From assembly GCA_964057225.1 (NCBI GenBank), contig OZ059895.1, positions 6,944,001-7,008,000 of the forward strand: a DNA stretch of 64,000 nt. The letters are read 5' to 3'. The position numbers and the translations under genes are program-made. The stretch is from Auanema rhodensis. Taxonomy: Eukaryota > Animalia > Nematoda. Below the pieces are notes generated by a model that worked only from the letters and a program-made list of their open reading frames with translations, ran no database searches and was not told the origin of the DNA. Of this stretch, positions 1 to 64,000 are shown one piece after another; position 1 is the first letter of the stretch; each line of letters starts with the position of its first letter.

Positions 1-59
1 GAAGATTCGGAAGCTTGTCTATCTCTTGACCGGAAACTTTTATTGTTCAGGCAATCTCA

Positions 60-110
60 GTCTAGAGTTTTGAATGTTCTTCTGAACAGGAATACGGTGC
101 ACGTGCCATT
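60..110 (+). promoter_or_regulatory. Candidate snRNA-type proximal sequence element (PSE) region, repeated in every unit
   Basis: Lies about -78 to -28 from the SL +1, where nematode SL/snRNA promoters place the PSE. It is among the least variable spacer segments and contains the palindrome GCACGTGC (99-106). Inferred from position and conservation, not from a motif match. Confidence 0.5.
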
Positions 111-137
111 TGCCTTGGGGTATTCAACTTCATTTTT

Positions 138-232
138 GGTTTAATTACCCAAGTTTGAGGTACTTTGATGATTCAACAACGGTTACACCTGATGTTGAAC
201 TAAATTTTGGAAAGCTCACTATATGTGAGCAA
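138..232 (+). ncRNA. SL1: Representative SL1 RNA gene (~95 nt; 3' end approximate)
   Basis: Exon 138-159 GGTTTAATTACCCAAGTTTGAG and donor GT at 160-161. Stem I has TACC/GGTA spanning the donor. Stem II is TTCAACA 172-178 / TGTTGAA 193-199. Sm site AAATTTTGGAA 202-212. Stem III is GCTCAC 214-219 / GTGAGC 225-230. Same architecture as C. elegans SL1 RNA. Confidence 0.96.
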
Positions 233-3200
233 CATTGATATTTCATCTCTCTGAAGATTCGGAAGCTTGTCTATCTCTTGACCGGAAACTTTTATTGTTC
301 AGGCAATCTCAGTCTAGAGTTTTGAATGTTCTTCTGAACAGGAATACGGTGCACGTGCCATTTGCCTTGGGGTATTCAACTTCATTTTTGGTTTAATTAC
401 CCAAGTTTGAGGTACTTTGATGATTCAACAAGGGTTACACCTGATGTTGAACTAAATTTTGGAAAGCTCACCATTGATATTTCTTCTCTCTGAACATTCG
501 GAAGCTTGTCTATCTCTTGACCGGAAATGGTTATTGTTCAGACAATCTCAGTCTAGAGTTTTGAATGTTCTTCTGAACAGGAATACGGTGCACGTGCCAT
601 TTGCCTTGGGGTATTCAACTTCATTTTTGGTTTAATTACCCAAGTTTGAGGTACTTTGATGATTCAACAACGGTTACACCTGATGTTGAACTAAATTTTG
701 GAAAGCTCACTATATGTGAGCAACATTGATATTTCATCTCTCTGAAGATTCGGAAGCTTGTCTATCTCTTGACCGGAAATGTTTATTGTTCAGACAATCT
801 CAGTCTAGAGTTTTGAATGTTCTTCTGAACAGGAATACGGTGCACGTGCCATTTGCCTTGGGGTATTCAACTTCATTTTTGGTTTAATTACCCAAGTTTG
901 AGGTACTTTGATGATTCAACAACGGTTACACCTGATGTTGAACTAAATTTTGGAAAGCTCACTATATGTGAGCAACATTGATATTTCATCTCTCTGAAGA
1001 TTCGGAAGCTTGTCTATCTCTTGACCGAAAATGGTTATTGTTCAGACAATCTCAGTCTAGAGTTTTGAATGTTCTTCTGAACAGGAATACGGTGCACGTG
1101 CCATTTGCCTTGGGGTATTCAACTTCATTTTTGGTTTAATTACCCAAGTTTGAGGTACTTTGATGATTCAACAACGGTTACACCTGATGTTGAACTAAAT
1201 TTTGGAAAGCTCACTATATGTGAGCAACATTGATATTTCATCTCTCTGAAGATTCGGAAGCTTGTCTATCTCTTGACCGGAAACTTTTATTGTTCAGGCA
1301 ATCTCAGTCTAGAGTTTTGAATGTTCTTCTGAACAGGAATACGGTGCACGTGCCATTTGCCTTGGGGTATTCAACTTCATCTTTTGTTTAATTACCCAAG
1401 TTTGAGGTACTTTGATGATTCAACAACGGTTACACCTGATGTTGAACTAAATTTTGGAAAGCTCACTATATGTGAGCAACATTGATATTTCATCTCTCTG
1501 AAGATTCGGAAGCTTGTCTATCTCTTGACCGGAAATGTTTATTGTTCAGACAATCTCAGTCTAGAGTTTTGAATGTTCTTCTGAACAGGAATACGGTGCA
1601 CGTGCCATTTGCCTTGGGGTATTCAACTTCATTTTTGGTTTAATTACCCAAGTTTGAGGTACTTTGATGATTCAACAACGGTTACACCTGATGTTGAACT
1701 AAATTTTGGAAAGCTCACTATATGTGAGCAACATTGATATTTCATCTCTCTGAAGATTCGGAAGCTTGTCTATCTCTTGACCGGAAATGTTTATTGTTCA
1801 GACAATCTCAGTCTAGAGTTTTGAATGTTCTTCTGAACAGGAATACGGTGCACGTGCCATTTGCCTTGGGGTATTCAACTTCATTTTTGGTTTAATTACC
1901 CAAGTTTGAGGTACTTTGATGATTCAACAAGGGTTACACCTGATGTTGAACTAAATTTTGGAAAGCTCACCATTGATATTTCTTCTCTCTGAACATTCGG
2001 AAGCTTGTCTATCTCTTGACCGGAAATGGTTATTGTTCAGACAATCTCAGTCTAGAGTTTTGAATGTTCTTCTGAACAGGAATACGGTGCACGTGCCATT
2101 TGCCTTGGGGTATTCAACTTCATTTTTGGTTTAATTACCCAAGTTTGAGGTACTTTGATGATTCAACAACGGTTACACCTGATGTTGAACTAAATTTTGG
2201 AAAGCTCACTATATGTGAGCAACATTGATATTTCATCTCTCTGAAGATTCGGAAGCTTGTCTATCTCTTGACCGGAAATGTTTATTGTTCAGACAATCTC
2301 AGTCTAGAGTTTTGAATGTTCTTCTGAACAGGAATACGGTGCACGTGCCATTTGCCTTGGGGTATTCAACTTCATTTTTGGTTTAATTACCCAAGTTTGA
2401 GGTACTTTGATGATTCAACAACGGTTACACCTGATGTTGAACTAAATTTTTGAAAGCTCACTATATGTGAGCAACATTGATATTTCATCTTTCTGAAGAT
2501 TCTGAAGATTCTGAAGCTTGTCTATCTCTTGACCGAAAATGGTTATTGTTCAGACAATCTCAGTCTAGAGTTTTGAATGTTCTTCTGAACAGGAATACGG
2601 TGCACGTGCCATTTGCCTTGGGGTATTCAACTTCATTTTTGGTTTAATTACCCAAGTTTGAGGTACTTTGATGATTCAACAACGGTTACACCTGATGTTG
2701 AACTAAATTTTGGAAAGCTCACTATATGTGAGCAACATTGATATTTCATCTCTCTGAAGATTCGGAAGCTTGTCTATCTCTTGACCGGAAATGTTTATTG
2801 TTCAGACAATCTCAGTCTAGAGTTTTGAATGTTCTTCTGAACAGGAATACGGTGCACGTGCCATTTGCCTTGGGGTATTCAACTTCATTTTTGGTTTAAT
2901 TACCCAAGTTTGAGGTACTTTGATGATTCAACAAGGGTTACACCTGATGTTGAACTAAATTTTGGAAAGCTCACTATATGTGAGCAACATTGATATTTCA
3001 TCTCTCTGAAGATTCGGAAGCTTGTCTATCTCTTGACCGGAAATGGTTATTGTTCAGACAATCTCAGTCTAGAGTTTTGAATGTTCTTCTGAACAGGAAT
3101 ACGGTGCACATGCCATTTGCCTTGGGGTATTCATCTTCATCTTTGGTTTAATTACCCAAGTTTGAGGTACTTTGATGATTCAACAACGGTTACACCTGAT

Positions 3201-6200
3201 GTTGAACTAAATTTTGGAAAGCTCACTATATGTGAGCAACATTGATATTTCATCTTTCTGAAGATTCTGAAGATTCTGAAGCTTGTCTATCTCTTTACCG
3301 GAAACTTTTATTGTTCAGACAATCTCAGTCTAGAGTTTTGAATGTTCTTCTGAACAGGAATACGGTGCACGTGCCATTTGCCTTGGGGGGTTCAACTTCA
3401 TTTTTGGTTTAATTACCCAAGTTTGAGGTACTTTGATGATTCAACAAGGGTTACACCTGATGTTGAACTAAATTTTGGAAAGCTCACTATATGTGAGCAA
3501 CATTGATATTTCATCTTTCTGAAGATTCGGAAGCTTGTCTATCTCTTTACCGGAAATGTTTATTGTTCAGACAATCTCAGTCTAGAGTTTTGAATGTTCT
3601 TCTGAACAGGAATACAGTGCACGTGCCATTTGCCTTGGGGTATTCAACTTCATTTTTGGTTTAATTACCCAAGTTTGAGGTACTTTGATGATTCAACAAC
3701 GGTTACACCTGATGTTGAACTAAATTTTGGAAAGCTCACTATATGTGAGCAACATTGATATTTCATCTCTCTGAAGATTCGGAAGCTTGTCTATCTCTTG
3801 ACCGGAAATGTTTATTGTTCAGACAATCTCAGTCTAGAGTTTTGAATGTTCTTCTGAACAGGAATACGGTGCACGTGCCATTTGCCTTGGGGTATTCAAC
3901 TTCATTTTTGGTTTAATTACCCAAGTTTGAGGTACTTTGATGATTCAACAACGGTTACACCTGATGTTGAACTAAATTTTGGAAAGCTCACTATATGTGA
4001 GCAACATTGATATTTCATCTTTCTGAAGATTCTGAAGATTCTGAAGCTTGTCTATCTCTTGACCGAAAATGGTTATTGTTCAGACAATCTCAGTCTAGAG
4101 TTTTGAATGTTCTTCTGAACAGGAATACGGTGCACGTGCCATTTGCCTTGGGGTATTCAACTTCATTTTTGGTTTAATTACCCAAGTTTGAGGTACTTTG
4201 ATGATTCAACAAGGGTTACACCTGATGTTGAACTAAATTTTGGAAAGCTCACTATATGTGAGCAACATTGATATTTCATCTCTCTGAAGATTCGGAAGCT
4301 TGTCTATCTCTTGACCGGAAATGGTTATTGTTCAGACAATCTCAGTCTAGAGTTTTGAATGTTCTTCTGAACAGGAATACGGTGCACATGCCATTTGCCT
4401 TGGGGTATTCATCTTCATCTTTGGTTTAATTACCCAAGTTTGAGGTACTTTGATGATTCAACAACGGTTACACCTGATGTTGAACTAAATTTTGGAAAGC
4501 TCACTATATGTGAGCAACATTGATATTTCATCTTTCTGAAGATTCTGAAGATTCTGAAGCTTGTCTATCTCTTTACCGGAAACTTTTATTGTTCAGACAA
4601 TCTCAGTCTAGAGTTTTGAATGTTCTTCTGAACAGGAATACGGTGCACGTGCCATTTGCCTTGGGGGGTTCAACTTCATTTTTGGTTTAATTACCCAAGT
4701 TTGAGGTACTTTGATGATTCAACAAGGGTTACACCTGATGTTGAACTAAATTTTGGAAAGCTCACTATATGTGAGCAACATTGATATTTCATCTTTCTGA
4801 AGATTCGGAAGCTTGTCTATCTCTTTACCGGAAACTTTTATTGTTCAGACAATCTCAGTCTAGAATTTTGAATGTTCTTCTGAACAGGAATACGGTGCAC
4901 GTGCCATTTGCCTTGGGGGGTTCAACTCCATTTTTGGTTTAATTACCCAAGTTTGAGGTACTTTGATGATTCAACAAGGGTTACACCTGATGTTGAACTA
5001 AATTTTGGAAAGCTCACTATATGTGAGCAACATTGATATTTCATCTTTCTGAAGATTCGGAAGCTTGTCTATCTCTTTACCGGAAATGTTTATTGTTCAG
5101 ACAATCTCAGTCTAGAGTTTTGAATGTTCTTCTGAACAGGAATACGGTGCACGTGCCATTTGCCTTGGGGTATTCAACTTCATTTTTGGTTTAATTACCC
5201 AAGTTTGAGGTACTTTGATGATTCAACAAGGGTTACACCTGATGTTGAACTAAATTTTGGAAAGCTCACTATATGTGAGCAACATTGATATTTCATCTCT
5301 CTGAAGATTCGGAAGCTTGTCTATCTCTTGACCGGAAACTTTTATTGTTCAGACAATCTCAGTCTAGAGTTTTGAATGTTCTTCTGAACAGGAATACGGT
5401 GCACGTGCCATTTGCCTTGGGGTATTCAACTTAATTTTTGGTTTAATTACCCAAGTTTGAGGTACTTTGATGATTCAACAAGGGTTACACCTGATGTTGA
5501 ACTAAATTTTGGAAAGCTCACTATATGTGAGCAACATTGATATTTCATCTCTCTGAAGATTCGGAAGCTTGTCTATCTCTTTACCGGAAATGTTTATTGT
5601 TCAGACAATCTCAGTCTAGAGTTTTGAATGTTCTTCTGAACAGGAATACAGTGCACGTGCCATTTGCCTTGGGGTATTCAACTTCATTTTTGGTTTAATT
5701 ACCCAAGTTTGAGGTACTTTGATGATTCAGCAACGGTTACACCTGATGTTGAACTAAATTTTGGAAAGCTCACTATATGTGAGCAACATTGATATTCCAT
5801 CTCTCTGAAGATTCTGAAGCTTGTCTATCTCTTGACCGGAAATGTTTATTGTTCAGACAATCTCAGTCTAGAGTTTTGAATGTTCTTCTGAACAGGAATA
5901 CGGTGCACGTGCCATTTGCCTTGGGGTATTCAACTTCATTTTTGGTTTAATTACCCAAGTTTGAGGTACTTTGATGATTCAACAACGGTTACACCTGATG
6001 TTGAACTAAATTTTGGAAAGCTCACTATATGTGAGCAACATTGATATTCCATCTCTCTGAAGATTCTGAAGCTTGTCTATCTCTTGACCGAAAATGGTTA
6101 TTGTTCAGACAATCTCAGTCTAGAGTTTTGAATGTTCTTCTGAACAGGAATACGGTGCACGTGCCATTTGCCTTGGGGTATTCAACTTCATTTTTGGTTT

Positions 6201-9200
6201 AATTACCCAAGTTTGAGGTACTTTGATGATTCAACAAGGGTTACACCTGATGTTGAACTAAATTTTGGAAAGCTCACTATATGTGAGCAACATTGATATT
6301 TCATCTCTCTGAAGATTCGGAAGCTTGTCTATCTCTTGACCGGAAATGGTTATTGTTCAGACAATCTCAGTCTAGAGTTTTGAATGTTCTTCTGAACAGG
6401 AATACGGTGCACATGCCATTTGCCTTGGGGTATTCATCTTCATCTTTGGTTTAATTACCCAAGTTTGAGGTACTTTGATGATTCAACAACGGTTACACCT
6501 GATGTTGAACTAAATTTTGGAAAGCTCAGTATATGTGAGCAACATTGATATTTCATCTCTCTGAAGATTCGGAAGCTTGTCTATCTCTTGACCGGAAACT
6601 TTTATTGTTCAGACAATCTCAGTCTAGAGTTATGAATGTTCTTCTGAACAGGAATACGGTGCACGTGCCATTTGCCTTGGGGTATTCAACTTAATTTTTG
6701 GTTTAATTACCCAAGTTTGAGGTACTTTGATGATTCAACAAGGGTTACACCTGATGTTGAACTAAATTTTGGAAAGCTCACTATATGTGAGCAACATTGA
6801 TATTTCATCTTTCTGAAGATTCGGAAGCTTGTCTATCTCTTTACCGGAAATGTTTATTGTTCAGACAATCTCAGTCTAGAGTTTTGAATGTTCTTCTGAA
6901 CAGGAATACAGTGCACGTGCCATTTGCCTTGGGGTATTCAACTTCATTTTTGGTTTAATTACCCAAGTTTGAGGTACTTTGATGATTCAACAACGGTTAC
7001 ACCTGATGTTGAACTAAATTTTGGAAAGCTCACTATATGTGAGCAACATTGATATTTCATCTCTCTGAAGATTCGGAAGCTTGTCTATCTCTTGACCGGA
7101 AATGTTTATTGTTCAGACAATCTCAGTCTAGAGTTTTGAATGTTCTTCTGAACAGGAATACGGTGCACGTGCCATTTGCCTTGGGGTATTCAACTTCATT
7201 TTTGGTTTAATTACCCAAGTTTGAGGTACTTTGATGATTCAACAACGGTTACACCTGATGTTGAACTAAATTTTGGAAAGCTCACTATATGTGAGCAACA
7301 TTGATATTTCATCTTTCTGAAGATTCTGAAGATTCTGAAGCTTGTCTATCTCTTGACCGAAAATGGTTATTGTTCAGACAATCTCAGTCTAGAGTTTTGA
7401 ATGTTCTTCTGAACAGGAATACGGTGCACGTGCCATTTGCCTTGGGGTATTCAACTTCATTTTTGGTTTAATTACCCAAGTTTGAGGTACTTTGATGATT
7501 CAACAACGGTTACACCTGATGTTGAACTAAATTTTGGAAAGCTCACTATATGTGAGCAACATTGATATTTCATCTCTCTGAAGATTCGGAAGCTTGTCTA
7601 TCTCTTGACCGGAAATGTTTATTGTTCAGACAATCTCAGTCTAGAGTTTTGAATGTTCTTCTGAACAGGAATACGGTGCACGTGCCATTTGCCTTGGGGT
7701 ATTCAACTTCATTTTTGGTTTAATTACCCAAGTTTGAGGTACTTTGATGATTCAACAAGGGTTACACCTGATGTTGAACTAAATTTTGGAAAGCTCACTA
7801 TATGTGAGCAACATTGATATTTCATCTCTCTGAAGATTCGGAAGCTTGTCTATCTCTTGACCGGAAATGGTTATTGTTCAGACAATCTCAGTCTAGAGTT
7901 TTGAATGTTCTTCTGAACAGGAATACGGTGCACATGCCATTTGCCTTGGGGTATTCATCTTCATCTTTGGTTTAATTACCCAAGTTTGAGGTACTTTGAT
8001 GATTCAACAACGGTTACACCTGATGTTGAACTAAATTTTGGAAAGCTCACTATATGTGAGCAACATTGATATTTCATCTCTCTGAAGATTCGGAAGCTTG
8101 TCTATCTCTTGACCGGAAACTTTTATTGTTCAGACAATCTCAGTCTAGAGTTTTGAATGTTCTTCTGAACAGGAATACGGTGCACGTGCCATTTGCCTTG
8201 GGGTATTCAACTTAATTTTTGGTTTAATTACCCAAGTTTGAGGTACTTTGATGATTCAACAAGGGTTACACCTGATGTTGAACTAAATTTTGGAAAGCTC
8301 ACTATATGTGAGCAACATTGATATTTCATCTTTCTGAAGATTCGGAAGCTTGTCTATCTCTTTACCGGAAATGTTTATTGTTCAGACAATCTCAGTCTAG
8401 AGTTTTGAATGTTCTTCTGAACAGGAATACAGTGCACGTGCCATTTGCCTTGGGGTATTCAACTTCATTTTTGGTTTAATTACCCAAGTTTGAGGTACTT
8501 TGATGATTCAACAACGGTTACACCTGATGTTGAACTAAATTTTGGAAAGCTCACTATATGTGAGCAACATTGATATTTCATCTCTCTGAAGATTCGGAAG
8601 CTTGTCTATCTCTTGACCGGAAATGTTTATTGTTCAGACAATCTCAGTCTAGAGTTTTGAATGTTCTTCTGAACAGGAATACGGTGCACGTGCCATTTGC
8701 CTTGGGGTATTCAACTTCATTTTTGGTTTAATTACCCAAGTTTGAGGTACTTTGATGATTCAACAACGGTTACACCTGATGTTGAACTAAATTTTGGAAA
8801 GCTCACTATATGTGAGCAACATTGATATTTCATCTTTCTGAAGATTCTGAAGATTCGGAAGCTTGTCTATCTCTTGACCGGAAATGTTTATTGTTCAGAC
8901 AATCTCAGTCTAGAGTTTTGAATGTTCTTCTGAACAGGAATACGGTGCACGTGCCATTTGCCTTGGGGTATTCAACTTCATTTTTGGTTTAATTACCCAA
9001 GTTTGAGGTACTTTGATGATTCAACAAGGGTTACACCTGATGTTGAACTAAATTTTGGAAAGCTCACTATATGTGAGCAACATTGATATTTCATCTCTCT
9101 GAAGATTCGGAAGCTTGTCTATCTCTTGACCGGAAACTTTTATTGTTCAGACAATCTCAGTCTAGAGTTTTGAATGTTCTTCTGAACAGGAATACAGTGC

Positions 9201-12200
9201 ACGTGCCATTTGCCTTGGGGTATTCAACTTCATTTTTGGTTTAATTACCCAAGTTTGAGGTACTTTGATGATTCAGCAACGGTTACACCTGATGTTGAAC
9301 TAAATTTTGGAAAGCTCACTATATGTGAGCAACATTGATATTTCATCTCTCTGAAGATTCGGAAGCTTGTCTATCTCTTGACCGGAAATGTTTATTGTTC
9401 AGACAATCTCAGTCTAGAGTTTTGAATGTTCTTCTGAACAGGAATACAGTGCACGTGCCATTTGCCTTGGGGTATTCAACTTCATTTTTGGTTTAATTAC
9501 CCAAGTTTGAGGTACTTTGATGATTCAACAAGGGTTACACCTGATGTTGAACTAAATTTTGGAAAGCTCACTATATGTGAGCAACATTGATATTTCATCT
9601 CTCTGAAGATTCGGAAGCTTGTCTATCTCTTGACCGGAAACTTTTATTGTTCAGACAATCTCAGTCTAGAGTTTTGAATGTTCTTCTGAACAGGAATACA
9701 GTGCACGTGCCATTTGCCTTGGGGTATTAAACTTCATTTTTGGTTTAATTACCCAAGTTTGAGGTACTTTGATGATTCAGCAACGGTTACACCTGATGTT
9801 GAACTAAATTTTGGAAAGCTCACTATATGTGAGCAACATTGATATTTCATCTCTCTGAAGATTCGGAAGCTTGTCTATCTCTTGACCGGAAATGTTTATT
9901 GTTCAGACAATCTCAGTCTAGAGTTTTGAATGTTCTTCTGAACAGGAATACGGTGCACGTGCCATTTGCCTTGGGGTATTCAACTTCATTTTTGGTTTAA
10001 TTACCCAAGTTTGAGGTACTTTGATGATTCAACAAGGGTTACACCTGATGTTGAACTAAATTTTGGAAAGCTCACTATATGTGAGCAACATTGATATTCC
10101 ATCTCTCTGAAGATTCTGAAGCTTGTCTATCTCTTGACCGAAAATGGTTATTGTTCAGACAATCTCAGTCTAGAGTTTTGAATGTTCTTCTGAACAGGAA
10201 TACGGTGCACGTGCCATTTGCCTTGGGGTATTCAACTTCATTTTTGGTTTAATTACCCAAGTTTGAGGTACTTTGATGATTCAACAAGGGTTACACCTGA
10301 TGTTGAACTAAATTTTGGAAAGCTCACTATATGTGAGCAACATTGATATTTCATCTCTCTGAAGATTCGGAAGCTTGTCTATCTCTTGACCGGAAATGGT
10401 TATTGTTCAGACAATCTCAGTCTAGAGTTTTGAATGTTCTTCTGAACAGGAATACGGTGCACATGCCATTTGCCTTGGGGTATTCATCTTCATCTTTGGT
10501 TTAATTACCCAAGTTTGAGGTACTTTGATGATTCAACAAGGGTTACACCTGATGTTGAACTAAATTTTGGAAAGCTCACTATATGTGAGCAACATTGATA
10601 TTCCATCTTTCTGAAGATTCGGAAGCTTGTCTATCTCTTGACCGGAAATGGTTATTGTTCAGACAATCTCAGTCTAGAGTTTTGAATGTTCTTCTGAACA
10701 GGAATACGGTGCACGTGCCATTTGCCTTGGGGTATTCAACTTCATTTTTGGTTTAATTACCCAAGTTTGAGGTACTTTGATGATTCAACAAGGGTTACAC
10801 CTGATGTTGAACTAAATTTTGGAAAGCTCACTATATGTGAGCAACATTGATATTCCATCTCTCTGAAGATTCGGAAGCTTGTCTATCTCTTGATCGGAAA
10901 TGTTTATTGTTCAGACAATCTCAGTCTAGAGTTTTGAATGTTCTTCTGAACAGGAATACGGTGCACGTGCCATTTGCCTTGGGGTATTCAACTTCATTTT
11001 TGGTTTAATTACCCAAGTTTGAGGTACTTTGATGATTCAACAACGGTTACACCTGATGTTGAACTAAATTTTGGAAAGCTCACTATATGTGAGCAACATT
11101 GATATTCCATCTTTCTGAAGATTCTGAAGCTTGTCTATCTCTTGATCGGAAATGTTTATTGTTCAGACAATCTCAGTCTAGAGTTTTGAATGTTCTTCTG
11201 AACAGGAATACGGTGCACGTGCCATTTGCCTTGGGGTATTCAACTTCATTTTTGGTTTAATTACCCAAGTTTGAGGTACTTTGATGATTCAACAACGGTT
11301 ACACCTGATGTTGAACTAAATTTTGGAAAGCTCACTATATGTGAGCAACATTGATATTTCATCTCTCTGAAGATTCGGAAGCTTGTCTATCTCTTGACCG
11401 GAAATGGTTATTGTTCAGACAATCTCAGTCTAGAGTTTTGAATGTTCTTCTGAACAGGAATACGGTGCACGTGCCATTTGCCTTGGGGTATTCAACTTCA
11501 TCTTTGGTTTAAATACCCAAGTTTGAGGTACTTTGATGATTCAACAAGGGTTACACCTGATGTTGAACTAAATTTTGGAAAGCTCACTATAAATTTTGGA
11601 AAGCTCACCATTGATATTTCTTCTCTCTGAACATTCGGAAGCTTGTCTATCTCTTGACCGAAAATGGTTATTGTTCAGACAATCTCAGTCTAGAGTTTTG
11701 AATGTTCTTCTGAACAGGAAAACGGTGCACGTGCCATTTGCCTTGGGGTATTCAACTTCATTTTTGGTTTAATTACCCAAGTTTGAGGTACTTTGATGAT
11801 TCAACAAGGGTTACACCTGATGTTGAACTAAATTTTGGAAAGCTCACTATATGTGAGCAACATTGATATTTCATCTTTCTGAAGATTCTGAAGATTCTGA
11901 AGCTTGTCTATCTCTTGACCGAAAATGGTTATTGTTCAGACAATCTCAGTCTAGAGTTTTGAATGTTCTTCTGAACAGGAATACGGTGCACATGCCATTT
12001 GCCTTGGGGTATTCAACTTCATTTTTGGTTTAATTACCCAAGTTTGAGGTACTTTGATGATTCAACAACGGTTACACCTGATGTTGAACTAAATTTTGGA
12101 AAGCTCACTATATGTGAGCAACATTGATATTCCATCTCTCTGAAGATTCAGAAGCTTGTCTATCTCTTGACCGGAAATGGTTATTGTTCAGACAATCTCA

Positions 12201-15200
12201 GTCTAGAGTTTTGAATGTTCTTCTGAACAGGAATACGGTGCACATGCCATTTGCCTTGGGGTATTCATCTTCATCTTTGGTTTAATTACCCAAGTTTGAG
12301 GTACTTTGATGATTCAACAACGGTTACACCTGATGTTGAACTAAATTTTGGAAAGCTCACTATATGTGAGCAACATTGATATTCCATCTCTCTGAAGATT
12401 CGGAAGCTTGTCTATCTCTTGACCGGAAATGGTTATTGTTCAGACAATCTCAGTCTAGAGTTTTGATTGTTCTTCTGAACAGGAATACGGTGCACATGCC
12501 ATTTGCCTTGGGGTATTCATCTTCATCTTTGGTTTAATTACCCAAGTTTGAGGTACTTTGATGATTCAACAACGGTTACACCTGATGTTGAACTAAATTT
12601 TGGAAAGCTCACTATATGTGAGCAACATTGATATTCCATCTCTCTGAAGATTCGGAAGCTTGTCTATCTCTTGACCGGAAATGGTTATTGTTCAGACAAT
12701 CTCAGTCTAGAGTTTTGAATGTTCTTCTGAACAGGAATACGGTGCACATGCCATTTGCCTTGGGGTATTCATCTTCATCTTTGGTTTAATTACCCAAGTT
12801 TGAGGTACTTTGATGATTCAACAACGGTTACACCTGATGTTGAACTAAATTTTGGAAAGCTCACTATATGTGAGCAACATTGATATTTCATCTCTCTGAA
12901 GATTCGGAAGCTTGTCTATCTCTTGACCGGAAACTTTTATTGTTCAGACAATCTCAGTCTAGAGTTTTGAATGTTCTTCTGAACAGGAATACGGTGCACG
13001 TGCCATTTGCCTTGGGGTATTCAACTTAATTTTTGGTTTAATTACCCAAGTTTGAGGTACTTTGATGATTCAACAAGGGTTACACCTGATGTTGAACTAA
13101 ATTTTGGAAAGCTCACTATATGTGAGCAACATTGATATTCCATCTTTCTGAAGATTCTGAAGCTTGTCTATCTCTTGATCGGAAACTTTTATTGTTCAGA
13201 CAATCTCAGTCTAGAGTTTTGAATGTTCTTCTGAACAGGAATACGGTGCACGTGCCATTTGCCTTGGGGTATTCAACTTCATTTTTGGTTTAATTACCCA
13301 AGTTTGAGGTACTTTGATGATTCAACAAGGGTTACACCTGATGTTGAACTAAATTTTGGAAAGCTCACTATATGTGAGCAACATTGATATTCCATCTCTC
13401 TGAAGATTCGGAAGCTTGTCTATCTCTTGATCGGAAATGTTTATTGTTCAGACAATCTCAGTCTAGAGTTTTGAATGTTCTTCTGAACAGGAATACGGTG
13501 CACGTGCCATTTGCCTTGGGGTATTCAACTTAATTTTTGGTTTAATTACCCAAGTTTGAGGTACTTTGATGATTCAACAAGGGTTACACCTGATGTTGAA
13601 CTAAATTTTGGAAAGCTCACTATATGTGAGCAACATTGATATTCCATCTTTCTGAAGATTCTGAAGCTTGTCTATCTCTTGATCGGAAATGTTTATTGTT
13701 CAGACAATCTCAGTCTAGAGTTTTGAATGTTCTTCTGAACAGGAATACGGTGCACGTGCCATTTGCCTTGGGGTATTCAACTTCATTTTTGGTTTAATTA
13801 CCCAAGTTTGAGGTACTTTGATGATTCAACAAGGGTTACACCTGATGTTGAACTAAATTTTGGAAAGCTCACTATATGTGAGCAACATTGATATTTCTTC
13901 TCTCTGAACATTCGGAAGCTTGTCTATCTCTTGACCGGAAATGGTTATTGTTCAGACAATCTCAGTCTAGAGTTTTGAATGTTCTTCTGAACAGGAATAC
14001 GGTGCACGTGCCATTTGCCTTGGGGTATTCAACTTCATTTTTGGTTTAATTACCCAAGTTTGAGGTACTTTGATGATTCAACAACGGTTACACCTGATGT
14101 TGAACTAAATTTTGGAAAGCTCACTATATGTGAGCAACATTGATATTCCATCTCTCTGAAGATTCGGAAGCTTGTCTATCTCTTGATCGGAAATGTTTAT
14201 TGTTCAGACAATCTCAGTCTAGAGTTTTGAATGTTCTTCTGAACAGGAATACGGTGCACGTGCCATTTGCCTTGGGGTATTCAACTTAATTTTTGGTTTA
14301 ATTACCCAAGTTTGAGGTACTTTGATGATTCAACAAGGGTTACACCTGATGTTGAACTAAATTTTGGAAAGCTCACTATATGTGAGCAACATTGATATTC
14401 CATCTTTCTGAAGATTCTGAAGCTTGTCTATCTCTTGATCGGAAATGTTTATTGTTCAGACAATCTCAGTCTAGAGTTTTGAATGTTCTTCTGAACAGGA
14501 ATACGGTGCACGTGCCATTTGCCTTGGGGTATTCAACTTCATTTTTGGTTTAATTACCCAAGTTTGAGGTACTTTGATGATTCAACAACGGTTACACCTG
14601 ATGTTGAACTAAATTTTGGAAAGCTCACTATATGTGAGCAACATTGATATTTCATCTCTCTGAAGATTCGGAAGCTTGTCTATCTCTTGACCGGAAACTT
14701 TTATTGTTCAGGCAATCTCAGTCTAGAGTTTTGAATGTTCTTCTGAACAGGAATACGGTGCACGTGCCATTTGCCTTGGGGTATTCAACTTCATCTTTGG
14801 TTTAATTACCCAAGTTTGAGGTACTTTGATGATTCAACAAGGGTTACACCTGATGTTGAACTAAATTTTGGAAAGCTCACTATATGTGAGCAACATTGAT
14901 ATTTCTTCTCTCTGAACATTCGGAAGCTTGTCTATCTCTTGACCGGAAATGGTTATTGTTCAGACAATCTCAGTCTAGAGTTTTGAATGTTCTTCTGAAC
15001 AGGAATACGGTGCACGTGCCATTTGCCTTGGGGTATTCAACTTCAATTTTGGTTTAATTACCCAAGTTTGAGGTACTTTGATGATTCAACAACGGTTACA
15101 CCTGATGTTGAACTAAATTTTGGAAAGCTCACTATATGTGAGCAACATTGATATTTCATCTCTCTGAAGATTCGGAAGCTTGTCTATCTCTTGACCGGAA

Positions 15201-18200
15201 ATGGTTATTGTTCAGACAATCTCAGTCTAGAGTTTTGAATGTTCTTCTGAACAGGAATACGGTGCACGTGCCATTTGCCTTGGGGTATTCAACTTCATCT
15301 TTGGTTTAATTACCCAAGTTTGAGGTACTTTGATGATTCAACAAGGGTTACACCTGATGTTGAACTAAATTTTGGAAAGCTCACTATATGTGAGCAACAT
15401 TGATATTTCTTCTCTCTGAACATTCGGAAGCTTGTCTATCTCTTGACCGGAAATGGTTATTGTTCAGACAATCTCAGTCTAGAGTTTTGAATGTTCTTCT
15501 GAACAGGAATACGGTGTACGTGCCATTTGCCTTGGGGTATTCAACTTCATTTTTGGTTTAATTACCCAAGTTTGAGGTACTTTGATGATTCAACAAGGGT
15601 TACACCTGATGTTGAACTAAATTTTGGAAAGCTCACTATATGTGAGCAACATTGATATTTCTTCTCTCTGAACATTCGGAAGCTTGTCTATCTCTTGACC
15701 GGAAATGGTTATTGTTCAGACAATCTCAGTCTAGAGTTTTGAATGTTCTTCTGAACAGGAATACGGTGCACGTGCCATTTGCCTTGGGGTATTCAACTTC
15801 ATTTTTGGTTTAATTACCCAAGTTTGAGGTACTTTGATGATTCAACAAGGGTTACACCTGATGTTGAACTAAATTTTGGAAAGCTCACTATATGTGAGCA
15901 ACATTGATATTTCATCTCTCTGAACATTCGGAAGCTTGTCTATCTCTTGACCGGAAATGGTTATTGTTCAGACAATCTCAGTCTAGAGTTTTGAATGTTC
16001 TTCTGAACAGGAATACGGTGCACGTGCCATTTGCCTTGGGGTATTCAACTTCATCTTTGGTTTAATTACCCAAGTTTGAGGTACTTTGATGATTCAACAA
16101 GGGTTACACCTGATGTTGAACTAAATTTTGGAAAGCTCACTATAAATTTTGGAAAGCTCACTATAAATTTTGGAAAGCTCACCATTGATATTTCTTCTCT
16201 CTGAACATTCGGAAGCTTGTCTATCTCTTGACCGAAAATGGTTATTGTTCAGACAATCTCAGTCTAGAGTTTTGAATGTTCTTCTGAACAGGAATACGGT
16301 GCACGTGCCATTTGCCTTGGGGTATTCAACTTCATTTTTGGTTTAATTACCCAAGTTTGAGGTACTTTGATGATTCAACAAGGGTTACACCTGATGTTGA
16401 ACTAAATTTTGGAAAGCTCACTATATGTGAGCAACATTGATATTTCTTCTCTCTGAACATTCGGAAGCTTGTCTATCTCTTGACCGGAAATGGTTATTGT
16501 TCAGACAATCTCAGTCTAGAGTTTTGAATGTTCTTCTGAACAGGAATACGGTGCACGTGCCATTTGCCTTGGGGTATTCAACTTCATTTTTGGTTTAATT
16601 ACCCAAGTTTGAGGTACTTTGATGATTCAACAACGGTTACACCTGATGTTGAACTAAATTTTGGAAAGCTCACTATATGTGAGCAACATTGATATTTCTT
16701 CTCTCTGAACATTCGGAAGCTTGTCTATCTCTTGACCGGAAATGGTTATTGTTCAGACAATCTCAGTCTAGAGTTTTGAATGTTCTTCTGAACAGGAATA
16801 CGGTGCACATGCCATTTGCCTTGGGGTATTCAACTTCATTTTTGGTTTAATTACCCAAGTTTGAGGTACTTTGATGATTCAACAACGGTTACACCTGATG
16901 TTGAACTAAATTTTGGAAAGCTCACTATATGTGAGCAACATTGATATTTCATCTTTCTGAAGATTCTGAACATTCTGAAGCTTGTCTATCTCTTGACCGA
17001 AAATGGTTATTGTTCAGACAATCTCAGTCTAGAGTTTTGAATGTTCTTCTGAACAGGAATACGGTGCACATGCCATTTGCCTTGGGGTATTCAACTTCAT
17101 TTTTGGTTTAATTACCCAAGTTTGAGGTACTTTGATGATTCAACAACGGTTACACCTGATGTTGAACTAAATTTTGGAAAGCTCACTATATGTGAGCAAC
17201 ATTGATATTTCATCTCTCTGAAGATTCGGAAGCTTGTCTATCTCTTGACCGGAAACTTTTATTGTTCAGGCAATCTCAGTCTAGAGTTTTGAATGTTTTT
17301 CTGAACAGGAATACGGTGCACGTGCCATTTGCCTTGGGGTATTCAACTTCATCTTTGGTTTAATTACCCAAGTTTGAGGTACTTTGATGATTCAACAAGG
17401 GATACACCTGATGTTGAACTAAATTTTGGAAAGCTCGCTATATGTGAGCAACATTGATATTTCATCTCTCTGAAGATTCGGAAGCTTGTCTATCTCTTTA
17501 CCGGAAACTTTTATTGTTCAGACAATCTCAGTCTAGAGTTTTGAATGTTCTTCTGAACAGGAATACGGTGCACGTGCCATTTGCCTTGGGGTATTCATCT
17601 TCATCTTTGGTTTAATTACCCAAGTTTGAGGTACTTTGATGATTCAACAACGGTTACACCTGATGTTGAACTAAATTTTGGAAAGCTCACTATATGTGAG
17701 CAACATTGATATTTCATCTCTCTGAAGATTCGGAAGCTTGTCTATCTCTTGACCGGAAATGTTTATTGTTCAGACAATCTCACTCTAGAGTTTTGAATGT
17801 TCTTCTGAACAGGAATACGGTGCACGTGCCATTTGCCTTAGGGTATTCAACTTCATTTTTGGTTTAATTACCCAAGTTTGAGGTACTTTGATGATTCAAC
17901 AAGGGTTACACCTGATGTTGAACTAAATTTTGGAAAGCTCACTATATGTGAGCAACATTGATATTTCATCTCTCTGAAGATTCGGAAGCTTGTCTATCTC
18001 TTTACCGGAAACTTTTATTGTTCAGACAATCTCAGTCTAGAGTTTTGAATGTTCTTCTGAACAGGAATACGGTGCACGTGCCATTTGCCTTAGGGTATTC
18101 AACTTCATTTTTGGTTTAATTACCCAAGTTTGAGGTACTTTGATGATTCAACAAGGGATACACCTGATGTTGAACTAAATTTTGGAAAGCTCGCTATATG

Positions 18201-21200
18201 TGAGCAACATTGATATTTCATCTCTCTGAAGATTCGGAAGCTTGTCTATCTCTTTACCGGAAACTTTTATTGTTCAGACAATCTCAGTCTAGAGTTTTGA
18301 ATGTTCTTCTGAACAGGAATACGGTGCACGTGCCATTTGCCTTGGGGTATTCATCTTCATCTTTGGTTTAATTACCCAAGTTTGAGGTACTTTGATGATT
18401 CAACAACGGTTACACCTGATGTTGAACTAAATTTTGGAAAGCTCACTATATGTGAGCAACATTGATATTTCATCTCTCTGAAGATTCGGAAGCTTGTCTA
18501 TCTCTTGACCGGAAATGTTTATTGTTCAGACAATCTCACTCTAGAGTTTTGAATGTTCTTCTGAACAGGAATACGGTGCACGTGCCATTTGCCTTAGGGT
18601 ATTCAACTTCATTTTTGGTTTAATTACCCAAGTTTGAGGTACTTTGATGATTCAACAAGGGTTACACCTGATGTTGAACTAAATTTTGGAAAGCTCACTA
18701 TATGTGAGCAACATTGATATTTCATCTCTCTGAAGATTCGGAAGCTTGTCTATCTCTTTACCGGAAACTTTTATTGTTCAGACAATCTCAGTCTAGAGTT
18801 TTGAATGTTCTTCTGAACAGGAATACGGTGCACGTGCCATTTGCCTTAGGGTATTCAACTTCATTTTTGGTTTAATTACCCAAGTTTGAGGTACTTTGAT
18901 GATTCAACAAGGGATACACCTGATGTTGAACTAAATTTTGGAAAGCTCGCTATATGTGAGCAACATTAATATTTCATCTCTCTGAAGATTCGGAAGCTTG
19001 TCTATCTCTTGACCGGAAATGTTTATTGTTCAGACAATCTCACTCTAGAGTTTTGAATGTTCTTCTGAACAGGAATACGGTGCACGTGCCATTTGCCTTA
19101 GGGTATTCAACTTCATTTTTGGTTTAATTACCCAAGTTTGAGGTACTTTGATGATTCAACAAGGGTTACACCTGATGTTGAACTAAATTTTGGAAAGCTC
19201 ACTATATGTGAGCAACATTGATATTTCATCTCTCTGAAGATTCGGAAGCTTGTCTATCTCTTTACCGGAAACTTTTATTGTTCAGACAATCTCAGTCTAG
19301 AGTTTTGAATGTTCTTCTGAACAGGAATACGGTGCACGTGCCATTTGCCTTGGGGTATTCAACTTCATTTTTGGTTTAATTACCCAAGTTTGAGGTACTT
19401 TGATGATTCAACAAGGGATACACCTGATGTTGAACTAAATTTTGGAAAGCTCGCTATATGTGAGCAACATTAATATTTCATCTCTCTGAAGATTCGGAAG
19501 CTTGTCTATCTCTTGACCGGAAATGTTTATTGTTCAGACAATCTCACTCTAGAGTTTTGAATGTTCTTCTGAACAGGAATACGGTGCACGTGCCATTTGC
19601 CTTAGGGTATTCAACTTCATTTTTGGTTTAATTACCCAAGTTTGAGGTACTTTGATGATTCAACAAGGGTTACACCTGATGTTGAACTAAATTTTGGAAA
19701 GCTCACTATATGTGAGCAACATTGATATTTCATCTCTCTGAAGATTCGGAAGCTTGTCTATCTCTTTACCGGAAACTTTTATTGTTCAGACAATCTCAGT
19801 CTAGAGTTTTGAATGTTCTTCTGAACAGGAATACGGTGCACGTGCCATTTGCCTTGGGGTATTCAACTTCATTTTTGGTTTAATTACCCAAGTTTGAGGT
19901 ACTTTGATGATTCAACAAGGGTTACACCTGATGTTGAACTAAATTTTGGAAAGCTCGCTATATGTGAGCAACATTAATATTTCATCTCTCTGAAGATTCG
20001 GAAGCTTGTCTATCTCTTTACCGGAAACTTTTATTGTTCAGACAATCTCACTCTAGAGTTTTGAATGTTCTTCTGAACAGGAATACGGTGCACGTGCCAT
20101 TTGCCTTAGGGTATTCAACTTCATTTTTGGTTTAATTACCCAAGTTTGAGGTACTTTGATGATTCAACAAGGGTTACACCTGATGTTGAACTAAATTTTG
20201 GAAAGCTCACTATATGTGAGCAACATTGATATTTCATCTCTCTGAAGATTCGGAAGCTTGTCTATCTCTTTACCGGAAACTTTTATTGTTCAGACAATCT
20301 CACTCTAGAGTTTTGAATGTTCTTCTGAACAGGAATACGGTGCACGTGCCATTTGCCTTGGGGTATTCAACTTCATTTTTGGTTTAATTACCCAAGTTTG
20401 AGGTACTTTGATGATTCAACAAGGGTTACACCTGATGTTGAACTAAATTTTGGAAAGCTCGCTATATGTGAGCAACATTAATATTTCATCTCTCTGAAGA
20501 TTCGGAAGCTTGTCTATCTCTTGACCGGAAATGTTTATTGTTCAGACAATCTCACTCTAGAGTTTTGAATGTTCTTCTGAACAGGAATACGGTGCACGTG
20601 CCATTTGCCTTAGGGTATTCAACTTCATTTTTGGTTTAATTACCCAAGTTTGAGGTACTTTGATGATTCAACAAGGGTTACACCTGATGTTGAACTAAAT
20701 TTTGGAAAGCTCACTATATGTGAGCAACATTGATATTTCATCTCTCTGAAGATTCGGAAGCTTGTCTATCTCTTTACCGGAAACTTTTATTGTTCAGACA
20801 ATCTCAGTCTAGAGTTTTGAATGTTCTTCTGAACAGGAATACGGTGCACGTGCCATTTGCCTTGGGGTATTCAACTTCATTTTTGGTTTAATTACCCAAG
20901 TTTGAGGTACTTTGATGATTCAACAAGGGTTACACCTGATGTTGAACTAAATTTTGGAAAGCTCGCTATATGTGAGCAACATTAATATTTCATCTCTCTG
21001 AAGATTCGGAAGCTTGTCTATCTCTTTACCGGAAACTTTTATTGTTCAGACAATCTCACTCTAGAGTTTTGAATGTTCTTCTGAACAGGAATACGGTGCA
21101 CGTGCCATTTGCCTTAGGGTATTCAACTTCATTTTTGGTTTAATTACCCAAGTTTGAGGTACTTTGATGATTCAACAAGGGTTACACCTGATGTTGAACT

Positions 21201-24200
21201 AAATTTTGGAAAGCTCACTATATGTGAGCAACATTGATATTTCATCTCTCTGAAGATTCGGAAGCTTGTCTATCTCTTTACCGGAAACTTTTATTGTTCA
21301 GACAATCTCACTCTAGAGTTTTGAATGTTCTTCTGAACAGGAATACGGTGCACGTGCCATTTGCCTTGGGGTATTCAACTTCATTTTTGGTTTAATTACC
21401 CAAGTTTGAGGTACTTTGATGATTCAACAAGGGTTACACCTGATGTTGAACTAAATTTTGGAAAGCTCACTATATGTGAGCAACATTGATATTTCATCTC
21501 TCTGAAGATTCGGAAGCTTGTCTATCTCTTGACCGGAAATGTTTATTGTTCAGACAATCTCTGTCTAGAGTTTTGAATGTTCTTCTGAACAGGAATACGG
21601 TGCACGTGCCATTTGCCTTGGGGTATTCAACTTCATTTTTGGTTTAATTACCCAAGTTTGAGGTACTTTGATGATTCAACAAGGGTTACACCTGATGTTG
21701 AACTAAATTTTGGAAAGCTCACTATATGTGAGCAACATTGATATTTCTTCTCTCTGAACATTCGGAAGCTTGTCTATCTCTTGACCGGAAATGGTTATTG
21801 TTCAGACAATCTCAGTCTAGAGTTTTGAATGTTCTTCTGAACAGGAATACGGTGCACGTGCCATTTGCCTTGGGGTATTCAACTTCATTTTTGGTTTAAT
21901 TACCCAAGTTTGAGGTACTTTGATGATTCAACAAGGGTTACACCTGATGTTGAACTAAATTTTGGAAAGCTCGCTATATGTGAGCAACATTAATATTTCA
22001 TCTCTCTGAAGATTCGGAAGCTTGTCTATCTCTTGACCGGAAATGTTTATTGTTCAGACAATCTCAGTCTAGAGTTTTGAATGTTCTTCTGAACAGGAAT
22101 ACGGTGCACGTGCCATTTGCCTTGGGGTATTCAACTTCATTTTTGGTTTAATTACCCAAGTTTGAGGTACTTTGATGATTCAACAAGGGTTACACCTGAT
22201 GTTGAACTAAATTTTGGAAAGCTCACTATATGTGAGCAACATTAATATTTCATCTCTCTGAAGATTCGGAAGCTTGTCTATCTCTTGACCGGAAATGTTT
22301 ATTGTTCAGACAATCTCAGTCTAGAGTTTTGAATGTTCTTCTGAACAGGAATACGGTGCACGTGCCATTTGCCTTAGGGTATTCAACTTCATTTTTGGTT
22401 TAATTACCCAAGTTTGAGGTACTTTGATGATTCAACAAGGGTTACACCTGATGTTGAACTAAATTTTGGAAAGCTCACTATATGTGAGCAACATTGATAT
22501 TTCATCTCTCTGAAGATTCGGAAGCTTGTCTATCTCTTTACCGGAAACTTTTATTGTTCAGACAATCTCAGTCTAGAGTTTTGAATGTTCTTCTGAACAG
22601 GAATACGGTGCACGTGCCATTTGCCTTGGGGGGTTCAACTTCATTTTTGGTTTAATTACCCAAGTTTGGGTACTTTGATGATTCAACAAGGGATACACCT
22701 GATGTTGAACTAAATTTTGGAAAGCTCACTATATGTGAGCAACATTGATATTTCATCTCTCTGAAGATTCGGAAGCTTGTCTATCTCTTTACCGGAAACT
22801 TTTATTGTTCAGACAATCTCAGTCTAGAGTTTTGAATGTTCTTCTGAACAGGAATACGGTGCACGTGCCATTTGCCTTGGGGGGTTCAACTTCATTTTTG
22901 GTTTAATTACCCAAGTTTGAGGTACTTTGATGATTCAACAAGGGTTACACCTGATGTTGAACTAAATTTTGGAAAGCTCGCTATATGTGAGCAACATTAA
23001 TATTTCATCTCTCTGAAGATTCGGAAGCTTGTCTATCTCTTGACCGGAAATGTTTATTGTTCAGACAATCTCACTCTAGAGTTTTGAATGTTCTTCTGAA
23101 CAGGAATACGGTGCACGTGCCATTTGCCTTAGGGTATTCAACTTCATTTTTGGTTTAATTACCCAAGTTTGAGGTACTTTGATGATTCAACAAGGGTTAC
23201 ACCTGATGTTGAACTAAATTTTGGAAAGCTCACTATATGTGAGCAACATTGATATTTCATCTCTCTGAAGATTCGGAAGCTTGTCTATCTCTTTACCGGA
23301 AACTTTTATTGTTCAGACAATCTCAGTCTAGAGTTTTGAATGTTCTTCTGAACAGGAATACGGTGCACGTGCCATTTGCCTTGGGGTATTCAACTTCATT
23401 TTTGGTTTAATTACCCAAGTTTGAGGTACTTTGATGATTCAACAAGGGTTACACCTGATGTTGAACTAAATTTTGGAAAGCTCGCTATATGTGAGCAACA
23501 TTAATATTTCATCTCTCTGAAGATTCGGAAGCTTGTCTATCTCTTTACCGGAAACTTTTATTGTTCAGACAATCTCACTCTAGAGTTTTGAATGTTCTTC
23601 TGAACAGGAATACGGTGCACGTGCCATTTGCCTTAGGGTATTCAACTTCATTTTTGGTTTAATTACCCAAGTTTGAGGTACTTTGATGATTCAACAAGGG
23701 TTACACCTGATGTTGAACTAAATTTTGGAAAGCTCACTATATGTGAGCAACATTGATATTTCATCTCTCTGAAGATTCGGAAGCTTGTCTATCTCTTTAC
23801 CGGAAACTTTTATTGTTCAGACAATCTCACTCTAGAGTTTTGAATGTTCTTCTGAACAGGAATACGGTGCACGTGCCATTTGCCTTGGGGTATTCAACTT
23901 CATTTTTGGTTTAATTACCCAAGTTTGAGGTACTTTGATGATTCAACAAGGGTTACACCTGATGTTGAACTAAATTTTGGAAAGCTCACTATATGTGAGC
24001 AACATTGATATTTCATCTCTCTGAAGATTCGGAAGCTTGTCTATCTCTTGACCGGAAATGTTTATTGTTCAGACAATCTCTGTCTAGAGTTTTGAATGTT
24101 CTTCTGAACAGGAATACGGTGCACGTGCCATTTGCCTTGGGGTATTCAACTTCATTTTTGGTTTAATTACCCAAGTTTGAGGTACTTTGATGATTCAACA

Positions 24201-27200
24201 AGGGTTACACCTGATGTTGAACTAAATTTTGGAAAGCTCACTATATGTGAGCAACATTGATATTTCTTCTCTCTGAACATTCGGAAGCTTGTCTATCTCT
24301 TGACCGGAAATGGTTATTGTTCAGACAATCTCAGTCTAGAGTTTTGAATGTTCTTCTGAACAGGAATACGGTGCACGTGCCATTTGCCTTGGGGTATTCA
24401 ACTTCATTTTTGGTTTAATTACCCAAGTTTGAGGTACTTTGATGATTCAACAAGGGTTACACCTGATGTTGAACTAAATTTTGGAAAGCTCGCTATATGT
24501 GAGCAACATTAATATTTCATCTCTCTGAAGATTCGGAAGCTTGTCTATCTCTTGACCGGAAATGTTTATTGTTCAGACAATCTCAGTCTAGAGTTTTGAA
24601 TGTTCTTCTGAACAGGAATACGGTGCACGTGCCATTTGCCTTGGGGTATTCAACTTCATTTTTGGTTTAATTACCCAAGTTTGAGGTACTTTGATGATTC
24701 AACAAGGGTTACACCTGATGTTGAACTAAATTTTGGAAAGCTCACTATATGTGAGCAACATTAATATTTCATCTCTCTGAAGATTCGGAAGCTTGTCTAT
24801 CTCTTGACCGGAAATGTTTATTGTTCAGACAATCTCAGTCTAGAGTTTTGAATGTTCTTCTGAACAGGAATACGGTGCACGTGCCATTTGCCTTAGGGTA
24901 TTCAACTTCATTTTTGGTTTAATTACCCAAGTTTGAGGTACTTTGATGATTCAACAAGGGTTACACCTGATGTTGAACTAAATTTTGGAAAGCTCACTAT
25001 ATGTGAGCAACATTGATATTTCATCTCTCTGAAGATTCGGAAGCTTGTCTATCTCTTTACCGGAAACTTTTATTGTTCAGACAATCTCAGTCTAGAGTTT
25101 TGAATGTTCTTCTGAACAGGAATACGGTGCACGTGCCATTTGCCTTGGGGGGTTCAACTTCATTTTTGGTTTAATTACCCAAGTTTGGGTACTTTGATGA
25201 TTCAACAAGGGATACACCTGATGTTGAACTAAATTTTGGAAAGCTCACTATATGTGAGCAACATTGATATTTCATCTCTCTGAAGATTCGGAAGCTTGTC
25301 TATCTCTTTACCGGAAACTTTTATTGTTCAGACAATCTCAGTCTAGAGTTTTGAATGTTCTTCTGAACAGGAATACGGTGCACGTGCCATTTGCCTTGGG
25401 GGGTTCAACTTCATTTTTGGTTTAATTACCCAAGTTTGAGGTACTTTGATGATTCAACAAGGGATACACCTGATGTTGAACTAAATTTTGGAAAGCTCGC
25501 TATATGTGAGCAACATTAATATTTCATCTCTCTGAAGATTCGGAAGCTTGTCTATCTCTTTACCGGAAACTTTTATTGTTCAGACAATCTCACTCTAGAG
25601 TTTTGAATGTTCTTCTGAACAGGAATACGGTGCACGTGCCATTTGCCTTAGGGTATTCAACTTCATTTTTGGTTTAATTACCCAAGTTTGAGGTACTTTG
25701 ATGATTCAACAAGGGTTACACCTGATGTTGAACTAAATTTTGGAAAGCTCACTATATGTGAGCAACATTGATATTTCATCTCTCTGAAGATTCGGAAGCT
25801 TGTCTATCTCTTTACCGGAAACTTTTATTGTTCAGACAATCTCACTCTAGAGTTTTGAATGTTCTTCTGAACAGGAATACGGTGCACGTGCCATTTGCCT
25901 TGAGGTATTCATCTTCATCTTTGGTTTAGTTACCCAAGTTTGAGGTACTTTGATGATTCAACAAGGGTTACACCTGATGTTGAACTAAATTTTGGAAAGC
26001 TCACTATATGTGAGCAACATTGATATTTCATCTCTCTGAAGATTCGGAAGCTTGTCTATCTCTTTACCGGAAACTTTTATTGTTCAGACAATCTCACTCT
26101 AGAGTTTTGAATGTTCTTCTGAACAGGAATACGGTGCACGTGCCATTTGCCTTAGGGTATTCAACTTCATTTTTGGTTTAATTACCCAAGTTTGAGGTAC
26201 TTTGATGATTCAACAAGGGTTACACCTGATGTTGAACTAAATTTTGGAAAGCTCGCTATATGTGAGCAACATTAATATTTCATCTCTCTGAAGATTCGGA
26301 AGCTTGTCTATCTCTTTACCGGAAACTTTTATTGTTCAGACAATCTCACTCTAGAGTTTTGAATGTTCTTCTGAACAGGAATACGGTGCACGTGCCATTT
26401 GCCTTAGGGTATTCAACTTCATTTTTGGTTTAATTACCCAAGTTTGAGGTACTTTGATGATTCAACAAGGGTTACACCTGATGTTGAACTAAATTTTGGA
26501 AAGCTCACTATATGTGAGCAACATTGATATTTCATCTCTCTGAAGATTCGGAAGCTTGTCTATCTCTTTACCGGAAACTTTTATTGTTCAGACAATCTCA
26601 CTCTAGAGTTTTGAATGTTCTTCTGAACAGGAATACGGTGCACGTGCCATTTGCCTTAGGGTATTCAACTTCATTTTTGGTTTAATTACCCAAGTTTGAG
26701 GTACTTTGATGATTCAACAAGGGTTACACCTGATGTTGAACTAAATTTTGGAAAGCTCGCTATATGTGAGCAACATTAATATTTCATCTCTCTGAAGATT
26801 CGGAAGCTTGTCTATCTCTTGACCGGAAATGTTTATTGTTCAGACAATCTCAGTCTAGAGTTTTGAATGTTCTTCTGAACAGGAATACGGTGCACGTGCC
26901 ATTTGCCTTGGGGTATTCAACTTCATTTTTGGTTTAATTACCCAAGTTTGAGGTACTTTGATGATTCAACAAGGGTTACACCTGATGTTGAACTAAATTT
27001 TGGAAAGCTCACTATATGTGAGCAACATTGATATTTCTTCTCTCTGAACATTCGGAAGCTTGTCTATCTCTTGACCGGAAATGGTTATTGTTCAGACAAT
27101 CTCAGTCTAGAGTTTTGAATGTTCTTCTGAACAGGAATACGGTGCACGTGCCATTTGCCTTGGGGTATTCAACTTCATTTTTGGTTTAATTACCCAAGTT

Positions 27201-30200
27201 TGAGGTACTTTGATGATTCAACAAGGGTTACACCTGATGTTGAACTAAATTTTGGAAAGCTCGCTATATGTGAGCAACATTAATATTTCATCTCTCTGAA
27301 GATTCGGAAGCTTGTCTATCTCTTGACCGGAAATGTTTATTGTTCAGACAATCTCAGTCTAGAGTTTTGAATGTTCTTCTGAACAGGAATACGGTGCACG
27401 TGCCATTTGCCTTGGGGTATTCAACTTCATTTTTGGTTTAATTACCCAAGTTTGAGGTACTTTGATGATTCAACAAGGGTTACACCTGATGTTGAACTAA
27501 ATTTTGGAAAGCTCACTATATGTGAGCAACATTAATATTTCATCTCTCTGAAGATTCGGAAGCTTGTCTATCTCTTGACCGGAAATGTTTATTGTTCAGA
27601 CAATCTCACTCTAGAGTTTTGAATGTTCTTCTGAACAGGAATACGGTGCACGTGCCATTTGCCTTAGGGTATTCAACTTCATTTTTGGTTTAATTACCCA
27701 AGTTTGAGGTACTTTGATGATTCAACAAGGGTTACACCTGATGTTGAACTAAATTTTGGAAAGCTCACTATATGTGAGCAACATTGATATTTCATCTCTC
27801 TGAAGATTCGGAAGCTTGTCTATCTCTTTACCGGAAACTTTTATTGTTCAGACAATCTCAGTCTAGAGTTTTGAATGTTCTTCTGAACAGGAATACGGTG
27901 CACGTGCCATTTGCCTTGGGGGGTTCAACTTCATTTTTGGTTTAATTACCCAAGTTTGGGTACTTTGATGATTCAACAAGGGATACACCTGATGTTGAAC
28001 TAAATTTTGGAAAGCTCACTATATGTGAGCAACATTGATATTTCATCTCTCTGAAGATTCGGAAGCTTGTCTATCTCTTTACCGGAAACTTTTATTGTTC
28101 AGACAATCTCAGTCTAGAGTTTTGAATGTTCTTCTGAACAGGAATACGGTGCACGTGCCATTTGCCTTGGGGGGTTCAACTTCATTTTTGGTTTAATTAC
28201 CCAAGTTTGAGGTACTTTGATGATTCAACAAGGGATACACCTGATGTTGAACTAAATTTTGGAAAGCTCGCTATATGTGAGCAACATTAATATTTCATCT
28301 CTCTGAACATTCGGAAGCTTGTCTATCTCTTGACCGGAAATGGTTATTGTTCAGACAATCTCAGTCTAGAGTTTTGAATGTTCTTCTGAACAGGAATACG
28401 GTGCACGTGCCATTTGCCTTGGGGTATTCAACTTTATTTTTGGTTTAATTACCCAAGTTTGAGGTACTTTGATGATTCAACAAGGGTTACACCTGATGTT
28501 GAACTAAATTTTGGAAAGCTCACTATATGTGAGCAACATTGATATTTCATCTCTCTGAAGATTCGGAAGCTTGTCTATCTCTTGACCGGAAATGTTTATT
28601 GTTCAGACAATCTCACTCTAGAGTTTTGAATGTTCTTCTGAACAGGAATACGGTGCACGTGCCATTTGCCTTGAGGTATTCAACTTCATTTTTGGTTTAA
28701 TTACCCAAGTTTGAGGTACTTTGATGATTCAACAAGGGTTACACCTGATGTTGAACTAAATTTTGGAAAGCTCACTATATGTGAGCAACATTGATATTTC
28801 ATCTCTCTGAAGATTCGGAAGCTTGTCTATCTCTCGACCGGAAACTTTTATTGTTCAGGCAATCTCAGTCTAGAGTTTTGAATGTTCTTCTGAACAGGAA
28901 TACGGTGCACGTGCCATTTGCCTTGGGGTATTCAACTTCATTTTTGGTTTAATTACCCAAGTTTGAGGTACTTTGATGATTCAACAAGGGTTACACCTGA
29001 TGTTGAACTAAATTTTGGAAAGCTCACTATATGTGAGCAACATTGATATTTCATCTCTCTGAAGATTCGGAAGCTTGTCTATCTCTCGACCGGAAACTTT
29101 TATTGTTCAGGCAATCTCAGTCTAGAGTTTTGAATGTTCTTCTGAACAGGAATACGGTGCACGTGCCATTTGCCTTAGGGTATTCAACTTCATTTTTGGT
29201 TTAATTACCTAAGTTTGAGGTACTTTGATGATTCAACAACGGTTACACCTGATGTTGAACTAAATTTTGGAAAGCTCACTATATGTGAGCAAAATTGATA
29301 TTTCTTCTCTCTGAACATTCGGAAGCTTGTCTATCTCTTTACCGGAAACTTTTATTGTTCAGACAATCTCAGTCTAGAGTTTTGAATGTTCTTCTGAACA
29401 GGAATACGGTGCACGTGCCACTTGCCTTGGGGTATTCATCTTGATCTTTGGTTTAATTACCCAAGTTTGAGGTACTTTGATGATTCAACAAGGGTTACAC
29501 CTGATGTTGAACTAAATTTTGGAAAGCTCACTATATGTGAGCAACATTGATATTTCATCTCTCTGAAGATTCGGAAGCTTGTCTATCTCTCGACCGGAAA
29601 CTTTTATTGTTCAGGCAATCTCAGTCTAGAGTTTTGAATGTTCTTCTGAACAGGAATACGGTGCACGTGCCATTTGCCTTGGGGTATTCAACTTCATTTT
29701 TGGTTTAATTACCCAAGTTTGAGGTACTTTGATGATTCAACAAGGGTTACACCTGATGTTGAACTAAATTTTGGAAAGCTCACTATATGTGAGCAACATT
29801 GATATTTCATCTCTCTGAAGATTCGGAAGCTTGTCTATCTCTTGACCGGAAATGTTTATTGTTCAGACAATCTCAGTCTAGAGTTTTGAATGTTCTTCTG
29901 AACAGGAATACGGTGCACGTGCCATTTGCCTTGGGGTATTCAACTTCATTTTTGGTTTAATTACCCAAGTTTGAGGTACTTTGATGATTCAACAAGGGTT
30001 ACACCTGATGTTGAACTAAATTTTGGAAAGCTCACTATATGTGAGCAACATTGATATTTCATCACTCTGAAGATTCGGAAGCTTGTCTATCTCTCGACCG
30101 GAAACTTTTATTGTTCAGGCAATCTCAGTCTAGAGTTTTGAATGTTCTTCTGAACAGGAATACGGTGCACGTGCCATTTGCCTTGGGGTATTCAACTTCT

Positions 30201-33200
30201 TTTTTGGTTTAATTACCCAAGTTTGAGGTACTTTGATGATTCAACAAGGGTTACACCTGATGTTGAACTAAATTTTGGAAAGCTCACTATATGTGAGCAA
30301 CATTGATATTTCATCTGTCTGAAGATTCGGAAGCTTGTCTATCTCTTGACCGGAAATGTTTATTGTTCAGACAATCTCAGTCTAGAGTTTTGAATGTTCT
30401 TCTGAACAGGAATACGGTGCACGTGCCATTTGCCTTGGGGTATTCAACTTCATTTTTGGTTTAATTACCCAAGTTTGAGGTACTTTGATGATTCAACAAG
30501 GGTTACACCTGATGTTGAACTAAATTTTGGAAAGCTCACTATATGTGAGCAACATTGATATTTCATCTCTCTGAAGATTCGGAAGCTTGTCTATCTCTTG
30601 ACCGGAAATGTTTATTGTTCAGACAATCTCAGTCTAGAGTTTTGAATGTTCTTCTGAACAGGAATACGGTGCATGTGCCATTTGCCTTGAGGTATTCATC
30701 TTCATCTTTGGTTTAATTACCCAAGTTTGAGGTACTTTGATGATTCAACAAGGGTTACACCTGATGTTGAACTAAATTTTGGAAAGCTCACTATATGTGA
30801 GCAACATTGATATTTCATCTCTCTGAAGATTCGGAAGCTTGTCTATCTTTTGACCGGAAACTTTTATTGTTCAGACAATCTCAGTCTAGAGTTTTGAATG
30901 TTCTTCTGAACAGGAATACGGTGCACGTGCCATTTGCCTTGAGGTATTCATCTTCATCTTTGGTTTAATTACCCAAGTTTGAGGTACTTTGGTGATTCAA
31001 CAAGGGTTACACCTGATGTTGAACTAAATTTTGGAAAGCTCACTATATGTGAGCAACATTGATATTTCATCTCTCTGAAGATTCGGAAGCTTGTCTATCT
31101 TTTGACCGGAAACTTTTATTGTTCAGACAATCTCAGTCTAGAGTTTTGAATGTTCTTCTGAACAGGAATACGGTGCATGTGCCATTTGCCTTGAGGTATT
31201 CATCTTCATCTTTGGTTTAATTACCCAAGTTTGATGTACTTTGATGATTCAACAAGGGTTACACCTGATGTTGAACTAAATTTTGGAAAGCTCACTATAT
31301 GTGAGCAACATTGATATTTCATCTCTCTGAAGATTCGGAAGCTTGTCTATCTTTTGACCGGAAACTTTTATTGTTCAGACAATCTCAGTCTAGAGTTTTG
31401 AATGTTCTTCTGAACAGGAATACGGTGCATGTGCCATTTGCCTTGAGGTATTCATCTTCATCTTTGGTTTAATTACCCAAGTTTGAGGTACTTTGGTGAT
31501 TCAACAAGGGTTACACCTGATGTTGAACTAAATTTTGGAAAGCTCACTATATGTGAGCAACATTGATATTTCATCTCTCTGAAGATTCGGAAGCTTGTCT
31601 ATCTCTTGACCGGAAATGTTTATTGTTCAGACAATCTCACTCTAGAGTTTTGAATGTTCTTCTGAACAGGAATACGGTGCACGTGCCATTTGCCTTGAGG
31701 TATTCATCTTCATTTTTGGTTTAATTACCCAAGTTTGAGGTACTTTGATGATTCAACAAGGGATACACCTGATGTTGAACTAAATTTTGGAAAGCTCACT
31801 ATATGTGAGCAACATTGATATTTCATCTCTCTGAAGATTCGGAAGCTTGTCTATCTCTTGACCGGAAATGTTTATTGTTCAGACAATCTCAGTCTAGAGT
31901 TTTGAATGTTCTTCTGAACAGGAATACGGTGCACGTGCCATTTGCCTTGGGGTATTCATCTTCATCTTTGGTTTAATTACCCAAGTTTGAGGTACTTTGA
32001 TGATTCAACAAGGGATACACCTGATGTTGAACTAAATTTTGGAAAGCTCACTATATGTGAGCAACATTGATATTTCATCTCTCTGAAGATTCGGAAGCTT
32101 GTCTATCTCTTGACCGGAAATGTTTATTGTTCAGACAATCTCAGTCTAGAGTTTTGAATGTTCTTCTGAACAGGAATACGGTGCACGTGCCATTTGCCTT
32201 GAGGTATTCATCTTCATCTTTGGTTTAATTACCCAAGTTTGAGGTACTTTGATGATTCAACAAGGGATACACCTGATGTTGAACTAAATTTTGGAAAGCT
32301 CACTATATGTGAGCAACATTGATATTTCATCTCTCTGAAGATTCGGAAGCTTGTCTATCTCTTGACCGGAAATGTTTATTGTTCAGACAATCTCAGTCTA
32401 GAGTTTTGAATGTTCTTCTGAACAGGAATACGGTGCACGTGCCATTTGCCTTGGGGTATTCATCTTCATCTTTGGTTTAATTACCCAAGTTTGAGGTACT
32501 TTGATGATTCAACAAGGGATACACCTGATGTTGAACTAAATTTTGGAAAGCTCACTATATGTGAGCAACATTGATATTTCATCTCTCTGAAGATTCGGAA
32601 GCTTGTCTATCTCTTGACCGGAAACTTTTATTGTTCAGGCAATCTCAGTCTAGAGTTTTGAATGTTCTTCTGAACAGGAATACGGTGCACGTGCCATTTG
32701 CCTTGGGGTATTCAACTTCTTTTTTGGTTTAATTACCCAAGTTTGAGGTACTTTGATGATTCAACAAGGGTTACACCTGATGTTGAACTAAATTTTGGAA
32801 AGCTCACTATATGTGAGCAACATTGATATTTCATCTCTCCGAAGATTCGGAAGCTTGTCTATCTCTTGACCGGAAACTTTTATTGTTCAGACAATCTCAG
32901 TCTAGAGTTTTGAATGTTCTTCTGAACAGGAATACGGTGCACGTGCCATTTGCCTTGGGGTATTCATCTTCATCTTTGGTTTAATTACCCAAGTTTGAGG
33001 TACTTTGATGATTCAACAAGGGTTACACCTGATGTTGAACTAAATTTTGGAAAGCTCACTATATGTGAGCAACATTGATATTTCATCTCTCTGAAGATTC
33101 GGAAGCTTGTCTATCTCTTGACCGGAAATGTTTATTGTTCAGACAATCTCAGTCTAGAGTTTTGAATGTTCTTCTGAACAGGAATACGGTGCACGTGCCA

Positions 33201-36200
33201 TTTGCCTTGGGGTATTCAACTTCTTTTTTGGTTTAATTACCCAAGTTTGAGGTACTTTGATGATTCAACAAGGGTTACACCTGATGTTGAACTAAATTTT
33301 GGAAAGCTCACTATATGTGAGCAACATTGATATTTCATCTCTGAAGATTCGGAAGCTTGTCTATCTCTTGACCGGAAACTTTTATTGTTCAGACAATCTC
33401 AGTCTAGAGTTTTGAATGTTCTTCTGAACAGGAATACGGTGCACGTGCCACTTGCCTTGGGGTATTCATCTTGATCTTCGGTTTAATTACCCAAGTTTGA
33501 GGTACTTTGGTGATTCAACAAGGGTTACACCTGATGTTGAACTAAATTTTGGAAAGCTCACTATATGTGAGCAACATTGATATTTCATCTCTGAAGATTC
33601 GGAAGCTTGTCTATCTCTTGACCGGAAACTTTTATTGTTCAGACAATCTCAGTCTAGAGTTTTGAATGTTCTTCTGAACAGGAATACGGTGCACGTGCCA
33701 CTTGCCTTGGGGTATTCATCTTGATCTTCGGTTTAATTACCCAAGTTTGAGGTACTTTGATGATTCAACAAGGGTTACACCTGATGTTGAACTAAATTTT
33801 GGAAAGCTCACTATATGTGAGCAACATTGATATTTCTTCTCTCTGAACATTCGGAAGCTTGTCTATCTCTTGACCGGAAATGGTTATTGTTCAGACAATC
33901 TCAGTCTAGAGTTTTGAATGTTCTTCTGAACAGGAATACGGTGCACGTGCCATTTGCCTTGGGGTATTCAACTTCATTTTTGGTTTAATTACCCAAGTTT
34001 GAGGTACTTTGATGATTCAACAAGGGTTACACCTGATGTTGAACTAAATTTTGGAAAGCTCACTATATGTGAGCAACATTGATATTTCATCTCTCTGAAG
34101 ATTCGGAAGCTTGTCTATCTCTTGACCGGAAATGTTTATTGTTCAGACAATCTCAGTCTAGAGTTTTGAATGTTCTTCTGAACAGGAATACGGTGCATGT
34201 GCCATTTGCCTTGAGGTATTCATCTTCATCTTTGGTTTAATTACCCAAGTTTGAGGTACTTTGATGATTCAACAAGGGTTACACCTGATGTTGAACTAAA
34301 TTTTGGAAAGCTCACTATATGTGAGCAACATTGATATTTCATCTCTCTGAAGATTCGGAAGCTTGTCTATCTTTTGACCGGAAACTTTTATTGTTCAGAC
34401 AATCTCAGTCTAGAGTTTTGAATGTTCTTCTGAACAGGAATACGGTGCACGTGCCATTTGCCTTGAGGTATTCATCTTCATCTTTGGTTTAATTACCCAA
34501 GTTTGAGGTACTTTGGTGATTCAACAAGGGTTACACCTGATGTTGAACTAAATTTTGGAAAGCTCACTATATGTGAGCAACATTGATATTTCATCTCTCT
34601 GAAGATTCGGAAGCTTGTCTATCTTTTGACCGGAAACTTTTATTGTTCAGACAATCTCAGTCTAGAGTTTTGAATGTTCTTCTGAACAGGAATACGGTGC
34701 ATGTGCCATTTGCCTTGAGGTATTCATCTTCATCTTTGGTTTAATTACCCAAGTTTGATGTACTTTGATGATTCAACAAGGGTTACACCTGATGTTGAAC
34801 TAAATTTTGGAAAGCTCACTATATGTGAGCAACATTGATATTTCATCTCTCTGAAGATTCGGAAGCTTGTCTATCTTTTGACCGGAAACTTTTATTGTTC
34901 AGACAATCTCAGTCTAGAGTTTTGAATGTTCTTCTGAACAGGAATACGGTGCATGTGCCATTTGCCTTGAGGTATTCATCTTCATCTTTGGTTTAATTAC
35001 CCAAGTTTGAGGTACTTTGGTGATTCAACAAGGGTTACACCTGATGTTGAACTAAATTTTGGAAAGCTCACTATATGTGAGCAACATTGATATTTCATCT
35101 CTCTGAAGATTCGGAAGCTTGTCTATCTCTTGACCGGAAATGTTTATTGTTCAGACAATCTCACTCTAGAGTTTTGAATGTTCTTCTGAACAGGAATACG
35201 GTGCACGTGCCATTTGCCTTGAGGTATTCATCTTCATTTTTGGTTTAATTACCCAAGTTTGAGGTACTTTGATGATTCAACAAGGGATACACCTGATGTT
35301 GAACTAAATTTTGGAAAGCTCACTATATGTGAGCAACATTGATATTTCATCTCTCTGAAGATTCGGAAGCTTGTCTATCTCTTGACCGGAAATGTTTATT
35401 GTTCAGACAATCTCAGTCTAGAGTTTTGAATGTTCTTCTGAACAGGAATACGGTGCACGTGCCATTTGCCTTGGGGTATTCATCTTCATCTTTGGTTTAA
35501 TTACCCAAGTTTGAGGTACTTTGATGATTCAACAAGGGATACACCTGATGTTGAACTAAATTTTGGAAAGCTCACTATATGTGAGCAACATTGATATTTC
35601 ATCTCTCTGAAGATTCGGAAGCTTGTCTATCTCTTGACCGGAAATGTTTATTGTTCAGACAATCTCAGTCTAGAGTTTTGAATGTTCTTCTGAACAGGAA
35701 TACGGTGCACGTGCCATTTGCCTTGAGGTATTCATCTTCATCTTTGGTTTAATTACCCAAGTTTGAGGTACTTTGATGATTCAACAAGGGATACACCTGA
35801 TGTTGAACTAAATTTTGGAAAGCTCACTATATGTGAGCAACATTGATATTTCATCTCTCTGAAGATTCGGAAGCTTGTCTATCTCTTGACCGGAAATGTT
35901 TATTGTTCAGACAATCTCAGTCTAGAGTTTTGAATGTTCTTCTGAACAGGAATACGGTGCACGTGCCATTTGCCTTGGGGTATTCATCTTCATCTTTGGT
36001 TTAATTACCCAAGTTTGAGGTACTTTGATGATTCAACAAGGGATACACCTGATGTTGAACTAAATTTTGGAAAGCTCACTATATGTGAGCAACATTGATA
36101 TTTCATCTCTCTGAAGATTCGGAAGCTTGTCTATCTCTTGACCGGAAACTTTTATTGTTCAGGCAATCTCAGTCTAGAGTTTTGAATGTTCTTCTGAACA

Positions 36201-39200
36201 GGAATACGGTGCACGTGCCATTTGCCTTGGGGTATTCAACTTCTTTTTTGGTTTAATTACCCAAGTTTGAGGTACTTTGATGATTCAACAAGGGTTACAC
36301 CTGATGTTGAACTAAATTTTGGAAAGCTCACTATATGTGAGCAACATTGATATTTCATCTCTCCGAAGATTCGGAAGCTTGTCTATCTCTTGACCGGAAA
36401 CTTTTATTGTTCAGACAATCTCAGTCTAGAGTTTTGAATGTTCTTCTGAACAGGAATACGGTGCACGTGCCATTTGCCTTGGGGTATTCATCTTCATCTT
36501 TGGTTTAATTACCCAAGTTTGAGGTACTTTGATGATTCAACAAGGGTTACACCTGATGTTGAACTAAATTTTGGAAAGCTCACTATATGTGAGCAACATT
36601 GATATTTCATCTCTCTGAAGATTCGGAAGCTTGTCTATCTCTTGACCGGAAATGTTTATTGTTCAGACAATCTCAGTCTAGAGTTTTGAATGTTCTTCTG
36701 AACAGGAATACGGTGCACGTGCCATTTGCCTTGGGGTATTCAACTTCTTTTTTGGTTTAATTACCCAAGTTTGAGGTACTTTGATGATTCAACAAGGGTT
36801 ACACCTGATGTTGAACTAAATTTTGGAAAGCTCACTATATGTGAGCAACATTGATATTTCATCTCTGAAGATTCGGAAGCTTGTCTATCTCTTGACCGGA
36901 AACTTTTATTGTTCAGACAATCTCAGTCTAGAGTTTTGAATGTTCTTCTGAACAGGAATACGGTGCACGTGCCACTTGCCTTGGGGTATTCATCTTGATC
37001 TTCGGTTTAATTACCCAAGTTTGAGGTACTTTGGTGATTCAACAAGGGTTACACCTGATGTTGAACTAAATTTTGGAAAGCTCACTATATGTGAGCAACA
37101 TTGATATTTCATCTCTGAAGATTCGGAAGCTTGTCTATCTCTTGACCGGAAACTTTTATTGTTCAGACAATCTCAGTCTAGAGTTTTGAATGTTCTTCTG
37201 AACAGGAATACGGTGCACGTGCCACTTGCCTTGGGGTATTCATCTTGATCTTCGGTTTAATTACCCAAGTTTGAGGTACTTTGATGATTCAACAAGGGTT
37301 ACACCTGATGTTGAACTAAATTTTGGAAAGCTCACTATATGTGAGCAACATTGATATTTCTTCTCTCTGAACATTCGGAAGCTTGTCTATCTCTTGACCG
37401 GAAATGGTTATTGTTCAGACAATCTCAGTCTAGAGTTTTGAATGTTCTTCTGAACAGGAATACGGTGCACGTGCCATTTGCCTTGGGGTATTCAACTTCA
37501 TTTTTGGTTTAATTACCCAAGTTTGAGGTACTTTGATGATTCAACAAGGGTTACACCTGATGTTGAACTAAATTTTGGAAAGCTCACTATATGTGAGCAA
37601 CATTGATATTTCATCTCTCTGAAGATTCGGAAGCTTGTCTATCTTTTGACCGGAAACTTTTATTGTTCAGACAATCTCAGTCTAGAGTTTTGAATGTTCT
37701 TCTGAACAGGAATACGGTGCACGTGCCATTTGCCTTGAGGTATTCATCTTCATCTTTGGTTTAATTACCCAAGTTTGAGGTACTTTGGTGATTCAACAAG
37801 GGTTACACCTGATGTTGAACTAAATTTTGGAAAGCTCACTATATGTGAGCAACATTGATATTTCATCTCTCTGAAGATTCGGAAGCTTGTCTATCTCTTG
37901 ACCGGAAATGTTTATTGTTCAGACAATCTCAGTCTAGAGTTTTGAATGTTCTTCTGAACAGGAATACGGTGCACGTGCCATTTGCCTTGGGGTATTCAAC
38001 TTCATTTTTGGTTTAATTACCCAAGTTTGAGGTACTTTGATGATTCAACAAGGGATACACCTGATGTTGAACTAAATTTTGGAAAGCTCACTATATGTGA
38101 GCAACATTGATATTTCATCTCTCTGAAGATTCGGAAGCTTGTCTATCTCTTGACCGGAAACTTTTATTGTTCAGGCAATCTCAGTCTAGAGTTTTGAATG
38201 TTCTTCTGAACAGGAATACGGTGCACGTGCCATTTGCCTTGGGGTATTCAACTTCTTTTTTGGTTTAATTACCCAAGTTTGAGGTACTTTGATGATTCAA
38301 CAAGGGTTACACCTGATGTTGAACTAAATTTTGGAAAGCTCACTATATGTGAGCAACAATGATATTTCATCTCTCCGAAGATTCGGAAGCTTGTCTATCT
38401 CTTGACCGGAAACTTTTATTGTTCAGACAATCTCAGTCTAGAGTTTTGAATGTTCTTCTGAACAGGAATACGGTGCACGTGCCATTTGCCTTGGGGTATT
38501 CATCTTCATCTTTGGTTTAATTACCCAAGTTTGAGGTACTTTGATGATTCAACAAGGGTTACACCTGATGTTGAACTAAATTTTGGAAAGCTCACTATAT
38601 GTGAGCAACATTGATATTTCATCTCTCTGAAGATTCGGAAGCTTGTCTATCTCTTGACCGGAAATGTTTATTGTTCAGACAATCTCAGTCTAGAGTTTTG
38701 AATGTTCTTCTGAACAGGAATACGGTGCACGTGCCATTTGCCTTGGGGTATTCAACTTCTTTTTTGGTTTAATTGCCCAAGTTTGAGGTACTTTGATGAT
38801 TCAACAAGGGTTACACCTGATGTTGAACTAAATTTTGGAAAGCTCACTATATGTGAGCAACATTGATATTTCATCTCTGAAGATTCGGAAGCTTGTCTAT
38901 CTCTTGACCGGAAACTTTTATTGTTCAGACAATCTCAGTCTAGAGTTTTGAATGTTCTTCTGAACAGGAATACGGTGCACGTGCCATTTGCCTTGGGGTA
39001 TTCATCTTGATCTTCGGTTTAATTACCCAAGTTTGAGGTACTTTGATGATTCAACAAGGGTTACACCTGATGTTGAACTAAATTTTGGAAAGCTCACTAT
39101 ATGTGAGCAACATTGATATTTCATCTCTCTGAAGATTCGGAAGCTTGTCTATCTTTTGACCGGAAATGGTTATTGTTCAGACAATCTCAGTCTAGAGTTT

Positions 39201-42200
39201 TGAATGTTCTTCTGAACAGGAATACGGTGCACGTGCCATTTGCCTTGGGGTATTCAACTTCATTTTTGGTTTAATTACCCAAGTTTGAGGTACTTTGATG
39301 ATTCAACAAGGGTTACACCTGATGTTGAACTAAATTTTGGAAAGCTCACTATATGTGAGCAACATTGATATTTCATCTCTCTGAAGATTCGGAAGCTTGT
39401 CTATCTTTTGACCGGAAACTTTTATTGTTCAGACAATCTCAGTCTAGAGTTTTGAATGTTCTTCTGAACAGGAATACGGTGCACGTGCCATTTGCCTTGA
39501 GGTATTCATCTTCATCTTTGGTTTAATTACCCAAGTTTGAGGTACTTTGGTGATTCAACAAGGGTTACACCTGATGTTGAACTAAATTTTGGAAAGCTCA
39601 CTATATGTGAGCAACATTGATATTTCATCTCTCTGAAGATTCGGAAGCTTGTCTATCTCTTGACCGGAAATGTTTATTGTTCAGACAATCTCAGTCTAGA
39701 GTTTTGAATGTTCTTCTGAACAGGAATACGGTGCACGTGCCATTTGCCTTGGGGTATTCAACTTCATTTTTGGTTTAATTACCCAAGTTTGAGGTACTTT
39801 GATGATTCAACAAGGGATACACCTGATGTTGAACTAAATTTTGGAAAGCTCACTATATGTGAGCAACATTGATATTTCATCTCTCTGAAGATTCGGAAGC
39901 TTGTCTATCTCTTGACCGGAAACTTTTATTGTTCAGGCAATCTCAGTCTAGAGTTTTGAATGTTCTTCTGAACAGGAATACGGTGCACGTGCCATTTGCC
40001 TTGGGGTATTCAACTTCTTTTTTGGTTTAATTACCCAAGTTTGAGGTACTTTGATGATTCAACAAGGGTTACACCTGATGTTGAACTAAATTTTGGAAAG
40101 CTCACTATATGTGAGCAACAATGATATTTCATCTCTCCGAAGATTCGGAAGCTTGTCTATCTCTTGACCGGAAACTTTTATTGTTCAGACAATCTCAGTC
40201 TAGAGTTTTGAATGTTCTTCTGAACAGGAATACGGTGCACGTGCCATTTGCCTTGGGGTATTCATCTTCATCTTTGGTTTAATTACCCAAGTTTGAGGTA
40301 CTTTGATGATTCAACAAGGGTTACACCTGATGTTGAACTAAATTTTGGAAAGCTCACTATATGTGAGCAACATTGATATTTCATCTCTCTGAAGATTCGG
40401 AAGCTTGTCTATCTTTTGACCGGAAATGGTTATTGTTCAGACAATCTCAGTCTAGAGTTTTGAATGTTCTTCTGAACAGGAATACGGTGCACGTGCCATT
40501 TGCCTTGGGGTATTCAACTTCATTTTTGGTTTAATTACCCAAGTTTGAGGTACTTTGATGATTCAACAAGGGTTACACCTGATGTTGAACTAAATTTTGG
40601 AAAGCTCACTATATGTGAGCAACATTGATATTTCATCTCTCTGAAGATTCGGAAGCTTGTCTATCTTTTGACCGGAAACTTTTATTGTTCAGACAATCTC
40701 AGTCTAGAGTTTTGAATGTTCTTCTGAACAGGAATACGGTGCACGTGCCATTTGCCTTGAGGTATTCATCTTCATCTTTGGTTTAATTACCCAAGTTTGA
40801 GGTACTTTGGTGATTCAACAAGGGTTACACCTGATGTTGAACTAAATTTTGGAAAGCTCACTATATGTGAGCAACATTGATATTTCATCTCTCTGAAGAT
40901 TCGGAAGCTTGTCTATCTTTTGACCGGAAACTTTTATTGTTCAGACAATCTCAGTCTAGAGTTTTGAATGTTCTTCTGAACAGGAATACGGTGCATGTGC
41001 CATTTGCCTTGAGGTATTCATCTTCATCTTTGGTTTAATTACCCAAGTTTGATGTACTTTGATGATTCAACAAGGGTTACACCTGATGTTGAACTAAATT
41101 TTGGAAAGCTCACTATATGTGAGCAACATTGATATTTCATCTCTCTGAAGATTCGGAAGCTTGTCTATCTCTTGACCGGAAATGTTTATTGTTCAGACAA
41201 TCTCACTCTAGAGTTTTGAATGTTCTTCTGAACAGGAATACGGTGCACGTGCCATTTGCCTTGAGGTATTCATCTTCATTTTTGGTTTAATTACCCAAGT
41301 TTGAGGTACTTTGATGATTCAACAAGGGATACACCTGATGTTGAACTAAATTTTGGAAAGCTCACTATATGTGAGCAACATTGATATTTCATCTCTCTGA
41401 AGATTCGGAAGCTTGTCTATCTCTTGACCGGAAATGTTTATTGTTCAGACAATCTCAGTCTAGAGTTTTGAATGTTCTTCTGAACAGGAATACGGTGCAC
41501 GTGCCATTTGCCTTGGGGTATTCAACTTCATTTTTGGTTTAATTACCCAAGTTTGAGGTACTTTGATGATTCAACAAGGGATACACCTGATGTTGAACTA
41601 AATTTTGGAAAGCTCACTATATGTGAGCAACATTGATATTTCATCTCTCTGAAGATTCGGAAGCTTGTCTATCTCTTTACCGGAAACTTTTATTGTTCAG
41701 ACAATCTCAGTCTAGAGTTTTGAATGTTCTTCTGAACAGGAATACGGTGCACGTGCCATTTGCCTTGGGGTATTCATCTTCATATTTGGTTTAATTACCC
41801 AAGTTTGAGGTACTTTGATGATTCAACAAGGGATACACCTGATGTTGAACTAAATTTTGGAAAGCTCACTATATGTGAGCAACATTGATATTTCATCTCT
41901 CTGAAGATTCGGAAGCTTGTCTATCTCTTTACCGGAAACTTTTATTGTTCAGACAATCTCAGTCTAGAGTTTTGAATGTTCTTCTGAACAGGAATACGGT
42001 GCACGTGCCATTTGCCTTGGGGTATTCATCTTCATATTTGGTTTAATTACCCAAGTTTGAGGTACTTTGATGATTCAACAAGGGTTACACCTGATGTTGA
42101 ACTAAATTTTGGAAAGCTCACTATATGTGAGCAACATTGATATTTCATCTTTCTGAAGATTCGGAAGCTTGTCTATCTCTTTACCGGAAACTTTTATTGT

Positions 42201-45200
42201 TCAGACAATCTCAGTCTAGAGTTTTGAATGTTCTTCTGAACAGGAATACGGTGCACGTGCCACTTGCCTTGGGTTATTCATCATCATATTTGGTTTAATT
42301 ACCCAAGTTTGAGGTACTTTGATGATTCAACAAGGGATACACCTGATGTTGAACTAAATTTTGGAAAGCTCACTATATGTGAGCAACATTGATATTTCAT
42401 CTCTCTGAAGATTCGGAAGCTTGTCTATCTCTTGACCGGAAACTTTTATTGTTCAGGCAATCTCAGTCTAGAGTTTTGAATGTTCTTCTGAACAGGAATA
42501 CGGTGCACGTGCCATTTGCCTTGGGGTATTCAACTTCTTTTTTGGTTTAATTACCCAAGTTTGAGGTACTTTGATGATTCAACAAGGGTTACACCTGATG
42601 TTGAACTAAATTTTGGAAAGCTCACTATATGTGAGCAACATTGATATTTCATCTCTCCGAAGATTCGGAAGCTTGTCTATCTCTTGACCGGAAACTTTTA
42701 TTGTTCAGACAATCTCAGTCTAGAGTTTTGAATGTTCTTCTGAACAGGAATACGGTGCACGTGCCATTTGCCTTGGGGTATTCATCTTCATCTTTGGTTT
42801 AATTACCCAAGTTTGAGGTACTTTGATGATTCAACAAGGGTTACACCTGATGTTGAACTAAATTTTGGAAAGCTCACTATATGTGAGCAACATTGATATT
42901 TCATCTCTCTGAAGATTCGGAAGCTTGTCTATCTCTTGACCGGAAATGTTTATTGTTCAGACAATCTCAGTCTAGAGTTTTGAATGTTCTTCTGAACAGG
43001 AATACGGTGCACGTGCCATTTGCCTTGGGGTATTCAACTTCTTTTTTGGTTTAATTACCCAAGTTTGAGGTACTTTGATGATTCAACAAGGGTTACACCT
43101 GATGTTGAACTAAATTTTGGAAAGCTCACTATATGTGAGCAACATTGATATTTCATCTCTGAAGATTCGGAAGCTTGTCTATCTCTTGACCGGAAACTTT
43201 TATTGTTCAGACAATCTCAGTCTAGAGTTTTGAATGTTCTTCTGAACAGGAATACGGTGCACGTGCCACTTGCCTTGGGGTATTCATCTTGATCTTCGGT
43301 TTAATTACCCAAGTTTGAGGTACTTTGATGATTCAACAAGGGTTACACCTGATGTTGAACTAAATTTTGGAAAGCTCACTATATGTGAGCAACATTGATA
43401 TTTCATCTCTCTGAAGATTCGGAAGCTTGTCTATCTCTTTACCGGAAACTTTTATTGTTCAGACAATCTCAGTCTAGAGTTTTGAATGTTCTTCTGAACA
43501 GGAATACGGTGCACGTGCCATTTGCCTTAGGGTATTCAACTTCATTTTTGGTTTAATTACCCAAGTTTGAGGTACTTTGATGATTCAACAAGGGATACAC
43601 CTGATGTTGAACTAAATTTTGGAAAGCTCACTATATGTGAGCAACATTGATATTTCATCTCTCTGAAGATTCGGAAGCTTGTCTATCTCTTTACCGGAAA
43701 CTTTTATTGTTCAGACAATCTCAGTCTAGAGTTTTGAATGTTCTTCTGAACAGGAATACGGTGCACGTGCCATTTGCCTTGGGGTATTCAACTTCATTTT
43801 TGGTTTAATTACCCAAGTTTGAGGTACTTTGATGATTCAACAAGGGATACACCTGATGTTGAACTAAATTTTGGAAAGCTCACTATATGTGAGCAACATT
43901 AATATTTCATCTCTCTGAAGATTCGGAAGCTTGTCTATCTCTTTACCGGAAACTTTTATTGTTCAGACAATCTCAGTCTAGAGTTTTGAATGTTCTTCTG
44001 AACAGGAATACGGTGCACGTGCCATTTGCCTTGGGGTATTCAACTTCATTTTTGGTTTAATTACCCAAGTTTGAGGTACTTTGATGATTCAACAAGGGAT
44101 ACACCTGATGTTGAACTAAATTTTGGAAAGCTCACTATATGTGAGCAACATTAATATTTCATCTCTCTGAAGATTCGGAAGCTTGTCTATCTCTTGACCG
44201 GAAACTTTTATTGTTCAGGCAATCTCAGTCTAGAGTTTTGAATGTTCTTCTGAACAGGAATACGGTGCACGTGCCATTTGCCTTGGGGTATTCAACTTCT
44301 TTTTTGGTTTAATTACCCAAGTTTGAGGTACTTTGATGATTCAACAAGGGTTACACCTGATGTTGAACTAAATTTTGGAAAGCTCACTATATGTGAGCAA
44401 CATTGATATTTCATCTCTCCGAAGATTCGGAAGCTTGTCTATCTCTTGACCGGAAACTTTTATTGTTCAGACAATCTCAGTCTAGAGTTTTGAATGTTCT
44501 TCTGAACAGGAATACGGTGCACGTGCCATTTGCCTTGGGGTATTCATCTTCATCTTTGGTTTAATTACCCAAGTTTGAGGTACTTTGATGATTCAACAAG
44601 GGTTACACCTGATGTTGAACTAAATTTTGGAAAGCTCACTATATGTGAGCAACATTGATATTTCATCTCTCTGAAGATTCGGAAGCTTGTCTATCTCTTG
44701 ACCGGAAATGTTTATTGTTCAGACAATCTCAGTCTAGAGTTTTGAATGTTCTTCTGAACAGGAATACGGTGCACGTGCCATTTGCCTTGGGGTATTCAAC
44801 TTCTTTTTTGGTTTAATTACCCAAGTTTGAGGTACTTTGATGATTCAACAAGGGTTACACCTGATGTTGAACTAAATTTTGGAAAGCTCACTATATGTGA
44901 GCAACATTGATATTTCATCTCTGAAGATTCGGAAGCTTGTCTATCTCTTGACCGGAAACTTTTATTGTTCAGACAATCTCAGTCTAGAGTTTTGAATGTT
45001 CTTCTGAACAGGAATACGGTGCACGTGCCACTTGCCTTGGGGTATTCATCTTGATCTTCGGTTTAATTACCCAAGTTTGAGGTACTTTGATGATTCAACA
45101 AGGGTTACACCTGATGTTGAACTAAATTTTGGAAAGCTCACTATATGTGAGCAACATTGATATTTCATCTCTCTGAAGATTCGGAAGCTTGTCTATCTCT

Positions 45201-48200
45201 TTACCGGAAACTTTTATTGTTCAGACAATCTCAGTCTAGAGTTTTGAATGTTCTGCTGAACAGGAATACGGTGCACGTGCCATTTGCCTTAGGGTATTCA
45301 ACTTCATTTTTGGTTTAATTACCCAAGTTTGAGGTACTTTGATGATTCAACAAGGGATACACCTGATGTTGAACTAAATTTTGGAAAGCTCACTATATGT
45401 GAGCAACATTGATATTTCATCTCTCTGAAGATTCGGAAGCTTGTCTATCTCTTTACCGGAAACTTTTATTGTTCAGACAATCTCAGTCTAGAGTTTTGAA
45501 TGTTCTTCTGAACAGGAATACGGTGCACGTGCCATTTGCCTTGGGGTATTCAACTTCATTTTTGGTTTAATTACCCAAGTTTGAGGTACTTTGATGATTC
45601 AACAAGGGATACACCTGATGTTGAACTAAATTTTGGAAAGCTCACTATATGTGAGCAACATTAATATTTCATCTCTCTGAAGATTCGGAAGCTTGTCTAT
45701 CTCTTTACCGGAAACTTTTATTGTTCAGACAATCTCAGTCTAGAGTTTTGAATGTTCTTCTGAACAGGAATACGGTGCACGTGCCATTTGCCTTGGGGTA
45801 TTCAACTTCATTTTTGGTTTAATTACCCAAGTTTGAGGTACTTTGATGATTCAACAAGGGATACACCTGATGTTGAACTAAATTTTGGAAAGCTCACTAT
45901 ATGTGAGCAACATTAATATTTCATCTCTCTGAAGATTCGGAAGCTTGTCTATCTCTTGACCGGAAATGTTTATTGTTCAGACAATCTCAGTCTAGAGTTT
46001 TGAATGTTCTTCTGAACAGGAATACGGTGCACGTGCCATTTGCCTTGGGGTATTCATCTTCATCTTTGGTTTAATTACCCAAGTTTGAGGTACTTTGATG
46101 ATTCAACAAGGGATACACCTGATGTTGAACTAAATTTTGGAAAGCTCACTATATGTGAGCAACATTGATATTTCATCTCTCTTAAGATTCGGAAGCTTGT
46201 CTATCTCTTGACCGGAAACTTTTATTGTTCAGGCAATCTCAGTCTAGAGTTTTGAATGTTCTTCTGAACAGGAATACGGTGCACGTGCCATTTGCCTTGG
46301 GGTATTCAACTTCTTTTTTGGTTTAATTACCCAAGTTTGAGGTACTTTGATGATTCAACAAGGGTTACACCTGATGTTGAACTAAATTTTGGAAAGCTCA
46401 CTATATGTGAGCAACATTGATATTTCATCTCTGAAGATTCGGAAGCTTGTCTATCTCTTGACCGGAAATGTTTATTGTTCAGACAATCTCAGTCTAGAGT
46501 TTTGAATGTTCTTCTGAACAGGAATACGGTGCACGTGCCATTTGCCTTGGGGTATTCATCTTCATCTTTGGTTTAATTACCCAAGTTTGAGGTACTTTGA
46601 TGATTCAACAAGGGTTACACCTGATGTTGAACTAAATTTTGGAAAGCTCACTATATGTGAGCAACATTGATATTTCATCTCTCCGAAGATTCGGAAGCTT
46701 GTCTATCTCTTGACCGGAAACTTTTATTGTTCAGACAATCTCAGTCTAGAGTTTTGAATGTTCTTCTGAACAGGAATACGGTGCACGTGCCATTTGCCTT
46801 GGGGTATTCAACTTCTTTTTTGGTTTAATTACCCAAGTTTGAGGTACTTTGATGATTCAACAAGGGTTACACCTGATGTTGAACTAAATTTTGGAAAGCT
46901 CACTATATGTGAGCAACATTGATATTTCATCTCTCCGAAGATTCGGAAGCTTGTCTATCTCTTGACCGGAAATGTTTATTGTTCAGACAATCTCAGTCTA
47001 GAGTTTTGAATGTTCTTCTGAACAGGAATACGGTGCACGTGCCATTTGCCTTGGGGTATTCATCTTCATCTTTGGTTTAATTACCCAAGTTTGAGGTACT
47101 TTGATGATTCAACAAGGGTTACACCTGATGTTGAACTAAATTTTGGAAAGCTCACTATATGTGAGCAACATTGATATTTCATCTCTGAAGATTCGGAAGC
47201 TTGTCTATCTCTTGACCGGAAACTTTTATTGTTCAGACAATCTCAGTCTAGAGTTTTGAATGTTCTTCTGAACAGGAATACGGTGCACGTGCCACTTGCC
47301 TTGGGGTATTCATCTTGATCTTCGGTTTAATTACCCAAGTTTGAGGTACTTTGATGATTCAACAAGGGTTACACCTGATGTTGAACTAAATTTTGGAAAG
47401 CTCACTATATGTGAGCAACATTGATATTTCATCTCTCTGAAGATTCGGAAGCTTGTCTATCTCTTTACCGGAAACTTTTATTGTTCAGACAATCTCAGTC
47501 TAGAGTTTTGAATGTTCTTCTGAACAGGAATACGGTGCACGTGCCATTTGCCTTGGGGTATTCAACTTCTTTTTTGGTTTAATTACCCAAGTTTGAGGTA
47601 CTTTGATGATTCAACAAGGGTTACACCTGATGTTGAACTAAATTTTGGAAAGCTCACTATATGTGAGCAACATTGATATTTCATCTCTCTGAAGATTCGG
47701 AAGCTTGTCTATCTCTTTACCGGAAACTTTTATTGTTCAGACAATCTCAGTCTAGAGTTTTGAATGTTCTTCTGAACAGGAACACGGTGCACGTGCCATT
47801 TGCCTTAGGGTATTCAACTTCATTTTTGGTTTAATTACCCAAGTTTGAGGTACTTTGATGATTCAACAAGGGATACACCTGATGTTGAACTAAATTTTGG
47901 AAAGCTCACTATATGTGAGCAACATTGATATTTCATCTCTGAAGATTCGGAAGCTTGTCTATCTCTTGACCGGAAATGTTTATTGTTCAGACAATCTCAG
48001 TCTAGAGTTTTGAATGTTCTTCTGAACAGGAATACGGTGCACGTGCCATTTGCCTTGGGGTATTCAACTTCTTTTTTGGTTTAATTACCCAAGTTTGAGG
48101 TACTTTGATGATTCAACAAGGGATACACCTGATGTTGAACTAAATATTGGAAAGCTCACTATATGTGAGCAACATTAATATTTCATCTCTCTGAAGATTC

Positions 48201-48897
48201 GGAAGCTTGTCTATCTCTTTACCGGAAACTTTTATTGTTCAGACAATCTCAGTCTAGAGTTTTGAATGTTCTTCTGAACAGGAATACGGTGCACGTGCCA
48301 TTTGCCTTGGGGTATACAACTTCATTTTTGGTTTAATTACCCAAGTTTGAGGTACTTTGATGATTCAACAAGGGATACACCTGATGTTGAACTAAATTTT
48401 GGAAAGCTCACTATATGTGAGCAACATTAATATTTCATCTCTCTGAAGATTCGGAAGCTTGTCTATCTCTTGACCGGAAATGTTTATTGTTCAGACAATC
48501 TCAGTCTAGAGTTTTGAATGTTCTTCTGAACAGGAATACGGTGCACGTGCCATTTGCCTTGGGGTATTCATCTTCATCTTTGGTTTAATTACCCAAGTTT
48601 GAGGTACTTTGATGATTCAACAAGGGATACACCTGATGTTGAACTAAATTTTGGAAAGCTCACTATATGTGAGCAACATTGATATTTCATCTCTCTGAAG
48701 ATTCGGAAGCTTGTCTATCTCTTTACCGGAAACTTTTATTGTTCAGGCAATCTCAGTCTAGAGTTTTGAATGTTCTTCTGAACAGGAATACGGTGCACGT
48801 GCCATTTGCCTTGGGGTATTCAACTTCATTTTTGGTTTAATTACCCAAGTTTGAGGTAGACAAGCTTCCGAATCTTCAGAGAGATGAAATATCAATG

Positions 48898-48992
48898 CTG
48901 CTCACATATAGTGAGCTTTCCAAAATTTAGTTCAACATCAGGTGTAACCCTTGTTGAATCATCAAAATACCTTAAACTTGGGTAATTAAACC
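48898..48992 (-). ncRNA. SL1: SL1-variant RNA gene (leader GGTTTAATTACCCAAGTTTAAG), minus strand
   Basis: Reverse complement of 48971-48992 is the variant exon, with donor GTATTTTG. Stem II, Sm site and stem III are intact, and the full upstream spacer is present. Confidence 0.9.
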
Positions 48993-49149
48993 AAAGATGA
49001 AGATGAATACCCCAAGGCAAATGGCACGTGCACCGTATTCCTGTTCAGAAGAACATTCAAAACTCTAGACTGAGATTGTCTGAACAATGAACATTTTGGG
49101 TCAAGAGATAGACAAGCTTCAGAATCTTCAGAAATTTGAAATATCAATG

Positions 49150-49244
49150 CTGCTCACATATAGTGAGCTTTCCAAAATTTAGTTCAACATCAGGTGTAAC
49201 CCTTGTTGAATCATCAAAATACCTTAAACTTGGGTAATTAAACC
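49150..49244 (-). ncRNA. SL1: SL1-variant RNA gene (leader ...TTTAAG), minus strand, upstream spacer truncated at about -54
   Basis: Exon 49223-49244, 252 bp from the previous copy, with the same diagnostic substitutions. Confidence 0.88.
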
Positions 49245-50410
49245 AAAGATGAAGATGAATACCCCAAGGCAAATGGCACGTGCACCGTATTCCTGTTCTC
49301 GCCTATCCAGCTCTGCCAACAAGCCGACTATTTGATCCAAAGTCAGCAGATTGCTGCTAGGGCTTTCCTCTACTCTACTTGGACCCTAGACGTAAACTTT
49401 TGTTGTTGCTTAGAAAAAGCCTCTAATTAGGCTACAAACATGAAGCGTTCCGATCTTGTTGATGTAGAGAATATTGTACCTTCGACACCAGAACCGGATG
49501 TACCACGACCACTCGCACTTATTAATTATTTTTTGTTTAGACACATCAAAAAATCAGGCACAATTCTCAAAGGATAGCTCTTCTTTCTCTTTTTCTCGGG
49601 ACGAGAAATTTGAGATGCCGGGGATGTCAAAAATATGTATGGCTAGAAAGACTATCATGAAATGTATAATCAAAGATAATTATACTATGAGATATGAATT
49701 ATTTATTAACTTAATAATTATTCATAAAAAAATAGAACAAAGAGAATAATGTGAATAAAATGACCTATGGATAAAACAATCCATAGTAATCGCGTTCCAT
49801 TTAGAGATTATTGATAAACAGTGAACTGTTGATAATCAACTACCGTAATCTGATTAAAACAATATTTAGTTGTTTTTTGTCCTAAAATTATTGTGATAAG
49901 AAATTTTTGTAATAATTTTTCAGTTTGGAATTTCCTCTTTAATTTTTTTTTGTATTTTTTGTTTTTTTTAATAATTTTTTTTTCGCTCTTCTTCTTTTTA
50001 TTTTTTCGTTCTTTGATTGTAGTGTCATCGCGAATGTTTCGAGTGAGGGGAACTTCTTGGGCAGGTTCTACGTAAAGATGCACATCGGTCTGGCCGTGTA
50101 TCCATATAATCAAACCGCGGATTTGCGTGAAATTTTTGACTACAAAATGCTCGAATTGATCAAGCTTGCGCCAAAAGTTCATTTTGTGCCGAATATCCAT
50201 TACTCGATGCTTGAATTATACAGCTTCACCGAATAAGGTAATTTTCCTAAATGTAGCCCTCAGGTGTGTGTCAGATATGCAACAAAAAATAATTTATTTT
50301 TTGGAGATTATTGAAATTTTGAAATTTGTCAGTTTATAATTGTAACATTTCTCATACAATAATATTTTGTGTTTTTAGTCATCAGATTCCGCCAAGCGAA
50401 CGAGGTCAAC

Positions 50411-50663
50411 ATGTCGGACGACCAAATGTCCGAGAAGGAACTGATTCGGAGAATACTTGTATTGAAGGAATTGCACTCAAATTATGAAGATGATGTCAAC
50501 GGGAAATTAAGCATTATTGATTTTAAGGTATATTTAAAGTTACTTTTTTATTAGTTCTGTTATTCTCATTTAGGTCGGCTACAATTATAGAAAAGCAGAA
50601 AAATATTGGGCAGGCGAAAACAGTCGACTTGTTGGCGGAGCTGAAATGCAAATTTTGATCTAA
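50411..50663 (+). CDS. Possible small two-exon gene or gene fragment (68 aa if spliced), unknown product
   Basis: ATG at 50411 and 39 codons (MSDDQMSEKELIRRILVLKELHSNYEDDVNGKLSIIDFK). AAG|GTATAT...CATTTAG|G defines a 46-nt AT-rich intron (50528-50573), followed by 29 codons to TAA 50661-50663. A TTTTTAG acceptor-like site ends at 50378. No homology recognised. Confidence 0.3.
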
Positions 50664-51556
50664 AACAGTTTGCCACCTTTTATACAAACTTTGTTGTAAA
50701 GTTCTGCCCACTCCGCCTCTTTCACAAAACAGTTGACTACGGTATACGGCTTTTCTATTTGTTATATATTACAACAAATATATGCATTTATACATTAATT
50801 AGCAGTTTGTTGCGCAAACAGCTGCCAAATGCGCTAAAATACACCGATTGCGCCAACAGTTGCCGGATTAACAACCTGTAAACTATCCGCTTATTAATTA
50901 CTTGTTACAGCATTCGATTTCGTAAATCCAAATATTTAACAATAATTCGAAACGCAGGATTGTTGCGAAAAACAGACTTGTACACATCCGATTACAAGTA
51001 CAACATTTCCAGACACTTTGTAAAAAAGAAAATCTCACAAATTGTTAACACATGTTCTAATTTAAAATGAAAATTTATTGTTCAATAAATATATTACCAA
51101 ACATTCATACTATTCTTAGCCATAGTTATGAAATACAAAAACTATCAGAACATCTTTAAACTATAAGGGATACAACAACAATTACTTTAAAGTAACATTT
51201 TTGATATTAAAAAGTTTGAAAATATTCGTATATACTCATGACCCCTTGGCATAGTAAGTATTCTTTAGCGTTATGGGTACATGTAGTGTACAGCTATTTA
51301 TCATATTTTAATGAACAAAACTTTTGCCATGTGGTAAATGTGTAGGTCAGTGCACCTGTTTTAACGATCTGATTGAATTAACCTTCGATATGAGTTCCAT
51401 TGATTAACCCATAAGATGTACGGTGAACACATTGATTACCTTGTAAAAATATTTACATAAATATAACAAAACAATACAATATACATATACATAAGAAATA
51501 ATTTATTCAAATATACAAGTTTTAAAGATACAATTAAAAAATATATGAATATTAAG

Positions 51557-51671
51557 AATACATTTAAAAAGAAATAATTTTAAAAATACATTTAAAAAGA
51601 AATAATTTTAAAAATACATTTAAAAAGAAATAACTTTAAAATTACATTTGAAAAGAAATAATTTTAAAAAT
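51557..51671. repeat. AT-rich minisatellite, 4 x 28 bp (TACATTTAAAAAGAAATAATTTTAAAAA)
   Basis: CATTT recurs at 51561, 51589, 51617 and 51645. Confidence 0.9.
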
Positions 51672-51706
51672 GATTTTAAAAAAAAATCATGCATTTTGAT
51701 CCATGC

Positions 51707-51852
51707 GCAGGCTCGAGAGCCTGCCTCGGGAGGAAAAGTATATTTTTAACAGCTGACTCCGAAAATATGATTTTGACAGCTGGCGCCCCCAAAAGTATGT
51801 TTTGAGCAGCTAACGCCTTCAAAAGTATGTTCTTTGCAACTGTTTGGGGGCG
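51707..51852. repeat. GC-rich hairpin plus ~4 degenerate 27-30-bp repeats (AAAAGTATGTTTT..CAGCTG)
   Basis: GCAGGCTC-GA-GAGCCTGC at 51707-51724. CAGCTG/CAGCTA/CAACTG near 51750, 51777, 51807 and 51837. CGCCCCCAAA (51784) is inverted at TTTGGGGGCG (51843). Confidence 0.65.
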
Positions 51853-51862
51853 TGGTTAGTAA

Positions 51863-53646
51863 ATTCGGCATGGCTCTCTACTAACGTCGTTACTTTCTCT
51901 GGTGTTACTGGCTAATCCACATTGTGACACTACAGGAGCTTTGGCGTCAACAGCCCTCATACTAATGATATTAGCTATGTTATTAGGGTGTGTATGCCAA
52001 GGATGGAGAAGCAGAAAAAGATTAAAACTGTTTATGGATTGGATACCAAAATTGTGGAAGCGGCGTCAGGAAAGAGATGAGGACGTTGATATTCCACAAA
52101 GCGAGGTGAAGGAAGGAGAAAAAAGGGAATCTTTATACTCTATAAAGATGGTGAGATTGCCAAGTCTACACTTCTCGCGCTTATCAATACATAGTGTGAC
52201 AATAATGCTAATGATCAGTACTAGCTGGGGATGTAAAAGCGCACATGAGATACAAGAAACGCACATCCACTGTATCAGCAGGAATAAATGTTACCAGCAA
52301 CTTGCCACTCCAATAACATTCAATCCGGGAGTAAAGCAAATGTGTTTAAATTTAAACTACAACAATAACACTATTGGACAATGGATAATGACAAAAGAAA
52401 AAACAATATTCACATGTCAGAAAACAACTTTATATTATACAAAAAGAACTGAGCCATTTATAGAACAAACGTACCTGTGTGATAGAAATCATAACTGCAC
52501 AGAGAACAATTGTAACCAGAAGGAATACCAGCAGGAAATTGGCAAATTTGGATCAAAAAGAGGACCAACTCAATCATCATGTTATAGAGCATCAAGCAAA
52601 TGGTTTTCGTGTTTTCCACCATTTGGCAAAGCTTGCATAATGTATAGGTTACAACATAAACCAATAACATAAATTATATATGCAGTAAATATTTGCGAAG
52701 ATTGGAGTACGGTAGTCCATTTGAATATCAAGGAAAATCTGTTCGGGAATAATTATGAACGGAGCATTAAATTAAAACCATACAGTACCCTTGTATCGGA
52801 AATTGGTAATATCACAATTATCAAGCAGGAAAAACCAAACGCCAAGTTTCTTCATAAGAAGTTTTTTATATCAGAAAATCAGACTTACTTAACAGAGAGG
52901 CATTTTGAACCCCTGGTAAAATGTGACTCTAAGGAAAGAGCACAAAAACATTTTACAACATGCGATATACAGTGGGTATGTCCATGTATCAAAGAATACG
53001 AAGAGAAAATCTTATGTGACTGTCCATAATCAGATTTCGCCAAAGAGGAATGGAAGTTGACTCCACAGTTGATAAACATCAACGAGATAGAAGAAACTAT
53101 CGAAATATCATCGATAGAGGATGAATCCACTATACATATTGAATCTCTGAACTTCATCCAGAGCAACATATACACACAAGACATATCATGTCATATTGAC
53201 TTCCTTGGCGCCCAGGGATGCTATGCATGTGAAACAGGAGCGGTACTAAGTTTTGAATGTATCGCAGAAGAGGAAACATGGATTCCGTTGGATTGCCAAC
53301 ATGAAGTAATTATGGTTAAGTGTTCGCCACAGTTCACTAACACCACAGTAACCATAAGAAGAAACTAACCCATGATTAGGGAAAAGTGCAGAATGAACTG
53401 TGCAGACAGGGAGCAAGTATAGATATTATAGGAATCTTGAGATACGACGGCAGAAAGAAAGGCAAACTACCTAATAAAATTGGAGCAGACGAAACACCCA
53501 GTTACGCACCCTTGTGGGACGTACTAAGACAGAGATGGATAATATCACTCGGAATCCTTGAAAACGCATTAATGGTAAAATTGAAGAAGACTTGGAGTAA
53601 CTATCGAAGACGGATCAGCCAAGGGATACAAACTACTCAATTTTGA
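51863..53646 (+). pseudogene. env: Disrupted phlebovirus-like envelope glycoprotein (C-terminal Gn + Gc, class II fusogen) of a BEL/Pao-type element
   Basis: ORFs 51902, 52721 and 53057 share one frame, separated by single TAA codons. Motifs are LANPHC+TM (end of Gn), a hydrophobic signal ending STSWG|C (Gc start 52232), C..ITFNPGVKQMCL, ACIMYR..P..Y...C..W, and GCYACETGA...C...C...C (Gc C-terminal domain). A frameshift near 53400 leads into SIDIIGILRY. The pattern is recognised from nematode Cer/Atlas-type env; no search was run. Confidence 0.82.
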
Positions 53647-53774
53647 AAAGTATACAAACCGGAAGGTTAAGCAATAATGTTTTGAAATCTTTTTCTTGTA
53701 TTATTAATGTTATTTGATGTTGAATATTTCACGATTGTATGAGATTTATGTTATTTGGGTTTTTCATGGGGACA

Positions 53775-54248
53775 TGTTATTTGTAAAATGTATGATTGTA
53801 ACTCTATATTTAACCTTTTTTTTATTCATTTGATCTAGTCAGTCATCTACACAACCTAGTCGCGGCCAGTGTCTCGTATAAACGAGAGGATCGAAGAAAT
53901 GTGATAAACAACGAAACAGATGTAACACTTTGGTAATAATAAACGCAACAGATGTGCAGTTTTTTGGTAGATAAGATTAGACAAAGAACGAGACGGGCAG
54001 TATCGAAAATGAAAAGAAGAGGGATCCGATTTTTGACGACGATAGAGAACGGTTGCTGATATTGTTGTTGTGTATTTTGAGCTAGATAAACCTTTGTTAT
54101 TAAATTCGACTTCTACATTAATATAAAGACTACATTACTCCTATTCACTGCCCTACTGATTTATTATTGTGATTATTATGATTCCACCTAACTACCACTG
54201 GTCTCTGTGATCACGGAACTGACGGAGGACTACAAGAATCGAATCGAA
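53775..54248 (+). mobile_element. Probable 3' LTR (right end uncertain)
   Basis: Begins TGTTA directly after a purine-rich PPT-like GGGGACA (53768-53774), downstream of env. TATAAA at 53877 and AATAAA at 53938, with a possible ...TACA end at 54234. There is no second LTR to confirm it. Confidence 0.5.
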
Positions 54249-57200
54249 GAAGAATCTGAAGCTTGTCTATCTCTCGATCGAAAAAGTTCATTGTTCAGAC
54301 AATCTCAGTCTAGAGTTTTGAATGTTTTTCTGAACAGGAATACGGTGCACGTGCCATTTGCCTTCGAGTATTCATCTTCATCTTTGGTTTAATTACCCAA
54401 GTTTGAGGTAGTTTGATGATTCAACAAGGGTTACACCTTATGTTGAACTAAATTTTGGAAAGCTCACTATATGTGAGCAACATTGATATTTCATCTTTCT
54501 GAAGATTCTGAAGCTTGTCTATCTCTCGACCGAAAAAGTTCATTGTTCAGACAATCTCAGTCTAGAGTTTTGAATGTTTTTCTGAACAGGAATACGGTGC
54601 ACGTGCCATTTGCCTTCGAGTATTCATCTTCATCTTTGGTTTAATTACCCAAGTTTGAGGTACTTTGATGATTCAACAAGGGTTACACCTTATGTTGAAC
54701 TAAATTTTGGAAAGCTCACTATATGTGAGCAACATTGATATTTCATCTTTCTGAAGATTCTGAAGCTTGTCTATCTCTTGACCGAAAATGTTCATTGTTC
54801 AGACAATCTCAGTCTAGAGTTTTGAATGTTCTTCTGAACAGGAATACGGTGCACGTGCCATTTGCCTTCGAGTATTCATCTTCATCTTTGGTTTAATTAC
54901 CCAAGTTTGAGGTAGTTTGATGATTCAACAAGGGTTACACCTTATGTTGAACTAAATTTTGGAAAGCTCACTATATGTGAGCAACATTGATATTTCATCT
55001 TTCTGAAGATTCTGAAGCTTGTCTATCTCTCGACCGAAAAAGTTCATTGTTCAGACAATCTCAGTCTAGAGTTTTGAATGTTTTTCTGAACAGGAATACG
55101 GTGCACGTGCCATTTGCCTTCGAGTATTCATCTTCATCTTTGGTTTAATTACCCAAGTTTGAGGTACTTTGATGATTCAACAAGGGTTACACCTTATGTT
55201 GAACTAAATTTTGGAAAGCTCACTATATGTGAGCAACATTGATATTTCATCTTTCTGAAGATTCTGAAGCTTGTCTATCTCTTGACCGAAAATGTTCATT
55301 GTTCAGACAATCTCAGTCTAGAGTTTTGAATGTTCTTCTGAACAGGAATACGGTGCACGTGCCATATATCTTGGGGTATTCATCATCATATTTGGTTTAA
55401 TTACCCAAGTTTGAGGTACTTTGATGATTCAACAAGGGTTACACCTGATGTTGAACTAAATTTTGGAAAGCTCACTATATGTGAGCAACATTGATATTTC
55501 ATCTTTCTGAAGATTCTGAAGCTTGTCTATCTCTTGACCGAAAATGTTCATTGTTCAGACAATCTCAGTCTAGAGTTTTGAATGTTCTTCTGAACAGGAA
55601 TACGGTGCACGTGCCATATATCTTGGGGTATTCATCATCATATTTGGTTTAATTACCCAAGTTTGAGGTACTTTGATGATTCAACAAGGGTTACACCTGA
55701 TGTTGAACTAAATTTTGGAAAGCTCACTATATGTGAGCAACATTGATATTTCATCTCTCTGAACATTCTGAAGCTTGTCTATCTCTTGACCGAAAATGTT
55801 CATTGTTCAGACAATCTCAGTCTAGAATTTTGAATGTTCTTCTGAACAGGAATACGGTGCACGTGCCATTTGCCTTGGGGTATTCATCTTCATCTTTGGT
55901 TTAATTACCCAAGTTTGAGGTACTTTGATGATTCAACAAGGGTTACACCTGATGTTGAACTAAATTTTGGAAAGCTCACTATATGTGAGCAACATTGATA
56001 TTTCATCTCTCTGAACATTCTGAAGCTTGTCTATCTCTTGACCGAAAATGTTCATTGTTCAGACAATCTCAGTCTAGAGTTTTGAATGTTCTTCTGAACA
56101 GGAATACGGTGCACGTGCCATATATCTTGGGGTATTCATCATCATATTTGGTTTAATTACCCAAGTTTGAGGTACTTTGATGATTCAACAAGGGTTACAC
56201 CTGATGTTGAACTAAATTTTGGAAAGCTCACTATATGTGAGCAACATTGATATTTCATCTTTCTGAAGATTCTGAAGCTTGTCTATCTCTCGACCGAAAA
56301 AGTTCATTGTTCAGACAATCTCAGTCTAGAGTTTTGAATGTTCTTCTGAACAGGAATACGGTGCACGTGCCATTTGCCTTCGAGTATTCATCTTCATCTT
56401 TGGTTTAATTACCCAAGTTTGAGGTACTTTGATGATTCAACAAGGGTTACACCTTATGTTGAACTAAATTTTGGAAAGCTCACTATATGTGAGCAACATT
56501 GATATTCCATCTTTCTGAAGATTCTGAAGCTTGTCTATCTCTTGACCGAAAATGTTCATTGTTCAGACAATCTCAGTCTAGAGTTTTGAATGTTCTTCTG
56601 AACAGGAATACGGTGCACGTGCCATATATCTTGGGATATTCATCATCATATTTGGTTTAATTACCCAAGTTTGAGGTACTTTGATGATTCAACAAGGGTT
56701 ACACCTGATGTTGAACTAAATTTTGGAAAGCTCACTATATGTGAGCAACATTGATATTTCATCTTTCTGAAGATTCTGAAGCTTGTCTATCTCTTGACCG
56801 AAAATGTTCATTGTTCAGACAATCTCAGTCTAGAGTTTTGAATGTTCTTCTGAACAGGAATACGGTGCACGTGCCATATATCTTGGGGTATTCATCATCA
56901 TATTTGGTTTAATTACCCAAGTTTGAGGTACTTTGATGATTCAACAAGGGTTACACCTGATGTTGAACTAAATTTTGGAAAGCTCACTATATGTGAGCAA
57001 CATTGATATTTCATCTTTCTGAAGATTCGGAAGCTTGTCTATCTCTTTACCGGAAACTTTTATTGTTCAGACAATCTCAGTCTAGAGTTTTGAATGTTTT
57101 TCTGAACAGGAATACGGTGCACGTGCCATTTGCCTTCGAGTATTCATCTTCATCTTTGGTTTAATTACCCAAGTTTGAGGTAGTTTGATGATTCAACAAG

Positions 57201-60200
57201 GGTTACACCTTATGTTGAACTAAATTTTGGAAAGCTCACTATATGTGAGCAACATTGATATTTCATCTTTCTGAAGATTCTGAAGCTTGTCTATCTCTCG
57301 ACCGAAAAAGTTCATTGTTCAGACAATCTCAGTCTAGAGTTTTGAATGTTTTTCTGAACAGGAATACGGTGCACGTGCCATTTGCCTTCGAGTATTCATC
57401 TTCATCTTTGGTTTAATTACCCAAGTTTGAGGTACTTTGATGATTCAACAAGGGTTACACCTTATGTTGAACTAAATTTTGGAAAGCTCACTATATGTGA
57501 GCAACATTGATATTTCATCTTTCTGAAGATTCGGAAGCTTGTCTATCTCTTTACCGGAAACTTTTATTGTTCAGACAATCTCAGTCTAGAGTTTTGAATG
57601 TTCTTCTGAACAGGAATACGGTGCACGTGCCATTTGCCTTCGAGTATTCATCTTCATCTTTGGTTTAATTACCCAAGTTTGAGGTACTTTGATGATTCAA
57701 CAAGGGTTACACCTTATGTTGAACTAAATTTTGGAAAGCTCACTATATGTGAGCAACATTGATATTTCATCTTTCTGAAGATTCTGAAGCTTGTCTATCT
57801 CTTGACCGAAAATGTTCATTGTTCAGACAATCTCAGTCTAGAGTTTTGAATGTTCTTCTGAACAGGAATACGGTGCACGTGCCATATATCTTGGGGTATT
57901 CATCATCATATTTGGTTTAATTACCCAAGTTTGAGGTACTTTGATGATTCAACAAGGGTTACACCTGATGTTGAACTAAATTTTGGAAAGCTCACTATAT
58001 GTGAGCAACATTGATATTTCATCTCTCTGAACATTCTGAAGCTTGTCTATCTCTTGACCGAAAATGTTCATTGTTCAGACAATCTCAGTCTAGAATTTTG
58101 AATGTTCTTCTGAACAGGAATACGGTGCACGTGCCATTTGCCTTGGGGTATTCATCTTCATCTTTGGTTTAATTACCCAAGTTTGAGGTACTTTGATGAT
58201 TCAACAAGGGTTACACCTGATGTTGAACTAAATTTTGGAAAGCTCACTATATGTGAGCAACATTGATATTTCATCTTTCTGAAGATTCTGAAGCTTGTCT
58301 ATCTCTCGACCGAAAAAGTTCATTGTTCAGACAATCTCAGTCTAGAGTTTTGAATGTTCTTCTGAACAGGAATACGGTGCACGTGCCATTTGCCTTCGAG
58401 TATTCATCTTCATCTTTGGTTTAATTACCCAAGTTTGAGGTACTTTGATGATTCAACAAGGGTTACACCTTATGTTGAACTAAATTTTGGAAAGCTCACT
58501 ATATGTGAGCAACATTGATATTCCATCTTTCTGAAGATTCTGAAGCTTGTCTATCTCTTGACCGAAAATGTTCATTGTTCAGACAATCTCAGTCTAGAGT
58601 TTTGAATGTTCTTCTGAACAGGAATACGGTGCACGTGCCATATATCTTGGGATATTCATCATCATATTTGGTTTAATTACCCAAGTTTGAGGTACTTTGA
58701 TGATTCAACAAGGGTTACACCTGATGTTGAACTAAATTTTGGAAAGCTCACTATATGTGAGCAACATTGATATTTCATCTTTCTGAAGATTCTGAAGCTT
58801 GTCTATCTCTTGACCGAAAATGTTCATTGTTCAGACAATCTCAGTCTAGAGTTTTGAATGTTCTTCTGAACAGGAATACGGTGCACGTGCCATATATCTT
58901 GGGGTATTCATCATCATATTTGGTTTAATTACCCAAGTTTGAGGTACTTTGATGATTCAACAAGGGTTACACCTGATGTTGAACTAAATTTTGGAAAGCT
59001 CACTATATGTGAGCAACATTGATATTTCATCTTTCTGAAGATTCGGAAGCTTGTCTATCTCTTTACCGGAAACTTTTATTGTTCAGACAATCTCAGTCTA
59101 GAGTTTTGAATGTTCTTCTGAACAGGAATACGGTGCACGTGCCATTTGCCTTCGAGTATTCATCTTCATCTTTGGTTTAATTACCCAAGTTTGAGGTACT
59201 TTGATGATTCAACAAGGGTTACACCTGATGTTGAACTAAATTTTGGAAAGCTCACTATATGTGAGCAACATTGATATTTCATCTTTCTGAACATTCTGAA
59301 GCTTGTCTATCTCTTGACCGAAAATGTTCATTGTTCAGACAATCTCAGTCTAGAATTTTGAATGTTCTTCTGAACAGGAATACGGTGCACGTGCCATTTG
59401 CCTTGGGGTATTCATCTTCATCTTTGGTTTAATTACCCAAGTTTGAGGTACTTTGATGATTCAACAAGGGTTACACCTGATGTTGAACTAAATTTTGGAA
59501 AGCTCACTATATGTGAGCAACATTGATATTTCATCTTTCTGAAGATTCTGAAGCTTGTCTATCTCTTGACCCAAAATGTTCATTGTTCAGACAATCTCAG
59601 TCTAGAGTTTTGAATGTTCTTCTGAACAGGAATACGGTGCACGTGCCATTTGCCTTGGGGTATTCATCTACATCTTTGGTTTAATTACCCAAGTTTGAGG
59701 TACTTTGATGATTCAACAAGGGTTACACCTGATGTTGAACTAAATTTTGGAAAGCTCACTATATGTGAGCAACATTGATATTCCATCTCTCTGAAGATTC
59801 GGAAGCTTGTCTATCTCTTTACCGGAAACTTTTATTGTTCAGACAATCTCAGTCTAGAGTTTTGAATGTTCTTCTGAACAGGAATACGGTGCACGTGCCA
59901 TATATCTTGGGGTATTCATCATCATATTTGGTTTAATTACCCAAGTTTGAGGTACTTTGATGATTCAACAAGGGTTACACCTGATGTTGAACTAAATTTT
60001 GGAAAGCTCACTATATGTGAGCAACATTGATATTTCATCTCTCTGAACATTCTGAAGCTTGTCTATCTCTTGACCGAAAATGTTCATTGTTCAGACAATC
60101 TCAGTCTAGAATTTTGAATGTTCTTCTGAACAGGAATACGGTGCACGTGCCATTTGCCTTGGGGTATTCATCTTCATCTTTGGTTTAATTACCCAAGTTT

Positions 60201-63200
60201 GAGGTACTTTGATGATTCAACAAGGGTTACACCTGATGTTGAACTAAATTTTGGAAAGCTCACTATATGTGAGCAACATTGATATTTCATCTTTCTGAAG
60301 ATTCTGAAGCTTGTCTATCTCTTGACCCAAAATGTTCATTGTTCAGACAATCTCAGTCTAGAGTTTTGAATGTTCTTCTGAACAGGAATACGGTGCACGT
60401 GCCATATATCTTGGGGTATTCATCATCATCTTTGGTTTAATTACCCAAGTTTGAGGTACTTTGATGATTCAACAAGGGTTACACCTGATGTTGAACTAAA
60501 TTTTGGAAAGCTCACTATATGTGAGCAACATTGATATTTCATCTTTCTGAAGATTCTGAAGCTTGTCTATCTCTCGACCGAAAAAGTTCATTGTTCAGAC
60601 AATCTCAGTCTAGAGTTTTGAATGTTCTTCTGAACAGGAATACGGTGCACGTGCCATTTGCCTTCGAGTATTCATCTTCATCTTTGGTTTAATTACCCAA
60701 GTTTGAGGTACTTTGATGATTCAACAAGGGTTACACCTTATGTTGAACTAAATTTTGGAAAGCTCACTATATGTGAGCAACATTGATATTCCATCTTTCT
60801 GAAGATTCTGAAGCTTGTCTATCTCTTGACCGAAAATGTTCATTGTTCAGACAATCTCAGTCTAGAGTTTTGAATGTTCTTCTGAACAGGAATACGGTGC
60901 ACGTGCCATATATCTTGGGATATTCATCATCATATTTGGTTTAATTACCCAAGTTTGAGGTACTTTGATGATTAAACAAGGGTTACACCTGATGTTGAAC
61001 TAAATTTTGGAAAGCTCACTATATGTGAGCAACATTGATATTTCATCTTTCTGAAGATTCTGAAGCTTGTCTATCTCTTGACCGAAAATGTTCATTGTTC
61101 AGACAATCTCAGTCTAGAGTTTTGAATGTTCTTCTGAACAGGAATACGGTGCACGTGCCATATATCTTGGGGTATTCATCATCATATTTGGTTTAATTAC
61201 CCAAGTTTGAGGTACTTTGATGATTCAACAAGGGTTACACCTGATGTTGAACTAAATTTTGGAAAGCTCACTATATGTGAGCAACATTGATATTTCATCT
61301 TTCTGAAGATTCGGAAGCTTGTCTATCTCTTTACCGGAAACTTTTATTGTTCAGACAATCTCAGTCTAGAGTTTTGAATGTTCTTCTGAACAGGAATACG
61401 GTGCACGTGCCATTTGCCTTCGAGTATTCATCTTCATCTTTGGTTTAATTACCCAAGTTTGAGGTACTTTGATGATTCAACAAGGGTTACACCTGATGTT
61501 GAACTAAATTTTGGAAAGCTCACTATATGTGAGCAACATTGATATTTCATCTTTCTGAACATTCTGAAGCTTGTCTATCTCTTGACCGAAAATGTTCATT
61601 GTTCAGACAATCTCAGTCTAGAATTTTGAATGTTCTTCTGAACAGGAATACGGTGCACGTGCCATTTGCCTTGGGGTATTCATCTTCATCTTTGGTTTAA
61701 TTACCCAAGTTTGAGGTACTTTGATGATTCAACAAGGGTTACACCTGATGTTGAACTAAATTTTGGAAAGCTCACTATATGTGAGCAACATTGATATTTC
61801 ATCTTTCTGAAGATTCTGAAGCTTGTCTATCTCTTGACCCAAAATGTTCATTGTTCAGACAATCTCAGTCTAGAGTTTTGAATGTTCTTCTGAACAGGAA
61901 TACGGTGCACGTGCCATTTGCCTTGGGGTATTCATCTACATCTTTGGTTTAATTACCCAAGTTTGAGGTACTTTGATGATTCAACAAGGGTTACACCTGA
62001 TGTTGAACTAAATTTTGGAAAGCTCACTATATGTGAGCAACATTGATATTCCATCTCTCTGAAGATTCGGAAGCTTGTCTATCTCTTTACCGGAAACTTT
62101 TATTGTTCAGACAATCTCAGTCTAGAGTTTTGAATGTTCTTCTGAACAGGAATACGGTGCACGTGCCATATATCTTGGGGTATTCATCATCATATTTGGT
62201 TTAATTACCCAAGTTTGAGGTACTTTGATGATTCAACAAGGGTTACACCTGATGTTGAACTAAATTTTGGAAAGCTCACTATATGTGAGCAACATTGATA
62301 TTTCATCTCTCTGAACATTCTGAAGCTTGTCTATCTCTTGACCGAAAATGTTCATTGTTCAGACAATCTCAGTCTAGAATTTTGAATGTTCTTCTGAACA
62401 GGAATACGGTGCACGTGCCATTTGCCTTGGGGTATTCATCTTCATCTTTGGTTTAATTACCCAAGTTTGAGGTACTTTGATGATTCAACAAGGGTTACAC
62501 CTGATGTTGAACTAAATTTTGGAAAGCTCACTATATGTGAGCAACATTGATATTTCATCTTTCTGAAGATTCTGAAGCTTGTCTATCTCTTGACCCAAAA
62601 TGTTCATTGTTCAGACAATCTCAGTCTAGAGTTTTGAATGTTCTTCTGAACAGGAATACGGTGCACGTGCCATTTGCCTTGGGGTATTCATCTACATCTT
62701 TGGTTTAATTAAGCAAGTTTGAGGTACTTTGATGATTCAACAAGGGTTACACCTGATGTTGAACTAAATTTTGGAAAGCTCACTATATGTGAGCAACATT
62801 GATATTTCATCTTTCTGAAGATTCTGAAGCTTGTCTATCTCTTGACCCAAAATGTTCATTGTTCAGACAATCTCAGTCTAGAGTTTTGAATGTTCTTCTG
62901 AACAGGAATACGGTGCACGTGCCATTTGCCTTGGGGTATTCATCTACATCTTTGGTTTAATTACCCAAGTTTGAGGTACTTTGATGATTCAACAAGGGTT
63001 ACACCTGATGTTGAACTAAATTTTGGAAAGCTCACTATATGTGAGCAACATTGATATTCCATCTCTCTGAAGATTCGGAAGCTTGTCTATCTCTTTACCG
63101 GAAACTTTTATTGTTCAGACAATCTCAGTCTAGAGTTTTGAATGTTCTTCTGAACAGGAATACGGTGCACGTGCCATTTGCCTTGGGGTATTCATCTTCA

Positions 63201-64000
63201 TGTTTGGTTTAATTACCCAAGTTTGAGGTACTTTGATGATTCAACAAGGGGGTCACCTGATGTTGAACTAAATTTTGGAAAGCTCACTATATGTGAGCAA
63301 CATTGATATTTCATCTTTCTGAAGATTCTGAAGCTTGTCTATCTCTTGACCCAAAATGTTCATTGTTCAGACAATCTCAGTCTAGAGTTTTGAATGTTTT
63401 TCTGAACAGGAATACGGTGCACGTGCCATTTGCCTTCGAGTATTCATCTTCATCTTTGGTTTAATTACCCAAGTTTGAGGTACTTTGATGATTCAACAAG
63501 GGTTACACCTTATGTTGAACTAAATTTTGGAAAGCTCACTATATGTGAGCAACATTGATATTTCATCTTTCTGAAGATTCTGAAGCTTGTCTATCTCTTG
63601 ACCGAAAATGTTCATTGTTCAGACAATCTCAGTCTAGAGTTTTGAATGTTTTTCTGAACAGGAATACGGTGCACGTGCCATTTGCCTTCGAGTATTCATC
63701 TTCATCTTTGGTTTAATTACCCAAGTTTGAGGTACTTTGATGATTCAACAAGGGTTACACCTTATGTTGAACTAAATTTTGGAAAGCTCACTATATGTGA
63801 GCAACATTGATATTTCATCTTTCTGAAGATTCTGAAGCTTGTCTATCTCTTGATCGAAAATGTTCATTGTTCAGACAATCTCAGTCTAGAGTTTTGAATG
63901 TTTTTCTGAACAGGAATACGGTGCACGTGCCATTTGCCTTCGAGTATTCATCTTCATCTTTGGTTTAATTACCCAAGTTTGAGGTACTTTGATGATTCAA
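54249..64000 (+). ncRNA. SL1: Tandem array of SL1 RNA genes, 252-bp unit, 39 copies (right array; open at window end)
   Basis: Exons run from 54386 to 63962, exactly 38 x 252. Spacer haplotypes are distinct (AAAATGTTCATT, CCTTCGAG, CCATATATC), with a CCTTATG allele in stem II. Confidence 0.97.

What the first reader, a model, noticed from the sequence alone, without database searches (positions are those of the whole stretch)
1..64000. The 'satellite' is an ultra-compact, 5S-free mega-array of ~235 SL1 trans-splicing leader RNA genes
Seen: each 252-bp monomer has an SL1 exon, GT donor, three stems and an Sm site, with only ~157 bp of spacer, and the array runs off both edges. Known: in C. elegans and many other nematodes SL1 genes sit in a larger (~1 kb in C. 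elegans) repeat together with 5S rDNA. I see no 5S sequence here. Inference: this is a dedicated SL1 locus uncoupled from 5S that evolves like satellite DNA. All promoter and 3'-end signals must fit in ~157 bp. Repeat-maskers would hide it.
Basis: partly seen in the sequence, partly recalled or inferred. Interest (0 to 1): 0.85.

Follow-up and report, generated by a model that had tools for sequence, protein, structure and literature searches.

The report
Tandem array of SL1 genes
This apparent 252-base satellite is a long head-to-tail array of about 235 intact-looking roundworm SL1 spliced-leader RNA genes with no 5S gene; the reading is correct, but root-knot nematodes already have a published SL-gene satellite of this kind.

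Summary
The window has 233 direct and 2 inverted 252-bp units. Of the 233 direct units, 221 carry the exact 22-nt SL1 leader, 230 a GT donor and 229 an Sm site, and a typical unit folds into three stem-loops. No 5S signal appears at any threshold.

That stretch holds the two inverted units and about 5 kb of foreign DNA, including a decayed retrovirus-like envelope gene.

Rfam's SL1 model scores each unit 55.5 bits, below its cut-off of 75. That cut-off is too strict: only 1 of 56 soil-nematode loci with the same leader passes it, and 20 sampled loci score 36.6-65.7 bits.

New single-unit mutations are as dense in the gene as in the spacer. Variants that spread to 3 or more units are about three-fold rarer in the gene and in a block at -96 to -30. 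This suggests constraint on the RNA and a compact promoter.

Expression was not shown. The only RNA-labelled run looks DNA-contaminated.

The kind is known. Meloidogyne MelSat01 is a 295-bp SL1b satellite, and SL1 is unlinked from 5S in Pristionchus and Oscheius. The scan had already flagged similar SL1 arrays elsewhere in this genome, which other scan notes assign to Auanema rhodense. Whether this array is discarded from body cells remains open.

The parts
1..48858 (+). Left domain of the SL1 gene array, 193.6 units of 252 bp (subfamilies A/B/C)
   Evidence: TRF; leader count; subfamily map
881..902 (+). 22-nt SL1 leader exon of a representative unit (unit = 881-1132)
   Evidence: Exact match; Rfam SL1 alignment
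903..976 (+). Intron part of the SL RNA: GT donor 903-904, stem-loop I closing at 911, stem-loop II 915-942, Sm site 946-954, stem-loop III 957-973, predicted 3' end near 976
   Evidence: Fold; Rfam full-length alignment 1-103; motif coordinates
977..1036 (+). Variable 3' flank (unit 97-156): 17 of 60 sites carry variants spread to 3 or more units
1037..1103 (+). Constrained upstream block, -96 to -30 of the next gene (unit 157-223): 7 of 67 sites with spread variants. Candidate snRNA-type promoter. Contains a 9-bp inverted repeat (1038-1046 and 1076-1084) and the palindrome GCACGTGC (1094-1101).
   Evidence: promoter function is inferred
1104..1132 (+). Variable proximal stretch, -29 to -1 (unit 224-252): 17 of 29 sites with spread variants. 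5 of the 6 differences seen in the contig of organism E (run X14) fall here.
48859..49297 (-). About 1.7 inverted units with two SL1-type genes (48,897-48,992 and 49,149-49,244) whose leader ends ...GTTTAAG
   Evidence: 53.8 bits each
49298..54248 (.). Non-array insertion: a 1.3-kb segment bounded by 26-bp inverted repeats (49,308-50,643), a 28-bp AT-rich minisatellite (51,520-51,687), and a decayed phlebovirus-Gc-like envelope gene in pieces (51,902-53,646) followed by non-coding DNA up to the array
   Evidence: (PF07245 63.7 bits)
54249..64000 (+). Right domain of the SL1 gene array, 38.7 units (subfamilies D/E/F). Its 6 consensus differences from the left domain all lie in the two variable spacer zones.

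Best explanation
The window is part of a dedicated tandem array of nematode SL1 spliced-leader RNA genes, one gene per 252-bp unit, with no 5S rRNA gene. Each unit would give a roughly 96-nt RNA: the 22-nt leader, a GU donor held in stem-loop I, stem-loop II, a single-stranded Sm site (AAUUUUGGA) and stem-loop III. By analogy with studied nematode SL RNA genes, RNA polymerase II would transcribe it from a small snRNA-type promoter. The RNA would then assemble with Sm proteins and donate its leader to pre-mRNAs by trans-splicing. This step is inferred, not shown. The promoter most likely lies in the low-variation block at -96 to -30. The array is homogenised and reshuffled like a satellite by unequal exchange, which produces subfamilies and higher-order repeats. 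Variants that hit the RNA or the upstream block seldom spread.
For: Leader, donor, Sm site and stems are present in nearly all 233 direct units. Rfam SL1 aligns end to end (model 1-103) at 55.5 bits, E=1e-8. That score sits inside the 36.6-65.7 bit range of 20 independent soil-nematode SL1 genes, several of them 5S-linked. Private alleles per site are similar in gene and spacer (16/96 against 19/156). Sites with alleles spread to 3 or more units number 8/96 in the gene against 41/156 in the spacer (Fisher p=5e-4), and 7/67 in the -96..-30 block against 34/89 in the rest of the spacer (p=9e-5). Five of the seven spread variants in the intron part lie between the stems, in the apical region of stem-loop II (the inner CGG/CUG helix, which the majority G at position 43 cannot form), or keep a G-U pair in stem III; the other two, three units each, fall on predicted pairs of stems I and II. 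All 6 consensus differences between the two array domains fall outside the gene and the block. No 5S, tRNA or ORF of 90 aa or more lies in the array. The tandem junction and unit are present in public runs under three further organism labels.
Against: There is no direct evidence of transcription. The only run guessed to be RNA gives a 166-nt contig from -25 to +45 around the gene at depth 3. It also gives contigs containing upstream flanks of other SL1 genes, which looks like DNA carry-over. Rfam's curated threshold is not reached. The block boundaries in the constraint test were chosen after seeing the data, and the sites are not fully independent. The genome holds other SL1 gene families, so this array could be redundant (loose ends; scan notes). 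No recognised promoter motif could be matched, because no other snRNA genes of this species were available to compare.
Confidence: 0.8

Rival explanations
1. It is a silent SL-derived satellite. An SL1 gene was captured and amplified as a repeat unit, the copies look intact only because amplification is recent and homogenisation is fast, and the array is heterochromatic and possibly germline-restricted, contributing little or no SL RNA.
For: No clean transcript evidence. Satellite-like dynamics with higher-order repeats, inverted units and retroelement debris. Other SL1 gene families exist in the same organisms (scan notes). If the organism is Auanema rhodense, most large tandem-repeat blocks are discarded from body cells and are proposed to accumulate where selection is weak (bioRxiv 10.64898/2026.08.27.747507).
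Against: Spread variants are depleted in the gene and in an upstream block, while new private mutations are not. Pure drift and homogenisation do not predict that. 221 of 233 leaders are exact.
Confidence: 0.17
2. The primary role is chromosomal rather than RNA supply, for example pairing, a boundary, or a retained structural block, with the SL1 gene as a passenger in the repeat unit.
For: Array size far exceeds the roughly 110 SL1 copies that serve C. elegans (PMC4138322). The preprint speculates that chromosome-specific repeat blocks aid homologue pairing.
Against: The constrained parts of the unit coincide with the RNA gene and the promoter-position block, not with an arbitrary motif. Nothing here points to a protein-binding repeat function.
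Confidence: 0.05
3. It is an assembly artefact, or a 5S gene is hidden in the unit.
For: Long homogeneous arrays are error-prone to assemble.
Against: The unit, its variants and the head-to-tail junction occur in independent public runs from seven studies. The array has structured subfamilies. 5S was sought at permissive thresholds with a working positive control.
Confidence: 0.01

Closest known systems
Meloidogyne MelSat01 / INC satellite (Mi-SL1b spliced-leader gene satellite), PMC9673304
   Same: A short tandem repeat classed as satellite DNA. Each unit holds one SL1-type RNA gene of about 90 bp and no 5S. Variability is low in the SL exon and Sm site and higher in the spacer. It sits at several chromosomal sites and is conserved across congeners.
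   Different: The unit is 295 bp, not 252. The leader is the variant ...GTTTAAG, and Mi-SL1b is reported as the less-used leader, whereas this array carries the canonical SL1. The intron and spacer show no evident resemblance by eye, so the two arrays probably arose independently. The lineage also differs: Tylenchina against, probably, Rhabditina.
C. elegans 5S rDNA-SL1 repeat (about 110 copies of a 1-kb unit)
   Same: Identical 22-nt leader, tandem organisation, about one hundred or more copies, and the same RNA architecture (as cited in PMC4138322 and PMC1657053; Rfam alignment).
   Different: The C. elegans unit is about four times longer and carries a 5S gene. Here no 5S is present.
5S-unlinked SL1 genes of Pristionchus pacificus and Oscheius tipulae
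   Same: SL1 genes are not next to 5S (PMC4138322; PMC8022731).
   Different: Those genes are reported as dispersed or not clustered. Here they form a dense homogeneous array.
Trypanosomatid mini-exon (SL RNA) gene arrays
   Same: Dedicated tandem arrays of short SL RNA gene units, each with its own Pol II promoter, and known targets of site-specific retroelements. This comparison rests on general knowledge and was not tested here.
   Different: Unrelated leader and RNA sequence, and a different eukaryotic lineage.
Tandem non-coding-RNA arrays in eliminated DNA of Auanema rhodense (5S, tRNA, U2), bioRxiv 10.64898/2026.08.27.747507
   Same: If the organism lead is right, this is the same genome and the same theme of highly repeated small-RNA genes inside tandem-repeat blocks.
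   Different: The preprint's main text does not mention spliced-leader genes. Its four FISH probe sequences (AT-1, XR-1, XT-1, XT-2) are absent from this window. Whether this array is eliminated is unknown.

Membership tests
Nematode SL1 spliced-leader RNA gene (Rfam RF00198) | 22-nt SL1 leader at the 5' end | tested here: met
   221 of 233 direct units are exact; the rest differ by 1-3 bases
Nematode SL1 spliced-leader RNA gene (Rfam RF00198) | GU splice donor directly after the leader, held in stem-loop I | tested here: met
   GT in 230 of 233 units. Stem I is formed in the MFE fold, and the Rfam alignment keeps 8 of 10 pairs.
Nematode SL1 spliced-leader RNA gene (Rfam RF00198) | Single-stranded Sm site (AAUUUUGGA) between stem-loops II and III | tested here: met
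   AATTTTGG in 229 of 233 units. It is unpaired between two hairpins and is invariant across 22 aligned SL1 genes except for two single-base changes.
Nematode SL1 spliced-leader RNA gene (Rfam RF00198) | Covariance-model score at or above the curated gathering score (75 bits) | tested here: not met
   55.5 bits, E=1e-8, full-length alignment. In the control, only 1 of 56 soil-nematode loci with the exact leader passes, and 20 sampled loci score 36.6-65.7 bits. The threshold, not the gene, is the limiting factor.
Nematode SL1 spliced-leader RNA gene (Rfam RF00198) | Transcribed, trimethylguanosine-capped, Sm-bound, and leader found on mRNAs | not testable with these tools
   Only assembled contigs were available. 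The one run guessed to be RNA is ambiguous. The leader is canonical, so mRNA 5' ends cannot be assigned to this array.
5S rDNA-SL1 linked repeat (C. elegans/Ascaris/Brugia type) | A 5S rRNA gene in the same repeat unit | tested here: not met
   No 5S at gathering score in 64 kb, nor at E<=10 or E<=1 in sampled stretches. The positive control works.
Satellite DNA | Long head-to-tail array of near-identical short units with subfamilies or higher-order repeats | tested here: met
   96-97% identity over 58.6 kb. There are 15 subfamily clusters with repeated multi-unit patterns and two distinct domains.
snRNA-type Pol II promoter (proximal sequence element near -50) | Recognisable PSE shared with other snRNA genes of the species | tested here: inconclusive
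   A low-variation block at -96..-30 lies in the right position. It shows no similarity to the upstream motifs of soil-nematode SL1 genes, and no snRNA genes of this species were available.

The most novel reading that the evidence does not exclude
This 252-bp 'satellite' may be one of the large tandem-repeat families of the Auanema rhodense germline genome that was not recognised as SL1 genes, because Rfam's threshold misses them. It may lie in a germline-restricted block. In that case programmed DNA elimination at the 12-cell stage would strip body cells of most of their SL1 genes and leave only the small SL1 clusters in the retained gene-rich DNA. The mirror outcome would also be informative: if the array is one of the few large repeat blocks kept in body cells, being an SL1 gene array would explain why it is kept.
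Probability: 0.4. Interest if true: 0.55.

Novelty: new member of a known kind. Interest (0 to 1): 0.3.

Why it matters
The result is practical rather than conceptual.

(1) Annotation is missing these genes. Hundreds of intact SL1 genes go unreported at Rfam's curated SL1 threshold, and the same threshold misses nearly every SL1 gene in a soil-metagenome control. SL1 gene counts in nematode genome papers that rely on it are probably too low, and some 'satellites' are probably gene arrays.

(2) The 252-bp unit is a natural minimal SL RNA transcription unit. The variation map narrows the candidate promoter to about 67 bp (-96 to -30), which can be tested directly.

(3) The organism probably discards about 60% of its germline DNA from body cells. 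Whether such SL1 arrays are discarded or kept bears on whether the discarded repeat blocks contain working genes.

Tried and rejected
- **Rfam at gathering score over the window:** no hit. I did not take this as evidence against SL1 after calibrating on 56 independent loci.
- **Expression check by laying public runs:** only assembled contigs were served. The single run guessed to be RNA also contains upstream flanks of SL1 genes, so I treat it as uninformative.
- **Consensus structure from a MAFFT alignment of 22 SL1 genes:** this recovered only the invariant stem I, because stems II and III are misaligned, so it gave no covariation evidence.
- **Promoter motif by comparison with soil-nematode SL1 upstream regions:** clade-specific motifs appear near -57 to -47 (for example CATCAAAGG or ACTATGGGT), but none matches this unit.
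- **Bacterial-type promoter and terminator scan:** not relevant to a eukaryotic snRNA-type gene.
- **Organism identification from the envelope-like ORF by protein search:** no hit within the tool's length limits. A full-text search for part of the SL RNA sequence found no paper.
- **Matching the unit to named Auanema repeat families:** the four published FISH probes are absent from the window. The table of repeat families is held only as an image.
- **Placing the window relative to elimination break sites:** scan notes put candidate sites 1.94 Mb before and 12.05 Mb after the window, which fits either a central eliminated block or a retained block, so this stays undecided.
Full report
**What is in the window**

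Tandem Repeats Finder reports a 252-bp period from 1 to 48,858 (193.6 copies, 97% matches) and from 54,249 to 64,000 (38.7 copies, 96%). A pattern count finds 233 leader sequences on the + strand, 221 of them the exact 22-nt nematode SL1. The commonest spacing between them is 252 bp (187 of 232 intervals). Two more units lie on the - strand with the leader ending ...GTTTAAG.

The array breaks at 48,858, just after a leader and GTA. About 1.7 inverted units follow (48,859-49,297), then 4.95 kb of non-array DNA (49,298-54,248). The array itself has no ORF of 90 aa or more and no tRNA.

**Is each unit an SL1 gene?**

A typical unit (881-1132) has these parts:
- the leader at 881-902
- GT at 903-904
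- a first hairpin pairing the leader with the donor region
- a second hairpin at 915-942
- a single-stranded AAUUUUGGA at 946-954
- a third hairpin at 957-973

Across the 233 direct units, GT is present in 230 and the Sm core in 229. All five strict feature patterns are met in 193. Most failures are an A-to-G change in stem III that still gives a G-U pair.

Rfam gives no hit at curated thresholds. At E-value thresholds, each unit aligns end to end to SL1 (RF00198, model 1-103) at 55.5 bits, E=1e-8, against a gathering score of 75.

To judge that shortfall, I fetched 56 metagenome contigs, mostly from soil, that carry the exact leader plus GTA. Only one passes the SL1 gathering score. Twenty sampled loci score 36.6-65.7 bits, including genes sitting next to 5S in classical linked repeats. 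So 55.5 bits is typical of SL1 genes outside the model's seed species, and the curated cut-off is simply too strict.

**Is 5S absent?**

No 5S match appears at gathering score in the 64 kb, at E<=10 in 1-1,100, or at E<=1 across the break region. The same tool found 5S at 100 bits or more for full-length copies in about 14 of the 56 control loci, sometimes together with U2 and U6. The negative result is therefore meaningful.

Scan notes report a 5S array paired with U4 elsewhere in this genome (s1-422442). I did not check that.

**Gene or dead satellite?**

I aligned 231 units and separated private alleles (in 2 units or fewer) from alleles that have spread to 3 or more units.

| Zone (unit positions) | Position relative to next gene | Sites with spread alleles |
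|---|---|---|
| Gene (1-96) | the RNA itself | 8 of 96 |
| 3' flank (97-156) | just after the gene | 17 of 60 |
| Upstream block (157-223) | -96 to -30 | 7 of 67 |
| Proximal stretch (224-252) | -29 to -1 | 17 of 29 |

- Private alleles are no rarer in the gene than in the spacer: 16 over 96 sites against 19 over 156.
- Sites with spread alleles number 8 of 96 in the gene against 41 of 156 in the whole spacer (Fisher p=5e-4).
- The upstream block has 7 of 67 such sites against 34 of 89 in the rest of the spacer (p=9e-5). I chose the block limits after seeing the data.
- Five of the seven spread variants in the intron part lie between the stems, in the apical region of stem-loop II, or keep a G-U pair in stem III. 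That apical region is a three-pair inner helix in the fold, which the majority base at position 43 cannot form. The other two, in three units each, fall on predicted pairs of stems I and II.
- All six consensus differences between the left and right array domains fall in the two variable zones.
- A contig from another organism label (run X14, organism E) covers -81 to +58 with six differences. Five lie within -29 to -4 and the sixth is a site in the apical region of stem-loop II that is also polymorphic here.

This is the pattern expected if mutations arise evenly but changes to the RNA, or to a promoter-position block, fail to spread. It argues for working genes, now or until recently. It does not replace transcript evidence.

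**Transcript evidence**

I could not obtain any. Only assembled contigs were served. The one run guessed to be RNA gives a 166-nt contig from -25 to +45 around the gene at depth 3. It also gives contigs carrying upstream flanks of other SL1 genes, which suggests DNA carry-over.

The same output shows a second SL1 gene family in these organisms. It shares the first 40 nt and then diverges (loose end at 920).

**Likely mechanism (inferred)**

By analogy with studied nematode SL RNA genes, each unit is a self-contained Pol II snRNA-type gene. Its promoter must fit within the roughly 156-bp spacer, and I place it in the -96 to -30 block. That block contains a 9-bp inverted repeat and the palindrome GCACGTGC. 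The RNA would bind Sm proteins at the AAUUUUGGA site and donate its leader in trans-splicing.

I could not match a known promoter element. Upstream motifs in the soil-nematode genes differ by clade, and none resembles this unit.

**Satellite behaviour**

Units cluster into 15 subfamilies. Multi-unit patterns repeat along the array, for example a block of about 13 units repeated near 30-37 kb. Mean differences between units rise slowly with distance. The domain right of the break is a separate subfamily set.

Length variants include:
- eight 261-bp units with a tripled 9-mer
- units with a duplicated 21-nt stretch covering the Sm site

**The break region**

The foreign DNA includes ORF pieces matching the phlebovirus glycoprotein G2 fusion domain (PF07245, 63.7 bits) and, weakly, its C-terminal domain. 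Stop codons interrupt the ORF. This is a decayed envelope gene of an endogenous retrovirus-like element. I describe it only and searched its pieces separately.

Scan notes report intact elements of this type a few kb beyond the window in the same array (s1-373309, s1-373222).

**Comparison with what is known**

- *C. elegans* keeps about 110 SL1 genes in a 1-kb repeat with 5S (as cited in PMC4138322 and PMC1657053).
- SL1 is not near 5S in *P. pacificus* (PMC4138322) and is not clustered with 5S in *O. tipulae* (PMC8022731).
- The most abundant *Meloidogyne* satellite, MelSat01/INC, is a 295-bp unit that is the Mi-SL1b spliced-leader gene. It shows the same picture of a conserved exon and Sm site with a variable spacer (PMC9673304). 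Its printed consensus shows the leader variant ...GTTTAAG and a spacer with no evident resemblance to this one by eye.
- In my metagenome control, five contigs carry two SL1 genes 978-1,100 bp apart with no 5S.

A 5S-free SL1 array that behaves as a satellite is therefore a known kind. This one is a new example with the canonical leader and a somewhat shorter unit.

The scan had already flagged the same idea on other DNA of this genome: a like array 184 kb upstream (s1-393698), a 291-bp variant-leader array (s1-387508, s1-387522), and small clusters 7-8 Mb away (s1-378839, s1-422445, s1-422403).

**Organism and the open question**

Other scan notes assign this genome to *Auanema rhodense* (s1-391223, s1-407072). 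I could not verify that from the window.

A 2026 preprint (bioRxiv 10.64898/2026.08.27.747507) reports that this worm discards about 61% of its germline genome from body cells. The discarded DNA is mostly tandem repeats with 167-504-nt units and includes 5S, tRNA and U2 arrays. Its main text does not mention spliced-leader genes. Its four FISH probes do not match this window.

Scan notes place candidate break sites 1.94 Mb before and 12.05 Mb after the window, with genes from about +7 Mb. That fits either a central eliminated block or a retained block. Whether these SL1 genes are thrown away in body cells is the one question here that could raise the interest of the finding. Read depth or FISH can answer it.

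**Verdict**

Novelty is modest: a new member of a known kind.

Noticed in passing
window 48859-49297 (- strand): Two inverted SL1-type genes carry the leader variant ...GTTTAAG (G20A). The printed Meloidogyne MelSat01/Mi-SL1b consensus shows the same single change, probably by coincidence. The inverted units resemble the right-hand array subfamily.
   Followed up: partly
window 51902-53646 (+ strand): A decayed envelope-like gene lies in pieces separated by stops. It matches the phlebovirus glycoprotein G2 fusion domain (PF07245, 63.7 bits) and weakly its C-terminal domain (PF19019, 20.1 bits, below the cut-off). It is probably the 3' part of an endogenous retrovirus-like (BEL/Pao-type) element lodged in the SL1 array.
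   Followed up: partly
window 49308-49333 and 50618-50643: A 26-bp inverted repeat pair (88% complementary) bounds a 1.3-kb segment next to the inverted units. It may be a small DNA transposon. Short exon-like ORFs inside gave no Pfam hit.
   Followed up: no
window 51520-51687: AT-rich 28-bp minisatellite, about 6 copies, inside the insertion.
   Followed up: no
window 11569-11608 and 16122-16182: Two units carry a 21-nt stretch covering the Sm site and the start of stem III that is duplicated or triplicated. These genes would have two or three Sm sites.
   Followed up: no
window 2491-2516, 3256-3281, 4021-4046 and five more: Eight 261-bp units carry a tripled 9-mer (TTCTGAAGA) in the 3' flank. 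The first three lie 765 bp apart, a three-unit higher-order repeat.
   Followed up: partly
window 881-920 (loose end at 920 in runs X9, X10, X13): A second SL1 gene family in the same organisms shares the leader and the first 18 intron bases, then continues with a different stem-loop II and its own Sm site. Its flanks differ from this unit.
   Followed up: no
L006 and L008 (soil metagenome contigs): Single contigs carry SL1, 5S, U2 and U6 genes together within 2.4-4 kb. This is a multi-snRNA/5S cluster in unidentified soil nematodes.
   Followed up: no
L020, L031, L032, L041, L043 (soil metagenome contigs): Each contig carries two SL1 genes 978-1,100 bp apart with no 5S gene at gathering score. 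This looks like a 5S-free SL1 tandem repeat of about 1 kb in a common soil nematode.
   Followed up: partly
L001-L056 and the window: Rfam's SL1 gathering score (75 bits) is passed by only 1 of 56 loci carrying the exact SL1 leader and donor. Routine Infernal annotation will therefore under-count SL1 genes in most nematodes.
   Followed up: yes
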